This document shows positions 1 through 64,000 of a stretch of 64,000 nt of DNA, one piece after another. Position numbers and translations under genes: made by a program. The notes beneath the pieces were generated by a model. It saw only the letters and a list, made by a program, of their open reading frames with translations, was not told the origin of the DNA and did not search any database. Source of the DNA: an uncultured Gammaproteobacteria bacterium (GTDB lineage: Bacteria > Patescibacteriota > Microgenomatia > CAZXEC01); contig CAZXEC010000001.1 in NCBI GenBank assembly GCA_964639595.1, positions 254,498 to 318,497 on the forward strand. Reading direction: 5' to 3'. Numbering within the stretch: position 1 is the first letter of the stretch; the number at the start of each line of letters is the position of its first letter.

Positions 1-3
1 GCC

Positions 4-399
4 ATGTTGGCATATCTGCTTTTTCTAAGTGCTGCCAAAAACCCCAATTTAAACCCGCCCAACAGGCAACTATCAAGAACACAGCAAATAGTTTTCTCAA
101 TCATTGAAGAAGTACAAAATTCTCGCTTTAATTTCGCCTTAATTTCTCGCAATAATTACGATGCTGCTTATCAGTATTATTTGGAGCTTGCCGGACATCA
201 GCCGGTTGCCATTGATGCCCAGGATACTAAAAATAGTATTACCGATCAGTTGATTGTGGTGTGTGAGGATCCGATCTGCCAACCGGTGGGGCATCCCAAA
301 TTTGAAATTGCCGGATTCGGCTGGTCAAAAATTGATAAAGAATGGCAAGTGATGGGGACAAAGCTTTTTAAACTGGGACACTATATCCCCACCAACTAA
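4..399 (+). CDS. Hypothetical protein, probably the C-terminal fragment of a gene that starts upstream of the window
   Basis: The ORF is in frame from base 1, so it likely continues upstream. No recognisable motif. Confidence 0.3.
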   Translation: MLAYLLFLSAAKNPNLNPPNRQLSRTQQIVFSIIEEVQNSRFNFALISRNNYDAAYQYYLELAGHQPVAIDAQDTKNSITDQLIVVCEDPICQPVGHPKFEIAGFGWSKIDKEWQVMGTKLFKLGHYIPTN

Positions 400-408
400 A
401 AATTAATT

Positions 409-1959
409 ATGGATAAAAAAGATTCATCTTCCAGTAATTTAAAATTTTTCCAATATTTAAGCGATGAGATGTTAAATCATAAGCTAATTTACCTCTTACT
501 GCTGATCACTTTTTACTTTGGCACTTGGGTGAGGACTGCTAATTTGGATAAGTTGCTGGGATTTTACTATGATCAGGGACGTGATTTTTTAACTGTGGCC
601 AAAATTCTGTCCGGCAAATTAACCCTGATCGGTCCCACTACCGGCATCGAAGGCGTTTTCCATGGGCCGCTTTATTATTATTTGCTGGCTCCCATGTTTG
701 CCATAACCGGCGGTGATCCGGCTCAAATGGCGACTATGATGGGAATTTTCAACAGCCTGGCAATTTTATTAATATTTATTGCCGGCAGTCTGTTTTTTAA
801 TAGGGCTTGCGGCTTGCTGGCAGCATTTATGTTTGCCATATCCTTAGAACTGGTCAATTTTTCCCGCTGGTTTTCCAATCCTTCTCCGCAAATGGTTTTT
901 ACGCTGCTGGCTCTAATTTCCTTATGGATGATAGCGCAGAAAAAACGTTGGGGCCTGCCGCTATTGGCATTTGCCGCCTCTTTTGGCTTCCAGTTTGAGG
1001 CGGTTTCTTTAATTACCATTATTCCTGCTTGTCTGGTTCTTTTTATCTGGCAAAGAAATATTTGGTTGTCATTTGATCGCAGGTCGCAAGTGCTGTCGGT
1101 TTTAATCATTTTAATAGGACTCTCTCCGTATATTCTTTTTGAATTAAGGCATAATTTTTTAATGACTAATGCGGCTGCCCAGCTTATTGCTGGCAATTCC
1201 AGTTTTAAATTAAATTTTGCCGATGTAATTTGGCAAAGGATAAATTTTTATCTGGAGGTTTATAATAATTTACTTATGCGCGACCGACCCATCACAATAT
1301 TCTTGCTAGTTGCCAGCTTTGTTATTGGCATTATCAATCTAAAGCGTCAGACACTATCAACCAACATTAAAATTTTGTTGATTTGGACAGCGTCGCCATT
1401 GGCTACACTGCTTTTTTATCATGGTAATTACGGTTATGTCTGGGGATATTATCTTTCGCCCACCCTGCCGTCGGTAATTTTATTAGTTTCGTTCTCTGCG
1501 TACTTTTTATGGCAAAATTATTGGTTGAAAATTGTAGTAGCGATTTTTTTCATTTTGTTCATTCGGGGCAACCAGCCGCTCTCGGCCAATTTCACCAGTC
1601 CAGATATATCCTATGGTCGTGAGACGATTGCTTTAGGCAATCAACTGCAAGCCATTGACTGGATTTATCAGGATGCAAAAGGCCAAGCCTTTAATGCTGA
1701 TGTTTATGTCCCTCCGGTTGTTCCGTATGCTTATGACTATCTAATTGGTTGGTATGGGCGGAAAAATTACCATCAAGAGCCCTTGGATAAGCAGGTTCAG
1801 CTCCTGTATACTCTCTATGAGGTTGATCCGCCACACCCAGAGAGGTTAGCAGCGTGGCTGTCACGTCAAAAAGGCATAGCCCCTGTTATTGTGAGGCAAG
1901 CTAGTTTTGGAGGGATTACTGTTGAGAGAAGACAACGCTTAATGATAAAGGATAAATGA
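409..1959 (+). CDS. Polytopic membrane protein, putative GT-C-fold glycosyltransferase
   Basis: 516 aa with about 12 predicted hydrophobic helices and aromatic-rich loops. It sits in an operon with a GT2 and a PMT-like gene. Confidence 0.5.
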   Translation: MDKKDSSSSNLKFFQYLSDEMLNHKLIYLLLLITFYFGTWVRTANLDKLLGFYYDQGRDFLTVAKILSGKLTLIGPTTGIEGVFHGPLYYYLLAPMFAITGGDPAQMATMMGIFNSLAILLIFIAGSLFFNRACGLLAAFMFAISLELVNFSRWFSNPSPQMVFTLLALISLWMIAQKKRWGLPLLAFAASFGFQFEAVSLITIIPACLVLFIWQRNIWLSFDRRSQVLSVLIILIGLSPYILFELRHNFLMTNAAAQLIAGNSSFKLNFADVIWQRINFYLEVYNNLLMRDRPITIFLLVASFVIGIINLKRQTLSTNIKILLIWTASPLATLLFYHGNYGYVWGYYLSPTLPSVILLVSFSAYFLWQNYWLKIVVAIFFILFIRGNQPLSANFTSPDISYGRETIALGNQLQAIDWIYQDAKGQAFNADVYVPPVVPYAYDYLIGWYGRKNYHQEPLDKQVQLLYTLYEVDPPHPERLAAWLSRQKGIAPVIVRQASFGGITVERRQRLMIKDK

Positions 1960-2732
1960 TTAATATGAACAACCAGAAGGATTTATCGATTGTTATTCCC
2001 AGCTACAACGAAAGCGAAAATTTGAAGAAGGGGAGCTTGGCAAAAATTGCCGATTACTTAGGAAATAAAAACCTAGCCTGGGAGGTGTTGATAATTGATG
2101 ACGGGTCTAGTGATAATAGTTGTGAATTAGTCGAGCAATTTACCAAGAACCATTCTAATTTCAAATTGGTTAAAAACCTGCATCAAGGTAAAGCAGCTAC
2201 AGTCTTATCTGGCCTGGGGATGGCGCAAGGGGAAATTGTTGTTTTTACAGATATGGATCAAGCCACACCAGTGAGTGAATTTGATAAGTTTTCCACTTAT
2301 TTTAATCAAGGTTATGATATTGTCATTGGATCAAGAGCTACCAACCGTCAGGGCGCGCCACTCTTAAGGCAAATTATGGCCACAGGATTTGCCATTATCA
2401 GAACAATGATTTTAGGCCTTAACCTGACTGATACTCAATGCGGCTTTAAGGCTTTTACCAACAAAGCAGCCCATACTATTTCAGAATTGCTGTTGTCTCG
2501 CTGGCAAAAAGTAATCAGAGGAGCGGCAGTTAATGCCGGTTTTGACGTGGAACTGCTATTTATGGCGCAAAAGCTAGGTTTCAAAATTGCCGAGGTGCCG
2601 GTTGCGTGGCATTATGTCGGGACCAAAAGAATCAGTCCCATTAAAGATTCAATTCAGGCCGTGGCAGACATGCTGCGAATAAAGATTGAAGATGTTCAAG
2701 GTGTTTATGATCAATATACTAGCAAAATATAA
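1956..2732 (+). CDS. GT2 glycosyltransferase (Dpm1/polyprenol-phosphate sugar synthase-like)
   Basis: N-terminal LSIVIPSYNESENL ... IIDDGSSDNS and a DxD-type motif (FTDMDQ). Its start overlaps the upstream stop by 4 nt. Confidence 0.85.
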   Translation: MINMNNQKDLSIVIPSYNESENLKKGSLAKIADYLGNKNLAWEVLIIDDGSSDNSCELVEQFTKNHSNFKLVKNLHQGKAATVLSGLGMAQGEIVVFTDMDQATPVSEFDKFSTYFNQGYDIVIGSRATNRQGAPLLRQIMATGFAIIRTMILGLNLTDTQCGFKAFTNKAAHTISELLLSRWQKVIRGAAVNAGFDVELLFMAQKLGFKIAEVPVAWHYVGTKRISPIKDSIQAVADMLRIKIEDVQGVYDQYTSKI

Positions 2733-4263
2733 GTACCCCTTGATTCTTGGTATGTTGCTGACCTTAGCATTTGGTGCAACCAGGCTAGCAAACTTAACCA
2801 TTCTGCCGGTTTTTGTCGATGAGGCAATTTATATCCGCTGGTCGCAAGTGATGCGTGATCCGGCCTGGAGATTTATACCTCTCACAGATGGTAAACAACC
2901 TCTTTTTATGTGGTTGTCATCACCATTGGTTAATCTCTGGTCTGATCCCTTGTTTGCCAGTCGCTTAATCTCTGTCATAGCCGGCTTTTTCGGTATGATC
3001 GGAATTTTCTTATTGAGCAGGGAATTATTTAGCAAAAAAATAGGTAGCATTGCCGCCTTTTTTTATGTTTTAGTGCCCTTTTTTGTGTTTTATGATCGCC
3101 TGGCAGTGCCAGATGGACTGTTGACAGTTTTGGGTATTTGGGCAATGTTTTTGTCTGTGGTTTTAGCAAGGACTGTCAGACTGGATGTGGCATTAATTTT
3201 GGGCATGGTTATAGGTGCTGCGACTCTAACTAAATCTCCCGGGTTTTTCTATTTATTGCTGGTTCCCAGCGGAATTCTGGTGTTTAATTTCTCCAGGCAG
3301 GCTTTACCAAAACTGGTTAAGTTGGCTCTTTTATGGATACTGGTGGCCCTAATGGCACTGGTGATTTATAACATTTTAAGACTGTCTCCTTATTTTTACC
3401 TGATTGGGCAAAGAACTTATGATTTTATATTGACTCCGGCGGAGTTTCTACAAAACGGCCCGTTCTGGTGGCTATTGTGCAGGGGGGCTTCATTTACCTG
3501 GGGCTGTGGCAGAATCTTTGAAAGCTTTGATTGGCTAGTATCATATTTTACTTGGCCAATATTTGCCGCGGCTTTTGCTGGCATGTTATTCTTATTTAGA
3601 AAAAACTGGAGAGTAGCCTTGTTTATTACTGCCTGGTCAACCTGTCCCCTGTTGGTAGAAAATGCTATCGCCAAAGGATTTACCGCCAGATATATTATTT
3701 TTGCCACCTTCCCTTTTCTGGTAACTGCAGCTTATTTTGCAGATCTGGCGATTGCCAAGCTTAAGCAAATTCATTATTTGGCGCCTTGGGGGTTGCTGGT
3801 ATTATTGATGCCGGCTGTAGTTTTTGATTGGTATCTTTTAACCAACCCCTCACAAGCTGCCATTCCTGCCAAAGAAAGAGAAGGCTATGTTGAAGAATGG
3901 TCAGCCGGCTATGGGATTGTGGAAATTGCTCAATTCTTGAAGGGAAAAGCCACAGATCAGCGGCCAATTTTGGTTGGTACAGAAGGAACTTTCGGCACTT
4001 TGCCGGATGGCCTGCAGATTTATGTTCGTGATATTCCCAATCTAACGGTGGTTGGCATGGGTCAGAATGCTGATATTTATAATATCCCCAAAGATCTAGT
4101 TGATTTTGCCAATCGCGGGAATTTGGCTTATCTGGTGGTCAATAAAACCAGACTGCATCCTGCCAATGACCCGCATCTTAAACTGATTGCCTCATATCCT
4201 AAACCGGCAGGTCGATCAAAGCAAGAAGAATTATTATTTTTTCAAATTATTAAGCTAAAATAA
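2686..4263 (+). CDS. PMT/ArnT-like (GT39-type) membrane glycosyltransferase
   Basis: A conserved DE motif in the first loop (VFVDEAIYIRW) and more than 10 TM helices. The true start is probably the downstream Met near 2751, since the annotated ORF start overlaps the GT2 gene. Confidence 0.7.
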   Translation: MKMFKVFMINILAKYKYPLILGMLLTLAFGATRLANLTILPVFVDEAIYIRWSQVMRDPAWRFIPLTDGKQPLFMWLSSPLVNLWSDPLFASRLISVIAGFFGMIGIFLLSRELFSKKIGSIAAFFYVLVPFFVFYDRLAVPDGLLTVLGIWAMFLSVVLARTVRLDVALILGMVIGAATLTKSPGFFYLLLVPSGILVFNFSRQALPKLVKLALLWILVALMALVIYNILRLSPYFYLIGQRTYDFILTPAEFLQNGPFWWLLCRGASFTWGCGRIFESFDWLVSYFTWPIFAAAFAGMLFLFRKNWRVALFITAWSTCPLLVENAIAKGFTARYIIFATFPFLVTAAYFADLAIAKLKQIHYLAPWGLLVLLMPAVVFDWYLLTNPSQAAIPAKEREGYVEEWSAGYGIVEIAQFLKGKATDQRPILVGTEGTFGTLPDGLQIYVRDIPNLTVVGMGQNADIYNIPKDLVDFANRGNLAYLVVNKTRLHPANDPHLKLIASYPKPAGRSKQEELLFFQIIKLK

Positions 4264-4268
4264 CCAAC

Positions 4269-5957
4269 ATGAATAAGTTTTTCCTGGTTATCGTGCTTGT
4301 CCTATCCGGATTTTTAACTTACAAGGAGTTGATCTTCAAAGGTTATTTTCCCATGCATGATGACCTGCAGGTCATGAGAATTTTTGAAATGAGTAAATGT
4401 TTTGCCGATGGCCAGATCCCTTGCCGGTGGGTACCGGATATGGGTTATGAATATGGGTATCCGCTGTTTAATTATTACCCGCCGTTTGCATATTACATCG
4501 GAACAGCCATCCACTCATTTGGCGTAGGGCTTTTTGATTCGGTCAAAATTCTATTTTTCCTGCAATTTACCATCTCCGGTGTGTTAATGTATTTTTTTGC
4601 CAGGCGATTTTGGGGTTCTGGAGGTGGATTTTTATCCGCACTTTTTTACATGTATGCGCCATACCGGGCGGTTGATGTTTACGTCAGGGGAGCCATGGCA
4701 GAATCATGGGCCCTGGCTTTTGCGCCGGGCATTTTTTGGATGATAGACAAGATTATCACAGAAAAAAAATGGCGGGATGTTTTTTGGCTGGGCTTTTTCT
4801 ACGCCGGCGTTTTGTTATCGCATAATTTAATGACTCTGTTGTTTGTGCCATTAACGTTTTTGTGGATTATTTTGCGCTTGGTGCAAGAGAGAGCTTTTTG
4901 GCAAATACCAAAAATTGTGGCAGGGGGCCTGTATGGTGGAGCCCTGGCAGCCTTTTTTACGGTAGTGGTGCTTCTTGAGACAAAGTATGTCCATGTCGAA
5001 ACTTTGTTTATGGGCTATTTTAATTATCTGGCGCATTTTGTAGATATTAACCAACTATTCTTTTCTGATTTTTGGGGCTACGGGGGGTCGGTGTGGGGTC
5101 CGGAAGATAGTTTGTCTTTTTCCGTAGGATACCTGCACTGGATATTGGTGGTTTTTTCATTTTTTACAAGCATTATTTTACTGAAACAAAAACAATTCAA
5201 AACAGCCATCATTATTTTATTTTTCTTTATTGTTTTTTGGTTATCGACTTTCCTGATGCACTATAAAGCGGCTCCTATTTGGGAAATGTTGACTTTCTTA
5301 CAGAATTTACAATTTCCCTGGAGAATTTTGTCGGTGACTATTTTTGTAGCGTCATTTTTAGCAGGCAGCATCTTTAGCCTGAAGCCTTATGTTAGCACCA
5401 AGATTTTGAGAACTTTTTTGGTCGTTGCTGCCTTAGGGGTGATTATCCTAAATTATCAGTATTTCAAGCCGGCAACAAGATTTTATGTTGATGACAATGA
5501 GAGATTATCGGGAGAACTGTGGAGATTCGCCATTACTTCTGGGATTTTTGATTACTTGCCCAAAGATGCTAAATTCCCTCCTGCTGCTGCTCCAAGTGAG
5601 CAAGTTGAGGTATTATCAGGCGATGTGCGCGTTGAGAATTATGCCAGCGGTTCGGCCTCCGTTCGCTTCTTAACAAAATCAAATCAAGGAGCTCGGGTGA
5701 GGATGGCCCTTTATGAATTCCCCACCTGGGATGTGAAGATTGATGGGAAAAATACCAGTCATGGACCTGGCGGCGATTTAGGTCGTATAACATTTAATAT
5801 TCCACCAGGGGATCACTCCGTTTCCATAAAATTAATCGATACTCCTGTCAGGACTATCACTAATCTGGTTTCTTTGGCAGCTTGGCTGACTTTTGTTGGT
5901 TTCTTGATTGCTCTTTTTAAGAAACCAAAATTTTTGGACAAAATCCATGACTGGTGA
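4269..5957 (+). CDS. Polytopic membrane protein (putative GT-C / YfhO-like) with a C-terminal beta-rich extracytoplasmic domain
   Basis: 562 aa. It has an N-terminal MHDD motif, many TM helices and a hydrophilic C-terminal region of about 150 aa. Confidence 0.5.
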   Translation: MNKFFLVIVLVLSGFLTYKELIFKGYFPMHDDLQVMRIFEMSKCFADGQIPCRWVPDMGYEYGYPLFNYYPPFAYYIGTAIHSFGVGLFDSVKILFFLQFTISGVLMYFFARRFWGSGGGFLSALFYMYAPYRAVDVYVRGAMAESWALAFAPGIFWMIDKIITEKKWRDVFWLGFFYAGVLLSHNLMTLLFVPLTFLWIILRLVQERAFWQIPKIVAGGLYGGALAAFFTVVVLLETKYVHVETLFMGYFNYLAHFVDINQLFFSDFWGYGGSVWGPEDSLSFSVGYLHWILVVFSFFTSIILLKQKQFKTAIIILFFFIVFWLSTFLMHYKAAPIWEMLTFLQNLQFPWRILSVTIFVASFLAGSIFSLKPYVSTKILRTFLVVAALGVIILNYQYFKPATRFYVDDNERLSGELWRFAITSGIFDYLPKDAKFPPAAAPSEQVEVLSGDVRVENYASGSASVRFLTKSNQGARVRMALYEFPTWDVKIDGKNTSHGPGGDLGRITFNIPPGDHSVSIKLIDTPVRTITNLVSLAAWLTFVGFLIALFKKPKFLDKIHDW

Positions 5958-7380
5958 AATTGATTTTGCAACCATCAAAAAACGGACAGTATCTGGCATT
6001 TTTACCCTAACTTTTAGGAGAATTGCTCTTCAGGCCATCAGTTTTGCTTCCATAAATTTGATACTGGCGCGGATTTTGCCGGTGGAAACAATTGGGATTT
6101 TTAATATTGGCACTTCCTTAATTGCTTTTTTCGCGTTTTTTTCCGATATCGGGTTGGCGGCGTCTTTGATACAAAAAAAAGATAATATCACCCGCCAGGA
6201 TTTGACTACGACTTTTACCATCCAGCAGATTTTAATAGGTGTGATTACCCTAGTTATCATTGCCCTGGCTCCATTGCTGGCCCAAATTTATCAACTGGGT
6301 GATGATGGGGTATGGTTGATACGTGCTTTGTCAATTGGTTTTTTCCTATCATCTTTGAAAGTAGTGCCGGCAGTAGTATTGGAAAGAGAGTTAAAATTTA
6401 CTCCCCTGGTGACTGTAGAAATTGTCGAGACATTGATTTTTAATGCGATTCTGGTGACATTAGCCTTTTTAAATTATGGTTTGACAAGTTTTTCTTTAGC
6501 TACCATTGCTCGGGGTGTTTCCGGGACTTTATTGATTTATGTCATTGCCCCTTGGAAGGTGGGCTTAGGTATTTCTCGACAGTCAGCAACTTTGCTGTTA
6601 CATTTTGGTATTCCATATCAAGCCAATGCCTTGCTAGCTTTGGTAAAAGATCGGGTAGTACCCTTGGTGGTTGCTAAAATGGTTGGTGCAGTTGGTATTG
6701 GCTACATTACCTGGGCTCAAGCTCTGGCTTTTTTACCGTTGGAATTTATGAATATTATCATCCGGGTCACTTTTCCGACCTTTTCCCGGTTGCAGGACCA
6801 ACAAGACCAATTAAAAGGCGCCATTGAAAAATCTTTATATGTTACCACCTTGGTGCTGTATCCGACTCTGGCAGGAATTTTGGCATTGTCACCTAGCTTA
6901 GTTGGTCAGATAGTCTCTAGTAAATGGCAACCGGCCCTGCCCTTGATTTATTTATTTGCCTGCTCCACCTTTTGGGCATCAATTTCCACTACTTATACCA
7001 ACGCCCTAACTGCCATTGGCCATGTCAAAACAGTTTTGAAACTGATGGTGATGTGGACAGTCCTAACCTGGATTTTAACGCCTTTGTTAGTGTGGCAGTT
7101 TGGTTTTATCGGCGTGGCCTATACGGCGGCAGTCATCTCATTTTCCTCGGTGGTGACGATTGTGGTCCTGCATCGCCACGTCAAGATTGATTTATGGTCT
7201 AATATTAATAAACAACTGGTAGTCTCCTTACTGATGGGTGTTGCACTTTATATTCTATCTCCAGTGATGGTTGTAGATTGGCTGACTCTGATGGTGGCTG
7301 TTCTACTGGGCGGACTATTTTATGGCTTGTTGATGCTGATTTTTGACCGGAGCAGGCTATCTGCGCTTTTGAAACTGTAA
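5908..7380 (+). CDS. Wzx-like oligosaccharide/polysaccharide flippase (MOP superfamily)
   Basis: About 14 TM helices and the typical polysaccharide-biosynthesis-protein architecture. An alternative in-frame start at 5947 avoids overlap with the upstream gene. Confidence 0.7.
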   Translation: MLFLRNQNFWTKSMTGEIDFATIKKRTVSGIFTLTFRRIALQAISFASINLILARILPVETIGIFNIGTSLIAFFAFFSDIGLAASLIQKKDNITRQDLTTTFTIQQILIGVITLVIIALAPLLAQIYQLGDDGVWLIRALSIGFFLSSLKVVPAVVLERELKFTPLVTVEIVETLIFNAILVTLAFLNYGLTSFSLATIARGVSGTLLIYVIAPWKVGLGISRQSATLLLHFGIPYQANALLALVKDRVVPLVVAKMVGAVGIGYITWAQALAFLPLEFMNIIIRVTFPTFSRLQDQQDQLKGAIEKSLYVTTLVLYPTLAGILALSPSLVGQIVSSKWQPALPLIYLFACSTFWASISTTYTNALTAIGHVKTVLKLMVMWTVLTWILTPLLVWQFGFIGVAYTAAVISFSSVVTIVVLHRHVKIDLWSNINKQLVVSLLMGVALYILSPVMVVDWLTLMVAVLLGGLFYGLLMLIFDRSRLSALLKL

Positions 7381-7418
7381 AATTGCCTCAAAGGTGACTC
7401 TTTCGTATAATTAGACTA

Positions 7419-10400
7419 ATGAAAAAAATTATAGCCGGTTTGGTTTTGGCCATATTGGCAGGTATATCTCCGGTCGTTACTTTTGCTCAAAATAACTCCT
7501 TTGTGACCATCATCAACCCGGTCAGAGGAGCAGAATTTTGGGAAAAGGGCCGGTCCGACAGTCCGCTCACCTCCCTTCAAGGTGAATATCAGGTAATATC
7601 CCAAAACAGCCTGGCAGCCAGCTGGCTGTTGCGGTTTGATGCTTTGGCAAATAGTCAGATTACTTCATTGTTAAAAGGCCAGCCCCATCAAGAGCCAGGT
7701 CTTTTTTTAGAGGTGATTCCCTCTTTGGCCAAAAGCGCCCAAGTTCAATATAATAATAGCCCTTCCTGGCATTTTGCCGAAAGCGTACTTTTGACCGGTT
7801 ACACACCTGGCAACCGCCAAAAATTGATTGACAGGCAATTTGATAAGTTTAAAGAAGTGTTTGGCTACTTCCCCAAAACAGTGGGGGCCTGGTGGATAGA
7901 TGCCGGCTCTCTTTCCTACATGAAAGAGAAGTACCAGATAGCAGTTGCTCTGGTTGTGGCCGACCAATACACCACTGATAATTATCAGGTTTGGGGTCAA
8001 TATTGGGGCTATCCCTATTATCCCTCTAGGGCCAATACCCAATCTCCTGCCCAATCTGCTGATGCCAAGATTGGGGTGGTTGTGATGCAATGGGCTAGCC
8101 GCGATCCTTTCAATGGCTACGGTAATGGGGTGGCGGAGTCGACCTTTAGCGTCCAGGCCAATGACTATGTGACTTATCACAAACTGAACACCGATTATTT
8201 TGGCAAATTAGTGGATATTTACACCAACACTAAATTCAATGGCTTTGGTCAGTTAACTATTGGTTTGGAGAATGATTATTCCTGGCAAAAGTATGGCCAT
8301 GAATACCAAAACCAAATCAAATTAATTGCTCAAAAACAACAAGCAGGCAACATCAGTGTTGTCACTGCATCAGAATTTGCATCTTGGTATCAAAAACAAT
8401 TTCCTACTATCTCACCAGTGATGGTACTGTCTGCCGATGATCCGCAAGGAGGAAACGGCAAGGTAGTTTGGTACATGTCACCATATTACAGGGCGGGATA
8501 TTTTTTCAACAACCAGGGGTCGATGATTCGGGATATGCGGCTCTATAATGATAGCCAAAAAGAGCTCTGCTACGACGTATCATGTCAAACTCTAAATTTA
8601 GCTACCACTGCCTCCAAAGCCCTGGATGAGGTGACCTTTGGCCAGCAAATCTTATTTGATGATGGTAAGATTACCGATTTTAAAGTAGAAAAACGACAAG
8701 ACCAAGTTACAATTTCGTATTCCAATCAAAGCGGCAAACAAAGAACCATTACCTTCTTACCCCAGGATATTAATTTAGATGGCAAAATTACTGCTGTTTC
8801 AGAAGCAATTATTAATGCCATTTCCCAAAAGCCCAGCCTCAAGTCGAAAGATCAATTGTACGACGGTAAACAGATCTTACCGGAAGTAAATTGGCAGAAA
8901 TTATTTTTAGGCTTGGTGTGGTTCTGGATGATTGCTGTTATGGCATTTTTTACCATCGGCAGGATTTGTGTAAAACAGCTGAAACTGCCGCTTGATCCGC
9001 TGGAAGAAAGAGTGATGTCTTGGGTTTTGGGAATAGTTATTTTTACCCTGATAAATTATCTCTTGGGTTGGCTCTCTGTCAGACCGCTTGTTCTCCCTCT
9101 GGTTTTACTGTCTGTACTATGGTATTTGAAAGAATTCGGTCTAAAAGATTTGTTGCCGAAATGGCCTAAAGATAATCTGGTTTTGGCAGTGATAGTTTTA
9201 TCAGGAGTGGCAGTTCAGAGTTTGGTGGTTGTAAAAAGCGGACTGGAATTTAATTATGGATTAGGCTTTTGGGGGCCCAATGGCCACGATGCCATTTGGC
9301 ATCTGGCTGTTATTCAAGAACTGTTACAAAACTTTCCTCCGCAAAACCCCAATTATGCTCACGAGCTTTTGAAAAATTATCACTATTTTTATGATTTATG
9401 GATGTCGTCTCTGGCGCGCCTGTCCAGCATCGATCTGTTAGACCTCTATTTTAGATTTACTCCACTGCTTATATCTGCTTTATACGGCATATCGGTCTAT
9501 ACTTTTACCAAAAGATTGTCTGGTCATAATCTGCCATCGCTGATAGCGGTTTTTTTGGCTTATTTTGCCGGATCGTTTGGTTGGATTTTATCTATAGTCA
9601 GAGGCGGAGATTTTTATGGCGGAGAATCAGCTTTCTGGGCCAACCAACCTTCTACCATGCTTTTGAATATGCCGTTTGCCCTCTCTGCTCCAATATTCTT
9701 TTGTGCGTTGCTTTCCCTGTTGTTATTTTTAGAACGCAAGCAGGGTTTTATGGTAGTGGCCATACTTTTTGGAGCCTTGATTGAATTTAAAGCGTATGGA
9801 GGATTATTACTTTTGAGCTCTCTGGCGTCCTTGGCGGGAGTTGATTTTATCAAAAATCGTTCTGTGGTGCTGATCAAACCGCTGTTGGTGGCAATTGTTA
9901 TTGCGCTGGTAGTGTTTTTGCCCAACAATTTTGGATCATCAGCGCTTTTTCAGTTTCAACCGCTGTGGTTTATCCACACCATGCTGCAATCGCCGGATCG
10001 GGTGTTTTGGCCAAGATTGGATCTGGCTATCATTTCCGGACAGGAAAATGCCAATTGGCTCAAATTCACTGCAGCATCTAGTTTGGGTATTTTGATTTTT
10101 ATAATTGGCAATTTAGGATTGAGGTCTTTGGGTATTATCACTTGGATAAAATGGATAATTTTTTCTGTCAGGAAAGAGACGGTTGATCCCAAAAACAACC
10201 TGCACTTTTTCTTGTTGATATTATCGGTGATGGCAATTATGGCGCCAATGTTGTTTGTCCAAAAAGGTAATCCTTGGAATGCTATCCAATTTTTCTATTA
10301 TGTTGTTTTAGTATTTAATGTTCTGGCGGCCATTTCCATTGCCAAGATATTATCTCCCTTTCCCACCACCATCCGCTCTCTGCTTTTGGCCATGTTGTTA

Positions 10401-10874
10401 ATATTGGCTGTTCCTACCACGATAGCTATTTTCTACACTTATCTGCCTGATCGAGCACCAGCCAGAATTTCCAAAGAAGAATATCAGGCGCTCAAGTTTT
10501 TACAAAACCAAGACCGTAGGGTGGTTTTGACTTATCCTTATCAACCGCGAGCCAAGGAAAAATTCCTAGAACCATTACCGCTTTTTGCTTACGATACCAC
10601 AGCTTATGTAACAGCCCTTTCCGGCCATCCTTCCTATCTTGATGATTTGATGAATAACCAAATTATGGATTATGATATAGCAGGCCGCCTATCCGGCCAA
10701 AAAGAATTTTTCCGCACCGGGGATTTTTATTGGGCTAAACAATTTTTAAAAGATAATAAAATAGGCTATATTTATGTCAGAGTCGATCAACCCTGGTCGC
10801 CTGACATGGGTAATTATAATATCAAAGAAATTTTTGCCAATGATCAGGTGAAGATTTACCGGACTTTGGAGTAA
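7419..10874 (+). CDS. Large (1151 aa) membrane protein with a signal peptide, a ~470-aa extracytoplasmic domain and a ~650-aa polytopic C-terminal domain
   Basis: N-terminal MKKIIAGLVLAILAGISPVVTFA signal peptide, a hydrophilic domain, then more than 15 hydrophobic helices. Function not recognisable; possibly a polymerase or GT-C-type enzyme. Confidence 0.5.
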   Translation: MKKIIAGLVLAILAGISPVVTFAQNNSFVTIINPVRGAEFWEKGRSDSPLTSLQGEYQVISQNSLAASWLLRFDALANSQITSLLKGQPHQEPGLFLEVIPSLAKSAQVQYNNSPSWHFAESVLLTGYTPGNRQKLIDRQFDKFKEVFGYFPKTVGAWWIDAGSLSYMKEKYQIAVALVVADQYTTDNYQVWGQYWGYPYYPSRANTQSPAQSADAKIGVVVMQWASRDPFNGYGNGVAESTFSVQANDYVTYHKLNTDYFGKLVDIYTNTKFNGFGQLTIGLENDYSWQKYGHEYQNQIKLIAQKQQAGNISVVTASEFASWYQKQFPTISPVMVLSADDPQGGNGKVVWYMSPYYRAGYFFNNQGSMIRDMRLYNDSQKELCYDVSCQTLNLATTASKALDEVTFGQQILFDDGKITDFKVEKRQDQVTISYSNQSGKQRTITFLPQDINLDGKITAVSEAIINAISQKPSLKSKDQLYDGKQILPEVNWQKLFLGLVWFWMIAVMAFFTIGRICVKQLKLPLDPLEERVMSWVLGIVIFTLINYLLGWLSVRPLVLPLVLLSVLWYLKEFGLKDLLPKWPKDNLVLAVIVLSGVAVQSLVVVKSGLEFNYGLGFWGPNGHDAIWHLAVIQELLQNFPPQNPNYAHELLKNYHYFYDLWMSSLARLSSIDLLDLYFRFTPLLISALYGISVYTFTKRLSGHNLPSLIAVFLAYFAGSFGWILSIVRGGDFYGGESAFWANQPSTMLLNMPFALSAPIFFCALLSLLLFLERKQGFMVVAILFGALIEFKAYGGLLLLSSLASLAGVDFIKNRSVVLIKPLLVAIVIALVVFLPNNFGSSALFQFQPLWFIHTMLQSPDRVFWPRLDLAIISGQENANWLKFTAASSLGILIFIIGNLGLRSLGIITWIKWIIFSVRKETVDPKNNLHFFLLILSVMAIMAPMLFVQKGNPWNAIQFFYYVVLVFNVLAAISIAKILSPFPTTIRSLLLAMLLILAVPTTIAIFYTYLPDRAPARISKEEYQALKFLQNQDRRVVLTYPYQPRAKEKFLEPLPLFAYDTTAYVTALSGHPSYLDDLMNNQIMDYDIAGRLSGQKEFFRTGDFYWAKQFLKDNKIGYIYVRVDQPWSPDMGNYNIKEIFANDQVKIYRTLE

Positions 10875-10884
10875 GATATATCGT

Positions 10885-11757
10885 ATGAAGATATCGGCAG
10901 TTGTAAATACCCTCAACGAAGAAAAAAATATTGCCAGGTGCTTGGAGTCGGTTAAATGGGCGGATGAGATTGTGGTAGTGGATGATGGTTCAACTGACAA
11001 GACGGTGGCAATTGCTCAAAAATACACCGATAAGATTTATCATCATCAAAGTGTCGGCTATGTGGAACCAGCTCGTGTTTTTGCAATGGATAAAGCCAGT
11101 TACGATTGGATTTTTTTAATTGATGCTGACGAGGAGGCGCCGAAAGAGTTGGCTGATATTCTTCAATCCACAGACTATGGTAAAGAAGACATCGCCCATG
11201 TGCAGATTCCCCGCAAAAATTTAATTTTTGGTCAATGGATCAAACATACTGGTTGGTGGCCCGATTATCAGGTGAGATTTTTCCAAAAGGGAACAGTCAT
11301 TTGGCCGAATGCTATTCATTTAAAACCACAAACATTTGGTAGAGAACTAAGACTTGAGGCCAGAGAAGACTTGGCAATAGTCAACCAGAATTATGATACA
11401 GTGTCCCAATTTATTAATCGGATGAATCGCTATACTGACATTGAGGCTCAAGAAAAAATTAATCAAGGGTATAAATTTGTTTGGCCAGATTTAATATTGA
11501 AACCAACAGAGGAATTTATGCGACGTTTTTTTGCCTGGGAAGGATACAAAGATGGATTACACGGATTGGCCTTATCACTGCTACAGGCCTTTTCATTATT
11601 AGTATTTTATATAAAAATTTGGGAAAAGCAAGGATTTAGACAAGAAGATATAGACATCAAACAAATTACTCAAGAGTCAAAACAAATCAACAGCCATTTC
11701 AATTATTGGACTAGACAAGCCTTGGGTAAGAAGAGTTGGTGGAAACGCTTCTTGTGA
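10885..11757 (+). CDS. GT2 glycosyltransferase (WaaE/KdtX-like)
   Basis: ISAVVNTLNEEKNI ... EIVVVDDGSTDKT and FLIDADEE. Paralogous to the genes at 14036 and 40553. Confidence 0.8.
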   Translation: MKISAVVNTLNEEKNIARCLESVKWADEIVVVDDGSTDKTVAIAQKYTDKIYHHQSVGYVEPARVFAMDKASYDWIFLIDADEEAPKELADILQSTDYGKEDIAHVQIPRKNLIFGQWIKHTGWWPDYQVRFFQKGTVIWPNAIHLKPQTFGRELRLEAREDLAIVNQNYDTVSQFINRMNRYTDIEAQEKINQGYKFVWPDLILKPTEEFMRRFFAWEGYKDGLHGLALSLLQAFSLLVFYIKIWEKQGFRQEDIDIKQITQESKQINSHFNYWTRQALGKKSWWKRFL

Positions 11758-12626
11758 AGATTATGTCAAAAGTCTTCGTGATTGTTCTAAATTTTAATTT
11801 AAAAAAAGATATTTTGGATTGCCTGTCTTCTCTGAACAAGTTGTCAGTTGTCAGTTGTCAGTTGTCAGTCGTTGTCGTCGACAATGCTTCTGCCGATGGT
11901 TCGCCACAGGCTATAAAAGAACAATTTCCCAAGGTGGCGCTAATAGAAAACAAGCAAAATTTAGGTTTTTCCGGCGGCAATAATGTGGGCATAAAATATG
12001 CTCTGGAACAGGGGGCAGATTTTGTTTTAATCTTAAATCCTGATACGGTAGTGGATGAGAATTTAGTAGACGAGTTGCAGGCAGCTACCCGGCGACATCA
12101 TAAGGTGGGAATTTTTGGCCCCAAGATTTATTTTTACATTCCCGATATCCAAATTTGGTATGCCGGCGGCCAGCTTGACTGGGATAATATCTTGGCGTCA
12201 CATGTGGGAGTAGACCAAATTGACAAAGGCCAGTTTAGCAAGGAGCAGGCAACTGATTTTGTATCAGGAGCTGCCATGTTTGTCAGACGTGAAGTATTTG
12301 ACAAAGTGGGTTTGTTCGATGAAAGGTATTTTTTGTATTATGAGGACTCGGATTTATGTATCAGAGCTCAACAAGCCGGTTTTGATCTCATTTTTGCCCC
12401 CCGAGCCTTTTTATGGCACAAGAATGCCGCCGCCACCGGCCTTGGTTCACCTTTGCAGGATTATTATATCACCAGAAACAGGTTGCTTTTTGCCCAGAAG
12501 TTTGCCCGTTTTCGGGCTCGTTTTGCTCTGTTTCGCGAAAGCCTAAAATTTTTATTTGGTACGAACTCCACCAAACGCCGAGCAGTGGTTGATTATTATT
12601 TGGGTAGATTTGGCAAAGGCATCTAA
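11736..12626 (+). CDS. GT2 glycosyltransferase (rhamnosyltransferase-like)
   Basis: VVVDNASADGS, GFSGGNN and YYEDSDLCIRA motifs. It contains the (GTTGTCA)x4 repeat. Confidence 0.85.
   Translation: MVETLLVKIMSKVFVIVLNFNLKKDILDCLSSLNKLSVVSCQLSVVVVDNASADGSPQAIKEQFPKVALIENKQNLGFSGGNNVGIKYALEQGADFVLILNPDTVVDENLVDELQAATRRHHKVGIFGPKIYFYIPDIQIWYAGGQLDWDNILASHVGVDQIDKGQFSKEQATDFVSGAAMFVRREVFDKVGLFDERYFLYYEDSDLCIRAQQAGFDLIFAPRAFLWHKNAAATGLGSPLQDYYITRNRLLFAQKFARFRARFALFRESLKFLFGTNSTKRRAVVDYYLGRFGKGI
11840..11867 (+). repeat. Perfect heptanucleotide tandem repeat (GTTGTCA)x4 inside a GT2 coding sequence
   Basis: Directly read: gttgtcagttgtcagttgtcagttgtca, followed by the degenerate gtcgttgtcgtcg. It encodes LSVVSCQLSVVVV. 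Confidence 0.9.
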
Positions 12627-12959
12627 TCTGGTTGACTTTTATGACCGATTGTTTTATAAGGGTAGTGTATGCCAAAAACTGAAAGCGATATTGGTAAAGA
12701 TTCTCAAGAAACAAAACCACGATATTGGGGCGTGACTGTTTGATCGTTAACGTATATGGTTTACACAGAGAATGGTGAGGAAGCCCTTAATTTAACTCTT
12801 CAAACTCTTGGTGTATCCAGAAATGACAATCGAGTTCCGTCTTTTTATCATCCATTGGATAAACAGCTTCAACAAGATTTAACAGGAAAATTTGGCACAG
12901 ATAAACGAGCAGTAAGAACGATTCCTTTTACTTCCGATCCTTGGCCACAAGCGAGTTAG

Positions 12960-14012
12960 CTATTTGGCAGCTCCGGTTAAAGTTTTTATGCCGTCAGCAG
13001 TTACCAATACTTCATCTTCCAGCCTGACTCCGCCCCAACCAGCCAGATAAATACCCGGTTCAACCGTCACTACCATACCTGGCGCGAATTTTTCTTTTGA
13101 GCGAACAGAAATATTGGGCATTTCATGAACCTCCAGGCCAATGCCGTGTCCCAGCGAATGTTTATAAATTTCACTCTCGGAAAATCCTCTATTTTGCAAA
13201 AATTGCCGCACTTTTTGATCAACTGCGGCCACTTTCACCCCGGGTTTTATCAACGTTTTGGCATATTCTTGCGCCTCAAGCACTGCTTGGTAGATAATTT
13301 TTGCCCGCCTGTCTGGGGTGCCGAAAAACATTACCCGTGACATATCAGAGCAAAAGCTCGCTACCGTGCATCCAAAATCCAGCTGGACAAAATCACCTTT
13401 GGTCAGTTTTCTTTTTCCCGGAGGATGATGAGGCGAGGCGGAATTTGACCCGATGGCCACCACCAGTGGCTGCCAAGCCAGACTGCCGGCGCCCAACTCT
13501 TTTAATATTTTTTCTATAACCCAGGCAATCTGCTGTTCGGTCATGCCCAATTTTATCTTCTTTTTTAATTTACTGTAGGCTTTATCGGTTATTTGTTGGG
13601 CTTGCAGGAGCAGTTTTTGCTCCCCGTCATCCTTTTGCTGCCTGATTTCTTCTACTAAATATTTAGAGGCCACCAGCTTGATGTTGTGGTCTTTCAACTG
13701 TTTGACTTGGGCAAACGGTACCAGGTGTGATTCGAAGGCGATTCTTTTGCCTTTGACTCTTTTGGCAAATTGTTGCCACCACTCTTTAAACGAGCTAACC
13801 TCATGCACTTCAAATTCCCCAGCCTGCCTGCTGGCTTGGATAGTATATCTGGAGTCAACTGCCAGGAGTTGTTCGCGACCAGTAACGACCACCCATCCGC
13901 TGGTTCCGGAAAAACCGGTTAAAAACTGACGATTGGGCCAGCTGGCTACCAGTAATCCGTCCAGGTGACGATGTTTGAGCTTTTGTCTTAATCTGACAAT
14001 CCGATCGGCCAT
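12960..14012 (-). CDS. M24-family Xaa-Pro aminopeptidase / prolidase
   Basis: HGIGLEVHE and VVTVEPGIY motifs, with a creatinase-like N-terminal domain. Confidence 0.85.
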   Translation of the reverse strand: MADRIVRLRQKLKHRHLDGLLVASWPNRQFLTGFSGTSGWVVVTGREQLLAVDSRYTIQASRQAGEFEVHEVSSFKEWWQQFAKRVKGKRIAFESHLVPFAQVKQLKDHNIKLVASKYLVEEIRQQKDDGEQKLLLQAQQITDKAYSKLKKKIKLGMTEQQIAWVIEKILKELGAGSLAWQPLVVAIGSNSASPHHPPGKRKLTKGDFVQLDFGCTVASFCSDMSRVMFFGTPDRRAKIIYQAVLEAQEYAKTLIKPGVKVAAVDQKVRQFLQNRGFSESEIYKHSLGHGIGLEVHEMPNISVRSKEKFAPGMVVTVEPGIYLAGWGGVRLEDEVLVTADGIKTLTGAAK

Positions 14013-14035
14013 ATTTGTTGTGCTAATTTACCACT

Positions 14036-14884
14036 TTGGCCCCAATTATGCTACACTCAATGGTAATGTTGAGCGTAATTGTGCTGACCCATAATGAGGC
14101 TAGCTTGATTGATACCTGCCTCAAATCGGTTGTGGGTTTGGCGGACGAGATTGTCGTGGTTGATGATGCGTCCGGCGATAATACAGTCGAGATTGCCAGG
14201 CAATATACCCCTTATGTATATATTGAACCAATGCAGAGTTTTTCCCATCAAAGGAACTTTGGTTTATTAAAAGTGAGTGGTGATTGGGTTTTCTATCTGG
14301 ATGCTGACGAGAGGGTAAGTGCGGGCTTGGCTGATGAAATTAAACACACCATGGCGTCAGACACCCCACGGTTTGGTGCTTGGGCTATTCCCAGAGCCAA
14401 TATTTTGTTGGGGAAACTACAACAATCTGGCTGGTGGCCGGATTATCAAATTAGGCTGTTTTGCAAACAGGCTCTTTTGGAATGGCGGGGCCGGCTGCAT
14501 GAAACTCCCCATTTTGCAGGAAAACTGGGTCATCTCAAAACCCCTCTAATACACCTGTCGCACCGAGATATCTACTCCATGATGCAAAAATCAAAATTAT
14601 TTACTGACCAAGAAGCCAAATTAAGACTGGAAGCTGCGCATCCGACAATTTCTTGGTGGAGACTATTAAGGGTTTGTGCCAGTGAATTTTTACAACAAAT
14701 AAAACTGGGCCGATGGAAAAACGGTACCGAAGGCTGGATTGAGGTTTTGTTCCAAACCTTTAATATGTTTATCATTTATGTTCGACTGTGGGAATTGCAA
14801 CGCGAGGAATCTCTCCCAGATAGATATAAAAACATAGATCAAAAACTTATCAAAGAACAATTTGATTTTTCCATTAAATCATGA
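14036..14884 (+). CDS. GT2 glycosyltransferase (WaaE/KdtX-like)
   Basis: LSVIVLTHNEASLI ... EIVVVDDASGDNT and YLDADER. Confidence 0.8.
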   Translation: MAPIMLHSMVMLSVIVLTHNEASLIDTCLKSVVGLADEIVVVDDASGDNTVEIARQYTPYVYIEPMQSFSHQRNFGLLKVSGDWVFYLDADERVSAGLADEIKHTMASDTPRFGAWAIPRANILLGKLQQSGWWPDYQIRLFCKQALLEWRGRLHETPHFAGKLGHLKTPLIHLSHRDIYSMMQKSKLFTDQEAKLRLEAAHPTISWWRLLRVCASEFLQQIKLGRWKNGTEGWIEVLFQTFNMFIIYVRLWELQREESLPDRYKNIDQKLIKEQFDFSIKS

Positions 14885-15945
14885 AGATTGCCCTGTACAG
14901 CCCTTATCTTGATACTTTTGGTGGTGGAGAACGCTATTTCTGGACAGTTGGGAGCCATTGGGCAAGCAAAGGACACCAAGTCGATGTGTTACTAGATAAA
15001 CATTTACAGACTCTTGACTGTGAAAGTATTAGGCAAACTTCTCAAGACAGATTTGGCCTGGATTTGTCAAACATCAATTTTGTCAAAGCCCCTTTCGGAC
15101 AAGGGGCCAATGATCTGGCTAGAGTTCTTTTTTTATGCCGGTATCAAGCCGTGTTCTATTTATCAGATGGCAGTATTTTTTTCTCGCCAGCTGGCAAAAG
15201 CATTTTGCATTTTCAAGTACCTTTTGGTAAATCACAAGCCACAGATTTTTTTGGTAAAATAAAATTAGCCAGCTGGAAACAGGTAGTAGTTAACTCCAAC
15301 TTTACCAAAAATATAATTGATCTGGTTTGGGGGGTTAAGTCGAAAGTTATTTATCCGCCGGTGACGCAACAATCTCAAATTCACCAGAAAAACAAGATTA
15401 TTTTATCAATTGGCAGGTTTACCAATTTATTAAATAGTAAAAAGCAAGATATATTGGTTGATGTTTTTATCAAAATGTGTCAATCTGGATTTAGTGGTTG
15501 GAAGTTACAAGTGGCTGGCGCCAAGCAAGACGAACATTTCCTGCAAGAATTGAAAAGAAAAAGCCAAGGGTTTCCGGTAGAATTTTTTGTTGATATTAGT
15601 CAACAAGAACTGGTCAGCTTGAAAAACAAGGCAACTATTTTTTGGCATGCTGCCGGTTTTGGTGAAACTTCGCCAGAGAGGCAGGAGCATTTTGGTATTG
15701 CCGTTGCCGAGGCGATGGCCGCCGGATGCATACCTATCGTATATAAAGGTGGAGGAGTGCCGGAAATTATCGACCATGGACAAAACGGATTTTTATGGCA
15801 AGATACTGAAGAATTATCAAATTATACACGAATGATAACAAGTGATCACGCGTTAGCAGAAAAAATATCACAAGCGGCATCTGAAAAGGTAAGAATTTTT
15901 TCTCAAAATAGATTTGAAAGAGAAATTGATGAACTCATTACATAA
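14881..15945 (+). CDS. GT4 (group 1) glycosyltransferase
   Basis: C-terminal EHFGIAVAEAMAAGCIPIV motif. Confidence 0.8.
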   Translation: MKIALYSPYLDTFGGGERYFWTVGSHWASKGHQVDVLLDKHLQTLDCESIRQTSQDRFGLDLSNINFVKAPFGQGANDLARVLFLCRYQAVFYLSDGSIFFSPAGKSILHFQVPFGKSQATDFFGKIKLASWKQVVVNSNFTKNIIDLVWGVKSKVIYPPVTQQSQIHQKNKIILSIGRFTNLLNSKKQDILVDVFIKMCQSGFSGWKLQVAGAKQDEHFLQELKRKSQGFPVEFFVDISQQELVSLKNKATIFWHAAGFGETSPERQEHFGIAVAEAMAAGCIPIVYKGGGVPEIIDHGQNGFLWQDTEELSNYTRMITSDHALAEKISQAASEKVRIFSQNRFEREIDELIT

Positions 15946-17188
15946 AGTTTTGACCAGCTGGTATTTTCCGTTTATTCTAATAGGCATTGCCCTCAAACTG
16001 GCACTTGCCGCCATCACCTCACACACTGATCTTTTCGGCCTATCATTGTCAGCGCATCAATTATCCAATGGCGTGGTTAATATTTATGATTTTATGGCCA
16101 GCCTTAATCCTGATCATCCCATTGCTGCCAATATTGGTACCACCGAAGTGTTTATTTATCCGCCTCTGGCCTACTTTGCATTGGGGGCTTTCATGTTTGT
16201 TCTAAATCCTTTTTATGATCCATCATTTTTTGATACAGCCGCCAGACTAGTGACTGCCGCCGCCGGTGATCCGGGATTGTTTCGGTATCTGTTGCTTTTC
16301 AAATTGCCATATCTGGCCTTTGATCTGGCAATGGCCTGGCTGTTGGTAAAACTTTTAGAGAGCGACAAAGAGAAAAAAATCGGCTTTTTATTTTGGCTCT
16401 TTAATCCGGTTGTTGTGTACGCTACTTATATGATTGGCAGTTTTGATATCATTCCCACTTTTCTGGTGGTGTTGGCAATATATCTGGCACAAAAGCATCA
16501 GGCTTTGGCCACCGTGATGTTAGGCTTGGGAGCAGGCTTTAAGACTTTCCCACTGCTGGTGCTTTTACCAATGGTGGCAGTGATACAGGCGACCTGGAAG
16601 AAGCGCTTAGTCTTAATTTTGGCAGGAATTCTACCTTTTGTGTTTGTGGTTTTACCATATTGGAATTCTTGGGCATTTAAAAATTTTGTCTTATTTAACC
16701 CTAAATCTCAAAAATTCTTGTTTAGTCAGTTGTTGGTTTCTGGAGGAGAGGCCCTTTACCCTTTTGTTGTTGTTTTAGTTTTAATTACCATTTTTGCCGT
16801 TTTAAATCTAGCTGGTAAAACTAAAGAGCTATGGGCAGTAGTTTTGGCGGTTATATTATCGCTGTTATCATTGACCCATTACCATCCGCAATGGTTAGTA
16901 TGGGCTGTGCCATTTTTGACGATCTTGTTTGCCAAACATGATTGGTCCAGAGGACTGGTAGTGACATTATTTATTTGTTGGCTTGTGCAGGTGTTATTGT
17001 TTGACCCAACTTTATCAATCAGGCTTTTTGCGCCTTTGAACCCCGCGTTATTGCAATCACCGGGACTATCTGACATTTTGGCAACTAAATTTGATTTGTT
17101 CCAGCTCAAAAGCCTGGCTCAAAGTGTTTTTGCGGCAGTGTCGTTTTTTATCATCATTAAACTGTTTGGCGACATATCCAAGAGGTAG
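15914..17188 (+). CDS. Polytopic membrane protein, putative GT-C glycosyltransferase (DUF2029/GT87-like)
   Basis: 424 aa, more than 10 TM helices, and a LPYLAFDLAMAWLL-type loop. Confidence 0.45.
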   Translation: MKEKLMNSLHKVLTSWYFPFILIGIALKLALAAITSHTDLFGLSLSAHQLSNGVVNIYDFMASLNPDHPIAANIGTTEVFIYPPLAYFALGAFMFVLNPFYDPSFFDTAARLVTAAAGDPGLFRYLLLFKLPYLAFDLAMAWLLVKLLESDKEKKIGFLFWLFNPVVVYATYMIGSFDIIPTFLVVLAIYLAQKHQALATVMLGLGAGFKTFPLLVLLPMVAVIQATWKKRLVLILAGILPFVFVVLPYWNSWAFKNFVLFNPKSQKFLFSQLLVSGGEALYPFVVVLVLITIFAVLNLAGKTKELWAVVLAVILSLLSLTHYHPQWLVWAVPFLTILFAKHDWSRGLVVTLFICWLVQVLLFDPTLSIRLFAPLNPALLQSPGLSDILATKFDLFQLKSLAQSVFAAVSFFIIIKLFGDISKR

Positions 17189-17191
17189 AAT

Positions 17192-19528
17192 GTGGCAAAA
17201 TTTTGGCCTTGGGCATTGTTTACTGCTTTAATTGTTGTTTTTTTCTATCCATATTTTTTTCAGGGTTTAGTTCCTATTCCTGCTGATATTATCGTGGGAC
17301 TTTATTTCCCCTGGCTCGATTATCACTGGGCAGGCCTTGCGACCCAGACTCCGGTCAAAAACGCTTTAGTATCAGATATTGTGTCAGTACTCTATCCTTT
17401 TAAAATGCTGGGGGTGGATCAACTATTAGGAGGCAGTTTGCCTTTTTGGAACCCATCAATTTTTAACGGCACACCGCTGCTGGCAAATTTCCAATCTGCT
17501 TTTTTTTACCCGTTAACTTTACTCTATTTTGTTTTACCGAAAGTTGATGCCTGGTCGCTCTCTGTAGTAGCCCAGCCATTTTTGGCAATGGTTTTTACCT
17601 TTCTTCTGTTAAGGGCTGTTGGATTGTCGAGAATTTCCTCAAGCCTGGGAGCCATTATCTACTCCTTTGCCGGCTTTAATATTATTTGGCTGGGGTACAA
17701 CGCTCACGGACATACGGCAGCCCTGATACCGCTGATACTGCTGGTCACTTTCAAATTTTTCAATACTTGCAAGTTAAGATGGCTGACGCTTTTATCGTTG
17801 GCAGTCACCTTACAAGTTTTTGCCGGATATCCGCAGCTTGCTATTTATACATTAATTTTATCTTTTGCTTGGTCGGTGTTTCTGATCATATCAAAAAAAT
17901 TATCTGTAGTGAAACTGGCGGCATGGTGCTTTTTTATCCTGGTGGGAATAGTATTGGCATCGGTGCAGATTTTTCCCTCCTTTGAACTTTATCAACTATC
18001 TCAAAGGTCGCAGGAAGGAATTCCCGGCGGCCAGTCTTTGGCGTTTTTACCGTGGCAAAATTTGATTACCTTAATTGCACCTGATTTTTTTGGCAGTCCG
18101 GCCACCGGTAATTTTTGGGGAGTTGGCGATTATACCAACACGGTAGCTTATGTCGGGCTGGTCGGTTTGGTTTTAGTAATTCTTGCCCTACTTCATTCAC
18201 AGAAAAATCCATACGTGAATTTTTGGGTGGTTACAACTGTTGTTATATTACTCTTGTCTCTGCCTACTCCTTTGGCCCAAACTGCCAGAAACCTACCTTT
18301 TGTAGGCGGAGGGGCGGCAGCTACCAGGATGCTGGCACTGTTTAATTTGTCTACTGCTATTCTGGCTGCTTTTGGCATGGAAGTTTTAATTTATAAAAAA
18401 TTAAAACTGCGGCAGATCTTGGCGTCGGTTATCTATCCTTGGGCAGCTCTTGTCGGAATTTTTATAGCCATGGGCTTATCAATTGTGATTGTAGGCTATC
18501 AAGACAAAATAGTCAGCGTCGCTGTCAGAAATATAATTTTACCGACTGTCATGATGATTGTCTTGACTACGATCCTGATTAGTTATCGGCCAAAATGGGC
18601 CAGTTTTTCTGCTTGGTTGATTTTAGTGCTGCTGATCTTTGAATTATTTAGGTTTGGCCAAAAATACACCTCGTTTTCTCAAAAAGTTTTTCTATATCCA
18701 CCAACTCCCATTACCGATTTTTTGAGTAAAAACGCCTCTTTTTCTCGGGTTTATACCGGAGAGGTGATTCCCAAGAATTTGTGGACGCCATATGGTTTGG
18801 AAGCTACCCAAGGATATGATGCCATTTATCCGGAAAGAAATGCCAGATTCTTAGGAGCGATTAATACTAAAAATGCGGCTTCTCCCACCGGACGGTATGG
18901 CGATATAACTAACGTGTTTAGCCCCTTATTTGATTTGGCCGGCAATAAATACCTGTTGGCTCTCAAAAGAAATGCCCAAAGTATCCCTGATGCCAATGGA
19001 ACAGTATTGGAGTTTTATCTTCAGCCGCCTTTTGTGCCGGTTTTTTCCGACGGACGAGTTCAGGTACTGGAGAATACCAAAGCCGCTCCCAGGACTTTTA
19101 TGGTTTATGATTATGTAGTGGGCGCGGGTGACGAGGAAATCATTAACCAGATGCATCAGTTAAATCTGTTGCAAACAGCAGTTTTAGAGAAAGATCCGAT
19201 CACAAAATATAATTCTGGCAGTTTTGAAACTAAAATACTGACAAAAACTCCAGGTAGCATTCGATTATCCGTCAAAACCGACCAAACAGGACTGTTAATT
19301 TTGACTGATTCCTACTATCCTGGATGGAAAGCCTATGTTGATGGCAAGATGAAAGAGATCTGGCGAGCAGATTTTGTTTTTCGGGCAGTAGAAATTCCCC
19401 AAGGCGAACATCCAGTTGAATTTGTCTACCAATCTGATATATTTGCCTGGGGGCTGTTTTCAACTTGTGTAGCAGCCGCCTTTTTGTTATTGACGAGTCT
19501 ATGGTCGATAAAAACCAAAGTATGGTAA
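17192..19528 (+). CDS. YfhO-family membrane protein
   Basis: 778 aa, a multi-TM N-terminal region, and the C-terminal YYPGWKAYVDG ... FRAVEIPQGEHPVEF motif characteristic of YfhO proteins. Confidence 0.65.
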   Translation: MAKFWPWALFTALIVVFFYPYFFQGLVPIPADIIVGLYFPWLDYHWAGLATQTPVKNALVSDIVSVLYPFKMLGVDQLLGGSLPFWNPSIFNGTPLLANFQSAFFYPLTLLYFVLPKVDAWSLSVVAQPFLAMVFTFLLLRAVGLSRISSSLGAIIYSFAGFNIIWLGYNAHGHTAALIPLILLVTFKFFNTCKLRWLTLLSLAVTLQVFAGYPQLAIYTLILSFAWSVFLIISKKLSVVKLAAWCFFILVGIVLASVQIFPSFELYQLSQRSQEGIPGGQSLAFLPWQNLITLIAPDFFGSPATGNFWGVGDYTNTVAYVGLVGLVLVILALLHSQKNPYVNFWVVTTVVILLLSLPTPLAQTARNLPFVGGGAAATRMLALFNLSTAILAAFGMEVLIYKKLKLRQILASVIYPWAALVGIFIAMGLSIVIVGYQDKIVSVAVRNIILPTVMMIVLTTILISYRPKWASFSAWLILVLLIFELFRFGQKYTSFSQKVFLYPPTPITDFLSKNASFSRVYTGEVIPKNLWTPYGLEATQGYDAIYPERNARFLGAINTKNAASPTGRYGDITNVFSPLFDLAGNKYLLALKRNAQSIPDANGTVLEFYLQPPFVPVFSDGRVQVLENTKAAPRTFMVYDYVVGAGDEEIINQMHQLNLLQTAVLEKDPITKYNSGSFETKILTKTPGSIRLSVKTDQTGLLILTDSYYPGWKAYVDGKMKEIWRADFVFRAVEIPQGEHPVEFVYQSDIFAWGLFSTCVAAAFLLLTSLWSIKTKVW

Positions 19529-20169
19529 AATCCACAGCCTATCACCTGCATGAAAATATCCCCCCCGGATATTATCGTCAAGGCATTAGAAGAAACCTTT
19601 TGCAAAAAATTTGGCACACCAACAGATTTGGCGCCGTATCAGATTTTGTCATGCCCACTAGGGGTGAGATTTTAGATATTGGCTGTGCTGACGGTACATT
19701 TTCCCAGGTGATATTGGAAAAAACCGGAGCGGAAAAGCTGGTGGGGATTGATGTCGTTGACCATTTAATAGCAGATGATCAGCAGTATTTTAAAAATAAC
19801 GGGAAAATGGAGTTTTTGGTGGCTGATGCCCACAATTTACCCTTTGCAGATGGCACTTTTGATGCGGTTTTTGCCTTGGAAGTATTGGAACATGTGGAAA
19901 ACCCCAGGCAAGTCTTGTCAGAGGTAAAGAGAGTGTTAAAACCTGATGGCTACATAGTAATTTTAGTGCCCAATGAAACGCTGCTTTTTAAGATTGAATG
20001 GTGGTTATTTAGAACTTTTGGCCCCGCCAAAATTTGGAATGATACTCATATTCAGGAATATAGTAAAAATACACTGTTGAAAATGGTTACCCAAGCCGGA
20101 TTTGCGGTTGTCAGACAAAAAAGATTTAATTTAGGAACATTAGAAATTATCCAAGCCAAGCCATTTTAA
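19465..20169 (+). CDS. Class I SAM-dependent methyltransferase
   Basis: ILDIGCADGTF (motif I) and FALEVLEHVENP. The likely true start is the ATG at 19522, which overlaps the upstream stop (ATGGTAA). Confidence 0.8.
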   Translation: MCSSRLFVIDESMVDKNQSMVKSTAYHLHENIPPGYYRQGIRRNLLQKIWHTNRFGAVSDFVMPTRGEILDIGCADGTFSQVILEKTGAEKLVGIDVVDHLIADDQQYFKNNGKMEFLVADAHNLPFADGTFDAVFALEVLEHVENPRQVLSEVKRVLKPDGYIVILVPNETLLFKIEWWLFRTFGPAKIWNDTHIQEYSKNTLLKMVTQAGFAVVRQKRFNLGTLEIIQAKPF

Positions 20170-20172
20170 AAG

Positions 20173-22110
20173 ATGTTAAGAGCCATCAGGAAATATTGGG
20201 TCGGGTCGCTTTTGGTAGCTACCTCATTTGCTTATTATTTTCCGGCGCTGGCTTCTTTTGACGTTCTGGTCTCTCGAGGAGGCGACCTGCAAGAATTTTT
20301 CTATCCCTTAGTCTTCTTTGCCAAAGAACAAATTCTTCAGGGGACATTCCCCTTATGGCAAAATATCTTCTTGTCGGGCGCTCCCTTAGTGGCTGATCCG
20401 CAGGCACCAATTTTTTACCTACCGAACATTATTTTCTTGGTCTTGCCCATAGATTATGCATTTATTATGTCGTTTGTCCTGCATACATTTCTGGCAGGAC
20501 TTTTTATGTACTGGTACGCCAAACATGGCTTTGGTGTTTACACTGCCGGCTCTTTATTGGCAGCTATTATTTATATGGCAACTCCCAGACTGGCAGCATA
20601 TTTAGATGCCGGTCATGTCGGTCTTATCTATGCGTCTGCCTGGCTGCCCCTGATAGGACTGTCAATTCAAAAGCTCTTACATCGACCGCAATTATCCTAC
20701 TGCTTCCTGATGTCCCTGTCTTTGGCAGCGGTTTTTTATACGCATCTGGTAACTTTTGCCCTAGTGTTACCATTTGCGGCGCTGGCCTTTTTAGCACAGT
20801 GGCTGCTGCTTGGTAAAAAATTAAAAAGTTTAAATCTATTTTTCCTAGCAATTGTTTTGGCATTTGGTTTGTCTGCTGTGGCTCTTTTGCCGCAACTGGC
20901 GCAGATGAATCAGACAACTCGGGTCTTAGCGCTAAATAATAAAGAAGTTTTTCCCATCTGGCAAGTGAGCGAATTTATCCAGATGGTCATCTGGCCATAC
21001 TCGGGGGAAATACAAACTGTTGATACTGAAAAAGTTATTTATCTCGGTGTTGTCCCTTTGGTCCTGGCATTATTTGGTTTTTGGAAATTGACCAATAAGT
21101 ATAAGTTGCTAATACTGTCCTTACTGCTGCCGGCTCTGTTACTGGCTCTTAATAATCGTTCACCGGTTTTGACTATTCTGGACAAGATAGACTGGTATTA
21201 TTTTTTAAGGGTTACCACCAGAGTTTGGTTTGTGCCGATCTTAGCGGTATCCTTGCTGGCCGGATGGTCAACCAGGTATTTTTCTAGAAATAGAATTTTA
21301 TTATGGTCAATTTTTCTGCTGACTGTAATTGATTTATTTGTTTTTGCCAACCTGAAAATTTATAACTCTAAACAAAATATTTCAGATGTGCCGCCGGCCC
21401 TCTATCAATTTTTAGATGCTGATAAAGAGCGCTTTCGGGTCACCTGTCTGACTCATTGCCTGTCCCAAAAAGAAATTGCCAAAATCGGCAAAGAGTTGGT
21501 AGACGGTTATAATACTTTGCAGTTAAGAAATTATTATGAGCACTCCATCCAGTTATATGATGTTTGGTTTTTCAACCGCTATACCTTAGTCATTCCGCCA
21601 TTTGAAATTTTCCAAACCCGCCAAATTTATCCCAATGGATGGCGTTTGGGTTTAATCAATACTAAATATATTGTCAGTCCATACCCATTGGATAACAATG
21701 CCATTCGTCACCTTACCCGAGTTGCTCAATTTGGCAGATATCTGCTTTACAAAAATAATGATTTTTTACCCAGAAGTTATTTTGCACAAGATGGACATTT
21801 TATAAAAGATGCTAAAATTATTTCTTATTCTCCCAATGAAATTATCATCGATACTGCCAATGCTGCCTCTGATCTGCTGGTTCTGGCAGAAGTTGCAACA
21901 CCGGGATGGCAAGCCTTGGCCAATGGCACAACCAAAAAACCAATCCGCAGTGATTTCGAAATTTTTCGGACTGTGAAGATTGATCCAAGTGTTAAATTTG
22001 TTTCTTTTGTTTACCGGCCGGCGGAGTTTTTCCAAGGGTTGGCCGCAACCTTGTTGACGCTTTTTATTATGGCGCAAGTTATTAAATACACCAAAGGAAA
22101 ATGGCAGTAA
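20173..22110 (+). CDS. YfhO-like polytopic membrane protein
   Basis: 645 aa, multi-TM, with a C-terminal PGWQALANG ... FRTVKIDPSVKFVSFVY region resembling the YfhO C-terminus. Confidence 0.55.
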   Translation: MLRAIRKYWVGSLLVATSFAYYFPALASFDVLVSRGGDLQEFFYPLVFFAKEQILQGTFPLWQNIFLSGAPLVADPQAPIFYLPNIIFLVLPIDYAFIMSFVLHTFLAGLFMYWYAKHGFGVYTAGSLLAAIIYMATPRLAAYLDAGHVGLIYASAWLPLIGLSIQKLLHRPQLSYCFLMSLSLAAVFYTHLVTFALVLPFAALAFLAQWLLLGKKLKSLNLFFLAIVLAFGLSAVALLPQLAQMNQTTRVLALNNKEVFPIWQVSEFIQMVIWPYSGEIQTVDTEKVIYLGVVPLVLALFGFWKLTNKYKLLILSLLLPALLLALNNRSPVLTILDKIDWYYFLRVTTRVWFVPILAVSLLAGWSTRYFSRNRILLWSIFLLTVIDLFVFANLKIYNSKQNISDVPPALYQFLDADKERFRVTCLTHCLSQKEIAKIGKELVDGYNTLQLRNYYEHSIQLYDVWFFNRYTLVIPPFEIFQTRQIYPNGWRLGLINTKYIVSPYPLDNNAIRHLTRVAQFGRYLLYKNNDFLPRSYFAQDGHFIKDAKIISYSPNEIIIDTANAASDLLVLAEVATPGWQALANGTTKKPIRSDFEIFRTVKIDPSVKFVSFVYRPAEFFQGLAATLLTLFIMAQVIKYTKGKWQ

Positions 22111-23510
22111 CTATAAATTATCTGATTAAAAATCGTTTGATCTGGTTATTCGCGACAGTTTCATTTCTGGCTCATGCGCCTCTGTTATCAAAATATCTAG
22201 AAGATTGGGATTCAGTTCAATTTGCCCTAGCCTTAAGCCATTACTCTTTGCCCGATCACTTGCCTCATCCTCCCGGCTATCCCCTGTATGTCATGATAGG
22301 CAAAATAGTTGATGTATTTTTGCAAAATCCCGCCCAATCTTTGGCTTTTGTGAGTTTGATATCCGGCTCTTTATCTTTGGTGATGATCTTTTTCTTAACC
22401 AAAAAAATGTTTGATGCAACTGCCGCTTGGGTTACCGTGGCGATTGTTGCCATTTTGCCGGTTGTTAATATGATGTCGATTGTGGGATTGTCCAATATGC
22501 CGGGGCAATTGTTCTTACTCACTTTCGTCTTACTTATTTTTAATTTCCAAAAAAGCACTGCCAAAATCCCCTATGTGGCACTTTTTGCGGGATTAATTTT
22601 AGGGGTCAGGGTTACAGAGTTACCAATCATTGTTTCGATTTTGGGCCTGGTTCTGGTTAAAAATTGGCAGATCAAATTATTTGTAAAAACTGCCTTAGCG
22701 TTTTGTGCCGGAGTGGCAATTTGGTTGCTGCCCCTTGTCCTCTATACCGGTATTGACAAGTTTATTCAAAGTTACACCTGGACGGCAAATTATATTTTTA
22801 CTCACGATACGCTGCAGGGCGCTGCTGCTTTTGGCATTGACTCGCAACTAGTCAGATTATCAAAGCTTGCCAACCTTTCCAGTGCCGCCTTTGGTAATTT
22901 TTTGCCAGGGGTTTTTATAGCCGCTGGTATTTGGTTACTTTTCAAAAAATGTTGGCAAGATGACAGGTATCAATTTTTGGCAACTTGGTTTTTGTCGTAT
23001 TTTTTTGTCCAGGTCACCTTTTACAATTTAGAAGTTACCAGATACTTGCTGCCGCTGGCTGTCCCCGGGGCAATTGTTGTTTCAACCTTACCAATTTGGC
23101 GCCAGAAAAAATATTTTTTGTTGTTGGTGGCCGCGCTGATAAGTTTTGGTTTGACTTTTAATCAGACCGTTTCTCAACTTACCAGATTTGCTCAAACTAT
23201 CCCTCCCACCATCGCCCCAGTCTTGTATGTCAAAGACCATTACCAGCCTGCCAACACCATGCTTATTACCACTTTTACCTATCGCCAGTTTCAATATTAT
23301 GCCCCGGAGTTTGTCAATTATTACCAAAAAATACCGCCGGACTTAAAATTTGATACGTCTGCTATTGTTATCATAGATTTTTGGGGATTAAAGGACCAAA
23401 TTAGCCAGTTGTCTCATTTTTTAGTGGTGGATAGCCTGGAATTTAGAGGTGATTGGGACATTTTCCCTAGGATATCCGAGGTTGATTTGTATGTGCTCAA
23501 GAAAAGGTGA
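22101..23510 (+). CDS. Polytopic membrane protein, DUF2723/TMEM260-like putative glycosyltransferase
   Basis: N-terminal ...DSVQFALA ... HPPGYPLY motif typical of this family. Confidence 0.45.
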   Translation: MAVTINYLIKNRLIWLFATVSFLAHAPLLSKYLEDWDSVQFALALSHYSLPDHLPHPPGYPLYVMIGKIVDVFLQNPAQSLAFVSLISGSLSLVMIFFLTKKMFDATAAWVTVAIVAILPVVNMMSIVGLSNMPGQLFLLTFVLLIFNFQKSTAKIPYVALFAGLILGVRVTELPIIVSILGLVLVKNWQIKLFVKTALAFCAGVAIWLLPLVLYTGIDKFIQSYTWTANYIFTHDTLQGAAAFGIDSQLVRLSKLANLSSAAFGNFLPGVFIAAGIWLLFKKCWQDDRYQFLATWFLSYFFVQVTFYNLEVTRYLLPLAVPGAIVVSTLPIWRQKKYFLLLVAALISFGLTFNQTVSQLTRFAQTIPPTIAPVLYVKDHYQPANTMLITTFTYRQFQYYAPEFVNYYQKIPPDLKFDTSAIVIIDFWGLKDQISQLSHFLVVDSLEFRGDWDIFPRISEVDLYVLKKR

Positions 23511-23558
23511 CAGGGTGTGAAGCTTTACCTAAATTAGGTATAATTAACCTCAAGTAAG

Positions 23559-24431
23559 ATGACAACCTCAATTGTGATTCCGAATTGGAACGGCCGGAGC
23601 CTGCTTAAGGCTAACTTAGCGGCAGTATTGGCAGCCGGGGCAGGTGAGGTGATTGTGGTTGATGATGGATCAACCGATCAAAGCGTAGCTTTGGTAAGGG
23701 CCAATTTTCCTCAAATTAAACTGGTTATCCACAAGCAGAATATGGGCTTTTCCCAGTCAGTCAATGATGGAGTCCAAACTGCCAGCGGGCAAATAGCAGT
23801 GTTGCTAAATTCTGACGTTGCGCCTCATGCAAACTTTTTACCACCACTAGTAAAACATTTTACAGACGATCAGGTTTTTGCCGTATCAGCTCATGAACCG
23901 CAAGCATCCTGGGCCAAAGGAATGTGGCAGAACGGTTTTTTTGAACACCAGCCAGGACAAAAGACGGATCAATTGCATATTTCTTTTTGGGCCTCTGGAG
24001 GATCTGCGGCTTTTTCCAAAGATAAATTTTTACAACTTGGCGGTATGGATCTGTTATATAAACCGTTTTATTTTGAGGACATTGATTTATCATATCGGGC
24101 GGCCAAAAGAGGTTGGAAAATTTTGTGGGAGCCGGCAAGTTTAGTTGATCATCAACATGAGGGGACCATTGGTAAATATTTTTCTCGTTCCTATATTGAT
24201 TTTGTCAGCCAGAGGAATCAGTTGATTTTTATCTGGAAAAATATTGCAGACAAAAAAATGTTTAAAGAACATAAGACGGCTTTGGTTAGACGATTAGTTA
24301 GACCAGGTTACTGGTGGCCATTTCTATCAGCGCTTTTAAAACTGTCGCAGATTGGCAAGCTTAGGCAAAAGGAAATTGCCGAGCAGATAGTTTCCGACGA
24401 GGAAATTTTTGCCAGGTTTGTCAAGTTATGA
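23559..24431 (+). CDS. GT2 glycosyltransferase
   Basis: TSIVIPNWNGRSLL ... VIVVDDGSTDQS and YFEDIDLSYRA. Confidence 0.8.
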   Translation: MTTSIVIPNWNGRSLLKANLAAVLAAGAGEVIVVDDGSTDQSVALVRANFPQIKLVIHKQNMGFSQSVNDGVQTASGQIAVLLNSDVAPHANFLPPLVKHFTDDQVFAVSAHEPQASWAKGMWQNGFFEHQPGQKTDQLHISFWASGGSAAFSKDKFLQLGGMDLLYKPFYFEDIDLSYRAAKRGWKILWEPASLVDHQHEGTIGKYFSRSYIDFVSQRNQLIFIWKNIADKKMFKEHKTALVRRLVRPGYWWPFLSALLKLSQIGKLRQKEIAEQIVSDEEIFARFVKL

Positions 24432-25681
24432 TCAGATTAATGCTTGCCATTTTGTTTTTGGCGCTAATTTTCAGAATCGCGATTGCCGCTCCTTATTACA
24501 GCGGCGATGTGAACAATCACATTGCTTGGGGCAAAGGTATGGTGGAAGGCGGAACAGCTGATTTTTATTCCCGTCAATTTACCGGCCAGACCCCGCCTAA
24601 TTATCCACCTGTGCCGCTGTATCTGTTTGCCGCCTCTTATTGGAAGTATCAAAAAATCCAACAACTTACTACAACTACTAATATCTTACTACCAATTTTC
24701 CCGTCCAATCTGGTACCTTTTTTGGAAACTATCAACGCCCAGGCCGTGTTTTTGAAATTTCCGGCGATCTTTTTTGATCTGCTTTCCGGCTTATTTATCT
24801 TCAAAATTGCCGGTCTGCTCACCCACTCTCAAAAACTGCCTGTTGGCTTATCCAGCGCCTATCTTTTTAACCCGGCCGTTTTTTATAACAGCGCCAATTG
24901 GGGGCAGATTGAATCAATCCCGATTGCCCTGATGTTAGGTTCGGTTTATTATTTGATGAAAAATAAGCCGTATTATTTTACTCTTCTTGCCGTATTGTCA
25001 TTATTATCCAAACAAACAATAGTAGTGGTCATGCCGGCCTTATTTATTGCCTATGTTAAGAAATTTGGCACCAAAGTCTTGCTTTTTTCACTGGTAGTTG
25101 GTTTGGTTACCAGCTTCATATTATACTGGCCATTACTTGCCGAATCGTTGAGTTTTATACCCGTGTATATCAAACATCTCTCTGGAGTTTCCAATTATGT
25201 TTCCGACAATGCCTTTAATCTCTGGGGGCTCATCTTTGGCCCCAACTCCCACTTGCCTGATCAAAATTATTTTGGGATACTTACTCTTCAAATTTGGGGA
25301 TATGTCATATTTTCTATTTTTCTTTTGCCGGTTTTGTACGTATTATGGAAGAATTTTTCCTGGAGAAATTTACTTTTTGCTCTGACCATATTATCATTTT
25401 CCTCATTTTTATTTTTAACCAGGATTCATGAAAGGCATTTGGCATCTGTCTTACCGCTACTTTTACTTTTAACTATTTTTAATTCCAGATTAATGGTGGT
25501 TTATGCTGCTGTTTCCCTGGCGCATTTTATCAACCTTTATCATGGTTTTTGGCAGCCCAATCTGGAGGCGCTCAATTATTTTTTAAAGATTTTGTCAGGT
25601 GCTGGCATTACCGCTGCTGTTTTGATAGTTGCCTTTGCCATCATTTATCTGGAATTTTTCCGGACTAAGGGAAAGGTTTGA
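24428..25681 (+). CDS. Polytopic membrane protein, putative GT-C mannosyltransferase-like
   Basis: 417 aa, more than 10 TM helices. Family assignment is uncertain. Confidence 0.4.
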   Translation: MIRLMLAILFLALIFRIAIAAPYYSGDVNNHIAWGKGMVEGGTADFYSRQFTGQTPPNYPPVPLYLFAASYWKYQKIQQLTTTTNILLPIFPSNLVPFLETINAQAVFLKFPAIFFDLLSGLFIFKIAGLLTHSQKLPVGLSSAYLFNPAVFYNSANWGQIESIPIALMLGSVYYLMKNKPYYFTLLAVLSLLSKQTIVVVMPALFIAYVKKFGTKVLLFSLVVGLVTSFILYWPLLAESLSFIPVYIKHLSGVSNYVSDNAFNLWGLIFGPNSHLPDQNYFGILTLQIWGYVIFSIFLLPVLYVLWKNFSWRNLLFALTILSFSSFLFLTRIHERHLASVLPLLLLLTIFNSRLMVVYAAVSLAHFINLYHGFWQPNLEALNYFLKILSGAGITAAVLIVAFAIIYLEFFRTKGKV

Positions 25682-26487
25682 TGGAAATATCTATTATCAT
25701 TGTTTCTTACAATACCAAAGATAAGTTATCTAGCCTGTTGCGATCACTTACTGATGCGGGAATTGGACTGGACTGGCAGGTAATTGTGGTTGATAATGCC
25801 TCAACCGATGGCACAGTTAAGATGCTGGAGCAGCAATTTCCTGACGTCATCCTGGTCAAAAATAACCGGAATTTAGGCTTTGCCAGGGCTTGTAATATTG
25901 GTTTTGCCAAATCAAATGGCCGGTTCTTGTTTTTTTTGAATCCCGACACAGAAATAAAACCGCAGGTGGTGGAAAAATTAGTCGAATTTGCCAGTTATCA
26001 TGCTGATTGTGGCATAGTGGCGCCTCAACTATTAAATGGTGATGGCTCGCCTCAAGCTTCGGTCAGAAACTTGCCCACCCTGTGGCGGGCCATCCGTCAG
26101 TATTGGCTGGGCCAGTTGGGAGTTTATGATTTTTACCTGCCAGGCGGAGCTGCAGTATCGGTAGAGAGTGTGACCGGAGCGGCCATGCTCATTCACCGAA
26201 ATATTTTTGAAAAAGTTGGCGGTTTTGATGAGAGATATTTTATGTATTTTGAAGATTTAGAGTTATGCCGCCAAGTTATCTCCCTGGGCTATAAAATATA
26301 TTACTTACCGCAACTGACCATTGTTCACCACAAAGGCGCCAGCGCCCAAACCATAGGTGGTAAAGCATTCCAGATGCTTAAGATAAGTAGTAAAATATAT
26401 CATGGATGGGCGCAAGCGTTCTTGATTGATGTGGTGATTAGAAGTGGGCGAATATGCAAGAAATTATTAGGTCGAAATACAAAATAG
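25678..26487 (+). CDS. GT2 glycosyltransferase
   Basis: ISIIIVSYNTKDKL, VVDNASTDGT and YFEDLELC motifs. Confidence 0.85.
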   Translation: MMEISIIIVSYNTKDKLSSLLRSLTDAGIGLDWQVIVVDNASTDGTVKMLEQQFPDVILVKNNRNLGFARACNIGFAKSNGRFLFFLNPDTEIKPQVVEKLVEFASYHADCGIVAPQLLNGDGSPQASVRNLPTLWRAIRQYWLGQLGVYDFYLPGGAAVSVESVTGAAMLIHRNIFEKVGGFDERYFMYFEDLELCRQVISLGYKIYYLPQLTIVHHKGASAQTIGGKAFQMLKISSKIYHGWAQAFLIDVVIRSGRICKKLLGRNTK

Positions 26488-28157
26488 CGGTCGTCGTTAT
26501 CCTGGTTTTTGCCGCCTTTATCCGTTTTTTTGGCCTTGATAAAATTCCGCCGGAACTGTTTGGGGATGAGTTGGATGTTGGCTATCAGGCCTATTCCATC
26601 CTCACAACCGGCAAGGATTACCTGGGACATGCCTGGCCGCTTTATTTCCAATCATTTGCCGAAGCCCGGGCGCCGTTGTTTTTATATTCGGCTGTGCCGC
26701 CGGTGGCCGCATTTGGCTTAAACGAATTGGGAATTCGCGCTGCGGCGGCCTTTTTCGGGGTGGTCGGACTGGCGCTGTTGTATTTTGTGACCAAAAAGAT
26801 GTTTGCCGACAAGCCACCGGTGGCCATCCTGGCGCTTATTTTGGGGGCCATTTCTCCCTGGCACTTACAGTATTCCCGAGCCGCTTTTGAAGTCACGCTA
26901 CTGCTATCACTTTTCCTGGCAGGATTGCTGGCCTTCCTGCTGGCTTCTAAAAAACCTGTTTGGCTAATAGTTACTGCCATCACCTGGGCCTTGATGCCGT
27001 ATACTTATAACACGGCCAGTTTATTCTTACCGTTATTCTTACTTATCATAATAATCATCTATTTTGTGGAAATTAAAAGCTGGATCAAGCTGCCTGTTTT
27101 TTGGGCTGCGGCGGTGCTGTTTATGCTGTTGCTCTTGCCTATTATTGGCGAGCAATTTGCCAAAGGGGCAGAAAGATTTGGCAATATTAATATCACCACC
27201 GATGGTTCACAGCAGCTAGAGATTAATCTCAAAAGACAACAGGATGTCAACCTATCGTCGCAGCTGTCGGCCATTTACCACAATAAACCCTTGGCTTGGT
27301 CTTATCTGGCTGCTAAAAATTATGTTACTTCGCTGTCTCCCCAGTTTTTGTTTACCGAAGGCGATCCCAGGATGAGGCATAGTGTTGGTGAGATGGGGGA
27401 GTTTTATTGGTTTCAACTGCCGCTGCTCATTTTAGGTTTGATAACTTTGGCAAAAACAGATCTAAAAGTCAGAGTCTTGCTAATTGCCTGGATATTGCTG
27501 GCGCCGGTGCCTGCCGCCCTGACTCGTGATGGCGGGCATCACGCCACCCGCTTATTTTTGCTGCTGCCGCCCCTGTTGATTATTATGGCATTGGGAGCCA
27601 GCTTTCTTTTTGATTTAGCTAAGAAAAATCTGTCATGGAAGCTTATTGCTTACAGCTTATTGCTTACAGCTGCCTTGAACATAGCTTTTTTTGCCCACCG
27701 TTATTCCGTTCATTATCCCCAGGAATCATGGCGCTGGTGGCAGGTGGGATATAGAGAGGCTTTTGGCGAAATTAAAAAAGTAGCAGGCCAGTATGACCGG
27801 ATTGTCATTAATAATACTTACGAACCGGCCCTGATCCGCTTTTTAGTCTACAACCAATACGATCCGGCGCTTTTCCAGCAGCAATTTGTTCTCGACCAGT
27901 CAATCAAAAATGTCTTGCCGGGCATTGATGGATTTTCTTTGGGCAAATATTATTTTGGCACCTTATCCGGTGATATCAGGCAGAATGGCGGCTTTTCCAA
28001 AGCCATCGCTGATGGCATGCTTTATCTGGCTTCCCAAAGGGACGAAGTGCCTGGAGATCTTAATCTGTCTAAACAACCGCCGGATAATGTTAAAGTCTTG
28101 CAAAAAATCAACAATCCATTTGGTGAGGTGATCTTTTATTTGTTGACCAAAAGATAA
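26454..28157 (+). CDS. PMT/ArnT-like (GT39-type) membrane glycosyltransferase, paralog 1 of 5
   Basis: DELDVGYQAYSIL loop motif and ISPWH motif. Same architecture as 28158, 29807, 31536 and 38850. Confidence 0.7.
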   Translation: MQEIIRSKYKIAVVVILVFAAFIRFFGLDKIPPELFGDELDVGYQAYSILTTGKDYLGHAWPLYFQSFAEARAPLFLYSAVPPVAAFGLNELGIRAAAAFFGVVGLALLYFVTKKMFADKPPVAILALILGAISPWHLQYSRAAFEVTLLLSLFLAGLLAFLLASKKPVWLIVTAITWALMPYTYNTASLFLPLFLLIIIIIYFVEIKSWIKLPVFWAAAVLFMLLLLPIIGEQFAKGAERFGNINITTDGSQQLEINLKRQQDVNLSSQLSAIYHNKPLAWSYLAAKNYVTSLSPQFLFTEGDPRMRHSVGEMGEFYWFQLPLLILGLITLAKTDLKVRVLLIAWILLAPVPAALTRDGGHHATRLFLLLPPLLIIMALGASFLFDLAKKNLSWKLIAYSLLLTAALNIAFFAHRYSVHYPQESWRWWQVGYREAFGEIKKVAGQYDRIVINNTYEPALIRFLVYNQYDPALFQQQFVLDQSIKNVLPGIDGFSLGKYYFGTLSGDIRQNGGFSKAIADGMLYLASQRDEVPGDLNLSKQPPDNVKVLQKINNPFGEVIFYLLTKR

Positions 28158-29810
28158 ATGCCTAAAACATACCTAATATTAATTTTGGTTTTGGCGGCAG
28201 TCTTGAGACTGTCTTTCTTGGGACAATTTCCCGCCGGCTTTTCAGCGGATGAGGCCAATTTCGGCTATACTGCCTATTCAATTTTAAAAACCGGACATGA
28301 CGAGTGGGGAGAGCCGTTGCCTGTTTTCCCCAGGACTTTTGGTGATTTTAAGTCGCCCATTTATATCTACTTAACAGTTCCGGCAATTGCCATTTTCGGC
28401 CTCACAGAATTTGCGGTGCGCCTGCCGGCCGCATTGCTGGGAATATTGTCAGTTGTAATTGTCTATTTTCTGGTTGGAGTTTTATTTAAAGATAATAAAA
28501 GTCAACTGTCAACTGTTAACTGTCAACTGTTGGCCAGTTTCTTGCTGGCCATCTCCCCCTGGCATTGGCCCTTATCCCGGGTGGGCATTGAGACTTCTTT
28601 AATTTCTTTTTTTACTTCGCTGGTTCTTTACAGTTTTATCAAAGCCCAAGCAAACGCCAGATGGTTGGTTGCGGCTCTGGCAGTCGCCTCGTTGGGAGTT
28701 TATTCCACCAATTCCGCCAAATTATTTTTGCCATTGATATCGGCTTTCATGTTAGCGTTTGGCTGGAAGCATTATTGGGCCAATAAAAAAATCCTTTTGA
28801 CCGGTTTGGTTGTATCAGCAGCAATCCTCTTGCCGGCCATCATTCACAGTTCGGCTTTTTCCAGGCGGGCTGCCGATGTATCAATTTTTAATCCGACTGC
28901 CGGCTGGGAAGAGGTGTCCAAAAGACAATTTGAAAGCAACCTGCCCAGAGCCCTGGAGAGAATCTTTACCAATAAATTAACCTATACCCTGGGTGAAGTT
29001 TTCAAAAATTATGTGGGCTATTATTCGCCGCAGTTTTTGTTTACCAACGGCCCGTCCGAGCCGACTTACGGCATGATTCCGGGCCGGGGAGTCTTATATA
29101 TTTTTGAACTGCCGCTGGTCGTTTTGGGCTGGGTATTTTTGTTTGTTGGCAAGCATAAATATCGCTATCTGCTCTTGTTTTGGCTGCTTAGTGCTGCTTT
29201 GCCGGCCGCCCTGTCCAAAACAGCCGAGCATGCCAGTCGGGCAGCCACCTTCCTGCCGTTATGGTCGGTAATTTCTGCTTACGGTTTTTATGAAATTTGG
29301 CAGAGATGGCAGCGCTTGAGATCCTCACGTCTGCTTCAGGCAGCCCTGACACTGGTGCTGGTGTTTTCTGTTGCTTCTTTTGCCAACGACTATTTTTTCC
29401 ATGCTCCCAAAAGATTGGCCCGGTTTATGCATTATGGCGCCAAAGAAACAGTGGCATATTTAAAATCTCAAGAAGCCGCCTACCGCTTGATTATCATGGG
29501 CCAGCCATTTTCCGAAGCCCAAGTGTTTACGGCTTTTTATCAGCCGATTGAGCCGAGAGAATATCAGAAATATGCGCCGCAATTATTAAAATACGAGCAG
29601 GGCGGTCGAACTTTTTTGGACCAGTTGCCAGTTTATACGATCGGCAAGTATGAATATCGGGGTCTTAACTGGAATGATGACAAGACCCTCAAAGGAATGT
29701 TGCTGGTGGGCAAAGCGGCTGATTTTCCGGAAAAAGTTAATGCCCAAAAAATTATTTATGATCCGGCTGGTGAGCCGCTTTATAAAATTGTTGATCCGGA
29801 AAAGTTATGA
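28158..29810 (+). CDS. PMT/ArnT-like membrane glycosyltransferase, paralog 2
   Basis: DEANFGYTAYSIL and ISPWHW motifs. It carries the (GTCAACT)x4 insert. Confidence 0.7.
   Translation: MPKTYLILILVLAAVLRLSFLGQFPAGFSADEANFGYTAYSILKTGHDEWGEPLPVFPRTFGDFKSPIYIYLTVPAIAIFGLTEFAVRLPAALLGILSVVIVYFLVGVLFKDNKSQLSTVNCQLLASFLLAISPWHWPLSRVGIETSLISFFTSLVLYSFIKAQANARWLVAALAVASLGVYSTNSAKLFLPLISAFMLAFGWKHYWANKKILLTGLVVSAAILLPAIIHSSAFSRRAADVSIFNPTAGWEEVSKRQFESNLPRALERIFTNKLTYTLGEVFKNYVGYYSPQFLFTNGPSEPTYGMIPGRGVLYIFELPLVVLGWVFLFVGKHKYRYLLLFWLLSAALPAALSKTAEHASRAATFLPLWSVISAYGFYEIWQRWQRLRSSRLLQAALTLVLVFSVASFANDYFFHAPKRLARFMHYGAKETVAYLKSQEAAYRLIIMGQPFSEAQVFTAFYQPIEPREYQKYAPQLLKYEQGGRTFLDQLPVYTIGKYEYRGLNWNDDKTLKGMLLVGKAADFPEKVNAQKIIYDPAGEPLYKIVDPEKL
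28501..28528 (+). repeat. Heptanucleotide tandem repeat (GTCAACT)x4 with one C>T variant, inside the paralog-2 coding sequence
   Basis: Directly read: gtcaactgtcaactgttaactgtcaact. It encodes SQLSTVNCQ, an insertion relative to paralogs 1 and 3. Confidence 0.85.
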
Positions 29811-31462
29811 TCAAAAAAATTATCTTAATACTGGTAATTGTTCTGGCTGCCCTGCTGCGTTTCTGGCAGCTGTCCGATTACCCGCCGCATGCCAATTGGG
29901 ACGAGGCTTCCCTGGGGTATAACGCCTATTCAATTTTAACTACCGGACGTGACGAGTGGGGGCAGTTTTTGCCTTTGACCTTTCGGGCTTTTGGCGATTA
30001 CAAATTGCCCGGTTATATCTACACTTCCGTGCCGTTTGTGGCCGCTTTTGGCTTAAACGAATTTTCCATCCGTTTTGCCTCGGCTTTTTTTGGCACACTG
30101 ACAGTCCTGCTGGTCTTTTTGTTAGCCAGGCTTTTGACCCGGAAATATTCTCTGGCAACAATTGCGGCCTTCTTGCTGGCCATTTCTCCCTGGCATGTCT
30201 TTTTATCCCGGATTGCCCTGGAAGCCAATCTGGCCCTGTTTTTCCTGGTCTTGGGAATTTTCCTTTTTGTCAAATTTATTACACAGTTTGAGAACAGGAT
30301 AGCACCCCAGCTTATTTTGCTTATCGCTTGCCCCTTGTCCCTTGTTGCTGCTTTATATACTTACAACAGCGCCAGAGTGGTGGTACCATTGTTGGTTTTA
30401 TTACTGGCTGCCAATTATTACTCCCTGCTGAAAAAATTAAAAAAACAGTTGGTACTGATGCTGGTACTTTTGGTGGTTTTATCTGTGCCGGCTTTTTCTC
30501 TGGCCATCAAGCAGGATTCCAGCGCCCGCTATCGTTGGACTGCTATTTTAGACGAGGGGGCAACCAACTTCATCAATGAATCGCGCCGGACCTCTGCCTA
30601 CCCCACACCCCTCAAAGAGCTTGTTTATAACAAAATCACTTATACCCTGCCAAGAGTAGTGGCTGGGTATCTGTCGCATTTTAGCCCGGACTTTTTATAT
30701 TTTAAGGGCGGCAGTAATTTTCAATTTAATATTCCCGGGTTTGGATTGTTTTACCCTCTGGAAATGCCGTTTCTGGTTTTGGGGGTGATGGTGGCTTTCT
30801 GGCAAAAAAGCCCCTGGAGATGGCTGCTTATAGGTTGGATGTTGACCGGCCCCATTCCGGCTGCCATTACCCGTGATGCGCCTCATGCTCTGCGGTCGCT
30901 TTTTATGATGCCCGCCCCGCAGATTTTAGAAGCCTTTGGCCTGTTGTGGTTTTTGGATTCTTTGAAAAAGCCGGTCTTGGAAAGAGCCCTGGCTGTTGGC
31001 TTTGGACTGATTTTTGTGGTCGCCAGTTTTTTCTATTGGCAACTTTATACCAATCTTTACACCAGAGATTATTCCTGGTCCTGGCAATACGGTTATAAAC
31101 AAGCCATTGCTTATGTTGAAAAAAACCAGGACAAATATCAACAGATTATCGTGACCAAAAAATACGGGGAGCCGCATATTTTCCTGTTGTTTTACACTCA
31201 CTATCCGCCGGACCAGTATAGAAACGATCCGCAGCTGAAACGTTACTTTCAAACCGATTGGTACTGGGTAGATAGTTTTTATAAATATCAATTCATCAAT
31301 GACTGGGATATCAAACAAAAGGGGAGAGAAATTCAGATTAAAAAGGGCGGCCAACCAACTCTGCTTGTTGCCAGCCCCGGCAATTATCCGGTTGATGCCA
31401 AATTGGTGGAGAGTATCTATTTCCTGGACGGCAAAAAAGCCTTTGATCTGGTGGAGTTGTAG
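29807..31462 (+). CDS. PMT/ArnT-like membrane glycosyltransferase, paralog 3
   Basis: DEASLGYNAYSIL and ISPWHVF motifs. Confidence 0.7.
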   Translation: MIKKIILILVIVLAALLRFWQLSDYPPHANWDEASLGYNAYSILTTGRDEWGQFLPLTFRAFGDYKLPGYIYTSVPFVAAFGLNEFSIRFASAFFGTLTVLLVFLLARLLTRKYSLATIAAFLLAISPWHVFLSRIALEANLALFFLVLGIFLFVKFITQFENRIAPQLILLIACPLSLVAALYTYNSARVVVPLLVLLLAANYYSLLKKLKKQLVLMLVLLVVLSVPAFSLAIKQDSSARYRWTAILDEGATNFINESRRTSAYPTPLKELVYNKITYTLPRVVAGYLSHFSPDFLYFKGGSNFQFNIPGFGLFYPLEMPFLVLGVMVAFWQKSPWRWLLIGWMLTGPIPAAITRDAPHALRSLFMMPAPQILEAFGLLWFLDSLKKPVLERALAVGFGLIFVVASFFYWQLYTNLYTRDYSWSWQYGYKQAIAYVEKNQDKYQQIIVTKKYGEPHIFLLFYTHYPPDQYRNDPQLKRYFQTDWYWVDSFYKYQFINDWDIKQKGREIQIKKGGQPTLLVASPGNYPVDAKLVESIYFLDGKKAFDLVEL

Positions 31463-31535
31463 ATAAATTAAGAATTGATAATTTACTCCACTTCGTCCGT
31501 CAGCCAACGGACTACGATGGGCACAGCAATTTACA

Positions 31536-33263
31536 ATGACGAGCAAAATATTATTTGCAACTATTTTATTGATTGCCTTTGTGTTGCGGTTCTGGCAACT
31601 GGGCCAGTCTCCCAGCCTGTATTGGGACGAGCCGGCCATCGGCTACAATGCCTATTCCATTCTGACCACCGGCCGTGACGAGTATGGCAATGTCTTCCCC
31701 TTCACCTTCCGCTCATTTGATGACTATAAAGCTCCCGGCTATATTTATCTGACAGTCCCGTCTGTTGCTATTTTTGGCCTCACAGAATTTGCCGTTCGCT
31801 TCCCCTCGGCCCTGCTGGGAGTGTTAACCGTGGCGCTAGTTTATTTCTTAGTGGGAGAGCTACTTAAATTAGGTCGCAGTCAGCAGTCCAGCAGTCAGCG
31901 GTTTGCTGTTTGCTGTCAGCTGTTATCTATGGCCTCGCTGGCCATCTCCCCCTGGCACATCCATGTTTCTCGGATTGGCTTTGAAGCCAACGCCGCCGTA
32001 TTTTTCCTGACTCTGGGCATATTTCTATTCGTCAAGTTTATTGACGAATCCAAGAGTCAAGCCCCGCGAAGTCCGTCGGCTGACGGACGAAGTAGGGCTA
32101 CGTCTACCTTCTTGCTTATCGCTTTCCCCTTGCCCCTTATCGCTTCTTTATATACTTATCACAGCTCCAGATTATTAATACCGCTTCTTCTTACGGTATA
32201 TTTGATATTTTTCTGGAAAAAGTTCAATAAACAACTTCTGGTTAAGTTGGCGCTGGTGGTGTTAGTTTTATTAATCCCGCTTGCTCTTGTGATGCTGCGT
32301 CCGGAAACTCAAAACAGGGTGATTTGGTCCAGTCTTTTTTCCTACCAGCGGCCACCTGAAGAAATTAACCGGTTGGCTCAAATTGATCAGGCCCAAAGGC
32401 AAGATTTATCTTTTGGCCTATTGCATTCGGAGCCGGAATATTTTACCAAGGGTTTCCTGTCGCGCATGACCAATCATCTCTCGCCGATATTTTTATTCCT
32501 GAAAGGCGATGATAATCAGCGGTTGGGATTTGGCACCGTCGGTATTTATTATCTGTTTGAACTGCCGTTTTTTATACTGGGTGTCGTCTTTTTAACAAAG
32601 CATAAAACCACGGCTGTAATTTTATTACCTTGGTTTTTATTGGGAATTTTGCCGGCGGCACTGACCCGCGACCAAACTAACCTGCTCCGATCCCTCAACG
32701 CTTATGTGGCGGGAAATATCATCATCGGTTTGGGCGCGGCTTCGTTTTACCAGTACCTAACAGCCGGAAAAGTATTGGTCAGATCAGTAATTTTTATTCC
32801 CATGGCCGGTCTGATCTTGTGGAATGTGGGGTTTTTCCTGGATAATTATTTCGTCCATTACGCCAACAGAACCGCCCCATATTGGCAATATGGCTATAAG
32901 CAGGTAGTATCCAAGGTTTCAGCTTTGCAAGATAAATATGACAAGATTTACGTCTCCACCGACTACGGCCAGCCTTATATTTATTTCTTGTTTTACCAAA
33001 AATATCCGCCGGCCAAATATCAGCCGCAAGCCAGGCTTGTCAAAGACCCCCACAGCGTTGATGTGGGTGAAGGTGCCGGATATGATAAATTTGAGTTTCG
33101 CAAACTTTACTGGCCGGCTGATCGGGGTTTGAGAAAGAGTTTGTTTGTCGGCTCGCCGGAACAGCTGCCGGAAAAAGACATTGACCCCAAAGAGGCCCGC
33201 ATCATTGACCGTGTGTATTTCCCCAACGGCCCGGAGGCCTTTAGAATAGTGGAGACGTTATAA
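31536..33263 (+). CDS. PMT/ArnT-like membrane glycosyltransferase, paralog 4
   Basis: DEPAIGYNAYSIL and ISPWHIH motifs. It contains two low-complexity inserts (31877-31920 and 32065-32095). Confidence 0.7.
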   Translation: MTSKILFATILLIAFVLRFWQLGQSPSLYWDEPAIGYNAYSILTTGRDEYGNVFPFTFRSFDDYKAPGYIYLTVPSVAIFGLTEFAVRFPSALLGVLTVALVYFLVGELLKLGRSQQSSSQRFAVCCQLLSMASLAISPWHIHVSRIGFEANAAVFFLTLGIFLFVKFIDESKSQAPRSPSADGRSRATSTFLLIAFPLPLIASLYTYHSSRLLIPLLLTVYLIFFWKKFNKQLLVKLALVVLVLLIPLALVMLRPETQNRVIWSSLFSYQRPPEEINRLAQIDQAQRQDLSFGLLHSEPEYFTKGFLSRMTNHLSPIFLFLKGDDNQRLGFGTVGIYYLFELPFFILGVVFLTKHKTTAVILLPWFLLGILPAALTRDQTNLLRSLNAYVAGNIIIGLGAASFYQYLTAGKVLVRSVIFIPMAGLILWNVGFFLDNYFVHYANRTAPYWQYGYKQVVSKVSALQDKYDKIYVSTDYGQPYIYFLFYQKYPPAKYQPQARLVKDPHSVDVGEGAGYDKFEFRKLYWPADRGLRKSLFVGSPEQLPEKDIDPKEARIIDRVYFPNGPEAFRIVETL

Positions 33264-33265
33264 TT

Positions 33266-33733
33266 ATGGGAGATATCCGTGAACTAGTTAAACAAGTTTT
33301 AGAGAAAGGCTATCTGATCAGTCTGGCCACAGTTGATGATGATGGCGTATGGGTGGCAGATGTGATTTATGTTTTTGATGAGACCTTTGATATTTATTGG
33401 ATGTCGCAAGAAAACGCTCGGCATTCTCAAGCTCTCCTAAAAAACAGTCAGGTAGCAGGAGCAATTACTGTAACCACCAAACCACAAGAAGACGATATCG
33501 GATTGCAGCTGGAAGGCAGAGCGGAGAAGATCGAGGGTGATATCTGGGAAATTGCCATCAAACATCGACTCAAAAGAGGCAAGCCAGCTCCCATCAAAGA
33601 GGGCGAGGCTCTTGATGCAGGAGAATCATGGTATAAATTAAAGCCTGCCAGAATTGAATTGATCTATCAGTCTAAATTTGGCTTTGAGAGAAAAAGTTTG
33701 AGTTTAGTTACCTATCACACCCTTAGGGTGTGA
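33266..33733 (+). CDS. Pyridoxamine-5'-phosphate-oxidase-like FMN-binding protein (general stress protein 26 family)
   Basis: Small split-barrel fold pattern (LISLATVDDDGVWVADVIYVFDE ... YWMS). It lies 3 nt downstream of paralog 4. Confidence 0.65.
   Translation: MGDIRELVKQVLEKGYLISLATVDDDGVWVADVIYVFDETFDIYWMSQENARHSQALLKNSQVAGAITVTTKPQEDDIGLQLEGRAEKIEGDIWEIAIKHRLKRGKPAPIKEGEALDAGESWYKLKPARIELIYQSKFGFERKSLSLVTYHTLRV
33716..33732 (+). terminator. Palindromic hairpin CACACCC-TTA-GGGTGTG overlapping the stop codon, followed by a second TTAGGGTGTG copy at 33738-33747
   Basis: Read directly. A related palindrome occurs at 38765-38779 on the other side of the CRISPR-Cas cassette. Confidence 0.35.
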
Positions 33734-33752
33734 TAGATTAGGGTGTGCAAGT

Positions 33753-34244
33753 GTGCTCAATTCATTCGAACCTGGGGAAATCCGGCTTAAAAAATTATTA
33801 AATACAATGCCTGTCGAACATGGTCTATCTCTGCCGGAAACAGAACTGGATAAACTGCGTCATCTAAAAGAGCGGTTAGTGGGAGAAGACCGCTTAAAAT
33901 TCAACATTGGCAGGCTATGCTTATCTTATGTCCGATTCCGAGTCTATGTGGAAGCAATCACCAGTGCCGAGGCATCTTTGCCAGAACGGGCGTGCCAATC
34001 CATAGAATTTGTGGATGGGATACTCAAGCATTGCCTTGCCAATACTTTCACTTCTATACTGCGGACGGAAAATCCAGACCTGATAGGTTACGCCACACTA
34101 TTATTGGAGCAACAGCGAGGTTTTCTTAACGGCGATCTTGACTATTTGACTTTTCCCATTCCATTCAGTCATGGCATGGACATTCAGGGTCTGCTGTGGA
34201 GTAATCCTGAAGCGGAAACCCGCAAACCGGAGAGCTGGCGGTGA
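33753..34244 (+). CDS. Hypothetical protein (163 aa, GTG start) immediately upstream of the CRISPR array
   Basis: ORF only, with no recognisable motif. It ends 18 nt before repeat 1. Confidence 0.35.
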   Translation: MLNSFEPGEIRLKKLLNTMPVEHGLSLPETELDKLRHLKERLVGEDRLKFNIGRLCLSYVRFRVYVEAITSAEASLPERACQSIEFVDGILKHCLANTFTSILRTENPDLIGYATLLLEQQRGFLNGDLDYLTFPIPFSHGMDIQGLLWSNPEAETRKPESWR

Positions 34245-34262
34245 AAGAGAAACTAATAGACA

Positions 34263-34811
34263 GTTGCATTCCTTAATTCTTCTTAAGAGGTTCTGCAGGC
34301 TGTTTATACAAATCGAGTTCTATCTCCATACTTAGTTGCATTCCTTAATTCTTCTTAAGAGGTTCTGCAGGGCGTCAAAACGAGCTGGTTAAGTTGAAGT
34401 CTTAACGGTTGCATTCCTTAATTCTTCTTAAGAGGTTCTGCAGGCAAAAAGGGACGCATAACTGCATCCCGTAATTTAAGTTGCATTCCTTAATTCTTCT
34501 TAAGAGGTTCTGCAGGTTCTGATATATAATAGTTAAAAGAAGCCCGAAGTTGAAGTTGCATTCCTTAATTCTTCTTAAGAGGTTCTGCAGGTTCTAATAA
34601 TAACTGCTTAAACCCTCGTTTACTTCCAAAGTTGCATTCCTTAATTCTTCTTAAGAGGTTCTGCAGGTTAAATGCAGCTATGAAATATCATGGAGAATTT
34701 GGTTGCATTCCTTAATTCTTCTTAAGAGGTTCTGCAGGGGTGATGGCACCGCCAAAACAGGTGTTGAAGATATAGTTGCATTCCTTAATTCTTCTTAAGA
34801 GGTTCTGCAGG
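34263..34811 (-). CRISPR. CRISPR array of 8 identical 37-bp repeats (plus strand GTTGCATTCCTTAATTCTTCTTAAGAGGTTCTGCAGG) and 7 spacers of 34-39 bp
   Basis: Repeats start at 34263, 34335, 34408, 34480, 34555, 34631, 34702 and 34775. An internal CTTAA/TTAAG stem is present. The minus-strand transcription call is inferred from the cas gene orientation and from the repeat reverse complement ending in AAGGAATGCAAC (see findings). Confidence 0.95.
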
Positions 34812-35095
34812 AGCTCTGAATTTGAGGCTAAGAATTGACCTTTTAACCCCCAAATTTTTAGTGAACCCCTTTTCTGCATAAAATATGTCAAGGTTCGCAG
34901 ATTCTCTGTAAAACCCAAAGAGAAGAACTAAAAATTGTAGTGTTCAGTCCACTTTAGTCCTAAGGGGCTAAAGTTTTCCTATTGCTTTTGAACGGTAACG
35001 AGGACCTAAAGCAAGCCCACTCTACTGCTGTGCAACACAGCCCTTGCATAATTCTCAAGCATATAGCTGAGAACTCGTCGTTAAAAACGATAATA
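34812..35095. ncRNA. Non-coding region between the array and the effector gene; candidate leader and tracrRNA locus
   Basis: 284 bp without a plausible ORF. It contains repeat-like fragments: TCAAGGTTCGCAGATTCTC (34888-34906) and CTTGCATAATTCTCAAGC (35043-35060, resembling the repeat 5' half with two short deletions), plus a GCTGTG-CAA-CACAGC hairpin (35026-35040). Confidence 0.3.
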
Positions 35096-36853
35096 TCAGA
35101 TTTTTATCTCTTTGTAAAGCGCATTTGCGATATTGATTGCGGCATTTAGATCGGCATTCATATTATGGCCACATTCTCGATTAACACATCTAAAAAAACC
35201 TTTGTTTCTGTCACCAGTCTTATGACACATTGAACATATTTGCGATGTATACTCTGGATTTATAAATCTTATCGGTATTCCGGCTTTCAAGGCTTTGTAT
35301 TCAATGAGTTTTTGTAGTTTACCATAAGAAAAATTTGATAGCATAAATCTTATTTTTCTTTCTTGTAATGCAGTTCCTTTCTTGATTCTTTTTTCTCCTT
35401 GGGTAATTTTTAGCTTTTCCATTGCAATCACGATTGGTTTTAATTCTTTGGCCTGATTAACAATTTGTCTTGAAAAGTTATGGAGCATATAATCTGAAAT
35501 TCTAGCTACTTTTTTCCCAAACTGCGCCCGACGTTTATTCACACCTTTTGTCCCCGTAAACTTTTTCCTAATGAGCTGGTACTTTGTCTTTTGGGCCATT
35601 AATCCGTGGCCAGGATAAAATTTGATGAAGCAAGGTTTACCATTGGGTTTATCGACCACAGCCGTAACAGCCGTCTGATTAACGCCTCTATCTATACCCA
35701 TAATTTTAGTCTTGCTATCTATTTTCGGTTCCTCAAATTCTTGAACTAGAGGATAGCTGAGGTAAAAATTGCCCCGTTTTCTTAGCAATAGAGGATATTT
35801 AAGCTCTCCCTCTTTAATTTTTCTTATGATATCCAGAAACCAACTCTTATTTTTTTCTGATTTTATAGTATTAACGATCAGAGTAAATTTCTCTTGTTTG
35901 CCATCAATACTCAATTTCACAAATTGCTCGTTAATATCTTTTACAGATGTGTTTTGTAAATCGACAATATTCCCCTTGAAAAGTACTTTTGTTTCTTTGA
36001 GTCTTTTTTGAAGCTTTTCAATGGTTTTATTTAACGCTTCTATGGTCCCTCGTATTGTAGATTCCGTTTTACCTCTTGATGGATTCTCCTTAAAAAGAAT
36101 ATGTTTATAGCGATCAACTCTTTGGTTTTGCTGACGAGGTAATGTAAATCTACTTGTAGTGTTTTTTTGTTTTATTTCATCTTTTAATCGATTTAAAACA
36201 TCTAACACTCCTGCGTTATTTTTGTAACGTTCTAACCATTTTTTGAGAGTAGTTGATGCGATCTTGTCATTATCTAAAACTTCTTGCCATTCAATTGCTC
36301 GACGTTGCGTTATAAAAATAGTTGAGTACACATTATTTAATTGTTTTTTGTATGAATTCAGCGTATCGTTTGCGCGTTTAAAAGCTAACGCATACTCTGT
36401 GCCGGGCAATTTGACAGCATCTCTCACATCTCCATATTGGCTACGTTTTCTATTGCCTGTTGCATATAAAATCTTTCTAATTGAGAATTCTTTATTCCAA
36501 CATTTGCCACAAACTAATTCTATGCCGTCCTTCTTTTTGCGGATTATTAATGATTTCTGCCCACAAGTCTTACATATTTTATTACGGTCGTTCCTGTTCT
36601 TACCTTCTGGTTTGTGCCCTTTGCAGGATACATAACTTTTTAAGCAATAAGAGCACTTTCCATTCAATCCTTGGCTGCCACCTGTGTCCTTTTTAATAAA
36701 CTCATAATTGTTTCGTTGACCCTCTTCTACTATTTGAATTTTTTTCGCAAAAAAGTTGACAGCCTTACTAAATCTACTAAAGTATGACTCTAAAAAATCT
36801 TCCTGTGTTAAAGTAGGAACAAACTTAAAACTATATGAGGTAGTAAGTTTCAT
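35096..36853 (-). CDS. Compact type V effector, TnpB-like Cas12f/Cas14-like nuclease (585 aa)
   Basis: RuvC-I (IMGIDRGVNQTAV), RuvC-II (IVIAMEKLK) and RuvC-III (NADLNAAINIANALY) motifs. A CxxC...CxxC zinc finger (YTSQICSMCHK ... CVNRECGH) sits between RuvC-II and RuvC-III. There is an extra N-terminal Cys-rich zinc ribbon (CSYC ... CKTCGQ ... CGKCW). It is located between cas4 and the array. Confidence 0.85.
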   Translation of the reverse strand: MKLTTSYSFKFVPTLTQEDFLESYFSRFSKAVNFFAKKIQIVEEGQRNNYEFIKKDTGGSQGLNGKCSYCLKSYVSCKGHKPEGKNRNDRNKICKTCGQKSLIIRKKKDGIELVCGKCWNKEFSIRKILYATGNRKRSQYGDVRDAVKLPGTEYALAFKRANDTLNSYKKQLNNVYSTIFITQRRAIEWQEVLDNDKIASTTLKKWLERYKNNAGVLDVLNRLKDEIKQKNTTSRFTLPRQQNQRVDRYKHILFKENPSRGKTESTIRGTIEALNKTIEKLQKRLKETKVLFKGNIVDLQNTSVKDINEQFVKLSIDGKQEKFTLIVNTIKSEKNKSWFLDIIRKIKEGELKYPLLLRKRGNFYLSYPLVQEFEEPKIDSKTKIMGIDRGVNQTAVTAVVDKPNGKPCFIKFYPGHGLMAQKTKYQLIRKKFTGTKGVNKRRAQFGKKVARISDYMLHNFSRQIVNQAKELKPIVIAMEKLKITQGEKRIKKGTALQERKIRFMLSNFSYGKLQKLIEYKALKAGIPIRFINPEYTSQICSMCHKTGDRNKGFFRCVNRECGHNMNADLNAAINIANALYKEIKI

Positions 36854-36855
36854 CG

Positions 36856-37452
36856 TTAGTTAATATTCTTATAACAATTATCAATTGCTTTTCTCTTATT
36901 CCTTGTCCCCTTTGGTAATCTTTCTGATTGTATTATACTCTCAATCTCGTTAAAAATCTTTAATAATTCATCTTTTAGTGCTTTTGTAATCCTTACCCTT
37001 ATAAAGTCCCCTGATTTTAGAAACTTAACAAAACCAAACGGCACTTTATATCCTAACCTCTCTTCTATTAATAAAGCCTCCATGATAACCTGAAATTTTT
37101 GTGACAGATACAAAAATTTAGGTTTTGAACTATATTTTACTTGAATAGGATAAGCTTCATGTAGTTTTTTGTTAATTGCAACACAATCTACCTTTGTAGA
37201 GATTTTATACTTACTAGATGTCAAGTATACGTCATATATTTTAGCTAAAAACGGCAACTCTTTGATTACCTTATTTCTTCTTGACTTTCTAGAGAATTCG
37301 ACATATTTTTGCCTACCCTCGATTTCCTTAATTGTTGTAGCTTGGGGAATTTTGAGGACGTGAATGTAATATATAATTCTAGGATCATAAAGGTAATTCA
37401 TTAAGTCGGTGGCTGTTAAATAATTTTGCATCGGTTTAAATAAATATAACAT
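36856..37452 (-). CDS. cas4: Cas4-like PD-(D/E)xK nuclease-fold protein lacking the Fe-S cysteine cluster
   Basis: The N-terminus YLTATDLMNYLYDPRIIYY matches the Cas4 hTGTDhxxYxYCPR signature with Cys replaced by Asp. There is a central VDCVAI ... PIQVKY motif and a QKFQVIMEALLIEE motif (QhxxY-like). Only one C-terminal Cys is present instead of the usual three. It overlaps cas2 by 17 nt. Confidence 0.6.
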   Translation of the reverse strand: MLYLFKPMQNYLTATDLMNYLYDPRIIYYIHVLKIPQATTIKEIEGRQKYVEFSRKSRRNKVIKELPFLAKIYDVYLTSSKYKISTKVDCVAINKKLHEAYPIQVKYSSKPKFLYLSQKFQVIMEALLIEERLGYKVPFGFVKFLKSGDFIRVRITKALKDELLKIFNEIESIIQSERLPKGTRNKRKAIDNCYKNIN

Positions 37453-37720
37453 CTCTATTTTTTATTAAAAACTCATTGGCCGGCCCGAATGCAATCCTCT
37501 TTGAAAACTCCTCCTCACTTGATGGGAAGATGAGAACCTTGTCATTTTTTGATTTCATTATCTTTTTAATCTCTAAACTTAGCATTTCTGCCTTATTTCT
37601 AGTCAAATTTCCTGAAAAGGCACTTTTTTGTATCCGTTTTAACCCGTAATCCTTACAGAGATTGGATACTTTACTCCGAATATTATTTTTGGAAATATCG
37701 TAGATAACCCAATAGACCAT
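37436..37720 (-). CDS. cas2: Cas2 (94 aa)
   Basis: MVYWVIYDIS ... N-terminus with the catalytic Asp, typical length, and position between cas1 and cas4. Confidence 0.85.
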   Translation of the reverse strand: MVYWVIYDISKNNIRSKVSNLCKDYGLKRIQKSAFSGNLTRNKAEMLSLEIKKIMKSKNDKVLIFPSSEEEFSKRIAFGPANEFLIKNRDVIFI

Positions 37721-37724
37721 AGTC

Positions 37725-38714
37725 CTACTTATAAATATAAGGTGAAAAATCTCTTTTATTACCTAATAGATATGCAGAAATTTCCCTAGTCTGTGCAAGT
37801 ATGATATCTCTCAAAATTAATTTCTTACCTTTGTAAGTAAGTTTGGTATTTAGTCTGTTGATTACAGCTTGAATTAGTTTTCTTTTACCTTTTTGTGATA
37901 GTGTGAGATCACCGGTTTTATCAAAATCCTTACCATTAATCTGTTTCCTATTAAACAATGTGACTATCGCTCTGTCCGAAATAGCTACTCTAAATAACTC
38001 TGTGACGTCTAAGACCAGTGACGGTTTACCGTATCTATCTGTATGATAGAAGCCCAAGTATGGGTCAAGTCCAGCTATAATGCAGGCTCTCTCAACTTCA
38101 GAATAGAGCATGCCATATGCATAATTTAGGCAGACATTAAACATGTCTTCACCGTTTTTATTTCTTTTGGTAAATCCTGTTATAAGCCCCAGGCCCCTGA
38201 AGTATTTTGCTGCAGTTGCCCCCTCCACTCCTAAAAGTGTGCTTCTTAGTTTATCAATAGGATTACTAGTAATGAGCTTGCTTTTTGGGAATTTTGTTTT
38301 GCTTAACTGATTTAATTGTGTATTAGTTTTTCTGTCTTTTGACAGAGATTTCAAATAATTAATCTGACTTCTAATTTTGCCTTCAACGAATTTAACAATT
38401 AGATGCTTCCCCTTTTTTGATAAATATGCCTCAAGTTGTTTTCTACGAGTTAAGGTCGTTCCACCCATATATGGACTATACGTTCTGGCGAAGGGTTTCC
38501 CTTTCCAATCTAGATAAACAATATCAATATGCTTTTCAATGGCTAACTTTACAGCTTCTGTGGAGATACTGGCAGGGGCGGTAAATAACACTTGTCTGAT
38601 TGTATCAGCTGAATATTCACTTTTTTTACCTTTATTATTTACTATCAGCCTATTACCAGACTTAGTTAGGTAAGTTCCAACTTCTTCTATTGCAAGAACA
38701 GAGTTATTAATCAT
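37725..38714 (-). CDS. cas1: Cas1 integrase (329 aa)
   Basis: Typical Cas1 layout with a conserved acidic/His cluster (NYAYGMLYSEVERA ... GFYHTDRYGKPSLVLDVTELFR). It is the first gene of the minus-strand cas1-cas2-cas4-cas12 operon. Confidence 0.9.
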   Translation of the reverse strand: MINNSVLAIEEVGTYLTKSGNRLIVNNKGKKSEYSADTIRQVLFTAPASISTEAVKLAIEKHIDIVYLDWKGKPFARTYSPYMGGTTLTRRKQLEAYLSKKGKHLIVKFVEGKIRSQINYLKSLSKDRKTNTQLNQLSKTKFPKSKLITSNPIDKLRSTLLGVEGATAAKYFRGLGLITGFTKRNKNGEDMFNVCLNYAYGMLYSEVERACIIAGLDPYLGFYHTDRYGKPSLVLDVTELFRVAISDRAIVTLFNRKQINGKDFDKTGDLTLSQKGKRKLIQAVINRLNTKLTYKGKKLILRDIILAQTREISAYLLGNKRDFSPYIYK

Positions 38715-38722
38715 AGGTAGAT

Positions 38723-38751
38723 ATTATAGGACTAAGTGAGTAATATTTCAA
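38723..38751 (-). promoter_or_regulatory. Candidate sigma70 promoter for the cas operon (minus strand TTGAAA-17 nt-TATAAT); the -10 element ends 8 nt before the cas1 ATG, implying a leaderless or near-leaderless transcript
   Basis: The reverse complement of 38715-38751 reads TTGAAATATTACTCACTTAGTCCTATAATATCTACCT followed by ATG. Confidence 0.4.
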
Positions 38752-38764
38752 GCCTATACATGGT

Positions 38765-38779
38765 ACACCCTTGGGGTGT
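38765..38779. repeat. Palindrome ACACCC-TTG-GGGTGT, related to the 33716-33732 palindrome
   Basis: Read directly. It lies in the divergent intergenic region between cas1 and paralog 5. Confidence 0.3.
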
Positions 38780-38849
38780 GAAATTTGTGCAAAAGTTTAA
38801 GTTGGCAAAGCCGGGCAGTTTTAGCGAGAATTTGCTAGAATCTTAAGTA

Positions 38850-40556
38850 ATGGATAAAAAGGGGCTGGTAAACTGGCTGTTTGTGGCTGTGGTGGCACTG
38901 GCTGTGGTCTTGCGGTTGTATAACCTGACCCAATATCCGCCGGGGTTTACGGCTGATGAGGCGGCCATTGGCTATAATGCCTATTCGCTGCTGCAGACCG
39001 GCCGTGATGAATACGGCACGCCCTGGCCTCTGGTGTTCCGCTCCTTTGATGACTATAAACCCCCGTTATATTTCTATTTAGTGCTGCCGTTTATGGCCGT
39101 GTTGGGGCCAACCGAGCTGGCAGTGCGGCTGCCGTCGGCCTTGTTGGGGATTGGAACAGTTGTTTTGGTATATTTTCTGGCAAAGAGACTTGCTTACAGC
39201 CGACAGCAGATAGCCGACAGCTATATGCCACTGGCAGCCAGTTTCCTGCTGGCAATCAACCCCTGGCATCTGCACTATTCACGCGGCGGCTGGGAAGCCA
39301 ACGCCGGCACCTTCTTTTTGACCCTTGGCATATTTCTATTCGTCAAGTTTCTTGCAGATTCCCAATTAGCCACGCAAGGCGTCCCCTTGCGAAGCTATAG
39401 TAGCAGGGGGCCGTTATTGTTACTGATTGCTTCTGTCTTGTCTCTGATTGCCGCTTTCTACACTTATCACAGCATCAGGGTGGTGGCGCCGGTGCTGTTT
39501 GCCCTCTATGCAATACTTTTTTGGCGACAGCTCTGGCCGGCAAAAAAGGCGGTCATTTGGGCAGTGATGGCAGGAGGAGCGTTGCTTATTCCCCTGGCTC
39601 TGCAGTTTGTGTCAGGCAGTGGGGCAGCCCGCTTTGCCGGAGTGGGCATCTTTGCCGATAGCGGACCCTTTTGGCAGGTTAATCAGGCCCGGGGGGAACA
39701 TGCCAACCTAACAGGTATTGATGCCCGACTGTTCCATAATAAAGTAGCCGCCTACACCTTAAGTTTTGCCGGGCATTACCTGGATCATTTCACTGGCCAG
39801 TTCCTGTTTTTTGGCGGTGATGCCATTGGCCGCAATAACGTGCCGGAGATGGGCCAGCTGTATGTCTGGGAAATATTGACTTTAATAATTGGCTTGTGGC
39901 TGGCGGCCAGACAAGGTGGGCTACCAGCTAAAATAGTTTTGCCCTGGCTGCTTATTGCCCCGCTGGCAGCCTCACTGACCTTCCAGACGCCCCATGCTCT
40001 GCGGGCTGCCAACATGGCCGTGCCCCTGGCAATAATCTCCGGCTATGGCCTGTCTGTCCTCTTGGCCTGGATTTGGCAAATTCGCCGGGCAGCTGCGCGC
40101 TATTTGTTACTGCTGCTTACTGCCAGCTGTCTGCTGTTGGCTTTTGTTAAGTATCTGCACCAGTATTATGTCCATATTTCCCAGGAGCGGGCCCTGGAAT
40201 GGCAGTATGGTTTTGACCAATTGGTGCCGTTTGTGCTTGCCAAGCAAGATCAGTATAATAAGGTGGTCATAACCGATCGGTACGACCAGCCCTACATTCT
40301 CATGTTATTCTATTCAAAGTACGATCCCGCCCAATACCAACCCCAGGCCCAACTCTCCAGCCGCGACCGGTTTGGTTTTGGCACGGTGCGGGCTTTTGAC
40401 AAATATGAATTTAGACACATCACTCCCGATGAAGTAGAAAAGGCCACAAATACCCTGTTTGTCTTATCCGGTGATGAAGTTTATGAAGGAGTTAGTGTGC
40501 AAAAGACCATTGCCTTCCCCAATGGGAAGGTGGCTTTTGCCATGGTGGAAAAATGA
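38850..40556 (+). CDS. PMT/ArnT-like membrane glycosyltransferase, paralog 5
   Basis: DEAAIGYNAYSLL and INPWHLH motifs. It shares an identical 24-nt stretch (GGCATATTTCTATTCGTCAAGTTT) with paralog 4 (32018 vs 39320). Confidence 0.7.
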   Translation: MDKKGLVNWLFVAVVALAVVLRLYNLTQYPPGFTADEAAIGYNAYSLLQTGRDEYGTPWPLVFRSFDDYKPPLYFYLVLPFMAVLGPTELAVRLPSALLGIGTVVLVYFLAKRLAYSRQQIADSYMPLAASFLLAINPWHLHYSRGGWEANAGTFFLTLGIFLFVKFLADSQLATQGVPLRSYSSRGPLLLLIASVLSLIAAFYTYHSIRVVAPVLFALYAILFWRQLWPAKKAVIWAVMAGGALLIPLALQFVSGSGAARFAGVGIFADSGPFWQVNQARGEHANLTGIDARLFHNKVAAYTLSFAGHYLDHFTGQFLFFGGDAIGRNNVPEMGQLYVWEILTLIIGLWLAARQGGLPAKIVLPWLLIAPLAASLTFQTPHALRAANMAVPLAIISGYGLSVLLAWIWQIRRAAARYLLLLLTASCLLLAFVKYLHQYYVHISQERALEWQYGFDQLVPFVLAKQDQYNKVVITDRYDQPYILMLFYSKYDPAQYQPQAQLSSRDRFGFGTVRAFDKYEFRHITPDEVEKATNTLFVLSGDEVYEGVSVQKTIAFPNGKVAFAMVEK

Positions 40557-41353
40557 ACAGAGTTTCTGTGGCCATTGCCACTTTTAACGAAGAGAAAAAT
40601 ATTGTGGACTGTCTGGAGTCGGTCCGCCAGCTGGCGGATGAAATTGTTGTGGTGGACGGATCATCATCTGATCAGACAGTGGAGTTGGCGCGGCGCTTTA
40701 CCGATAAAATAATTATCAAAGACAACCCCCAGATGTTTCACATCAACAAAAATGCGGCCATTGATTACTGTAGCGGCGATTGGATTTTACAGCTGGATGC
40801 AGACGAACGGGTCAGCGCAGCCCTAGCGGCAGAAATTAAAAAAATTGCCCAAGAAGGGTCTGTATACGATGGATTTTGGATTAAGCGCAGAAACTTTTTT
40901 TTGGGTCGATGGATGAGAAAGACCGGCATGTATCCGGACCCGGTGATTAGGCTTTTCAAAAACGGCACAGGCAGACTGCCGGAAAAAAGTGTCCATGAAC
41001 AAATAGAAATTGCCGGCAAAGTCAGCGCTCTTACCAATGATTTGATTCATTTGGCAGATCCCAATTTTTCCCGCTACCTGTTGCGCTCCAACCGATATAC
41101 CACGCTGACTGCCCGGGAATTTTTACAGCAGGAGGTGGGAACAGGAGTCTGGCCGATTATCAAATACCTGTTTTTCTTGCCAGCGGCGCGGTTTTTACAG
41201 CTGTATGTCAGACACAAAGGTTTTGCCGACGGTTTTGCCGGTTTGGTGTTCTCATTTTTTTCCGGACTGCATATCGCAACTGCATATATTAAGTATTGGG
41301 AGGCAAAACATGAAGGTGGCGCTGGACACATCTCCCTTGACGAGTGGGCATAG
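40553..41353 (+). CDS. GT2 glycosyltransferase (WaaE/KdtX-like)
   Basis: VSVAIATFNEEKNI ... EIVVVDGSSSDQT and LQLDADER. Confidence 0.8.
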   Translation: MNRVSVAIATFNEEKNIVDCLESVRQLADEIVVVDGSSSDQTVELARRFTDKIIIKDNPQMFHINKNAAIDYCSGDWILQLDADERVSAALAAEIKKIAQEGSVYDGFWIKRRNFFLGRWMRKTGMYPDPVIRLFKNGTGRLPEKSVHEQIEIAGKVSALTNDLIHLADPNFSRYLLRSNRYTTLTAREFLQQEVGTGVWPIIKYLFFLPAARFLQLYVRHKGFADGFAGLVFSFFSGLHIATAYIKYWEAKHEGGAGHISLDEWA

Positions 41354-42338
41354 GGTCAGAGGAATTGGCACCTATACTAAAAATTTAGCCCAAGCCCTAG
41401 TCAAAATTGCTGGTCTGGAACTGGTGACTTTTCAGGGAGGGAAAATTCCCGATTGTGATATAGTGCATTATCCTTACTTTGATTTATTTTTCCAAAGCTT
41501 ACCAATTTTCAAAAATAAACCGACCGTGGTCACAATCCATGATGTGGTGCCCTTGCGCTTTCCCCAACATTTTCCATCAGGCATCAGAGGACAACTTAAA
41601 TTTTTGCTGCAAAAGTTATCCTTGCAGTCAGCGCGGGCTGTTGTGACCGATTCTGACGCGTCCAAGAGTGATATTGTTAAATTTTTGAAAGTTGCCCCGC
41701 AGAAAATTTTTTCCATCCATCTGGCGCCTTCACCAATTTTTAGCAGAATTTCCGATCAGTCACAACTTGACGCGGCCAGACAAAAATATCAATTGCCGGC
41801 TAGTTATATTTTATACGTGGGTGATGTGTCATATAATAAAAATTTACCACGACTGCTGGAGGCAATTGCCGACCTTGATGTTAACCTGGTGATGGTGGGG
41901 CAGGCTGTGGCGGATGAGACAGTGGCGGAAACTAAAGAGCTGATGACAAAAATTAACCAGCTGGGTCTTAAAGAGAGAGTTTGGCGCTTGGGTTTTGTGG
42001 CAGATGAAGATTTGGTCGCGATTTATAATTTAGCCGGCTGTCTGGTACTACCATCTTTGGCAGAAGGGTTTGGACTGCCGGTTTTGGAGGCGATGGCAAC
42101 AGGTTGTCCGGTGGTGACATCTAATATTTCTTCTATGGCAGAGATTGCGGGGGCGGCGGCAATTTTAGTGGATCCAAACGATACAAAAAATATTAGCTGG
42201 GGAATTAGGGAAGTATTAGATAGGGATAAGGGAGAAGCGTTAAGGGAAAAGGGAGCAGAGCAAGTCAAAAAATTTTCCTGGGACAAAACTGCTCAAGCAA
42301 CTGTCAAAGTCTACCGCCAGGTTTTAGGCCATGAATAA
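41205..42338 (+). CDS. GT4 (group 1) glycosyltransferase
   Basis: EGFGLPVLEAMATGCPVV motif. The probable true start is the ATG at 41310 (MKVALDTSPL), which is preceded by GGGAGG. Confidence 0.8.
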   Translation: MSDTKVLPTVLPVWCSHFFPDCISQLHILSIGRQNMKVALDTSPLTSGHRVRGIGTYTKNLAQALVKIAGLELVTFQGGKIPDCDIVHYPYFDLFFQSLPIFKNKPTVVTIHDVVPLRFPQHFPSGIRGQLKFLLQKLSLQSARAVVTDSDASKSDIVKFLKVAPQKIFSIHLAPSPIFSRISDQSQLDAARQKYQLPASYILYVGDVSYNKNLPRLLEAIADLDVNLVMVGQAVADETVAETKELMTKINQLGLKERVWRLGFVADEDLVAIYNLAGCLVLPSLAEGFGLPVLEAMATGCPVVTSNISSMAEIAGAAAILVDPNDTKNISWGIREVLDRDKGEALREKGAEQVKKFSWDKTAQATVKVYRQVLGHE

Positions 42339-43446
42339 TTTTATCATCAAATCATTTTTTGCCTGGAGAATTGCCCTATTTATTTTAGGAATAGCGGCTT
42401 TTTACTTAATTAAATTTTCCTGGAGCTTTCCTTATGTGGAGGCCAGGCTAATCTCCACCGGTTATCCGGAATGGTTGTGGAATTGGGGCAACTTTGACGG
42501 AGTCCACTATCTGTCAATTGTTCAAGAAGGCTATCGGCAATTTCAACAGGCTTTTTTCCCGCTGTATCCGGGACTGATTTGGCTGGCTGGCAAGATGCTG
42601 GCAGAAAATTATTTCCTATCCGGCTTAATTGTGTCTAACGGGGCATATTTGGCGGGACTGTTTATTTTTTATAAACTACTCAAGCTTGATTTTTCCGATG
42701 ACCTGGCCAAAAAAACAGTCATTCTCCTGTTGTGTCTGCCGTTTGCCTTTTTCTTCGGCGCCATCTACACCGAAGGGTTATTTTTCGCCGAAATTGTAGC
42801 CTGCTTTTTTCTGGCTCGTAACAACCACTGGTGGTGGGCAGGACTGGTGGGGGGACTAGCGGTATCTACCCGCTTTGTGGGAATTTTTCTGCTACCGGCT
42901 TTGTTTATTTTTTGGTACATAAGAAGCGAGAGGCAACTATCAGAACTGTTACCATTATTATTAATTCCCGCCGCCTTGGTTTTCTACATGATTTACCTGC
43001 AGATAAATTATGGCGACCCTCTGTATTTTTTGCATGCCCAGACATTTTTTGGAGCCCAGAGGAGCGGTGAGAAAATCATCCTGTTGCCGCAGGTACTGTG
43101 GCGGTATGGCAAAATTTTGACCAGCGTTTCTGTCCAAACCCTAACATTTTGGAATGCTGTTGTCGAACTGGTAGTGACTTTTGCGGTATTGGCCTTGATT
43201 ATCAAATCTATTAAAAAATTACCGGTTTATTATGTATTATTTGCCTTCTTGTGCTGGTTGACCCCCACTTTTACCGGATCATTATCATCGATGACCCGTT
43301 ATGTCCTGCCGATTTTCCCGGTTTGGATGATGCTGGCAATGCTTATTGGCAATAGACAAAAGTTGTTTTATGGCGTTATAGTAGTGTTTGTTATTATGCA
43401 GGCATTTTTCGCCTCTCTATTTTTGAGAGGCTATTTTGTGGGCTAA
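42331..43446 (+). CDS. Polytopic membrane protein, PIG-V/GPI-mannosyltransferase-2-like GT-C enzyme
   Basis: NFDGVHYLSIVQEGY ... AFFPLYPGLIW motif typical of the Mannosyl_trans2-type family. Confidence 0.5.
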   Translation: MNNFIIKSFFAWRIALFILGIAAFYLIKFSWSFPYVEARLISTGYPEWLWNWGNFDGVHYLSIVQEGYRQFQQAFFPLYPGLIWLAGKMLAENYFLSGLIVSNGAYLAGLFIFYKLLKLDFSDDLAKKTVILLLCLPFAFFFGAIYTEGLFFAEIVACFFLARNNHWWWAGLVGGLAVSTRFVGIFLLPALFIFWYIRSERQLSELLPLLLIPAALVFYMIYLQINYGDPLYFLHAQTFFGAQRSGEKIILLPQVLWRYGKILTSVSVQTLTFWNAVVELVVTFAVLALIIKSIKKLPVYYVLFAFLCWLTPTFTGSLSSMTRYVLPIFPVWMMLAMLIGNRQKLFYGVIVVFVIMQAFFASLFLRGYFVG

Positions 43447-43469
43447 TTCTCAAGTTTGAGAATTAGCCC
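43440..43469 (+). terminator. Perfect 14-bp-stem hairpin GGGCTAATTCTCAA-GT-TTGAGAATTAGCCC overlapping the stop codon, followed by a second palindrome CGGCGC-TGATG-GCGCCG (43474-43490) and a third GGGCTAATT copy just before the next ATG
   Basis: Read directly. There is no U-tract after the hairpin, so it may be an attenuator or protein-binding element rather than a classic intrinsic terminator. Confidence 0.4.
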
Positions 43470-43505
43470 TGAGCGGCGCTGATGGCGCCGTCGAAGGGCT
43501 AATTT

Positions 43506-44768
43506 ATGCAGAGAGCTCAAGCAATTCTTTCAGATAAATTTATCTCCGGCAATTTTTTGATGTTTTTCGGAGCCATGTTTTTAAACGCCGGCGGCTACAT
43601 CTATCATTTTTTAATGATCCGTTTTTTAGGACCGCAGGATTATGGAGCACTGGCTGCCCTGTTTTCTATCCTGTATATTTTGATTGCCCCGGCCATGGTA
43701 TTAAACGCGGTGGTAGTGCGCTTTGTGGCTCAGGCTTTTGGCCGGGATGATATAGATTTTATTGCCTCGTTTTTTAGCCAGTTAACCAGGTATATCTTTT
43801 TAATCGGCGGCACCATCACTCTTGTTTTTATCGCTGCTTCGGCGCAGATTGGGCATTTTTTGAATATTGCCAACACCGGCTCGGTGATGATTGTGGGAGC
43901 TACCTCGCTATTTTTGTTTGCCACCATGTTTAACCGGAGTATTTTTCAGGGTCTGACCAGATTTGGAATCTTTACACTTAGCGGTATTATGGAAACGGTT
44001 TTGAAAGTGGTACTGGCTTTAACTTTTGTAGCAATTGGTTTTTCGGTATTTGGAGCCATTGGCGGAATTTTGATTGCCGATGCGGCAGTTTTTATCACCA
44101 CTTTTGTGCTACTCAAAATACACTTTGCCCAAAACAACACCCAGTTAAAACTTCCCTTCGGCGAAATCATCCGCTTTACCATTCCGGTATTTTTTAGTTT
44201 GGTGGCGATGACCAGTTTTTATAGCACTGATATTATTTTGGTCAAACACTTTTTCTCGCCGCTGGAGGCTGGTTATTATGCTTTTTTGGCTCTGGCCGGA
44301 AAAATTATTTTCTTTGTGTCATCTTCAGTGGTAATGGTGATGTTTCCGATGGTAGCCCAAAAGAAAGAACGAGGAGAAAAATATACCAAATATTTCCTCT
44401 TAACCTTGCTGTCGATTTTGGTTATTTCCGGCTCGGCCATTTTGATTTATTTCTTCTTTCCCGAGTTGATAGTATTTTTATTCCAAAGAAGCGAATATCT
44501 GGCGGTTGCCCCCCTGTTGGGTATTTTTGGAGTGTTTATTTTGCTGTTTGCCCTATGTTGGGCTGCTGTTAATTTCTTCCTGTCCATTGGTCTGGTCAAA
44601 ATCTCAATTTTGCCGATCATCTTTGCGGTTTTGCAGGTTATAGGTATTTGGTTTTTCCATGGTTCACTACTGGAAGTGATTAAAGTTTCCATCATCAGCC
44701 TTTCTTTACTTCTTTCGTGCCTGTTGTTATACTTTGCCCATGCCAAAACCTACAACAAAATCCACTAG
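43506..44768 (+). CDS. Wzx-like/MOP-family flippase (polysaccharide biosynthesis protein)
   Basis: 420 aa and about 12-14 TM helices. Confidence 0.6.
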   Translation: MQRAQAILSDKFISGNFLMFFGAMFLNAGGYIYHFLMIRFLGPQDYGALAALFSILYILIAPAMVLNAVVVRFVAQAFGRDDIDFIASFFSQLTRYIFLIGGTITLVFIAASAQIGHFLNIANTGSVMIVGATSLFLFATMFNRSIFQGLTRFGIFTLSGIMETVLKVVLALTFVAIGFSVFGAIGGILIADAAVFITTFVLLKIHFAQNNTQLKLPFGEIIRFTIPVFFSLVAMTSFYSTDIILVKHFFSPLEAGYYAFLALAGKIIFFVSSSVVMVMFPMVAQKKERGEKYTKYFLLTLLSILVISGSAILIYFFFPELIVFLFQRSEYLAVAPLLGIFGVFILLFALCWAAVNFFLSIGLVKISILPIIFAVLQVIGIWFFHGSLLEVIKVSIISLSLLLSCLLLYFAHAKTYNKIH

Positions 44769-45555
44769 AAGACTTTTGCTATCTGTGGTTATTCCGGCTT
44801 ATCGTCAAGAACGCACTATTACAGCTGACGTAAGGCGAATCTTGCAGACTTTAGAGGAGGGCTTATTCCAATATGATTACGAGATTATTGTGGTGGTGGA
44901 TGGCCAGGCGGACAAAACTCTAGAGCACGCCAAAAAAGTTAAATCCGCCAAAATTAAGGTGATTGGCTATGATAAAAACCACGGTAAGGGTTATGCGGTG
45001 CGTTATGGTATGGCCAGAGCCAAGGGGGATCTGGTGGCTTTTATTGACGCCGGGCAGGACATCTCTCCCAAGGGGATTATGATGCTGTTGGCTCATATGG
45101 AATGGTATGATGCCGATATTATTGTAGGGTCAAAACGCCACCCAGTATCGCAAGTGAACTATCCTCTCAGACGCAAGATGATCAGTTTTCTGTCCCAGGT
45201 GTTGATAAAAGCGCTGTTTAATCTTAATGTCCGTGATACCCAAAGCGGCCTGAAAATTTTCAAAAGGAAGGTGTTGGAGGACGTACTGCCAAGACTGTTG
45301 GTTAAAAAATATGCCATGGATATTGAAATTTTAGCAGTGGCCAAGTCTTTGGGTTACCGGCGCATTTATGAAGCCCCCATTGAAGTGCACTTTGACCGGG
45401 CTACCAGTTCAGTTGGTTTGCAAACAATCTTCTATACTTTAATTGATACGCTGGCTATCTTTTACAGACTGATGATTTTGCGCTACTATTCAAATAGTAA
45501 TAAAAGAAAGTGGATCTACGATCCTGATTTAAATTTTAGAATTAATGTTGGATAA
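44734..45555 (+). CDS. GT2 glycosyltransferase (Dpm1-like)
   Basis: LSVVIPAYRQER ... IIVVVDGQADKT and FIDAGQD. Confidence 0.8.
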   Translation: MPMPKPTTKSTRRLLLSVVIPAYRQERTITADVRRILQTLEEGLFQYDYEIIVVVDGQADKTLEHAKKVKSAKIKVIGYDKNHGKGYAVRYGMARAKGDLVAFIDAGQDISPKGIMMLLAHMEWYDADIIVGSKRHPVSQVNYPLRRKMISFLSQVLIKALFNLNVRDTQSGLKIFKRKVLEDVLPRLLVKKYAMDIEILAVAKSLGYRRIYEAPIEVHFDRATSSVGLQTIFYTLIDTLAIFYRLMILRYYSNSNKRKWIYDPDLNFRINVG

Positions 45556-45560
45556 TACCC

Positions 45561-46034
45561 ATGCTGCCTGAAGTTAATTTTTTCGGCATTACAACTGGTT
45601 TGATATTCCATCTGACAGCTCATTATTTATTAGCTGTCTCGATCGCCATTTTTTTCTGGATTGCCACCCGCCGTTTTTGGGCTTCAGTGCTGGTTGTGTT
45701 AGTGGGGGTGTTTATTGATTTGGACCACCTCTTTGATTATTTTTATGCCTATGGGTGGTCCTGGTCTCCTGGATTATTTTTTAAACATGCCTTTACAGCA
45801 GTTTCCGGAAAAGCTTTTCTGCCTCTTCATGGATGGGATTTGGTTGCCATACTGCTGGTGATTGGTTGGAAATCGAAAAATATTATAGTCAGCGCAGTGG
45901 CGGTGGGCATGTTTGCCCATTTGATGATGGATCAATATTTAGTTGCCAATCACCCCTTTGCCTACTTTTTATTTTATCGCCTCATTAACAACTTCTCGGT
46001 TGATGCGTTTAGCATGCCAGGCTGGCCATTATGA
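45561..46034 (+). CDS. Small 4-TM membrane protein (DUF457/YdjM-like membrane hydrolase fold?)
   Basis: 157 aa and hydrophobic, with conserved His/Asp residues (LDHLFDYF ... HLMMDQ). Confidence 0.35.
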   Translation: MLPEVNFFGITTGLIFHLTAHYLLAVSIAIFFWIATRRFWASVLVVLVGVFIDLDHLFDYFYAYGWSWSPGLFFKHAFTAVSGKAFLPLHGWDLVAILLVIGWKSKNIIVSAVAVGMFAHLMMDQYLVANHPFAYFLFYRLINNFSVDAFSMPGWPL

Positions 46035-47125
46035 AGATCTTAATTTTTAATTGGCGCGATATTAAAAACCCCAAGAGCGGCGGCGCCGAGATTTTGACTC
46101 ACGAGATGGCCAAAAGGTGGGTGAAAAATGGCCATCAAGTTGTCCAGCTTGCCTCAAAGTTTGCCGGAGGAGAAAATAATGAGGAGATAGATGGGGTTGA
46201 AATCATCAGACGAGGTGGACCGGTCACCGTATATTTTTGGGCCTGGTGGCTATATTCTAGGCAATTTTGCGGTCGGTTTGATGTGGTAATTGACGAAGTC
46301 CATGGTCTGCCCTTTTTTACTCCACTTTATGTCAAAGAAAAAAAAGTAGTGTTAATTTGTGAAGTGGCTCGCGAAATTTGGTTTTATATGTACCCTTGGC
46401 CGGTGGCATTATTGGGGAGGACCTTAGAATTTTTATATTTTAAGTTATATAAAAAAACACAGTTTTTAACTATCTCTCCATCAACCAAGAAAGATCTAAT
46501 TAACCAGAGCGTTGATGCTGATGCTATTACAATTTTACCAATGGGCTTGAATCTACCTGTCACTTTGCCGAACGAGGAAAAAGAAAAAAAGCTGACATTA
46601 ATTATTGTGGGCAGGCTGGCGCAGATGAAGGGGATAGACCAGGCGATTGTGGCGTTTTCTAAAATTTGCCAACAATATCCGGACGCGGTTTTTTGGATTG
46701 TGGGCAGAGGCGAAGACGCATATGTTAAAAAACTCAAAGAGTTAGTTGTCAAACTTGATTTGGCAAAGCAAGTAAAATTTTGGGGATTTGTTGCGGAAGA
46801 AGAAAAATTTTCTTTGATGGCCGGAGCCCATATCTTAGTATCTTGTTCAACACGAGAAGGTTGGGGGCTGACTGTGCCGGAAGCAGCCATGGTCAAAACA
46901 CCGTCAGTGGTTTATGATTCACCCGGTTTAAGAGATATTATTGTTTCTGGCAGGACCGGCATTATCTTGAGTAAAAATACTCCGGATGAGTTGGCTGGGG
47001 AAGTTATAAATTTGTATAGCAATCACAGATTGTATCAACAAATTCAGCAGGCTGCCTTTGGGCAAGCTGAAAAAACGACTTGGGACAAAACAGCAGCAGT
47101 TGGACTTGAGGTTCTGTTGAAATAA
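46031..47125 (+). CDS. GT4 (group 1) glycosyltransferase
   Basis: EGWGLTVPEAAMVKTPSVVYD motif. Confidence 0.8.
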   Translation: MKILIFNWRDIKNPKSGGAEILTHEMAKRWVKNGHQVVQLASKFAGGENNEEIDGVEIIRRGGPVTVYFWAWWLYSRQFCGRFDVVIDEVHGLPFFTPLYVKEKKVVLICEVAREIWFYMYPWPVALLGRTLEFLYFKLYKKTQFLTISPSTKKDLINQSVDADAITILPMGLNLPVTLPNEEKEKKLTLIIVGRLAQMKGIDQAIVAFSKICQQYPDAVFWIVGRGEDAYVKKLKELVVKLDLAKQVKFWGFVAEEEKFSLMAGAHILVSCSTREGWGLTVPEAAMVKTPSVVYDSPGLRDIIVSGRTGIILSKNTPDELAGEVINLYSNHRLYQQIQQAAFGQAEKTTWDKTAAVGLEVLLK

Positions 47126-47136
47126 CCGCTTTCAGG

Positions 47137-47165
47137 TTGACATCAGGCGGGTAATAATTTACAAT
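47137..47165 (+). promoter_or_regulatory. Candidate sigma70 promoter TTGACA-17 nt-TACAAT; the -10 element ends 8 nt before the ATG of 47174
   Basis: Read directly: ttgacatcaggcgggtaataatttacaat. Confidence 0.4.
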
Positions 47166-47173
47166 CAGGCCAC

Positions 47174-47746
47174 ATGAGCAAAATTTTAGGCTGCTTGTTT
47201 TTAACATTGCTGTTATCTGTCATTACAATTTATCCGGCTCTAGCCCAAATCCCGAAAGCCACCTCTACCCAGACGATATCACCAGTTAAAATTAACTCTT
47301 ACGAATTATTTTATCCAATTGTAGCCGGCATCACCGAAGGCGATTTTTGGTATAATTTAAAGCTGTTAAGAGAAGCCATTGCCGAAAAATTAACTTTTGG
47401 AGATATCAAAAAAGCCGATTATCATCTGATCTTATCAAAAAAACGTTTAGTTGAAGCGGAAAAACTATTACTGGTTAAAAAAGATTTGGCAAATGCTAAA
47501 AAAACTTTAGAAAAATCAACTCGAGAGCTAAAAACTGCCCTATCTTTGGCACAAACAGCTCAAGAGAAGGGTAAGAAAGTCAAAGACCTTTACCAGGCAA
47601 TTTCCAGTGAGGCATCAAAAGAAGTGTTATTCCTAGCCTCCCTTAAAGCCCAACTGCAACCGGATTGGCAAGACCCAGTGCAGAAAGCCCAAGAAGCGGC
47701 CGGCTCGGTAATTGCCGAGATCCAGGTAATTAACATTAACCAGTAA
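47174..47746 (+). CDS. Secreted coiled-coil protein (signal peptide), function unknown
   Basis: MSKILGCLFLTLLLSVITIYPALA signal peptide, then a Lys/Glu/Ala-rich helical region. Confidence 0.5.
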   Translation: MSKILGCLFLTLLLSVITIYPALAQIPKATSTQTISPVKINSYELFYPIVAGITEGDFWYNLKLLREAIAEKLTFGDIKKADYHLILSKKRLVEAEKLLLVKKDLANAKKTLEKSTRELKTALSLAQTAQEKGKKVKDLYQAISSEASKEVLFLASLKAQLQPDWQDPVQKAQEAAGSVIAEIQVININQ

Positions 47747-47796
47747 TACTTATTTCAGCTTCATTTAGTTTTCTTAAGAGAATTATTCCAAGATGT

Positions 47797-48693
47797 ATGC
47801 TTTTTAAATTCGCCAGGCTTTTATTAATTTGTGCTTCTTTTGCTTTCCTTTTTCTTAATCTGCTTAGTAATTGGCAACAGGCCAAACTAACACTGACTAC
47901 GATCGACAGCTGGTATTTACTATTATCGTTTATGTCAATTTTCCCGGTGTTTGTGTTGGCTGGGGTGTCTTGGCATCTAGTAATCAGGCAGCTGGGAGGA
48001 ATAAGTGTACTTCACGACAATTTACCAATCTGGATTCAAGCTAATCTAACTCGATATGTTCCCGGTGCAATTTGGCAATATCTAAGTAAGTTTTATGTAT
48101 CTGTTCAGTCTGGTCTATCTAGAGCCGTAGCACTGGCTGCGCTGGTTTTGGAGATTGTTTTCGTGATAATTGCCGCCGGTTTATTATCAATTCTTTTTGT
48201 TCCGTGGCAAGAGATGGGAATTGATGCAGGAATTATTTGGATTTTGGCGCCGTTGGCGGTTTTACCAATTTTTTCCCAGCCAATTTTTAGTGTGGTGGTA
48301 AATTTAATTAAAAAAGTTCTTCGAATTGATATTTCAGGAAAAATTAATTGGCCATGGGAAGCATCTTTAAAAATCTTGCCTTTATATATCCTCAATTTCC
48401 TCTTGAATGGATTATCACTGGTTTTCCTTATATACGCTTTTGGCTATTTGTCGGAAATTTCATTTTGGCAGGTGGTGGGAATTTTTAGCCTGTCTTGGCT
48501 GATTGGTTATTTAACTGTTTTTGCTCCGGCAGGTTTGGGAGTGACAGAGGTATCGCTGGCGTATTTATTGTCGTTTTTTATACCTTTTCCCTCTGCTGTT
48601 TTAATATCAATTATTTTTAGATTGCTTTTGATTGTGGCAGAGGTGAGCACTTTTATGTTAGTCTTTGCCGCAAGGAGCTGGAAGTTGTTTTAA
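47797..48693 (+). CDS. Membrane protein with a lysylphosphatidylglycerol-synthase-TM-like (UPF0104, flippase-like) domain
   Basis: 298 aa and about 8 TM helices. It sits next to a GT2 gene, as is common for this family. Confidence 0.45.
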   Translation: MLFKFARLLLICASFAFLFLNLLSNWQQAKLTLTTIDSWYLLLSFMSIFPVFVLAGVSWHLVIRQLGGISVLHDNLPIWIQANLTRYVPGAIWQYLSKFYVSVQSGLSRAVALAALVLEIVFVIIAAGLLSILFVPWQEMGIDAGIIWILAPLAVLPIFSQPIFSVVVNLIKKVLRIDISGKINWPWEASLKILPLYILNFLLNGLSLVFLIYAFGYLSEISFWQVVGIFSLSWLIGYLTVFAPAGLGVTEVSLAYLLSFFIPFPSAVLISIIFRLLLIVAEVSTFMLVFAARSWKLF

Positions 48694-49364
48694 TGCATAA
48701 AGGGCTAACCATCTCGATAGTAATTCCTTGTTTTAATGAGGAAAAGGGAATAGCCGGTGTTCTCAAATCGATCCCTAGGCAAGTAGATGAAATTATAGTA
48801 GTTGATAATAATTCTACAGATGCTACTGCTCAAGTTGCCAGGGAACATGGCGCCAAAGTTATCAAAGAAACCAAACAGGGTTATGGGGCAGCCATCAAAG
48901 CGGGTTTGGCTCGGGTAAAAACAGACCTGGTAGTGGCAGTGGATGGTGATGCCACTTATCCTATTGACCAGACAGTTGCGATTGTTAATTTTATGTTAAA
49001 GAATAAGGCTGATTTTGTTTCCTGTGACCGCTTCTCCAAACCCGCCAATTCCATGAACTGGAAAAATTGGTTGGGAAATAAGATTCTGACCCTGGCAACG
49101 CGGATGTTATTTGGCTTTCCAGTCCAGGATTCTCAATCAGGGATGTGGATTTTCCGAAATGCCGTGGTGCCTTTTATGAGGCTGACTTCCGACGGCATGA
49201 GCTTGTCGGAAGAGATAAAACTGGAAGCTTTCAGGCATCCGCAAATCAGTTTTCTGGAATACCCGATTGACTATTATGCCAGAGTAGGCAGTAGTAAACT
49301 GAATCTCTGGAGAGATGGGTTTGGCAATTTGCTGTTTCTTTTTACCAAAAAGCTGTCTTTTTGA
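48693..49364 (+). CDS. GT2 glycosyltransferase (Dpm1-like)
   Basis: LTISIVIPCFNEEKGI ... IIVVDNNSTDAT and AVDGD. Confidence 0.8.
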   Translation: MHKGLTISIVIPCFNEEKGIAGVLKSIPRQVDEIIVVDNNSTDATAQVAREHGAKVIKETKQGYGAAIKAGLARVKTDLVVAVDGDATYPIDQTVAIVNFMLKNKADFVSCDRFSKPANSMNWKNWLGNKILTLATRMLFGFPVQDSQSGMWIFRNAVVPFMRLTSDGMSLSEEIKLEAFRHPQISFLEYPIDYYARVGSSKLNLWRDGFGNLLFLFTKKLSF

Positions 49365-49403
49365 GCGCTCTTGTAGTTTCTAGACAGTGTTTTCAGATAT
49401 ACT

Positions 49404-51557
49404 ATGAATATTAAAATGGCCTCGCTTGTTGCTGAATTACGGGCTCGGTATATCTGGATTATTCCAGCTATTTTTTTGGCCGTCGGCTTTTACACTAATA
49501 GCCACTATGGCATCAATTGGGATGAATCACAACATTTTGCCAGAGGATCAGCCTATTTACACCTGTTTTTAACTGGCAAGACCGACTACGGCAACTTGCC
49601 GTATACGCCGCCGCCTAAAGGTCCATCGGAATACGGTAATATAAGGGGAGCTCAACAGCTGCAGGAAAAACTGCAAAAAAATCCTCAGTTGACCACTAAT
49701 AATTTTAGGCGCAGTTATTATCAGCACGACTCCTGGAACGGTAAATATTATTTGGAAAATGATAGCGGCCATCCGCCGCTGAACGGTATTTTGGCAGCCT
49801 TGACCAATTATATCTTCTATCAAAAATTAGGTATTATATCTGATCTGGATGCCTATCACATGTTCGGCATAATTTTGGCATCATCGCTAGTACTGGCGGT
49901 GGGATTATTCACTAGGCATTTTTTTGGGATCTTTGCCGGGATTATTGCTCAAATCTCGCTTAGTTTATATCCGGTTTTTTTAGGCGAGCTGCATTTTAAC
50001 ATTAAAGATCCGCCTGAAGCTGCTTTCTATGCCTTCTGTGTGATGTCATTCGCGATGGGGATGACTAAAAAAAGCTGGAGGTGGATTATTTTATCGGCAA
50101 TTTTTTTTGGAATGGCGCTGGGGACAAAATTTAATATCCTGTTTGCGCCATTGATCATAATTCCTTGGCTGGCAATTTTCTTGTTCGAACCTTTAGGGTC
50201 ATCGATTAGTAAATGGTGGATTTCGATATGGAGTAAGATTAATGGGAAAATTGTGTTGGCGTTTTTAGCATATCCGGTGATTGTTTTGGCGATATTTTTT
50301 GGCACTTGGCCGTTTTTGTGGCAATCGCCAATGGAAAATTTTGCCAAAATTGTCCAATATTACATCATTGAAGGAACAACAGCTGTTTATCAGCCGGCTT
50401 TTGTACTGGCTAATGGTTGGAACAGTTATGCTATCAAGTATATTATTTGGACGACGCCACTGGCCATTTTATTTTTAGCCTCCTTGGGTATTACCAGATC
50501 ATTGTATTTGATTTGGAGGGATAAAAGTCATATTTCGCTACTGGTGCTTTTGTGGCTGGCGGTACCAATTTTAAGAGTGTCTTATCCCCATACCACGATC
50601 TATGGCGGAATTAGGCATATCATGGAATATATTCCGGCCTTGGTGATTTTGGCCGGCTTGGGCGCTTCAGTTCTCTTACAATTTGCCCATTGTATCATGG
50701 CCAAACTTAACATATTAGAGCCTGTCAAGTTAAACAAAGTTTTCTATGCGGTTATCATTGTTGCTTTTGTTCCAACTCTTGTCACCATGATTAGTATCCA
50801 TCCCAATGAGAATGTTTACTTTAATTCCATAATCGGCTTGAAAGGGGCATATCAGAAGGATATCCCCGGATGGGGCAGTAGTTATGGCAATACTTATCAG
50901 CAGGGTGTTGATTGGTTGAATAAATATGCTCCTGTCAATTCACGGGTAGGTTTGGTAACCGGAACCATGGTTAACGTGCCAAGAATTAGATTTCGTTCCG
51001 ATATAGAATTTAATAATTTATCATGGAGTGGACCTTTTCAAAAAGGTGAATATATGATGGATATGTATTACTATCAATTTCCGATCCGCTCTTATGCTTT
51101 GGAGTTTTTAGAGAAATATTTGACTCCTGTATATGAGGTAAAAGTAGATGGCGTGACCATTTTTAAGATCTGGAAAAACGATCGGCAACACACTAGGGCA
51201 GAATATCTGAAAAAAACCGTTGAGTATCCGGCTCAAGTATCCAAACAGGACGACAACTTACTCTTAACTTTAACAGAACCGATTCCGCTGACTAAAATTG
51301 ACCTGGCATTTAGTAATCAATTTTGTGAAAAGTTGGCAAACGGGACTGTGTATATATCCCCAGATGGTGTCAAATGGGAAAGTCAAGCAGAGCCCACATC
51401 AGAATTGCAAGTAACCATGGATATTGAACCTAAAGACAGAAGACTGGTTTATTTATTTGCGTCAAAAAATGCCAAGTATATCAAAGTTGATCCGCGTAAC
51501 AAAAATTCTTGCCTTTTCACCATCAATCAAGTCCGTGTTTTTGGCTTTGAAAAGTAA
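49404..51557 (+). CDS. GT-C-type polytopic membrane glycosyltransferase with a C-terminal beta-sandwich (discoidin-like?) domain
   Basis: 717 aa with an N-terminal multi-TM region. The C-terminal ~150 aa are hydrophilic and end in ...CLFTINQVRVFGFEK. Confidence 0.45.
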   Translation: MNIKMASLVAELRARYIWIIPAIFLAVGFYTNSHYGINWDESQHFARGSAYLHLFLTGKTDYGNLPYTPPPKGPSEYGNIRGAQQLQEKLQKNPQLTTNNFRRSYYQHDSWNGKYYLENDSGHPPLNGILAALTNYIFYQKLGIISDLDAYHMFGIILASSLVLAVGLFTRHFFGIFAGIIAQISLSLYPVFLGELHFNIKDPPEAAFYAFCVMSFAMGMTKKSWRWIILSAIFFGMALGTKFNILFAPLIIIPWLAIFLFEPLGSSISKWWISIWSKINGKIVLAFLAYPVIVLAIFFGTWPFLWQSPMENFAKIVQYYIIEGTTAVYQPAFVLANGWNSYAIKYIIWTTPLAILFLASLGITRSLYLIWRDKSHISLLVLLWLAVPILRVSYPHTTIYGGIRHIMEYIPALVILAGLGASVLLQFAHCIMAKLNILEPVKLNKVFYAVIIVAFVPTLVTMISIHPNENVYFNSIIGLKGAYQKDIPGWGSSYGNTYQQGVDWLNKYAPVNSRVGLVTGTMVNVPRIRFRSDIEFNNLSWSGPFQKGEYMMDMYYYQFPIRSYALEFLEKYLTPVYEVKVDGVTIFKIWKNDRQHTRAEYLKKTVEYPAQVSKQDDNLLLTLTEPIPLTKIDLAFSNQFCEKLANGTVYISPDGVKWESQAEPTSELQVTMDIEPKDRRLVYLFASKNAKYIKVDPRNKNSCLFTINQVRVFGFEK

Positions 51558-51563
51558 CATATC

Positions 51564-53150
51564 ATGACAGTATTTCAAAAAAACGCCGCCATTGGTCTTT
51601 TCTTGCTCTCTTTGTTTTATCATTTGTTAATTTTATTAAATTCCCAGATTACTTTCTTTTCCGATGATGCTATTTATGCCACCATTGCTCAATATGCAAT
51701 TAGTGGGCACTGGGATCGGGTGATTCACCCTTTCTGGCCCCCGTTTTATCCTTTGCTTTCCGGCGTTGCTTATTATTTTTTAGGCAATTGGGAAAATTCT
51801 TTACGAATAATATCAGTTGCATCTGCTATTTTTTCAATAATTCCCATCGTCTATCTGGCAGCCAAGACTATGTCTTTCTGGCATGGATATTTATTAGGGA
51901 TATTCTTATCTGTCTCCTCACCCCTTTTAGGATTGTCGCTTTTACCGCTGTCTGACCCTTTGGCAGCTTTATTTATCACTTGGGCCCTAGTGCTGATATT
52001 TTTCGCATTTGCAAATCAGCGCCCAATATTATTTGTCACAGCATCAGCTTCCTTGGGCTTGGCTTATTTGACCAGGTCAGAGGGAATGATGTTTTTTATT
52101 TTATCTCTTGCGGGTTTGCTGATTGTTTCTGCCTGGCAGTTTTTTTCCAAACAACAAGCTTGGAGGTTAATTTCTTTAAACGTTTTGGGATTGACTATTC
52201 CATTTCTGTTGATTATTGCTCCCTATGTGCTGGCAGTCTCACATCAGATGCAACAATTGTCCTTTTCCGCCAAACTATCTGCCCAAGTTCAAATGGGACA
52301 TGCCTTTCAGATTCGTGATAATGGTCGAGTTTGGGCGCAGGAGATTTGGTCGGTTGAGCCAAATTATTCATCGGAATACTTTCATGGCGGCCAAGATTTT
52401 TTGCTGGAAAATATTGATTATTTTTGGTGGTGGGCAGGTCAAAAGATATCCTCCTTGGTGGTTTTGCTGAATCAATATTTCTCGCCGGCATTTGGGGTGA
52501 TGGTCGCTTTGGCCATCTTGACCACACTCACCTTGAGATGTTTTGTCATCAGTCATTTAGTCTTATTGCTGACATTATTTTCAGCTGCTGCCACAACAGC
52601 CTTCTTTACTCCAATTATTGAAGCGAGGTATTTATTATGGCTTTTCCCATTTGTGTCTTTTTATATAGTTTTAGGTATCCATAACTTAAGCGCAATGCTT
52701 ACTGGCAGGAACTCCCCAAAAATAGGAATTGTTTTATCTGCCATAATTTTGGCTTTATTACCGGTGATGGATTGGCATAATATTCTGAATCCTATTTCAC
52801 AAGTAGCTGCCAAAGTTGAAAAAGAGCGCTATCATCCGGAAATTAGCGATGCTGCTTGGTGGATTAGGCAACAATCTTTTGCCAATACTCCAATTGTGAT
52901 GATGAGGCACGAGAATGTGGCTTATTATTCGGGTTCTAAACTGGTCTATTTGCCACAGGTTGATTTGGAGCAGGCTGTCAATTATGCCAAGAGGCATCAT
53001 GTCAATTTTATTATTGCTTGGAACGCGGAAATAGAAGGTGATCCCAAGTTATCTGTTCTGCTTGACCCCCAACAGGTAGAAGGCAGTTTGAAATTAGAAA
53101 AGAGTTGGGACTATCCCACTGGTAAAGTCAGAATTTATTCCATCAATTAG
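51564..53150 (+). CDS. GT-C-type polytopic membrane glycosyltransferase (PMT/ArnT-like)
   Basis: 528 aa with a FFSDDAIYATIAQ DD-loop motif and multiple TM helices. Confidence 0.45.
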   Translation: MTVFQKNAAIGLFLLSLFYHLLILLNSQITFFSDDAIYATIAQYAISGHWDRVIHPFWPPFYPLLSGVAYYFLGNWENSLRIISVASAIFSIIPIVYLAAKTMSFWHGYLLGIFLSVSSPLLGLSLLPLSDPLAALFITWALVLIFFAFANQRPILFVTASASLGLAYLTRSEGMMFFILSLAGLLIVSAWQFFSKQQAWRLISLNVLGLTIPFLLIIAPYVLAVSHQMQQLSFSAKLSAQVQMGHAFQIRDNGRVWAQEIWSVEPNYSSEYFHGGQDFLLENIDYFWWWAGQKISSLVVLLNQYFSPAFGVMVALAILTTLTLRCFVISHLVLLLTLFSAAATTAFFTPIIEARYLLWLFPFVSFYIVLGIHNLSAMLTGRNSPKIGIVLSAIILALLPVMDWHNILNPISQVAAKVEKERYHPEISDAAWWIRQQSFANTPIVMMRHENVAYYSGSKLVYLPQVDLEQAVNYAKRHHVNFIIAWNAEIEGDPKLSVLLDPQQVEGSLKLEKSWDYPTGKVRIYSIN

Positions 53151-53154
53151 ATTA

Positions 53155-54186
53155 TTAGTTTGCCTCTTTGATGGAGTATTCCTGGTCATGTCGACGGTTG
53201 GAGTGAATGACTATTTCTGCCAGCAGTCCGGTCAGTATTAATTGGATGCCTCCTAGTACCAGCAGGCCGCCTAAAAACAATAGCGGATAGCGATATTCGA
53301 TGGTGCCGGTAGTCAGGCGTAGATAAGTAATATAAAGACCGATGGCAAACCCTATTGAAAATATCACCAAACCTATCCTGCCAAAAAATTGACCAGGCTT
53401 ATTGACGAATCCTGATAGAAAAAGGACTGTCAGGAAATCAAGAAAGCCAACCAGCATTCTGCCCCAACCGTATTTTGATTTACCGAATTGTCTGTGGCGG
53501 TGATTGATTTCCACTTCAGCAATGGAAAAACCTTTTTGGTGAGCCAAAACCGGAATAAACCGGTGAAGTTCGCCATAAACCTGGATGGATTTTACTACTT
53601 CTCGCCTGTAGGCTTTGAACCCGCAATTAAAATCATGCAGTTTGATGCCGGTCAGGCCGGAGGTGATTTTATTAAATATCCAGGACGGTAGAGTTTTTGA
53701 TATGGGATCATGACGCCTTTTTTTCCAGCCAGATACCAGATCAGAACCGGCTTTGATCTTATCCAGAAATAGCGGTAATGAGGCCGGGTCGTCTTGTAGG
53801 TCCCCATCCATGGTGATCACAGTATTTCCCCAGGCCTGGGAAAACCCGGCCGACAGGGCCGCTGATTTACCGAAATTACGACGAAAGGTGATTATTTTAA
53901 TGATGTCAGGCTGCTCGGCATGTAGTTGCTTTAGAGTCAGAGGCGTATTATCACTTGACCCGTCATCAATGAAGACTATCTCATAGTTTTTATGAACATT
54001 TGAGGCTGATTTTGCTATTTCATCCACCAACTGCCGGAGAGATTGGGCTTCGTTCAAAACCGGGATTATAAACGATAAGTCCAGATCACTATTGCTTGAT
54101 TTTTGCTTGTTCATAGGGTATACCTGATATGGTCCATTTATACCTTTTTTAAGGCTAAAAAACAACCTGGACTTACCCGACCTCAT
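53155..54186 (-). CDS. GT2 polyprenol-phosphate glycosyltransferase with a C-terminal TM anchor (GtrB/ArnC-like)
   Basis: LSFIIPVLNEAQSL ... IVFIDDGSSDNT and TMDGDLQDD, plus 2-3 C-terminal TM helices. The likely true start is the Met at 54114 (MNKQKSS...). Confidence 0.8.
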   Translation of the reverse strand: MRSGKSRLFFSLKKGINGPYQVYPMNKQKSSNSDLDLSFIIPVLNEAQSLRQLVDEIAKSASNVHKNYEIVFIDDGSSDNTPLTLKQLHAEQPDIIKIITFRRNFGKSAALSAGFSQAWGNTVITMDGDLQDDPASLPLFLDKIKAGSDLVSGWKKRRHDPISKTLPSWIFNKITSGLTGIKLHDFNCGFKAYRREVVKSIQVYGELHRFIPVLAHQKGFSIAEVEINHRHRQFGKSKYGWGRMLVGFLDFLTVLFLSGFVNKPGQFFGRIGLVIFSIGFAIGLYITYLRLTTGTIEYRYPLLFLGGLLVLGGIQLILTGLLAEIVIHSNRRHDQEYSIKEAN

Positions 54187-54278
54187 TAAATCAGTTTTTG
54201 ACTAAACTTTAAGATTAAAGGATTGACACTTTGATTTGACTCAGTGTTAATCCTGAACCAACAAAGAGAGTCGAAGGA

Positions 54279-54307
54279 TTGACAATAAGCGGCAGGTAGG
54301 CTATATT
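54279..54307 (+). promoter_or_regulatory. Near-consensus sigma70 promoter TTGACA-17 nt-TATATT upstream of the epimerase gene. An 11-nt direct repeat AAGGATTGACA is present twice (54218-54228 and 54274-54284)
   Basis: Read directly in the divergent intergenic region 54187-54336. Confidence 0.45.
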
Positions 54308-54336
54308 TTGGCTCAAGCTAAAAGAAGATATCTAAT

Positions 54337-55491
54337 ATGGAACAGCCGATCAGAAAACGAGTTGTTATAACAGGCGGTGCAGGACTGGTGGGTACGGAAT
54401 GTTGCAGGTTATTTGCAGACAGGGACTGGGAAGTAATTTCTGTAGATAACTACTTAAGAGGCCATTTTTTCGGCGAAGAAGGATCCACCCGTGATAACAT
54501 TGACGATACCCTGAAAGTCTATCCTAATATCCGTCACATAGAGGGTGATATCAGGGATAATTTTTTGATGACTGAAGTAATCCGCGGTTGTGATGCGGTT
54601 ATCCACACGGCATCTCAACCATCTCATCCCCGCTCTATTGAAATTCCACTGGAGGATTTTTCCGTTAATGCCAGTGGCACGCTTAACCTGCTGGAAATTA
54701 CCAGACAGCAGGCGCCGCGGGCGGTTTTTATATTTTGCTCATCAGATAAAGTGTATGGAGAGAATTCCAACCTGCCGGTAGTCGAAAAAGCCACCAGGTA
54801 TGACTACATTGATCGTGATGGGATCGATGAAACAATGACTATTGACCAAACTATTCATACCCCTTTTGGCGTTTCTAAAGTCGCCGGTGATTTATATACC
54901 CAGGAATATGCTAAATTGTATGGGTTGACTGCCGGTGTTTTTAGAATGGGTTGTATTACCGGCGCTAGTGCCAAAGCAGTAGAGTTGCATAATTGGGAAC
55001 CGCATTTTATCAAGAAAAATATGAGTGGAGAAACTCTTAATATTTTTGGTTTTGGCGGTAAACAGGTCAGAGATGTAATTCACGCCAGAGACCTGGCGCT
55101 ATTATTTTGGGAATTTGTCCAGAGTCCCAGAAGAGGAGAAGTTTATAATGTGGGCGGAGGAAGAAAAAATTCCATATCACTGCTGGAGTCTTTTGATCTA
55201 ATTGAGAGTATTACCGGCAAGAAAATGAAATGGCAACTAAAAGAAGCCAGGGAAGGCGACCATCAGGTTTATATTAGTGATATTTCCAAAGTTAAGAGCC
55301 ATTATCCCAATTGGGATATTAGAATTGGCCTGCCAGAAATTTTCCGTGATATCTATAATGCTTTACTCAAAAAACAGGCAGACCATCAAATGCCTACCAC
55401 CCAACAAAACGGCCAAATTAAACCAGAAGGCGGTACTGTCAACATCACTATCCACCTTAATGGCCTCAAGCCTGAAATCTCTGTCCATTAA
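54337..55491 (+). CDS. NAD-dependent sugar-nucleotide epimerase/dehydratase (SDR family)
   Basis: VVITGGAGLVGTEC Rossmann motif and a catalytic S ... YxxxK region (SSDKVYG ... YGVSKVAGD). Confidence 0.85.
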   Translation: MEQPIRKRVVITGGAGLVGTECCRLFADRDWEVISVDNYLRGHFFGEEGSTRDNIDDTLKVYPNIRHIEGDIRDNFLMTEVIRGCDAVIHTASQPSHPRSIEIPLEDFSVNASGTLNLLEITRQQAPRAVFIFCSSDKVYGENSNLPVVEKATRYDYIDRDGIDETMTIDQTIHTPFGVSKVAGDLYTQEYAKLYGLTAGVFRMGCITGASAKAVELHNWEPHFIKKNMSGETLNIFGFGGKQVRDVIHARDLALLFWEFVQSPRRGEVYNVGGGRKNSISLLESFDLIESITGKKMKWQLKEAREGDHQVYISDISKVKSHYPNWDIRIGLPEIFRDIYNALLKKQADHQMPTTQQNGQIKPEGGTVNITIHLNGLKPEISVH

Positions 55492-55506
55492 ATTCAGCAG
55501 ATAGTT

Positions 55507-58500
55507 ATGGTAAAAAATAAACCAGCCAGCATTCATCGGGCCAATGCCGTCAAAACCCACTTTGATGCCACAGCTGCAGAGTATGACTATTGGAAAAAAA
55601 AGGCCCGCTACTATTATTCATTCGTCAAAAATATTTATAAGAGCTATATTCCCCCAGGCCGCGATGTTTTAGAAATAGGCTGCGGCACCGGTGAGATTTT
55701 AGCCAGTGTTTCTCCCGGCCTTGGCGTCGGCATTGACAACTCTCTCCTGATGATTAAGCAAGCTCGCCGAAAATTTCCCCAGTATAAGTTTTTAGTTGAT
55801 GATGCTCAGGCCATTTCTAAAATTAAGCAGCAATTCAGTTATATTATCATGTCCGATCTGGTAGAACATGTTTACGATGTGCAGACAATTTTGGAGCAGG
55901 CCAGAAAATTGTTAAAGCCGCAAGGCCAGATAATTTTAACCTGCATCAATCCTTTATGGAGTCCGATTTTTGATCTGGCGGAAAAATTGAAATTGAAAGC
56001 TGCCGAAGGGCCGCATAAGTGGGTTAGCTCTCTGCATCTTAAAAATATGCTCGAGCAAGCCGGTTACCGGATCAAAGAATCAGGCCATACTTTTATTATC
56101 CCCAAGAAAATTCCCCTTCTTTCAGACCTGATCAACCGGATCTTACCCAAATTACCGGTTTTAAGGCAGTTGTGCATTATCCAATATTTTGTGGCAGAAG
56201 CTGCCCCTTTTCCCCAACAGGTCGCCTATTCGATCAGTGTGGTGATACCCTGTTTCAACGAAGAAGATAATGTTCAGGATTGTATCAGGCAAGTTCCCTC
56301 AATGGGTAAATTTACCGAAATTATTGTGGTTGATGACGGATCAGGCGACCAAACTGCCATCCGCGCCCGCGCTTTAATAAGCAAATATCCTAATTTGAAA
56401 GTTATCTCTTACAAACCCAATAGAGGTAAAGTATGGGCGGTTAAGGAAGGCCTTGATCAGGCTAAAGGAGATATTGTCATGATTTGGGATGCGGATCGGA
56501 CAGTCCCGGCCGAGGAATTGCCCAGATTTTATGATGTGATTGCCCATGGCCAGGGGAGCTTTGTCAACGGTACCAGAATGGTTTATCCCATGGAGAGGCA
56601 AGCCATGAAGACTCTTAATGTTTTAGGCAACACGTTTTTTGGCTGGCTATACAGTTGGATTTTATCGACCACCATCACCGATACCCTGTGCGGGACTAAA
56701 GCACTGCTTAAAAAAGATTACCTAAATATTAAGATGGGCACAGAGCCCTGGGGAGATTTTGACCTGCTGTTTGGAGCCGGCAGGCTGGGTTTGACAATCA
56801 GAGAAGCCCCTGTCCATTATAAAATGAGAGTGGCCGGCCAGTCTAAAATGCGCACTTTAAGATATGGCATGGTAGTTGCCAAAATGTCCCTGATCGGAAT
56901 TTGGCGGTTTAAAATTAAAGGCTTTTTCAAAAAAAAAATCTCTGCAGTTTCCCGGCTGATTAATAATAATTATTTATTGTGGTTAATTTTTTTGCTGGCT
57001 CTTGTTTTGAGAATAATGGGGGTTTTCCCCAACCTGCTGGGCCATCCGGATGAGGCGCATACCCAAAATTATTCCCGGGCGCTGGTAGCCAATATCTTAA
57101 CTAAGGGTGATTTTGACCCTCATACTTACAAGTACGGATCGTTTATTTTTTATTTGCAAGCCGCGGTAGCTATCCCAATTTTAACAGTCCCCTATTTTTA
57201 TGAGCAATTTGTTGATATTGGCAAAAATCCGATTTCTGTTTTGGTGCCATTCTCTGAATATATATCAGACATCGGACCTCATATTCACAGGGAAGCCATA
57301 TTAAGTGCCGGCCGCGGTGCCACAGCTGTCGTGGGAGCATTAACTATTTTTTTGGTCTATCAAATTGCCAAAAAACTATTTGGCAAGCCGGTGGGGTTAA
57401 TATCTGCCTTGATTTTGGCAGTACTGCCTTTTCATGTCAGAGAATCTCATTACATCACCACTGATATACCGGCTCTATTTTTTATCTTGCTGGCGGTAAA
57501 CTGGATGGTTAATTTATGGCAGACTAATAAATTAAGATGGTATATTTTATCAGGACTGGCCATCGGTTATTCATCAAGTGTCAGGTATTTCCCAATTGCT
57601 CTGTTGGTCTTGCCACTGGCCTGCCTGTTTGTGGCCCAAAAAGATAAGGCTTGGGTCTTGAAAGTCATGATCGGTTTAGTTATGGTAGCGGTGGGACTGT
57701 TTTTGGGAGTGCCGTTTCTGCCGTTTAATGATGTCAACAGAGCTATTTTTAAATATGAAATGGAGAATATTGTATTGCCGTTTTACTCGACAACCATCTC
57801 CACATATTTTACCTCTTGGGCAGCATATATCACCTCCGCAGGCAGCTTGCCGCTGCCATCATTAGATAGCCTATTGCCGCAAAAATTTTCCCCTTTTCAT
57901 GCCGGTTTTCTGTTTAACCACGGCCTCACTCCGGCCTTAACTCTAACATCGTTATTAGGCGCGCTGATTGGCGTATTTAGTTCTTTTAAGAAGACTATTT
58001 TTCTGTTGGCTATACCGGCGGCTACTTTTGTTTATGCCTCTTTTTATTTAAGGAGCATTTATGAAAGAACCACTCTGCCGGTAACTGCTTTTGTTGCCAT
58101 TTTTGCCGGCTACTATCTTTATTTTATTTGGCAGAAAATCACCCAGCATCAGTTGGGTTGGCCTGGCAAAATTATGTTCCTGGTTCTGGCAGGAGTTATC
58201 TTGTGGCTGCCGTTTTATTCATCTTTATCCTCCAGTTGGGCCTGCTCCCAGCCAACCATTATTCAAGAAGGCCAAACCTGGATTGATCAAAATATATCGG
58301 TGGATGATAAAATTGCCTACCAGCAGGCCGGTATTTCTTTTCCAGTCAAACCTTTTAAGTTTTTAGAAGAGCTGCATCCACGTAAGGATTTCTCTTTGGA
58401 AGAAATCAGAGCAGCCGGCAATGATTATGCCTTTATTCATGGCGGGGCTTTGGGCTACTATACTTATCCCTATATTAATGATTTTTTTATTACCCCTGTT

Positions 58501-59148
58501 GAGCTGTATGATAATTCCTATATTCCTTTGGTTCTGAAAGAATATCAGACAAGGGCTGCCTTATTAAAAAAAGTCGCCAGACCTTTTATGTGTACGGCGG
58601 CAGAATTATTCTTTTTTAGGCTGCCGCCGCCAATTCCCCAACAACCCAATCTGGCCAAAGAGTTTAATTTCAACAACGTCAATGATTTAGATTTTTGGCA
58701 GATTCAGAATTTTGGAAGAATAACTAATAAGATTGAGATGATCCATAACCTGCAAGAAGGAATAGGCAAAAAAGGGGTTTTAGAGTATCGCTGGAGCAGC
58801 ATTTCTTATACAGCGCCGCGGTTCGTTTCCAGGCCGATTCCTGTTTTGTCTGGTAAGAAATATACAATAGAAGGATGGATTAAATCCAGCAATAATTTAG
58901 AACCAGACCAAAGAGATGGATTTTTGAGAGTTGATTTTTACAAAGAGATGAATTTTAACTCATTGCTGCCCGGTGATGTGGTGGCCCTAACTCCCAGAAT
59001 TTATGGTCCATCAGGTTGGAAGTTTGTTACAGTTTCTGCCCAAGCCCCTGAAAAAGTAGTCTATCTGACCATTTCCTTCCAAATATCCGGATCACAAACT
59101 ACCGGTTCGTTTTTTGTTGATGATATTAAAATCTGGCAAGAGGAGTAG
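55507..59148 (+). CDS. Tri-functional fusion (1213 aa): class I SAM methyltransferase + GT2 glycosyltransferase + PMT/ArnT-like GT-C membrane domain + C-terminal carbohydrate-binding-like beta domain
   Basis: Methyltransferase motif I VLEIGCGTGEIL (aa ~55-66). GT2 motifs ISVVIPCFNEEDNV, IIVVDDGSGDQT and MIWDADR (aa ~240-340). Multi-TM region with a GHPDEAHTQNY loop. Hydrophilic C-terminal ~250 aa. Confidence 0.7.
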   Translation: MVKNKPASIHRANAVKTHFDATAAEYDYWKKKARYYYSFVKNIYKSYIPPGRDVLEIGCGTGEILASVSPGLGVGIDNSLLMIKQARRKFPQYKFLVDDAQAISKIKQQFSYIIMSDLVEHVYDVQTILEQARKLLKPQGQIILTCINPLWSPIFDLAEKLKLKAAEGPHKWVSSLHLKNMLEQAGYRIKESGHTFIIPKKIPLLSDLINRILPKLPVLRQLCIIQYFVAEAAPFPQQVAYSISVVIPCFNEEDNVQDCIRQVPSMGKFTEIIVVDDGSGDQTAIRARALISKYPNLKVISYKPNRGKVWAVKEGLDQAKGDIVMIWDADRTVPAEELPRFYDVIAHGQGSFVNGTRMVYPMERQAMKTLNVLGNTFFGWLYSWILSTTITDTLCGTKALLKKDYLNIKMGTEPWGDFDLLFGAGRLGLTIREAPVHYKMRVAGQSKMRTLRYGMVVAKMSLIGIWRFKIKGFFKKKISAVSRLINNNYLLWLIFLLALVLRIMGVFPNLLGHPDEAHTQNYSRALVANILTKGDFDPHTYKYGSFIFYLQAAVAIPILTVPYFYEQFVDIGKNPISVLVPFSEYISDIGPHIHREAILSAGRGATAVVGALTIFLVYQIAKKLFGKPVGLISALILAVLPFHVRESHYITTDIPALFFILLAVNWMVNLWQTNKLRWYILSGLAIGYSSSVRYFPIALLVLPLACLFVAQKDKAWVLKVMIGLVMVAVGLFLGVPFLPFNDVNRAIFKYEMENIVLPFYSTTISTYFTSWAAYITSAGSLPLPSLDSLLPQKFSPFHAGFLFNHGLTPALTLTSLLGALIGVFSSFKKTIFLLAIPAATFVYASFYLRSIYERTTLPVTAFVAIFAGYYLYFIWQKITQHQLGWPGKIMFLVLAGVILWLPFYSSLSSSWACSQPTIIQEGQTWIDQNISVDDKIAYQQAGISFPVKPFKFLEELHPRKDFSLEEIRAAGNDYAFIHGGALGYYTYPYINDFFITPVELYDNSYIPLVLKEYQTRAALLKKVARPFMCTAAELFFFRLPPPIPQQPNLAKEFNFNNVNDLDFWQIQNFGRITNKIEMIHNLQEGIGKKGVLEYRWSSISYTAPRFVSRPIPVLSGKKYTIEGWIKSSNNLEPDQRDGFLRVDFYKEMNFNSLLPGDVVALTPRIYGPSGWKFVTVSAQAPEKVVYLTISFQISGSQTTGSFFVDDIKIWQEE

Positions 59149-59315
59149 CAATCCTGTTTTGTGCGGAACTATTGCGGCTCGTCTCTGTCTTCGCGTGAAG
59201 GCTACAGTACAATAATCCAAGGCTAGATGTTTGGTGTTTAAGTAACCTTCGCGCTTGACAAGAGGTGGCTAGTGTGAGAATCTAGGTTGAAAATATATAC
59301 CCGTTTAACTCCAGT

Positions 59316-60212
59316 TTGCTCGCCTTGCTGAAGGGCTTTCGGCGAAGCTGGCAACTTCCATTAAACGATTATGTATCCAAAATAATTTTTTATAGTTACA
59401 AAGCGGAGCATTTTGGATATAACAAATTTACTATGTTAACAACTAGATCACCGCGTAAACGCTTAAGTATTATGGTGCCGGCACTCAATGAGCAGGGGAA
59501 CTTAGCAGCAACCATCAAGGAAATATTGGCAGGTTTGAAAGGCAGTCCGATTGCGGATTACGAGATCATAATTTTTGACGACGGCTCAACCGATGGGACA
59601 GGACGAATAGCCGATAAACTAGCCAGACAGAACAAGAAAATCAGAGTTGTCCATAATAGGCCCAACCGAGGCATTGGCTATTGTTATCATAAAGGAGTAA
59701 AGATGGCCAAATTTGAATATTATCTCTATATCCCCGGCGATAATCAATATCCGGCTAAAGCTTTTCGCGATTCACTTAACTTAATAGGCAAAGCTGATAT
59801 AGTCATACCCTTTGTCACTAACATGCAGATAAGACCAATTTCTAGAAGATTAGTATCATATCTGTTCACAGAAATTCTCAACTTTCTGTTCAACCTTAAA
59901 ATTACGTATTATAATAGTGCCGTGATACATCAATCTAGAATCTTAAAACTAATGCCTCTGGATTTAACTAGTCGGTTTTCATACCAGGCATTGATTTTAG
60001 TGAGACTGGTAAAAGGGGGCGCCAGTTATATTGAATTCGGTTACAAGATGTATGAAAGGCGGAGCGGAGTTACCACGGCTTTTAGATTAGATAGTATCGC
60101 CAATGTAGTTCGGTCGCTATTGTCGTTATTCTTTGAATTACAAATATTAAAAAAAGCTCCTGTGCCGTTAAAAATAACTAAAATGCTTACGCAGAAAAAA
60201 GTGGTCAGGTGA
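59316..60212 (+). CDS. GT2 glycosyltransferase
   Basis: LSIMVPALNEQGNL ... IIIFDDGSTDGT. The probable true start is the downstream Met near 59433. Confidence 0.7.
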   Translation: MLALLKGFRRSWQLPLNDYVSKIIFYSYKAEHFGYNKFTMLTTRSPRKRLSIMVPALNEQGNLAATIKEILAGLKGSPIADYEIIIFDDGSTDGTGRIADKLARQNKKIRVVHNRPNRGIGYCYHKGVKMAKFEYYLYIPGDNQYPAKAFRDSLNLIGKADIVIPFVTNMQIRPISRRLVSYLFTEILNFLFNLKITYYNSAVIHQSRILKLMPLDLTSRFSYQALILVRLVKGGASYIEFGYKMYERRSGVTTAFRLDSIANVVRSLLSLFFELQILKKAPVPLKITKMLTQKKVVR

Positions 60213-60221
60213 AGTATTAAT

Positions 60222-60902
60222 ATGGCGAAAAAAAGTTTTAAACTGGGTAGAGAGGTTAACTTGCTTGATGCCTATCCGTCTGCCAAAAGGTCTTTTGATG
60301 ACAGGTTCTCAAGCATTACTGTAGCAGACAGGATAGCTGCCCGCTACTTTGGCAGAGAATATTTTGACGGCACCAGAAATCAGGGTTACGGCGGGTATTC
60401 TTATCATCCTCGCTTTTGGCAACCGGTTGTCAAGAGGCTGCAGGCATATTACAGATTGTCTGCCAAAAGTCGGGTTTTAGACGTTGGTTGCGGTAAAGGG
60501 TTTTTACTGCATGATTTAAAAGAACTGATTCCGCAAATTACGGTGGCCGGGGTAGATATTTCAGAATATGCTATAAATTCTGCCTTAGATGACGTTAAAC
60601 CGTTTATCCAAATTGGTAATGCCAAAAAACTTCCTTTTGCAGATGGGACTTTTGATCTAGTTTTGTCTATTAATACCATCCACAATTTACCGATAGAAGA
60701 TTGCCTGCCGGCTTTATCTGAAATAGAACGGGTTTCCCAAAAACACAAGTTTATTGTAGTGGATGCATGGAGAACTGAAGAGGAAAAACAGCGGATGGCA
60801 AAATGGGTGATAACCGGCATAACTTGTCTGTCCACCAAGGATTGGAAGGAACTGTTCAAGTTAGCTGGGTATAGTGGCGATTTTTATTGGTTTATCGTTT
60901 AA
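60222..60902 (+). CDS. Class I SAM-dependent methyltransferase
   Basis: VLDVGCGKGFLL motif I and FADGTFDLVLSINTIHNLP. Confidence 0.8.
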   Translation: MAKKSFKLGREVNLLDAYPSAKRSFDDRFSSITVADRIAARYFGREYFDGTRNQGYGGYSYHPRFWQPVVKRLQAYYRLSAKSRVLDVGCGKGFLLHDLKELIPQITVAGVDISEYAINSALDDVKPFIQIGNAKKLPFADGTFDLVLSINTIHNLPIEDCLPALSEIERVSQKHKFIVVDAWRTEEEKQRMAKWVITGITCLSTKDWKELFKLAGYSGDFYWFIV

Positions 60903-61807
60903 ATTTGATGATGAAAGATATAAGAGTAGTTGTGATCGGCCATACCGGATTTATCGGACAGGAAATTTTTAGGCAGTTAGTAAATAAAGTTAGTGATCTT
61001 GAAGGTTATTCCACTGCTGATTTTGACTTGTCAGATTCTACCAGTATTATCCAATTAGGTCCTAGACTAACTACTGATACCATCCTGATTGTGGCAGCAG
61101 CTCTCAACAGAGAAAAAGGCGATACTATAGAGATTATGCAAAAACATATTGGCATGATCGCCAATTTAGCCAAGGTGCTCGAGCTGTATCCGTCTACCAA
61201 GTGTGTTTATTTATCATCTGCAGATGTGTATGGCAGACCAGAGGAGTTGCCTATTACCGAGAAAACGCCTGTTAATCCGCAATCATTTTACGGCATTGCT
61301 AAGTTTACCTGCGAAAAAATTTTACAAAAAGTAGCCAATGATAAAAAATTCTCACTTTTAATTTTAAGGTACAATGGGATATTTGGGCCTGGGCAGAAAA
61401 ATACCGGGTATGGTCCCAATAATTTCATCAAGTCCGCCATCCAAGAAGGAAAGGTTAGAATCTGGGGTGATGGCAGTGAAAAAAGAGATGCGGTTTATGT
61501 GTTTGATTTAGCCAGGCTGATTGTTGATTTATCACTGGGACAGGCTGAAGGTATTTTTAATGTAGCCACCGGTAAAAGTGTCAGTTTTGAAGATATAGTA
61601 AATACGTTAGGGAAAATTTCCCATGGTCCATTTCAGGTGATAGTCAAAGAACGGACCAGCCCTGCTCTTGACCAGAAATTTAAAATTACTAAGTTGAAAA
61701 AATACCTGCCACGTTTGAGATTTACTCCTTTTGAAAAAGCTCTGAAGGCAACCTACCAATTTTATAAAGAAAAGGCAGAGCAGGGCGAGTTATTTGTCTA
61801 CTTATGA
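60887..61807 (+). CDS. NAD(P)-dependent sugar epimerase/reductase (SDR; dTDP-4-dehydrorhamnose-reductase / GDP-fucose-synthase-like)
   Basis: VVVIGHTGFIGQEIF Rossmann motif and YGIAK catalytic motif. Confidence 0.8.
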   Translation: MVYRLNLMMKDIRVVVIGHTGFIGQEIFRQLVNKVSDLEGYSTADFDLSDSTSIIQLGPRLTTDTILIVAAALNREKGDTIEIMQKHIGMIANLAKVLELYPSTKCVYLSSADVYGRPEELPITEKTPVNPQSFYGIAKFTCEKILQKVANDKKFSLLILRYNGIFGPGQKNTGYGPNNFIKSAIQEGKVRIWGDGSEKRDAVYVFDLARLIVDLSLGQAEGIFNVATGKSVSFEDIVNTLGKISHGPFQVIVKERTSPALDQKFKITKLKKYLPRLRFTPFEKALKATYQFYKEKAEQGELFVYL

Positions 61808-61819
61808 ACAGGTACATTA

Positions 61820-63013
61820 TTAGTAACTAAAAAGGTACCAAAACCGTGCATTGGTATGCTTCCATTTGTTATAAACCTGATGAGCTAGTATAGGTGCCAT
61901 TCCCAAGATGACCTGATCTCCCCTTTTTAAGATATCTGGATGTTTGATGGAAACACCTAAATGTTGTTTCCCTATCTTCCAAGGAGACTCGTCAACAAAA
62001 AAATCAATCTTATTATCAACAAGCCCTGCTATCCAAGTACCAGCTTCTGCTGTGCCAAAAATTATTAGTGGATGCTTGTTATTTGCTTGCCGCACCAACC
62101 GTTCAAATGCCGATATAAATTTTACATTTTTTCTAGCTAGACTGCGTAAAAAAATACCGAATTTTAATTCTCCTGCGTAGCTTTGATCTCCTATCCTGGC
62201 TACATATGTCAACTCTTTGGGCACAGTAGATGTGCTTTTTATTACCACTTTAAATCCCGCATTTATCATTATTTGTTCAAGTGTTTCTGGAGAAAAATGA
62301 GACATATGCTCAAACACCAGGATATCAAATGGATTTAGGGAATAATTTGGCACTTGAACAAGTAGCAGTCCATTCGGAAGGAGAAGTTTCCTTACCTTTT
62401 TAAGAAACTCCTTTGGATTATTAATATGCTCTAGCGTATGCACGATTGTGATGAGATTGAATTTTTCTTTTATCCTGCCGAGATCCCCGTTATAGAATCC
62501 AGCAAATTTAGGAATTTTTCTAAGGTGCTCTTCATAAGAGTCGGCAATCTCATACCCAAACAGCCTCCATCCCGGAAATTTTTTGGAAAATTTAGCAAGA
62601 AGGAGTCCTTTATTGCATCCTATATCTAGAATTTTCCCGGAATTTGACAGACGAGCGCTAGTAGCTAACATCGCAATCAGTAGATCTGTTCTGGATTGAG
62701 GGGGCTTTTCTGGGATAAAAATTGCCTGATCCTGCTCATCTTGATCTTCAAAAAGTTGATAGCTGCGATAAATCTTAGTCAGTTCCTTTTTATCTGGTTT
62801 TTTAAAAACATAACCGCATTTTCTACATTGAAATACTACCACTCCCTTTGGCCAGATTCGCAGATCTGAAGTAATAGAAAGAGGTGTTTGTGAGCTAAAT
62901 ATAAGCAGATTATTTTTAGCACCGCAGATGTTGCATTTATGGGACTTAATTATTTTCAAAAATTCTTTTCTTTTTGGCATAAATTTGTTTAATGGTTTTT
63001 TTAATATCTCCAA
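61820..63013 (-). CDS. SAM-dependent methyltransferase with an N-terminal zinc ribbon (sugar C-methyltransferase-like)
   Basis: CNICGAKNN ... CRKCGYVF zinc ribbon, followed by ILDIGCNKGLL motif I. Confidence 0.7.
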   Translation of the reverse strand: MEILKKPLNKFMPKRKEFLKIIKSHKCNICGAKNNLLIFSSQTPLSITSDLRIWPKGVVVFQCRKCGYVFKKPDKKELTKIYRSYQLFEDQDEQDQAIFIPEKPPQSRTDLLIAMLATSARLSNSGKILDIGCNKGLLLAKFSKKFPGWRLFGYEIADSYEEHLRKIPKFAGFYNGDLGRIKEKFNLITIVHTLEHINNPKEFLKKVRKLLLPNGLLLVQVPNYSLNPFDILVFEHMSHFSPETLEQIMINAGFKVVIKSTSTVPKELTYVARIGDQSYAGELKFGIFLRSLARKNVKFISAFERLVRQANNKHPLIIFGTAEAGTWIAGLVDNKIDFFVDESPWKIGKQHLGVSIKHPDILKRGDQVILGMAPILAHQVYNKWKHTNARFWYLFSY

Positions 63014-63953
63014 TAGAAAATCCCAGTGTGTCCAAAATCTCCGTTTGTTTGCCGTAATTGGTCAAAAACTCATCTTTTAAGGCAATACCGGCAATGGGGA
63101 TGTTCAGCTGGTATCTTGCCATCACTTCCACTATTGCAGAATAAATTCCGCCAATGATGGAATGTTCCTCTATTGTTACTAAAGCTCGAGTTCTTTTAAT
63201 AGTCTCTACTACTTTGCGTTCATCGAGGGGTTTTAATGTATGCATATTAATTACCTCGACACTAATCCCTTGTTTTTCCAGCTCATCTGCCGCCGCCAGC
63301 GCTCGAGCAAGGATGGGTCCATAACCAATGATTGCCACGTCTTTTCCCCTTTTCATTGTGACTGCTTTGCCTATTTTAAATTGATAATCTTTTTTATAAA
63401 GTACTGGATCGCCAGTTCTGGCCAAACGTACATAAACCGGGCCTTTATAGTCAATAATTGCATCAGCAGTCTTTATTGCCTCCATCGGGTCTGCCGGCGA
63501 AATTACTGTCATGTTTGGTAAAGCTCGCATCATTGAAATATCTTCTAGGGCTGTATGAGTTCCACCCAGGGTTGAATAAACAATTCCGCCCCCGATTCCT
63601 ATAATTTTGACATTAACATTTTGATAGCAAACATCATCCCTGACCTGCTCATAACAGCGCATGACAACAAAAGGGATGATGCTATAAGTAATGGGGATTT
63701 TACCGGATAGGGCCAGTCCTGCCGCCATGCCGGTCATATTGGCTTCCGCTAATCCGGCATTGATGAATCTAGATGGAAGTTTTTCCTTGAACTCCAGAAA
63801 GGCAGGCGTTGGGGCGTCGTTGGTGATAATAATGATGTTGTTATTCTTAGCCGCTATCTCGCATAATCTCTTAGTGAAGGCGTTTCTCATATCTGCGAAA
63901 GTTCTTTCATGGCTTTTTGATACTCTTCTTGAGTCGGAGCCCGATAATGCCAA
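62946..63953 (-). CDS. Transketolase C-terminal subunit (pyrimidine-binding + C-terminal domains of a split transketolase)
   Basis: [30 protein letters not shown] ... [10 protein letters not shown], typical of the transketolase/DXS/E1-beta Pyr domain. About 310-aa size class. The N-terminal subunit presumably lies beyond the window end. Confidence 0.85.
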
Positions 63954-64000
63954 ACTGGACTATTTTCCATAAAAGAAACTCCTTTGCCTTTGACGGTATG

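Follow-up and report, generated by a model that had tools for sequence, protein, structure and literature searches.

Phase-variable glycosyltransferase genes of Haemophilus, Neisseria and Campylobacter carry a simple sequence repeat (SSR) with a non-triplet unit in the 5' part of a gene for a surface structure, where the gain or loss of one unit truncates the product, and several such genes are found per glycosylation cluster. The arrays typically hold 6 to more than 30 copies. Intragenic heptanucleotides of this type are known from H. influenzae, with (AACAACC)8-13 in a TonB-dependent receptor ORF and (AATTTTG)14 in hmw1A, and known heptanucleotide switches span 6-38 units, the intragenic ones 6-14 (PMC2651432). 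The PhasomeIt cut-off for longer units is at least 5 copies (PMC6321876), and one study applied a threshold of at least 3 units, solely for listing heptamer repeats. We identified heptanucleotide arrays in glycosyltransferase genes in a 64 kb stretch of DNA (the window) from an uncultured bacterium of the Candidate Phyla Radiation (CPR), and these share with the known systems a non-triplet repeat inside a surface-glycosylation ORF, in which a change in unit number shifts the frame. In contrast to those systems, the arrays hold about 4.4 copies, lie within a fixed-length segment of a GT-A domain or in a membrane-protein loop, and show no length polymorphism or OFF allele in the assemblies compared.

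Heptanucleotide families are also found among the short tandemly repeated repetitive (STRR) sequences of cyanobacteria, reportedly described by Mazel et al. in 1990, which lie mostly between genes and have no known function. STRR sequences have been used for fingerprinting (PMC5088731). The arrays described here resemble them in the preference for a 7-nt unit and, as far as 64 kb of this genome and the homologues compared show, in the occurrence of a few heptamer families at many loci and in many lineages, and one unit of the window, GTTGTCA, is itself arrayed in Microcoleus, Calothrix, Dolichospermum and Anabaena genomes. Unlike STRR sequences, the window arrays are intragenic, in frame, short and limited to permissive protein segments, and their host belongs to Candidatus Daviesbacteria (Microgenomates, CPR) and is not a heterocystous cyanobacterium.

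Finally, Rickettsia palindromic elements are in-frame, repeat-derived peptide insertions. With these, and with loop indels generated by slippage, our arrays share the tolerance of translated repeat DNA in loops of conserved proteins, as seen in a 7-aa loop insert in one of the membrane glycosyltransferases (paralogue 2, below). The window arrays differ in being without palindromic structure or mobile-element features, and the array in the GT2-family gene substitutes sequence and adds none. A hairpin element inserted relative to the orthologues was found at neither the GT2 nor the paralogue 2 array.

Heptanucleotide arrays and their host genes

The GT2-family glycosyltransferase gene (positions 11763-12626, forward strand; Pfam PF00535, PF13641, PF13632) encodes 287 aa. 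The ORF extends from 11736 to 12626 (PF00535, 7.8e-17; PF13641, 2.6e-17), and a start at the ATG at 11763, which gives 287 aa, the length of the NCBI protein, is likelier than one at 11736. The NCBI homologue P0001 is annotated as 'glycosyltransferase family 2 protein [Candidatus Daviesbacteria bacterium]', and neither of two start variants of the window GT2 protein had an exact counterpart on record. In the AF2 model (pLDDT 91.9), strand E2-10, helix H14-25 and strand E32-41 form an N-terminal beta-alpha-beta unit; the Pfam GT2 models, this Rossmann-like N-terminus and a VVDNxSxD-type motif (VVVVDNASADGS) together identify it as a GT2 enzyme of the GT-A fold.

Codons 26-36 of this gene hold a perfect heptanucleotide microsatellite, (AGTTGTC)x4.4 or (GTTGTCA)x4 followed by GT (11839-11869, forward strand; TRF period 7, 100% matches), in exact agreement with the perfect (GTTGTCA)x4 that a sequence-only reading of the window had placed at 11840-11867. 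The array encodes K26 (third base)-L-S-V-V-S-C-Q-L-S-V36 and occupies, in the AF2 model, the alpha1-beta2 linker and the first half of beta2, before VVDN. A Y to C change here puts the repeat in the place of an aromatic residue found in the closest orthologues. A promoter scan across the array found none. In silico, removal of one unit yields a product of 48 aa and addition of one a product of 75 aa; changes of one or two units in either direction give products of 48-75 aa, and changes of three units keep the frame.

This array is the sole perfect repeat in the window with at least 3 copies and a unit of at least 5 nt. Across the window we identified five near-repeats at lag 7, against 0.33 +/- 0.54 in block shuffles, with no excess at lags 4-6 and none at lags 8-12. 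The uniqueness of the array together with the lag-7 excess excludes chance. Given the peptide, the probability of these codons under the codon usage of the window is 5e-6, indicating that the periodicity of the DNA is not a by-product of the peptide.

Four PMT paralogues lie in tandem in the window. Paralogue 2 (28158-29810, forward strand) is a PMT_2 (GT39-like) membrane glycosyltransferase (PF13231, 2.1e-12), in which ADEA and AISPWH are conserved in alignments. It contains an imperfect heptanucleotide repeat, (GTCAACT)x4.3 (28501-28530, forward strand; TRF period 7, 91% matches), translated at about codons 115-124 as S-Q-L-S-T-V-N-C-Q-L, in a loop immediately N-terminal of the AISPWH motif. 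The location proposed for a (GTCAACT)x4 by the sequence-only reading, at 28501, is correct; its implied perfection is not, unit 3 being GTTAACT, the one mismatch. Relative to an 85%-identical orthologue (P0122/L003) the array constitutes a net insert of 21 nt (7 aa), which is missing from that orthologue and from 10 more distant aligned homologues, and the alignments indicate a lineage-specific, recent insert of exactly three units. Addition of one unit in silico gives a product of 122 aa and removal of one a product of 145 aa, changes of one or two units give 115-152 aa, and changes of three units again keep the frame. The truncation that the sequence-only reading expected on gain or loss of a unit, after about 45 aa in the GT2 protein and about 120 aa in paralogue 2, is supported by the 48/75 and 122/145 aa products.

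The paralogue 2 array region folds better than shuffles (z = -2.94). On the coding strand, the strong stem of the predicted fold belongs to a stem-loop further downstream, in the codons for LASFLLA (GGCCAG...CUGGCC), and the array itself is predicted to form only a weak stem; in the antisense fold the array pairs with itself. The promoter scan gave a weak antisense match only, inside this array.

Paralogue 4 (31536-33263, forward strand; PMT/PMT_2, PF02366 and PF13231) carries a composite heptad array, GCAGTCA GCAGTCCA GCAGTCA GCGGTTT GCTGTTT GCTGTCA GCTGT (31876-31924, forward strand), composed of two TRF rows (31876-31899 and 31901-31924) and read in codon view. The paralogue alignment places it as a 12-aa insert in the same loop as the paralogue 2 repeat. 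Paralogue 1 (26454-28157, forward strand; PF13231) contains a perfect 14-nt (2 x 7) repeat in 2.3 copies (27640-27671, forward strand; TRF), at another hot spot (aa ~395-405), in which octanucleotide-coded segments occur in other homologues.

All the arrays in the window are intragenic, and the GT2, paralogue 2 and paralogue 4 arrays share related units. The reverse complement of GTCAACT, when rotated, is GTTGACA and differs from GTTGTCA by one mismatch, and the relation noted by the sequence-only reading is thus arithmetically true (p ~0.02, by hand arithmetic, for at most one mismatch when 14 combinations of rotation and strand are compared). The relation arises because CAGTTG is the reverse complement of CAACTG, and we dismissed it as a meaningful link between the two units. 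On the coding strand, the GT2 and paralogue 2 arrays both read C-Q-L-S-x-V-x.

Recurrence of the arrays in homologous genes

The closest GT2 orthologue (86% aa identity, syntenic) has a segment of equal length with only a degenerate heptad. Perfect arrays occupy the GT2 site in orthologues of 51-53% identity, (TCAGTTG)x4.9 in L161 and (TTGTCAA)x4.9 in L134, a degenerate one is present in the orthologue L162, and a different GT2 (L143) has a four-copy array at the same structural site. For GT2-site heptamers in distant Microgenomates orthologues, DNA was read in three further cases. L134 contains three perfect heptamer repeats across two adjacent GT2 genes, and further heptamer units (ATTGGAA, AAATTCA) lie near its array.

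At the protein level, 11 of 120 GT2 homologues (0.005 in shuffles) have a window of 8 aa or more whose residues can be read exactly from a tandem heptamer through its three frames; for P0036, P0053, P0017 and the other protein-level matches, exact three-frame readability is the only criterion of heptamer origin. These windows concentrate at two hot spots. Ten identity runs were found at lag 7, and none at lags 3-6, 8-10, 12 and 13. Two 4-aa blocks at the GT2 site, 7 aa apart, evolve in concert, co-varying within proteins across the family (mean 1.5 against 0.97, sd 0.06), and the units of different lineages at this site are single-nucleotide steps apart (CAGTTGT, CAATTGT, AAATTAC, GAATTAC, AGGTTAC and GAGTTAC).

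In the PMT family, 5 of 120 homologues are heptamer-readable, all within one loop, that of the paralogue 2 array. The length of this loop among homologues has a mode of 39 aa, with an additional peak at +7. Octamer-readable windows were identified in 14 of 120 homologues, 13 of the 14 at aa 393-432. All the heptamer-readable homologues (16/16) are full-length, in accordance with an in-frame state. The recurrence at the same sites in related genes indicates that the repeats of the window are not isolated accidents, and it is this recurrence that, judged on the sequences compared, appears to be new here.

The peptidase M24 family, taken as a control, contained no heptamer-readable homologues (0/120). 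Since the M24 homologues are mostly non-CPR, this control gauges the false-positive rate of the test and not a clade-wide mutational habit, and it does not separate glycosyltransferase specificity from a genome-wide habit.

Observed alleles and wider distribution of the heptamer

The two deposited assemblies contain identical in-frame alleles at the GT2 and paralogue 2 repeats, and three Logan read-set assemblies have identical paralogue 2 protein and DNA, and an identical paralogue 4 array. No copy-number variant or OFF (out-of-frame) allele was found in the two deposited assemblies or, for paralogue 2, in the three Logan assemblies, and the differences in copy number among strains to which the sequence-only reading had looked did not appear. 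The observed alleles are apparently stable and ON. JGI metagenomes, a collection without this species, gave no match when scanned with flank-anchored patterns of 1-9 copies for the GT2 locus. Wherever DNA was read, the arrays hold about 4.4-4.9 copies (4.3 in paralogue 2); the GT2 (4.4) and paralogue 2 (4.3) arrays are under the cut-off of at least 5 and outside the empirically hypermutable range. Judging from copy number, the switching rate at ~4.4 copies is probably low.

Logan contigs (k=31) end exactly around the pure-repeat 31-mer of the GT2 array in three runs. The topology of the breaks is compatible with sample tracts of 32 nt or longer, which are not assignable to the GT2 locus, and as this heptamer is also common in other organisms, the breaks are not decisive. 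Nor do they follow from tract length alone, since the perfect 32-nt 14-mer repeat at 27640 leaves contigs unbroken.

Exact (GTTGTCA)x4 was identified in at least 120 DNA stretches of GTDB species-representative genomes, from many phyla. Elsewhere, genes for ValRS, UvrA and RecJ contain heptamers of the same type in frame, which encode QLSIVNCQL segments. In addition, (TTGTCAR)n together with an inverted copy forms hairpins downstream of stop codons in numerous unrelated metagenome contigs, the heptamer occurs in intergenic hairpins of other bacteria, and in one case (L148) a helicase ORF contains it along with a spacer and a partial copy in inverted orientation. The in-frame occurrences in ValRS, UvrA and RecJ and the intergenic hairpins indicate that such arrays arise without a contingency role; thus a heptamer array of this kind alone is no mark of a contingency gene.

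Origin and significance of the arrays

We favour, with some reservation, an explanation in which the arrays are microsatellites born by slippage and held in frame at permissive sites, frameshift-prone yet apparently stable. Replication slippage, possibly with transient misalignment, would create heptamer arrays and keep them homogeneous; structurally permissive coding segments of glycosyltransferase genes would be the host sites, and selection would hold the arrays in frame. The GT2 array fills the alpha1-beta2 linker and the start of beta2 with the length of the segment unchanged, the three-unit (7 aa) loop insert of paralogue 2 is recent, and related but different units occupy the same sites in other Microgenomates lineages, a pattern suggestive of a mutational habit that is shared across the clade and affects tolerant segments. 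We infer slippage as the mechanism, and the sequences point to slippage-type dynamics at exactly the GT2 and paralogue 2 sites. Truncation of the protein by a change of one unit means that the arrays make these genes frameshift-prone. Counter to this explanation, pure arrays are found at one site across lineages despite saturated synonymous divergence, which neutral decay alone fits poorly.

The arrays could instead be contingency loci, under second-order selection as reversible ON/OFF switches, in which slipped-strand mispairing would alter the surface glycans of an episymbiotic CPR cell, for example in phage evasion or host attachment. Intragenic heptanucleotide switches exist in H. influenzae (PMC2651432), and here likewise the non-triplet units lie within the first 9-22% of glycosylation ORFs, with truncation on the change of one unit, and several repeats occur per glycosylation cluster (four PMT paralogues here; L134), resembling known gene sets. 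The retention of perfect arrays at one site by divergent orthologues, with single-step unit differences and block co-variation, would also fit, the persistence of these arrays at saturated synonymous divergence is an expectation under selection for mutability, and a stepwise gain of three units by the paralogue 2 array requires out-of-frame intermediates. The breaks in the k=31 contigs of the three runs could mean that GT2 alleles of at least 5 copies coexist, although the presence of the same heptamer in other organisms can explain these breaks. Against a switch, the copy number is below 5 wherever DNA was read (about 4.4-4.9) and far below the 6-14 of known cases, and the GT2 array is pinned to a fixed-length segment of a folded domain, whereas known switches usually lie in regions tolerant of length change. 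The assemblies compared contained no copy-number variant or OFF allele and all SSR-type homologues are intact, the JGI scan was without a match (the species being absent there), and the heptamer is also found in frame in essential genes elsewhere. We therefore regard this explanation as possible but doubtful, and unlikely in its broader form, in which the 7-nt and 8-nt arrays of Microgenomates GT2 and PMT genes, kept pure by slippage, would be a clade-wide, low-copy contingency system for glycosylation. The proposal of the sequence-only reading that these glycosyltransferases are phase-variable stands for the non-triplet repeats, the truncation and the signs of slippage at the sites, and not for any change in copy number or OFF allele.

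The insertion in frame of a small heptamer-based palindromic element, like those of Rickettsia, in place of local slippage would account for the (TTGTCAR)n hairpins with inverted copies after stop codons, the helicase ORF of L148, the spread of exact (GTTGTCA)x4 over at least 120 stretches and many phyla among GTDB species representatives, and the paralogue 2 array being an insertion relative to its orthologues. This explanation is very unlikely. The GT2 array is not an insertion, since the length of its segment is unchanged, and no significant hairpin was found around it (z = -0.55, mRNA/DNA fold against shuffles); unit differences at one site by point changes fit evolution in situ, and other heptamer units (ATTGGAA, AAATTCA) lie nearby in L134. 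More improbable still is that the arrays are by-products of selection on the peptide LSVVSCQLSV, or the outcome of chance or assembly artefact. QLSVVSCQLSV does recur in distant orthologues, with conserved L and V/I positions, but the periodic codon choice has the low probability given above, the peptides vary by lineage with each an exact heptamer reading, and the Y to C change replaces an aromatic residue kept by the closest orthologues. Against an artefact, the array is short enough to fit within a read, has one and the same sequence in the two assemblies and flanks Logan contigs, and the lag-7 excess and the uniqueness of the perfect repeat in the window exclude chance.

Regardless of switching, ~9% of the GT2 subfamily and ~4% of PMT_2 relatives contain literal three-frame heptamer readings, and the approach offers, as a by-product, a simple means of testing proteins for hidden non-triplet repeats. 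From the heptamer-read segments at shared sites and the co-variation of half-repeats, microsatellite turnover appears to be a recurring source of sequence change in these glycosyltransferases, in linkers and loops as well as transmembrane helices. If the contingency system were true, it would be the first phase-variation system to be put forward for the Candidate Phyla Radiation, and of an unusual kind, with the array translated within a folded domain and its length pinned by protein structure. If the arrays switch, they would provide the first evidence for hypermutable repeats as a source of surface-glycan diversity in ultra-small episymbiotic CPR bacteria, with a bearing on host attachment and phage escape in the CPR.

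Heptanucleotide arrays in the glycosylation cluster

The window differs at 3 of 6,864 nt from Candidatus Daviesbacteria GCA_016198195.1 (JACQJB010000015.1; Microgenomates, CPR), and a second NCBI assembly (a 458,424-nt contig) encodes proteins exactly equal to those of the window. This DNA forms a large cluster of glycosylation genes, which includes a GT2 glycosyltransferase (ORF 11736-12626; PF00535, PF13641 and PF13632), likely starting at ATG 11763 and 287 aa long as in the NCBI annotation, and four tandem PMT_2/PMT paralogs (26454-28157, 28158-29810, 29807-31462 and 31536-33263) with a mutual identity of about 30%.

Two in-frame arrays were identified with TRF: (AGTTGTC)x4.4 in GT2 (11839-11869, 100% matches), and (GTCAACT)x4.3 in paralog 2 (28501-28530, 91% matches, the third unit being GTTAACT). 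Among repeats in the window with a unit of at least 5 nt and at least three copies, the GT2 array alone is perfect. Lag-7 near-repeats are enriched in the window (5 observed vs 0.33 +/- 0.54 expected), those at lags 4-6 are not, and the additional cases lie in the PMT paralogs. The loop that carries the array in paralog 2, immediately before a conserved AISPWH, is occupied in paralog 4 by a composite heptad array (31876-31924), and the paralog alignment places no loop insert in paralogs 1 and 3; paralog 1 contains a perfect 14-nt x2.3 repeat (27640-27671). The GT2 and paralog 2 arrays both read C-Q-L-S-x-V-x on the coding strand. The reverse-complement relation between the two units, pointed out in the sequence-only reading, holds arithmetically but is trivial, as CAGTTG and CAACTG are mutual reverse complements.

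An AF2 model of GT2 (pLDDT 91.9) places residues 26-36, which the array encodes, in the linker that follows helix 14-25 and in the first half of strand 32-41; this strand runs into the VVDN nucleotide-binding motif. RNA folding around the GT2 array gave no significant structure (z = -0.55), and no promoter-like sites were found there. Within the paralog 2 array, we noted a minus-strand promoter-like match (TTAACA, 16-nt spacer, TATTAT; 10/12; 28492-28519), the antisense reading of this array being a run of TTGACA-like hexamers; the match is probably due to chance (2 found vs 0.5 expected in the region).

The window contains other repeats. A 20-nt x1.9 repeat (GCCCTTTTTTATGTTTTAGT; 3055-3092), inside a PMT_2-like gene (2686-4263), is kept in the 86%-related genome (L002:1269-1306), in which the heptamer arrays are not. 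A 72-nt tandem repeat (6.5 copies, 71% matches; 34262-34738) borders a low-GC stretch of minus-strand genes at 34-38 kb (GC 0.32-0.38), and two Logan contigs (L004 and L005, from assemblies of public read sets) stop where it begins. At the 3' end of a GT1 gene (41205-42338), a 23-nt x1.9 repeat overlaps (AGGGATA)x4.7 (73%; 42191-42254), and non-triplet periods were also seen in a 19-nt x1.9 tandem duplication (43025-43060) and in 17-nt repeats (58684-58957) within a 1213-aa ORF (55507-59148).

Recurrence at fixed sites in the GT2 and PMT families

The nearest relative available, Logan contig SRR22387912_39741, is syntenic and encodes a GT2 protein 86% identical to that of the window. At the position of the GT2 array it has a segment of equal length, KLSTATYNLSTIVVDN, which is encoded by no more than a degenerate heptad (CTGTCCA, CTGCAAC, CTATAAC, CTGTCAA, CTATCGT) and whose divergence is far above that of the flanks. 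For paralog 2, the 85%-identical ortholog from the same genome and 10 remoter aligned homologs lack exactly 7 aa (21 nt), indicating that this array is a recent, lineage-specific gain of three units.

Several GT2 orthologs at just 50-55% identity contain the same peptide type at the same site. One contig, L161, has a perfect (TCAGTTG)x4.9, with a unit identical to that of the window, and another, L162, a degenerate array. The Microgenomates genome L134 (GCA_900206355.1) has three perfect heptamer arrays inside 1.5 kb in two neighbouring GT2 genes: (TTGTCAA)x4.9 (3072-3105), at the GT2 site, and (AAATTCA)x4.7 (3136-3168), nearby, in one, and (ATTGGAA)x4.4 (1675-1705) in the other. The equivalent structural position is occupied by (TTGTCAG)x4 in a further, distinct GT2 found in a JGI metagenome (L143).

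This recurrence extends to proteins. Peptide windows of at least 8 aa equal to the three-frame translation of an exact, perfect tandem heptamer were found in 11 of the 120 best GT2 homologs, vs 0.005 in shuffles, and are confined to hot spots at aa 24-37 and at aa 46-60. In a common register, the units at the first site (CAGTTGT, CAATTGT, AAATTAC, GAATTAC, AGGTTAC and GAGTTAC) are single-nucleotide steps apart. Runs of at least four identical residues occur in 10 cases at lag 7 and in none at lags 3-6, 8-10, 12 and 13, and four-residue blocks 7 aa apart are identical at three or more positions in 25 of 88 GT2 proteins. Blocks co-vary within proteins (mean 1.5 vs 0.97 +/- 0.06 with blocks dealt among proteins), a value somewhat inflated by sequence relatedness, to which many distinct pairs nonetheless contribute (KLQI/KLQI, RLQV/RLQV, ELRI/ELRI, QLSV/QLSV and KLST/NLST). 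The length of the GT2 segment is unchanged whether an array is present or absent.

Heptamer-readable peptides were similarly identified in 5 of 120 PMT homologs (shuffles gave 0.1-0.17), and each of the five lies in the loop that precedes SPWH; the units are CAACTGT, AAATTGG (twice), TTGTCTC and TCACCAA. The loop has a modal length of 39 aa (61/120), with secondary peaks at 46 (+7) and 50. The unit AAATTGG/ATTGGAA, that of an L134 array, also codes for KLEIGNWKLEI loop inserts in PMT homologs P0136 and P0186. Units of 2, 4 and 5 nt gave no matches in the readability test, and 8-nt units gave 14 among the 120 PMT homologs (shuffles gave 0.5). Of these 14, 13 lie at aa 393-432, a hydrophobic segment that we take to be a transmembrane helix (about aa 393-432 in P0136, P0141, P0151, P0163, P0177, P0180, P0181, P0186, P0191, P0206, P0225 and P0240). 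In PMT_2 homologs, for example, ILLSCYLAILL corresponds to (ATCTTGCT)n. This hot spot is the site of the perfect 14-nt repeat of paralog 1. In the peptidase M24 control family, whose homologs are mostly non-CPR, 0 of 120 were heptamer-readable. Across the protein family, arrays reappear at shared permissive sites, with concerted unit changes and a fixed segment length.

The heptamer in other organisms

At least 120 DNA stretches of GTDB species-representative genomes (L014-L133), from many phyla, contain an exact (GTTGTCA)x4; copy number ranges from 4 to 19 in the matches listed, which lie mostly in short open stretches and come from phyla including Cyanobacteria, Planctomycetota, Acidobacteriota, Chloroflexota, Bacteroidota and Chromatiaceae. 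A Levybacteria (CPR) contig (L120:2635-2755) ends in an array of at least 17 copies, which lies directly 5' of a DNA-alkylation-repair gene (PF08713).

A metagenome scan identified (TTGTCAA)x3-4 in frame as QLSIVNCQL in ValRS, UvrA and RecJ (Pfam-confirmed) and a helicase-like ORF (by eye), at L140:~2630-2680 (minus strand), L141:9819-9839, L151:~6545-6565 (minus) and, for the helicase, L148:~1551-1578 (minus). Their contigs have a GC content of 0.47-0.66, vs a lower 0.32-0.47 or so in the window, and at 3 units no copy differences were found among assemblies of these loci. The scan also found many intergenic hairpins: in eight JGI/ENA metagenome contigs (L137, L139, L150, L154, L156, L157, L159 and L160), (TTGTCAR)n is followed after about 10-30 nt by an inverted copy, ((Y)TGACAA)n, often directly after a stop codon. 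They suggest a family of REP- or terminator-like elements built on the heptamer. These hairpins and the in-frame housekeeping arrays argue against a purpose-built switch.

Evidence on switching and origin of the arrays

In silico frameshift products bear out the expected disruption of both genes by copy-number shifts: GT2 would end at 48 aa with one unit fewer and at 75 aa with one more, and paralog 2 at 122 aa with one more and at 145 aa with one fewer, the frame being retained at +/-3 units. Copy number, proposed in the sequence-only reading as a point of comparison, did not vary, the arrays being identical in the two deposited assemblies. Over paralogs 1-4, arrays included, the Logan assemblies of runs SRR12113383, SRR12113384 and SRR12113424 match the window at 99.99-100% identity, and a flank-anchored scan of JGI metagenomes permitting 1-9 units returned no match. 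All the alleles seen are the same and are in the ON (in-frame) state.

At the GT2 array, two Logan contigs (k=31) end at 11868 (SRR12113383 and SRR4343435) and two begin at 11840 (SRR12113383 and SRR12113420), omitting exactly the pure-repeat 31-mer, 11839-11869. Because this 31-nt tract has no repeated 30-mer, a population with four copies only would be expected to assemble through it, as is the case for the perfect 32-nt tract at 27640. The break therefore points to heptamer tracts of at least 32 nt in those samples; these need not be GT2 alleles, since (GTTGTCA)x4 is widespread in other genomes, and we treat the break as uninformative on switching. Logan contigs of the window's population also break every 2-9 kb (14930, shared by two runs, 14379, 12907, 25214-26227 and 31657), which suggests strain-level heterogeneity or low coverage, unconnected with repeats.

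We lean, by a modest degree, towards slippage-born in-frame microsatellites with no demonstrated switch. Slippage or transient misalignment would generate and homogenise the arrays, selection on frame and length would keep the GT2 array near 4.4-4.9 units, and the frameshifting rate is probably low. The phase-variable glycosyltransferases proposed initially are mechanistically possible, and become more plausible given that pure arrays have persisted in glycosylation genes; however, no switching was seen in the assemblies examined, and the arrays, at 4.3-4.4 copies, fall under the conventional cut-off, for long units, of at least 5 units (PMC6321876), in contrast to the 6-38 units of Haemophilus influenzae heptanucleotide switches (PMC2651432). 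A true contingency system is possible but rather doubtful. The small probability that remains is shared by an RPE-like (Rickettsia palindromic element) origin, whose insertions are resembled by the helicase case, with its spacer and inverted partial copy, and by peptide-driven or artefactual explanations. The arrays are genuine. For the peptide LSVVSCQLS under the codon usage of the window, perfectly periodic codons have P = 5e-6, indicating that the DNA repeat at the GT2 array is primary and the peptide secondary.

That non-triplet repeats occur inside genes and may act in phase variation is already well known, and for these the novelty is the clade (CPR). The literature searches turned up no report of family-wide translated heptamer or octamer arrays at fixed sites, nor of a protein-level readability test for them. 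The results that appear to be new are the recurrence of such translated arrays at fixed sites throughout a protein family, and a readability test that exposes them.

Follow-up and report, generated by a model that had tools for sequence, protein, structure and literature searches.

Heptanucleotide arrays as the source of in-frame inserts in a predicted cytoplasmic loop of tandem GT-C glycosyltransferases of Daviesbacteria

In a Daviesbacteria genome (candidate phyla radiation) five neighbouring genes encode membrane glycosyltransferases, and some of these proteins carry additional residues at one and the same loop. This raises the question of how the inserts arose and whether they alter the specificity of surface glycosylation, as had been proposed in an original prediction. 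The window, i.e., the whole stretch of DNA that was analysed, has a length of 64 kb. All five genes are intact open reading frames (ORFs) on the + strand, namely P1 (26454..28157, 567 aa), P2 (28158..29810, 550 aa), P3 (29807..31462, 551 aa), P4 (31536..33263, 575 aa), and P5 (38850..40556, 568 aa), and a low-GC CRISPR-Cas island lies between P4 and P5. The assignment as GT-C (PMT_2-like) paralogs was based on ORF and Pfam analyses together with an alignment (P1, P3, P4, P5) or with an AlphaFold model and Foldseek (P2). All five matched Pfam PMT_2 and/or PMT (P1: PMT_2, 30.5 bits), and the DE, GY.AYS.L, and (I)SPWH motifs were retained throughout, as expected for the predicted group of PMT/ArnT-like paralogs. 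The identity of the other paralogs to P1 is about 30% (29–32%). A protein identical to P2 is listed at NCBI as 'glycosyltransferase family 39 protein [Candidatus Daviesbacteria bacterium]'. Foldseek with the P2 model matched AglB, PglB, STT3, ArnT, and PMT (GT-C fold), including the structures 5f15, 5ezm, and 6p25; the sequence similarity to solved structures was marginal (ArnT, E = 0.15). The proteins share with the GT-C_A enzymes ArnT, PMT, and TMTC (GT83/GT39) the DE motif in the first outer loop, 11–13 TM helices, an outer C-terminal domain, conserved basic residues in EL3 and EL5, and the Pfam families PMT/PMT_2. In contrast to these enzymes, tandem arrays of five to seven paralogs are typical of Microgenomates. 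The paralogs would be GT-C enzymes that depend on polyprenyl-phosphate-sugars.

The alignment of the paralogs placed the inserts of P2, P4, and P5 at the same loop between TM2 and TM3 (CL1). In P3 this loop has the basal length of 28 aa from VF..L to ISPWH, and in P1 it is near that length (+1 aa). The P2 insert, SQLSTVNCQ, stems from the array (GTCAACT)x4.3 (28501..28530, + strand, one mismatch, TRF score 53), which encodes SQLSTVNCQL. In P4 CL1 is extended by 12 aa (SQQSSSQRFAVCCQ), and TRF and the sequence revealed two adjoining arrays on the + strand, (GCAGTCA)x3.3 (31876..31899) and (GTTTGCT)x3.4 (31901..31924). The middle unit of the former has 8 nt with an extra C, and with 7 + 8 = 15 nt added the frame would be kept; the final unit of the latter, GTCAGCT, is similar to the P2 unit. 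Thus, the proposed origin of inserts at one loop from short tandem DNA repeats was verified by the heptamer arrays of P2 and P4. The P5 insert (+6 aa, SRQQIADSY) does contain the predicted direct repeat, but this is not a contiguous 9-mer present twice. Instead, the 10-nt sequence AGCCGACAGC occurs at 39198-39207 and 39212-39221 (39198..39221, + strand, read from the sequence, encoding SRQQIADS), 14 nt apart, which equals a period of 2x7.

In the window two loci have at least 19 of 21 successive matches at lag 7, at 11839 and 28501, and 200 composition-preserving block shuffles of the window yielded no such locus. The first one is the perfect array (AGTTGTC)x4.4 (11839..11869, + strand), which lies within a GT2 gene (11736-12626) and encodes LSVVSCQLSVV. 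TRF revealed a perfect array also in P1, (AGCTTATTGCTTAC)x2.3 (27640..27671, + strand), at the cytoplasmic start of TM11, and P3 contains a weak array at the CL2/TM5 position, (CTTGTCC)x2.7 (30327..30345, + strand), which taken alone is near chance level. The arrays of the window have a [CT]TGTC[AG][AG]-like core in common.

The AlphaFold2 model of P2 (pLDDT 91.1, pTM 0.91) predicts 11 TM helices with the N-terminus inside and the C-terminal domain outside. A published topology (PMC7801869) has EL1 between TM1/2, EL2 between TM3/4, a cytoplasmic TM2-TM3 loop, and an 'HP.H' motif that ends TM3. The K+R density is 0.20–0.35 in CL1-CL5 and 0.00–0.13 in the outer loops. From the model, the positive-inside rule, and the ArnT/TMTC mapping CL1 is predicted to face the cytoplasm, opposite to the catalytic face. 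The insert had been located behind the third TM segment; it indeed follows the third hydrophobic segment, but structurally the helix in front of it is TM2, since the second of these segments is a juxtamembrane helix. The topology prediction yields a K/R-rich cytoplasmic loop and not an exposed one. The DE active site, EL2, EL4, and the C-terminal domain are predicted to reside on the opposite face, so that the postulated change of acceptor or donor specificity is unlikely. The view that an exposed loop diversifies adaptively and thereby tunes this specificity in surface glycosylation would fit to the strong expansion of the family, to the wide variation of CL1 length within it, and to the differences of CL1 from strain to strain, but it is hardly probable at all: apart from the location of CL1, the insert peptides are set by a 7-nt unit read in three frames and not by peptide selection, and unrelated proteins carry the same arrays.

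The family set comprised 353 members from 84 Microgenomates loci, with up to seven tandem paralogs per 13.6 kb. CL1 exceeded the mode of 28 aa by at least 2 aa in 113 of 341 loops (maximum +43 aa), confirming a length-variable loop in an expanded family. The period was 7 or 14 in 18 of the 20 strongest CL1 tandem repeats, and 1.04 Mb contained 37 arrays with period 7, compared to 3, 4, and 5 with periods 6, 8, and 9, respectively. CL1 makes up 3% of this sequence, yet it holds 12 of the 37 period-7 arrays. Perfect period-7 runs formed a background at 7–13 nt, were missing at 14–19 nt, occurred once at 20 nt, and clustered at 23–29 nt, which corresponds to +3 units. The arrays have about 4–5 units, with a net addition of 21 nt or an unchanged length, and the units are highly diverse both within and between genomes. 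All arrays of at least four units within family genes are in intact ORFs of about 550 aa, and the roughly 40 strong arrays of the family included no out-of-frame allele. In locus L005 a hairpin is situated within the CL1 array. The repeats are not special to the loop and the family but occur also in other cytoplasmic segments of GT-C genes, in the GT2 gene, and in essential genes elsewhere. In family genes 54 of 57 arrays were located in cytoplasmic loops or in helices starting there, while the outer 55% of the protein holds only three. Heptamer arrays are a lineage-wide class, and this together with the predicted cytoplasmic location of the loop indicates that the inserts do not form a tuned, exposed specificity loop. 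We favour, with a probability of about 0.6, that the inserts represent heptanucleotide 'coding microsatellites' that keep the reading frame, arise by slippage or copy-choice, and persist because cytoplasmic loops tolerate them.

One related strain could be compared over 32 kb with 85–86% nucleotide identity. The alignment has only three indels of at least 7 nt, i.e., a 21-nt block in P2 CL1, an intergenic one of 11 nt, and, within a further glycosyltransferase gene of the related strain, a hairpin insert of 26+4 nt. The 85%-identical P2 ortholog lacks exactly 21 nt of the array (3 units, 7 aa), and therefore strains differ at CL1. The outcome named as contradicting the original prediction was a cytoplasmic linker without strain variation; a cytoplasmic loop is indeed predicted, but it does vary between strains. 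In the ortholog of P1 the TM11-start array is degenerate at equal length, and at the corresponding position of the 86% ortholog of the GT2 gene the heptamer array is likewise degenerate, the length of the GT2 gene being equal to that of orthologs. Arrays are thus gained, lost, or homogenised between strains. Identical copies aside, the protein database gave no P4 ortholog closer than 43%, and no close-relative ortholog of P4 or P5 was found for comparison. The assemblies of five samples of the same population were identical without any copy-number difference, and the CL1 loops were identical among members of 90%-identity clusters; the copy number is thus not hypervariable.

These results bear on the idea that the arrays are contingency loci, i.e., slipped-strand ON/OFF switches that vary surface glycosylation stochastically for each paralog. 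Switching would be possible because a change by one unit, which is not a multiple of 3, shifts the frame. The arrays lie in the first 20–25% of the glycosyltransferase genes, they are dynamic across strains, and the loss of one of several redundant paralogs should be tolerable. The precedent is neuO, the capsule O-acetyltransferase gene of E. coli K1 from phage CUS-3, with its poly-psi heptanucleotide VNTR (PMC13001214). It likewise has a 7-nt tandem unit, (AAGACTC)n, which lies in the 5' part of the coding sequence for an enzyme that modifies surface glycans. The unit is read in all three frames, so that three units give a 7-aa repeat and certain copy numbers are in frame (ON only if n is divisible by 3; PMC13001214). 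However, neuO has 3–53 units and shows variation within a culture, and about two thirds of the genomes (65.6%) carry it switched OFF (PMC13001214). In stark contrast, the arrays described here have about four units, are always in frame, show no copy-number polymorphism in the population samples or 90%-identity clusters, and are present also in the essential genes for LeuRS, SecA, and MutS. Contingency loci are thus an unlikely explanation, and classical phase variation of the arrays is unlikely.

The loop behind the FVKF motif, which had also been described as variable, is so, and in P4 and P5 it contains GC-rich palindromes and not tandem repeats. The P4 palindrome, GTCCGTC-GGCT-GACGGAC (32071..32088, + strand), belongs to a CL2 insert of about 17 aa and has a near-copy at 31495-31512 in the P3-P4 spacer, with about 37 nt in common; that of the P5 CL2 insert is CGCAAGG-CGTCC-CCTTGCG (39373..39391, + strand). 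Small mobile or selfish elements are known to enter genes in frame, e.g., the Rickettsia palindromic elements, and the palindromes, the 30-nt hairpin insert of the related strain, and the L005 hairpin would be compatible with footprints of such elements. For the CL1 inserts this origin is nevertheless very unlikely, as they consist of tandem local units without shared ends or terminal repeats, and the P4 palindrome has only two copies in 64 kb.

In metagenomes 106 of 121 (AAATTGG)n arrays were situated within ORFs with a minimum length of 100 aa, and both orientations occurred. Their length peaked at 30–33 nt, and lengths above 34 nt were found in 5 of 106 coding versus 6 of 15 non-coding arrays. 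The hosts include the LeuRS, SecA, and MutS genes of other genomes. In three LeuRS orthologs the array is invariant in 32 of 32 columns and has sharp edges, while the flanks are about 65–75% identical. The loci L116 and L129 share a perfect 33-nt array with flanks of 70–74% identity, and the paralogs of L006 have the same perfect array despite 34–43% identity. Perfect arrays across species with diverged flanks are hard to square with neutral processes and hint at active homogenisation or a nucleotide-level constraint. Moreover, selection for the reading frame alone does not account for 7 over 4, 5, 8, or 10 nt, and arrays that replace sequence at equal length misfit simple stepwise slippage. 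The arrays might be specifically maintained, by a nucleotide-level function as DNA or RNA element in coding sequence, by dedicated copy-choice or templated repair, or by ectopic conversion among dispersed arrays. The core common to the window's arrays and the preference for four units also in intergenic heptamers of Xanthomonas and Nostoc (PMC4692102) would agree with this. Still, specific maintenance appears doubtful, because the units are so diverse, the nearest relative lacks the P2 array, and neither a candidate enzyme nor a binding partner was found. In addition, AAATTGG is not privileged over control units in viral contigs, where arbitrary stop-free heptamer units gave similar counts and a search for octamer units found none.

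Other known repeats are comparable in part. The heptameric repeats (SSRs/STRR) of cyanobacteria and Xanthomonas are likewise a lineage-specific over-representation of 7-nt units with about four units (PMC4692102; PMC2670836), and a 2007 survey cited there reported heptamers to be over-represented among long SSRs of many bacteria. In contrast, most of those repeats lie between genes and are either G-rich (G-quadruplex) or able to form hairpins, with under-representation in ORFs, while the arrays described here are overwhelmingly within ORFs, AT-rich or mixed, and frame-constrained. The aaTRs of Borgs are also recent perfect nucleotide repeats that leave the ORF unbroken and add new, probably disordered peptide segments (PMC9879509). 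However, their in-ORF units are multiples of three in length and are present in many copies (PMC9879509), whereas with a 7-nt unit the frame is kept only via the unit number or by overwriting.

For the favoured coding microsatellites, local 7-nt units would be copied in tandem up to about 4–5 units, which would add 21 nt (7 aa) or overwrite neighbouring sequence at constant length. Replication slippage or copy-choice is the likely process, to which the homogenisation of arrays may also be ascribed. Only frame-preserving outcomes would survive, and only where the added residues are harmless, which in GT-C enzymes would apply to CL1, CL2, the starts of TM7 and TM11, and the N-terminal tail. The five paralogs would represent an ordinary Microgenomates tandem array inside a large glycosylation cluster, and their inserts seem to be near-neutral, most likely affecting substrate specificity little or not at all.

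The five paralogs P1 (26454-28157), P2 (28158-29810), P3 (29807-31462), P4 (31536-33263) and P5 (38850-40556) are intact open reading frames on the plus strand. In a profile search all five matched Pfam PMT_2 and/or PMT; the PMT_2 gathering score was exceeded by P1-P3 and that of PMT by P3-P5. An alignment revealed that P2-P5 are 29-32% identical to P1, with 62 invariant columns including the DE pair, G-Y-x-A-Y-S-x-L and P-W-H; at about 30% amino acid identity the synonymous sites among the paralogs are saturated. The original prediction of five PMT/ArnT-like paralogs with common DE, GY.AYS.L and PWH motifs was thus verified. The catalytic-type acidic pair (D31 and E32 in P2 numbering) is invariant in all five and in a 64-sequence alignment, and corresponds in concept to D55/E56 of ArnT and D77/E78 of Pmt1 (PMC7801869). 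A family-profile sequence search of the PDB yielded nothing at E <= 1e-3, with ArnT only at E = 0.15, and therefore a fold search was needed. An AlphaFold model of P2 was built on the 64-sequence alignment (pLDDT 91.1, pTM 0.91), and Foldseek matched it with a probability of 1.00 to AglB, PglB, STT3, ArnT, ALG9, Pmt4 and Pmt1, at TM-scores of about 0.5. Profiles, DE motif and predicted fold together place P1-P5 among the GT-C_A glycosyltransferases, PMT_2/ArnT-like (CAZy GT39/GT83), and like these enzymes they are predicted to combine a multi-span membrane module with an outer C-terminal domain. A protein identical to P2 is named "glycosyltransferase family 39 protein" at NCBI; this protein and one identical to a GT2 protein of the window are assigned there to Candidatus Daviesbacteria (Microgenomates/CPR).

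The putative activity, sugar transfer from a polyprenyl-phosphate donor, is supported by the genes in the same cluster, which encode GT2 enzymes, YfhO and a membrane protein of the Polysacc_synt family. This long glycosylation cluster also contains GT4 and many GT-C-like membrane proteins. Glycosylation functions fill nearly all 64 kb of the window, where besides P1-P5 nine or more other multi-span proteins of the GT-C-like or YfhO-like type are encoded, for example at 409-1959, 2686-4263, 4269-5957, 15914-17188, 17192-19528, 20173-22110, 22101-23510, 24428-25681 and 42331-43446. Between P4 and P5 lies a type V-F-like CRISPR-Cas island (34262-38714), with an array of the 37-nt repeat GTTGCATTCCTTAATTCTTCTTAAGAGGTTCTGCAGG in eight copies (34262-34811), a Cas12f/TnpB-like effector of 585 aa on the minus strand (35096-36853; Pfam Cas12f1-like TNB, 73 bits; best PDB matches TnpB/Cas12f at E 1e-15 to 1e-6), and Cas4, Cas2 and Cas1. 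The GC content of the island is 0.32-0.38 vs. about 0.46 in the flanks, and all Logan contigs of the window organism break at the CRISPR array.

Relative to P3, extra residues were found at one site, between the helix ending in ...VYFLV..L and (I)SPWH, in three paralogs, as had been predicted: SQLSTVNCQ in P2, SQQSSSQRFAVCCQ in P4 and SRQQIADSY in P5. The claim that they are written by short tandem DNA repeats held for P2, with (GTCAACT)x4.3 at 28501-28530, and for P4, with (GCAGTCA)x3.3 at 31876-31899 and, immediately after it, (GTTTGCT)x3.4 at 31901-31924. A contiguous 9-mer twice in P5 had to be revised; there, AGCCGACAGC occurs twice 14 nt apart, at 39198-39207 and 39212-39221. A further perfect array, (AGCTTATTGCTTAC)x2.3, is located at the start of the eleventh transmembrane helix (TM11) of P1 (27640-27671). 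At least 19 of 21 matches at a lag of 7 nt were present at two loci of the window, vs. 0 in 200 shuffles, and chance does not produce arrays of this strength. Small GC-rich palindromes with stems of 5-7 bp form a second class of in-frame inserts. They were observed in CL2, the variable loop after the FVKF motif, of P4 (32071-32088, with about 37 nt in common with the P3-P4 spacer, 31495-31512) and of P5 (39373-39391), and a hairpin also lies inside an array of a homologous insert loop (locus L005, about 2860-2885).

The original prediction had regarded the insert loop as an exposed loop whose diversification perhaps changes acceptor or donor specificity. The P2 model has 11 transmembrane helices, which fit the ArnT/TMTC scheme of PMC7801869. 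TM1 (residues 2-18) is followed by the outer loop EL1 (19-83), which contains the DE motif and juxtamembrane helices at 30-45 and 67-80. The insert site is CL1, a short loop (110-115) between TM2 (84-109) and TM3 (116-131), and SPWH at the end of TM3 is the counterpart of "...LFAVHPIHT" in TMTC3. The SR..E motif lies in the outer loop EL2 (132-145), residues 146-424 comprise TM4 to TM11, and the C-terminal domain (425-550) is predicted to be outside. In the published scheme the TM2-TM3 loop is cytoplasmic, and EL2, between TM3 and TM4, harbors D158 of ArnT (PMC7801869). The five loops with a cytoplasmic assignment had lysine plus arginine densities of 0.20-0.35, as compared with 0.00-0.13 for the outer loops and C-terminal domain. 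An inner N-terminus, an outer C-terminus and outer active-site loops are consistent with the 11-TM model, the positive-inside rule and the ArnT/TMTC description. Based on this scheme and this rule CL1 is predicted to be cytoplasmic, and CL2 likewise. The predicted topology is at odds with an exposed specificity loop, and no sign of a tuning of specificity was found.

To what extent the inserts are a family property was apparent from the homologs. Extra residues at CL1 occurred in about 45% of 120 homologs, and several inserts correspond exactly to heptamers translated in all three frames, e.g., KLEIGNWKLEI to (AAATTGG)n and SPITNHQS to (TCACCAA)n. Species-representative genomes yielded 80 Microgenomates loci in a scan, and the full family set of 84 loci contains 353 members, up to seven of them in tandem, so that five tandem paralogs are normal. 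The length of CL1 had its mode at 28 aa, and 113 loops had at least 30 aa. The strongest tandem repeats in loop DNA had a period of 7 or 14 in 18 of 20 cases. In 1.04 Mb, 37 arrays of period 7 were found, vs. 3, 4 and 5 for periods of 6, 8 and 9, and 12 of the 37 were situated in CL1, which comprises 3% of the bases. Perfect period-7 runs were at background level at 7-13 nt, absent at 14-19 nt, present once at 20 nt, and clustered at 23-29 nt, which equals three added units. When arrays of period 7 or 14 were mapped on the model, 54 of 57 fell into cytoplasmic loops or helices starting there (CL1/TM3 18, TM11 14, CL2/TM5 12, N-terminus 5, CL3/TM7 4, CL4 1), and the outer 55% of the protein contained just three.

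Among heptamer arrays of the genome loci, the longest is a perfect (AGATTTA)x8.9 followed by (AAAATTT)x3.9 (L068:976-1077). It precedes GT-C genes, is not part of any long open reading frame, and exemplifies non-coding arrays free of constraint. The record titles of many metagenome-assembled genomes with typical Microgenomates GT-C arrays (among loci L006-L085) read "uncultured Gammaproteobacteria", "Pseudomonadales" or "Clostridia bacterium", and these labels are probably wrong.

The loop had also been proposed to be variable. Four more samples of the project provided contigs that were 99.99-100% identical to the window and therefore uninformative about polymorphism, and no array polymorphism was seen among the five assemblies. 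A related strain (SRR22387912), with 85-86% nucleotide identity, was alignable for 32 kb, and its P2 ortholog is shorter by exactly 7 aa, i.e., 21 nt or three heptamer units (FKSDK-ISLISAF vs. FKDNKSQL[STVNCQL]LASF in the window). Besides small indels, the other indels of at least 7 nt were an 11-nt intergenic one and a GC-rich hairpin insert of 30 nt (26+4) in another GT2 gene, present only in the related strain (L209, 9380-9420; window 11163-11173). At the perfect arrays of P1 TM11 and of the GT2 gene at 11736-12626 (array 11839-11869) the related strain has degenerate arrays of equal length. Arrays therefore both come and go in 21-nt steps and become homogenised at constant length. Variability was thus confirmed as repeat-built and as a 21-nt difference between strains, and the population comparison did not add to it.

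The obvious rival explanation is classical phase variation, in which the arrays would be SSR contingency loci. A unit of 7 nt is not divisible by three, the arrays lie in the 5' part of the genes (codons 115-125, approximately, of 550-575 in P2 and P4, and about 35-45 of 296 in the GT2 gene), and neuO is a precedent. However, the arrays have only about four units, and no strong array breaking the reading frame was found in the family genes, each lying in an intact frame of about 550 aa, whereas neuO is OFF in 65.6% of genomes (PMC13001214). Against this rival stand also the absence of polymorphism in the five samples and the protein clusters at 90% identity, in which no copy-number variants were found, all length differences were due to alternative start codons or fragments, and the loops were identical. 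One candidate OFF allele, a split-looking gene of Woesebacteria RBG_16_40_11 (P0128, locus L004), was caused by a scaffold gap of Ns. For P4 the protein database did not contain close orthologs, and the next best match was 43% identical.

The arrays are also not restricted to dispensable surface genes, a further argument against phase variation. The GT2 array, a perfect (AGTTGTC)x4.4, encodes LSVVSCQLSVV just before the VVDNAS motif without a length change vs. orthologs; in the 86% ortholog the site is occupied by a degenerate heptamer array, and a Woesebacteria homolog reads LSVVGYQLSVVVV. An exact metagenome scan for (AAATTGG)3.7 yielded at least 120 loci. Among the matches listed, the length peaked at 30-33 nt (79/121), 106 of 121 arrays were in open reading frames of 100 aa or more (both orientations occurred), none of these 106 belonged to the GT-C family, contig GC ranged from 0.27 to 0.65, and arrays longer than 34 nt made up 5/106 of the coding vs. 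6/15 of the non-coding ones. Host proteins among these matches included leucine-tRNA ligase (LeuRS; four contigs), SecA and MutS, all above equivalog cut-offs. The arrays were often compound or flanked by degenerate arrays, the same pattern as in P4. Overlapping repeats, a 23-nt unit x1.9 and (AGGGATA)x4.7 with 73% matches, were also observed at 42191-42254, at the 3' end of a GT4 gene (41205-42338) just upstream of the next gene start at 42331.

Two special roles of AAATTGG were considered and rejected. A privileged or templated unit did not agree with viral contigs, which gave 3-7 loci for each of four heptamer units (0 for two octamers and about 100 for two hexamers). A mobile cassette had been suggested by the common flanks of some arrays; these flanks turned out to be degenerate heptamer arrays of related units, with a sharp downstream edge and otherwise unrelated surroundings.

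Three LeuRS orthologs carry an identical perfect 32-nt (AAATTGG)-type array with sharp edges at the same site, RSEGA.I.F-PISNFQFP-IE.FTTRPDT (L096:4765-5090, L101:657-982, L163:4555-4880). The 32 array columns are invariant, and the flanks are about 65-75% identical (saturated). Protein selection does not explain the identity, since other LeuRS sequences do not conserve the peptide that the array encodes. The same sharing of perfect arrays was found for L116/L129 and for L006 paralogs at 34-43% identity. Such arrays may be homogenised internally, may expand repeatedly from conserved seeds (K-L-E-I-L = AAATTGGAAATTCT) or may be under a nucleotide-level constraint. In three LeuRS genes (L096:2794-5637, L113:294-3320, L126:1618-4539) the bacterial LeuRS model was matched in two stretches, and the insertion of about 150-200 aa between them, with a Nudix-box-like motif (e.g., GGIEEGQTPETAARAELQEEVGY), looks like a Nudix-like domain.

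The inserts of P2, P4 and P5 and the related arrays are best read as heptanucleotide coding microsatellites, a variant of two known kinds, non-triplet coding SSRs and heptameric bacterial repeats. Arrays would be made and homogenised through slippage or copy-choice, the reading frame would act as a filter (1 to 4 units, or overwriting), and arrays would persist only where tolerated, which in GT-C enzymes would be the cytoplasmic face. As in heptameric SSR/STRR repeats, 7-nt units are over-represented vs. neighbouring unit sizes; in contrast to these mainly intergenic repeats, the arrays described here are nearly all inside open reading frames. According to two studies, heptamers are over-represented among long bacterial SSRs (PMC4692102, PMC2670836), and those of Xanthomonas and Nostoc prefer four units (PMC4692102); no general mechanism for the heptamer preference is offered there. 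That units of 7 nt are preferred to those of 4, 5, 8 or 10 nt does not follow from frame selection. It is a speculative and rather improbable extension that arrays of about four units are actively maintained in Microgenomates/CPR-type genomes, being regenerated or homogenised at the same paralog and ortholog positions and kept identical across species even in LeuRS, by a copy-choice or templated mechanism specific to the lineage or by a nucleotide-level constraint, and that in dispensable GT-C paralogs they would also let these episymbiotic bacteria switch surface glycosylation on and off at low frequency.

The main value of the analysis lies in the general occurrence of heptamer arrays in CPR genomes and their unexplained conservation, also in essential genes; why the unit is 7 nt and why arrays are perfect across species can be addressed with public reads and complete genomes. 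In CPR annotations and alignments, peptides with a 7-aa periodicity (KLEIGNWKLEI, FPISNFQFPIS, SQLSTVNCQL) should be treated as repeat-derived insertions and not as functional motifs. The apparent hypervariable specificity loop would be a mutational signature, and the arrays would be natural markers of permissive sites in GT-C membrane enzymes. In the Microgenomates, short 7-nt arrays would be a main route to gain or rewrite protein segments of 7-10 residues, limited by selection to frame-preserving sizes and to tolerant places such as the cytoplasmic face of GT-C enzymes.

What the first reader, a model, noticed from the sequence alone, without database searches (positions are those of the whole stretch)
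33716..38850. CRISPR-Cas cassette lies between two near-identical tandem paralogs and is flanked by related palindromes
Seen in sequence: the cassette (hypothetical ORF, array, cas genes) interrupts a run of five PMT-like paralogs exactly between paralog 4 (ends 33263, with a co-transcribed PNPOx gene ending 33733) and paralog 5 (starts 38850). Paralogs 4 and 5 share identical stretches of 24 nt or more (32018 vs 39320). The cassette is bounded by CACACCC-TTA-GGGTGTG (33716-33732, with a second TTAGGGTGTG copy at 33738) and ACACCC-TTG-GGGTGT (38765-38779).

Inference: the cassette was acquired as a unit, or was moved by recombination between paralogs. The shared palindrome could be a recombination or terminator element marking its borders.
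Basis: partly seen in the sequence, partly recalled or inferred. Interest (0 to 1): 0.5.

Follow-up and report, generated by a model that had tools for sequence, protein, structure and literature searches.

The report
CRISPR-Cas12f2 island bordered by REP-like hairpins
A small, intact, foreign-looking CRISPR-Cas (Cas12f2/Cas14b-type) locus sits inside a sugar-transferase gene cluster of a Candidatus Daviesbacteria genome, and the matching palindromes at its edges most likely belong to a family of repeated extragenic hairpins rather than being scars of recombination between the neighbouring (only 38% identical) paralogs.

Summary
The cassette and both palindromes are real. The flanking paralogs are not near-identical: 38.5% amino-acid identity, with one 24-nt identical run that encodes a conserved motif.

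The cassette is a complete type V-F2 locus on the minus strand: cas1-cas2-cas4-cas12f2, a tracrRNA candidate, and eight 37-nt repeats. Independent assemblies confirm it.

Its composition looks foreign. GC is 0.35 against 0.46-0.49 in the flanks, and it is the strongest tetranucleotide outlier in the 64 kb window. The left GC change-point is at about 34250, the array end. It is not at the left palindrome (33712-33736), which is separated from the low-GC block by a host-like orphan ORF.

The right palindrome (38765-38781) lies between divergent promoters, so it cannot terminate any gene.

The shared 17-nt core, ACACCCTTRGGGTGTGA, is also the hairpin of a dispersed repeat in Candidatus Shapirobacteria contigs. 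There, inverted copies flank an IS200-like Y1 transposase (a REP/RAYT arrangement), and other copies sit at strain-level structural breakpoints. The window holds a third, partial copy at 23512-23524.

Best reading: a horizontally acquired cassette joined at REP-type hairpins.

No empty site was found, and the rest of this genome could not be searched. This is a new member of known kinds, of modest interest.

The parts
23512..23524 (+). Partial third copy of the REP-type element (AGGGTGTGAAGCT: right arm plus non-palindromic tail), 2 nt after the stop of ORF 22101-23510.
   Evidence: 13/13 identity to positions 23-35 of the Shapirobacteria REP consensus. Ungapped score is 13, against a maximum of 12 in 20 shuffles. 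Borderline significance.
31536..33263 (+). GT39/PMT-like glycosyltransferase, paralog 4.
   Evidence: Pfam PMT/PMT_2. 38.5% amino-acid identity to paralog 5. 80% amino-acid identity to the orthologue in L008.
33266..33733 (+). PNPOx-like (YhbP/UPF0306-type) gene. Its last ~7 codons (VTYHTLRV) read into the left palindrome.
   Evidence: Pfam PF01243. Homologues end about 7 residues earlier, so the tail is not conserved.
33712..33736 (.). Left palindrome: 25-nt perfect palindrome CTATCACACCC-TTA-GGGTGTGATAG (11-bp stem). REP-type hairpin.
   Evidence: RNA fold -18 to -21 kcal/mol, z = -2.9. The 17-nt core is identical to the Shapirobacteria REP.
33738..33747 (+). Extra copy of loop plus right arm (TTAGGGTGTG), 15 nt after the first.
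   Evidence: Possibly the remnant of a tandem REP, like the tandem pair seen in L084. This is inference.
33753..34244 (+). ORF163, an orphan ORF (gene callers also start it at ATG 33807, giving 145 aa). GC is host-like.
   Evidence: No Pfam, NCBIfam or PADLOC hit. No homologue other than itself among 5.8 billion proteins. GC 0.463 with coding-like GC1>GC3>GC2. AlphaFold2 single-sequence pLDDT 47, all-helical.
34263..34811 (-). CRISPR array: 8 identical 37-nt repeats and 7 spacers of 34-39 nt. Transcribed on the minus strand.
   Evidence: The minus-strand repeat CCTGCAGAACC...AAGGAATGCAAC shares 27/37 positions, including both ends, with the repeat part of the Un1Cas12f1 sgRNA printed in bioRxiv 10.1101/2022.10.20.513037.
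34813..35095 (-). Leader / tracrRNA region, with the anti-repeat candidate at 34938..34905 preceded by a 10-bp hairpin (34974..34951).
   Evidence: RNA duplex with the repeat: -25.4 kcal/mol, 14 + 7 contiguous pairs. Promoter-like site TTTACA..TG..TATTAT at 35118..35090 on the minus strand. No Rfam match.
35096..36853 (-). cas12f2 (Cas14b-like) effector, 585 aa. It has N-terminal CxxC clusters, RuvC motifs (GIDRGVN, AMEKLK, NADLNAA) and a TNB zinc ribbon.
   Evidence: NCBIfam CRISPR_Cas12f2 E 1e-108 (364 bits; curated cut-off 450). PADLOC Cas14b full length, E 2e-68. Pfam PF07282. PDB relatives are Cas12f/TnpB. Only 19 clusters at E<=1e-30 among 1.84 billion representatives, the nearest 55% identical.
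36856..37452 (-). cas4.
   Evidence: TIGR00372 E 7.5e-22; PF01930.
37436..37720 (-). cas2.
   Evidence: PF09827 E 1.7e-20; TIGR01573.
37725..38714 (-). cas1.
   Evidence: PF01867 E 7e-71; TIGR00287 E 4e-80.
38723..38751 (-). Best sigma-70-like promoter match of the region (TTGAAA-17-TATAAT, 11/12), ending 9 nt before the cas1 ATG.
   Evidence: This is a consensus match only.
38765..38781 (.). Right palindrome ACACCC-TTG-GGGTGTGA (6-7 bp stem), 14 nt upstream of the cas1 -35 hexamer and 69 nt upstream of the P5 ATG.
   Evidence: 18/19 identity to positions 14-32 of the Shapirobacteria REP. The fold is not better than shuffles in context.
38850..40556 (+). GT39/PMT-like glycosyltransferase, paralog 5 (GC 0.52).
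   Evidence: NCBI names it as from Candidatus Daviesbacteria.

Best explanation
WHAT IS THERE
- The segment holds an intact type V-F2 CRISPR-Cas locus on the minus strand, in this order: a promoter, cas1, cas2, cas4, cas12f2 (Cas14b-like, 585 aa), a tracrRNA candidate, and eight 37-nt repeats.
- It is a compositionally foreign block of about 4.5 kb (about 34250 to 38800) inside a large co-directional glycosylation gene cluster of a Candidatus Daviesbacteria (CPR) genome.
- It was most likely acquired horizontally. It was not moved by recombination between the flanking GT39 paralogs, which are old duplicates.

THE PALINDROMES
- The two matching palindromes are copies of a REP-type extragenic hairpin family. 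This is the kind of hairpin that IS200-like Y1 (HUH) transposases, the RAYTs, recognise.
- The left copy sits at the end of the PNPOx gene and is native to that site. The right copy sits at the junction between the cas1 promoter region and the fifth paralog.

SHOWN
- The identity of the locus and its foreign composition.
- The significance of the palindromes.
- Identity of the core to a RAYT-flanking dispersed repeat in another Microgenomates lineage.
- The presence of that repeat exactly at strain-level structural breakpoints there.

INFERRED
- That this genome has such a repeat family and a cognate transposase.
- That the hairpins served as the joining points for the acquired DNA, or alternatively colonised the new junctions afterwards.
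- As RNA, the strong left hairpin may also end or stabilise the P4-PNPOx transcript.
For: LOCUS IDENTITY
- Protein family matches.
- Repeats and anti-repeat.
- Repeat ends match the Un1Cas12f1 guide.

ASSEMBLY
- Independent contigs from five sequencing runs and one NCBI MAG are 100% identical across both junctions and across the cassette.

FOREIGN COMPOSITION
- GC is 0.345 inside against 0.456 and 0.493 outside, with change-points at 34250 and 38860.
- Tetranucleotide distance is 0.40-0.46 against a window mean of 0.23 +/- 0.06.
- The operon runs on the opposite strand to its neighbours.

SYNTENY BREAK
- Homology to the closest relative ends at 33707. That relative has a related hairpin (ATCACACACC-A-GGTGTGTGAT) after PNPOx, then an unrelated convergent gene.

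REP IDENTITY
- 84 stretches in metagenome contigs carry the 17-mer. They include a family, GGTGTGAACGTATTACACCCTTAGGGTGTGAAGCTA, in at least 8 different intergenic contexts.
- Inverted copies 747 nt apart flank a 220-aa Y1_Tnp protein (PF01797, E 2e-9; NHFH and YIHLNP motifs).
- That contig type is Candidatus Shapirobacteria.
- Other RAYT homologues in Microgenomates loci are each flanked by their own palindromes.
- Two of those REP loci are exact strain-level breakpoints: L078/L084 and L100/L104.
- The window has a third, partial copy that includes the non-palindromic tail, at 23512-23524.
- Among 894 kb of other Microgenomates loci, a CACACC..GGTGTG hairpin occurs only in the close relative L008. 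This fits a lineage-specific repeat.
Against: - Only two full copies lie in 64 kb, and both are next to the cassette. A classical REP family would usually be denser.
- No Y1 transposase gene is in the window. The rest of the genome could not be read.
- The link to the Shapirobacteria repeat was found by searching a very large collection for the exact 17-mer. Roughly a hundred chance hits are expected there (my estimate), so some selection bias applies.
- The arrangement of the extra half-site differs: downstream of the hairpin in the window, upstream in the Shapirobacteria element.
- The classical GTAG/CGTC tag of REPs is absent.
- The third copy is only borderline significant.
- The 16/17 direct repeat exactly bracketing ORF163 plus the cassette is also what a target duplication or att pair would look like.
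- No empty site was found, so the insertion itself is inferred from composition alone.
Confidence: 0.55

Rival explanations
1. The two palindromes are a target-site duplication or an attL/attR pair, made when a 5-kb element (ORF163 + array + cas genes, about 33734-38764) integrated as one unit into a single pre-existing hairpin downstream of PNPOx.
For: - A 16/17 direct repeat sits at both ends, and no other full copy is in the window.
- Homology with the nearest relative stops 5 nt before the left copy.
- An extra half-site right after the left copy suggests a junction.
- A related hairpin in L008 could be the unoccupied target.
Against: - The segment encodes no integrase, transposase or recombinase.
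- There are no terminal inverted repeats, and similarity does not extend beyond the core.
- The GC change-point is at 34250, not 33733 (a cost of 14.7 log-likelihood units), so ORF163 does not look like part of the foreign block.
- The same core is a dispersed, transposase-associated repeat elsewhere.
- A partial third copy lies 10 kb away.
Confidence: 0.15
2. The palindromes are operator sites for a DNA-binding regulator (possibly ORF163). It would co-control ORF163 at the left end and the divergent cas1 / P5 promoters at the right end.
For: - The right copy sits between two divergent promoter-like sites, 14 nt upstream of the cas1 -35 hexamer.
- The left copy plus an extra half-site lies 20-70 nt upstream of the possible ORF163 starts.
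- Perfect dyad symmetry is typical of operators (established knowledge).
Against: - No DNA-binding domain is detectable in ORF163 or in any cassette gene.
- The ORF163 model has low confidence.
- The left copy lies inside the end of the PNPOx ORF, with no room for a promoter before the GTG start.
- The same core behaves as a mobile repeat in other genomes.
Confidence: 0.1
3. The palindromes are ordinary native gene-end hairpins (terminators or mRNA stabilisers) that resemble each other by common descent in this cluster. On this reading they have nothing to do with how the cassette arrived.
For: - The left copy is a strong hairpin right at the end of the conserved part of PNPOx.
- A related hairpin is at the same place in L008.
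- Another long perfect palindrome overlaps a stop codon at 43440-43469.
Against: - No gene ends at the right copy.
- Neither copy is followed by a T-run, and neither is listed by the terminator scan.
- The other gene-end palindrome in the window has an unrelated sequence.
- Two copies bracketing the only foreign block in 64 kb is unlikely if placement is random. My rough estimate is below 1%, given about 50 intergenic regions.
Confidence: 0.1
4. The cassette was placed or moved by homologous recombination between the flanking GT39 paralogs.
For: - P4 and P5 are each other's closest paralogs and share one 24-nt identical run.
Against: - They share 38.5% amino-acid identity, and 65.7% nucleotide identity over only 428 nt.
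- The identical run encodes a conserved peptide.
- The cassette borders are not inside the paralogs.
Confidence: 0.02

Closest known systems
Type V-F2 CRISPR-Cas (Cas12f2 = Cas14b), as in Micrarchaeota archaeon Mi1/Mi2Cas12f2 and Aureabacteria AuCas12f2 (PMC7229846)
   Same: - A miniature effector with a split RuvC domain and a TNB zinc ribbon. Its best profile matches are Cas12f2/Cas14b.
- An adjacent cas1-cas2-cas4 adaptation module.
- A tracrRNA region between the effector gene and the array.
- 37-nt repeats whose ends match the Un1Cas12f1 guide.
   Different: - The host is a CPR bacterium (Candidatus Daviesbacteria). The examples named in PMC7229846 are two Micrarchaeota archaea (DPANN, by my own knowledge) and one Aureabacteria bacterium.
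- The score is below NCBIfam's curated cut-off (364 against 450 bits).
- The nearest cluster representative is only 55% identical.
REP / REPIN elements and their RAYT (TnpA_REP) Y1 transposases; REPtrons (PMC3116915, PMC3733652, PMC6006769)
   Same: - Short GC-rich palindromes in extragenic positions, close to gene 3' ends or between genes.
- The identical 17-nt core flanks a Y1_Tnp gene in inverted orientation and is dispersed in Candidatus Shapirobacteria contigs.
   Different: - Copy number in this genome is unknown: two full copies and one partial copy in 64 kb.
- No RAYT gene is in the window.
- There is no GTAG or CGTC tag.
- The extra half-site lies on the other side of the hairpin compared with the Shapirobacteria unit.
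IS200/IS605-family elements (TnpA Y1 transposase, TnpB cargo, subterminal LE/RE hairpins; PMC6006769)
   Same: - A segment bounded by two similar hairpins, with no terminal inverted repeats.
- The cargo includes a TnpB-derived nuclease, Cas12f2 (NF040570 guided_TnpB, E 1e-38).
   Different: - There is no tnpA in the segment.
- It is about 5 kb long with an adaptation module and an array.
- It is single-copy as far as can be seen.
- The left hairpin appears ancestral to the site.
- No cleavage or guide tetranucleotides were identified.
Integrative genomic islands with att direct repeats; casposons
   Same: - A foreign block with a short direct repeat at both borders, next to the 3' end of a conserved gene.
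- It contains a Cas1.
   Different: - No integrase, no family-B polymerase and no terminal inverted repeats.
- Cas1 here is part of a normal cas1-cas2-cas4 module next to an array.

Membership tests
Type V-F2 CRISPR-Cas (Cas12f2/Cas14b) | A single effector of 400-700 aa with a C-terminal split RuvC domain and a TNB zinc ribbon, whose best match is a Cas12f2 profile. | tested here: met
   PF07282 E 2e-20. NCBIfam CRISPR_Cas12f2 E 1e-108 (364 bits, below the 450-bit 'exception' cut-off). PADLOC Cas14b covers residues 5-584, E 2e-68. RuvC and Zn motifs are visible in the translation.
Type V-F2 CRISPR-Cas (Cas12f2/Cas14b) | A CRISPR array next to the effector gene. | tested here: met
   8 identical 37-nt repeats at 34263-34811, 284 nt from the cas12f2 stop.
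Type V-F2 CRISPR-Cas (Cas12f2/Cas14b) | A cas1-cas2-cas4 adaptation module in the locus (the Cas14 subset). | tested here: met
   TIGR00287, TIGR01573 and TIGR00372 all score above their cut-offs.
Type V-F2 CRISPR-Cas (Cas12f2/Cas14b) | A tracrRNA with an anti-repeat encoded between the effector gene and the array. | tested here: inconclusive
   In-silico duplex of -25.4 kcal/mol at 34938..34905 on the cas strand. There are no expression data and no Rfam model.
Type V-F2 CRISPR-Cas (Cas12f2/Cas14b) | RNA-guided, PAM-dependent DNA cleavage. | not testable with these tools
   Four spacer seeds gave no protospacer in viral contigs, so no PAM could be read.
REP / RAYT repeat family | A short (20-40 nt) palindrome able to form a stem-loop. 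| tested here: met
   Left copy: 11-bp stem, -18 kcal/mol, z = -2.9. Right copy: 6-7 bp stem.
REP / RAYT repeat family | Extragenic location, typically close to gene 3' ends. | tested here: met
   The left copy overlaps only the non-conserved last 7 codons of PNPOx. The right copy and the partial third copy are intergenic.
REP / RAYT repeat family | Many copies dispersed in the same genome. | tested here: inconclusive
   Two full copies and one partial copy in the 64 kb available. The rest of the genome could not be fetched.
REP / RAYT repeat family | Copies flank a Y1 (RAYT) transposase gene in inverted orientation. | not testable with these tools
   No Y1_Tnp gene in the window. The feature is met for the same core sequence in Candidatus Shapirobacteria contigs.
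REP / RAYT repeat family | A conserved GTAG or CGTC tetranucleotide at one end (the classical super-families, PMC3733652). | tested here: not met
   Neither tag adjoins either copy, judged by reading the sequence. The Shapirobacteria unit also lacks them.
Integrative element with att sites / transposon with target duplication | A recombinase or transposase encoded within the bounded segment. | tested here: not met
   All six ORFs between the palindromes were scanned with Pfam, NCBIfam and PADLOC. Only cas genes and an orphan ORF were found.
Integrative element with att sites / transposon with target duplication | An empty site with a single copy of the repeat in related genomes. | not testable with these tools
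   - The closest relative contig (L008) ends 340 nt past PNPOx.
- The P5 orthologue contig (L011) has only 109 nt upstream.
- The species-representative genome scan found only relatives at <=42% identity.
- All contigs carrying the exact P4, PNPOx, P5 or Cas12f2 proteins show the occupied state.
IS200/IS605-type element | tnpA (Y1 transposase) inside the element, or several identical copies mobilised in trans. | tested here: not met
   There is no tnpA in the segment. The exact Cas12f2 protein is found only in this one genomic context.
Intrinsic terminator | A GC-rich hairpin followed by a T-run at the end of a transcription unit. | tested here: not met
   Neither palindrome is listed by the terminator scan, and no gene ends at the right copy.

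The most novel reading that the evidence does not exclude
The two hairpins are functional ends recognised by a Y1 (IS200/RAYT-type) transposase encoded elsewhere in the genome. On this reading, the whole segment between them is a non-autonomous, single-strand 'peel-and-paste' mobile unit. Its cargo would be the array, the tracrRNA, the TnpB-derived Cas12f2 and the adaptation genes.

That would be a CRISPR-Cas locus still travelling in the manner of the IS200/IS605 elements from which Cas12 nucleases descend. The evidence does not exclude this:
- the hairpins are similar, with no inverted terminal repeats and no recombinase inside;
- homology to the relative breaks 5 nt before the left hairpin;
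- the same hairpin marks exact strain-level breakpoints in Shapirobacteria.
Probability: 0.07. Interest if true: 0.8.

Novelty: new member of a known kind. Interest (0 to 1): 0.35.

Why it matters
- **A rare family in a new host.** The Cas12f2/Cas14b family is small: 19 clusters at E<=1e-30 among 1.84 billion representatives. The characterised members named in PMC7229846 come from two Micrarchaeota archaea and one Aureabacteria bacterium. An intact copy with adaptation genes in a CPR bacterium, in AT-rich foreign-looking DNA, adds a compact nuclease variant. It also fits gene flow into a CPR genome; the donor is unknown.
- **REP/RAYT systems in CPR bacteria.** The analysis shows that REP/RAYT-type repeat systems exist in Microgenomates. 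One such hairpin family sits exactly at strain-level structural breakpoints. If the same holds in this genome, these hairpins are practical markers of where small CPR genomes gain and lose DNA.
- **For the scan itself.** The 'near-identical paralogs' premise was wrong. Matching palindromes at island borders should be checked against repeat families before they are read as att sites.

Tried and rejected
1. **Empty site in related genomes.**
   - The species-representative genome scan with P4 returned only relatives at <=42% identity, and not the source genome.
   - PNPOx homologues at <=65% identity lie in unrelated neighbourhoods.
   - The two close-relative contigs (L008, L011) are too short.
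2. **Related cassettes elsewhere.** The Cas12f2 scan of JGI metagenomes found none. The exact protein occurs only in this same context.
3. **Extending the genome beyond the window.** Three look-ups of window-end proteins found no record, probably because the called start codons differ.
4. **ORF163 function.** It has no family and no homologue, and the AlphaFold2 model has pLDDT 47. I did not run a fold search on such a model.
5. **Protospacers and PAM.** Four spacer seeds gave no hit in viral contigs.
6. **Misassembly or chimera.** Rejected.
   - Both junctions and the interior are covered at 100% identity by independent contigs.
   - The breaks inside cas2 end in Nextera adapter sequence, which points to low coverage rather than structural variation.
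7. **Extended homology around the palindromes.** Not significant beyond the 17-nt core.
8. **Casposon.** Rejected: no polymerase B and no inverted terminal repeats.
9. **A general Microgenomates motif.** Rejected: the hairpin is absent from 894 kb of other Microgenomates loci except the close relative L008.
10. **Rfam.** No match in 33000-39500.

Full report
**1. What is in the sequence**

Layout:
- The window is a Candidatus Daviesbacteria (CPR, Microgenomates) genome fragment. NCBI names the P5 protein that way.
- Part of the window equals contig JACQJB010000007.1 of GCA_016198195.1.
- Most of the window from about 17 to 62 kb is a co-directional glycosylation gene cluster.
- Within it lie four tandem GT39/PMT-like genes (26454-33263) and a PNPOx-like gene (33266-33733).
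- Next come an orphan ORF (33753-34244), a CRISPR array (34263-34811) and a 284-nt spacer region.
- Then four minus-strand genes (35096-38714), a 135-nt intergenic region, and the fifth GT39 gene (38850-40556).

The palindromes:
- The left one is a 25-nt perfect palindrome, CTATCACACCC-TTA-GGGTGTGATAG, at 33712-33736. An extra TTAGGGTGTG lies at 33738-33747.
- The right one is ACACCC-TTG-GGGTGTGA at 38765-38781.
- They share 16 of 17 nt.
- The pattern occurs nowhere else in 64 kb, against 0.01 matches expected.
- Similarity does not extend beyond the core.

**2. What is wrong in the observation**

- Paralogs 4 and 5 are not near-identical. They share 38.5% amino-acid identity, and 65.7% nucleotide identity over 428 nt.
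- The 24-nt identical run (32016/39327) encodes the conserved peptide FFLTLGIFLFVKF.
- Recombination between the paralogs is therefore not a credible route.

**3. The cassette**

- The 585-aa protein best matches Cas12f2/Cas14b profiles:
  - NCBIfam NF049972, E 1e-108, 364 bits, below the 450-bit cut-off;
  - PADLOC Cas14b, full length, E 2e-68;
  - Pfam PF07282.
- It has N-terminal CxxC clusters, RuvC motifs and a C-terminal zinc ribbon. Its solved relatives are Cas12f and TnpB.
- Cas12f2 is the current name for Cas14b. The tested examples come from Micrarchaeota and Aureabacteria (PMC7229846).
- The family is small: 19 clusters at E<=1e-30 among 1.84 billion representatives, the nearest 55% identical.
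- cas4, cas2 and cas1 follow upstream on the same strand.
- The array has eight identical 37-nt repeats.
  - Read on the minus strand, the repeat is CCTGCAGAACC...AAGGAATGCAAC.
  - It shares 27 of 37 positions, including both ends, with the repeat part of the Un1Cas12f1 guide.
  - This fixes transcription on the cas strand.
- An anti-repeat candidate lies at 34938..34905 (-25.4 kcal/mol). A promoter-like site at the cas12f2 stop lies upstream of it.
- The best promoter-like match of the region (11/12) ends 9 nt before the cas1 ATG.
- The locus looks complete and functional.
- No protospacers were found.

**4. Is the assembly sound?**

- Independent contigs cover the left flank through the first repeats (L004, L005, L007), at 100% identity.
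- L143, from another project, covers the leader-proximal repeat through cas12f2-cas4-cas2-cas1 and 143 nt into P5.
- L001-L003 cover cas2/cas1 into the right flank.
- Contig breaks inside cas2 end in adapter sequence. That indicates low coverage of AT-rich DNA, not structural variation.

**5. Is it foreign, and where are its borders?**

- cas genes have GC 0.30-0.35. The paralogs have GC 0.46-0.52.
- The block is the only >2 sd tetranucleotide outlier in the window.
- It runs against the prevailing gene direction.
- A two-change-point GC model places the block at 34250-38860, with support 34230-34520 and 38750-38870. Putting the left border at the left palindrome costs 14.7 log-likelihood units.
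- ORF163 (GC 0.463) is host-like in composition. It has no homologue at all and no reliable structure model.
- So the right palindrome coincides with the compositional border. The left one is one ORF away.

**6. Comparison with relatives**

- The closest available relative is contig L008 (P4 80% and PNPOx 83% amino-acid identity; 83.5% DNA identity).
  - It aligns up to window position 33707 and no further.
  - After its own PNPOx stop it has a related hairpin, ATCACACACC-A-GGTGTGTGAT. A convergent, unrelated gene follows.
- PNPOx homologues all end about 7 residues before the window's protein, whose tail is encoded by the palindrome.
- The left hairpin is therefore a feature of the site and not something the cas genes brought in.
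- The contig with the P5 orthologue (62% identity) has only 109 nt upstream and no hairpin there.
- No empty site could be found: the species-representative genome scan gave only distant relatives.
- Every contig carrying the exact P4, PNPOx, P5 or Cas12f2 proteins shows the occupied arrangement.

**7. What the palindrome is**

The 17-mer in metagenome contigs:
- A scan of metagenome contigs for the 17-mer gave 84 stretches. By my estimate, many are chance or single-locus hits.
- One family stands out: GGTGTGAACGTATTACACCCTTAGGGTGTGAAGCTA. It occurs in at least eight different intergenic contexts in contigs of GC about 0.4.

Link to a Y1 transposase:
- In eight loci, two inverted copies 747 nt apart flank a 220-aa protein with a Y1_Tnp domain (PF01797, E 2e-9). 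It carries NHFH and YIHLNP motifs.
- Sources name this protein as an IS200-like transposase of Candidatus Shapirobacteria. Shapirobacteria are another Microgenomates lineage, by my own knowledge.
- This is the REPtron arrangement of REP sequences and RAYT transposases (PMC3733652, PMC6006769).
- Other RAYT homologues in Microgenomates loci are each flanked by their own palindromes.

Structural breakpoints at the repeat:
- L078 and L084 are identical except that a 946-nt gene body is replaced by a second tandem repeat unit.
- L100 and L104 are 98.4% identical up to the last base of the repeat and unrelated after it.

Copies in the window and in relatives:
- The right palindrome matches the repeat at 18/19 positions, and the left one over 21 positions.
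- A third, partial copy (AGGGTGTGAAGCT) matches 13/13 including the non-palindromic tail. It lies 2 nt after a stop codon at 23512-23524. Its score is 13 against a shuffle maximum of 12.
- In 894 kb of other Microgenomates loci, a CACACC..GGTGTG hairpin occurs only in the close relative L008. That is expected for a lineage-specific repeat.

**8. Most likely explanation**

- A horizontally acquired type V-F2 cassette sits at a place marked by REP-type hairpins.
- The left hairpin is native to the PNPOx 3' end, where as RNA it may also end or stabilise the transcript.
- The right hairpin lies at the junction with the P5 promoter region. It cannot be a terminator, because no gene ends there and there is no T-run.
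- Two options remain for the right copy:
  - the hairpins served as joining points, as the Shapirobacteria breakpoints suggest;
  - copies settled at the new junctions afterwards.
- I put about 0.55 on this overall reading.
- The weakest links are the unknown copy number and the unknown presence of a Y1 transposase in this genome. The exact-match search of a huge collection also carries a selection effect.

**9. Rivals**

- An att pair or target duplication from unit insertion (0.15). It fits the 16/17 direct repeat. It conflicts with the GC border, the lack of any recombinase, the third partial copy, and the repeat's behaviour elsewhere.
- Operator sites (0.10). This fits the right copy's position between divergent promoters, but there is no candidate regulator.
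- Unrelated native gene-end hairpins (0.10). This does not explain the right copy.
- Recombination between paralogs (0.02). Refuted.
- The most novel reading not excluded (0.07). The hairpins would be functional Y1-transposase ends, and the whole CRISPR-Cas12f2 segment would move like a non-autonomous IS200/IS605 element.

**10. Verdict**

- Both the CRISPR locus and the hairpins are new members of known kinds.
- Interest is modest, for three reasons:
  - a rare Cas12f2 in a CPR host;
  - evidence for REP/RAYT systems and REP-marked breakpoints in Microgenomates;
  - an untested link between Y1-type hairpins and a TnpB-derived effector.

Noticed in passing
window 43440-43469: A 30-nt near-perfect palindrome, GGGCTAATTCTCAAGTTTGAGAATTAGCCC (14-bp arms), overlaps the stop of ORF 42331-43446. 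It is the largest hairpin in the window, and its sequence is unrelated to the cassette palindromes.
   Followed up: no
window 23512-23524: AGGGTGTGAAGCT lies 2 nt after the stop of ORF 22101-23510. It is identical to the right arm plus tail of the Shapirobacteria REP unit. It may be a remnant copy of the same repeat family.
   Followed up: partly
L078 6918-7863 vs L084 (metagenome contigs, Candidatus Shapirobacteria type): The two contigs are near-identical except at this point. A 946-nt gene body present in L078 is replaced in L084 by a second tandem 47-nt REP unit, leaving only the first 15 nt of the gene.
   Followed up: partly
L100 vs L104 (metagenome contigs): The two contigs are 98.4% identical for 2.6 kb up to the last base of the REP unit (...GGGTGTGAAGCTA) and unrelated beyond it. 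This is an exact synteny breakpoint at the repeat.
   Followed up: partly
L061 772-1555; also L129, L014, L037 and L061 10681-11462: IS200-like Y1 transposase (RAYT-type) genes in Microgenomates contigs are each flanked by their own family of inverted palindromes. REPtron-like units therefore seem common in this CPR group.
   Followed up: partly
L067, L069, L085, L090, L111, L115, L130 (JAEEG* metagenome assemblies): A second multi-copy element carries the same 17-nt core: gacccgacGGTGTGAcaagtgctttACACCCTTAGGGTGTGAGGTGTAGCCGCAAGGGCTACC. It occurs twice in one contig, and no Y1 gene was seen nearby.
   Followed up: no
L062, L075, L087, L089, L119, L120, L124, L126, L132, L134, L135, L138 (low-GC contigs, several from TARA samples): The same hairpin is conserved at one orthologous locus of a GC 0.3 organism, between conserved flanks. 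This shows the 17-mer also exists as a single-locus hairpin unrelated to repeats.
   Followed up: no
window 33712-33733: The PNPOx ORF reads through into the palindrome. It gains a 7-residue tail (VTYHTLRV) that is absent from all 10 aligned homologues.
   Followed up: yes
window 37505-37640: The public MAG contig (GCA_016198195.1) and two Logan contigs start inside cas2. One Logan contig start and another contig's far end carry Nextera adapter sequence, so these breaks reflect low coverage of AT-rich DNA.
   Followed up: yes
window 32027-32049: A perfect 9-bp-stem hairpin, ATTCGTCAAGTTTATTGACGAAT, lies inside the coding sequence of paralog 4. It overlaps the 24-nt run shared with paralog 5. 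Paralog 5 lacks the second arm.
   Followed up: no
window 38850-40556: Paralog 5 has a distinctly higher GC (0.52; GC3 0.585) than the other four paralogs (0.46) and than the window as a whole (0.42).
   Followed up: no
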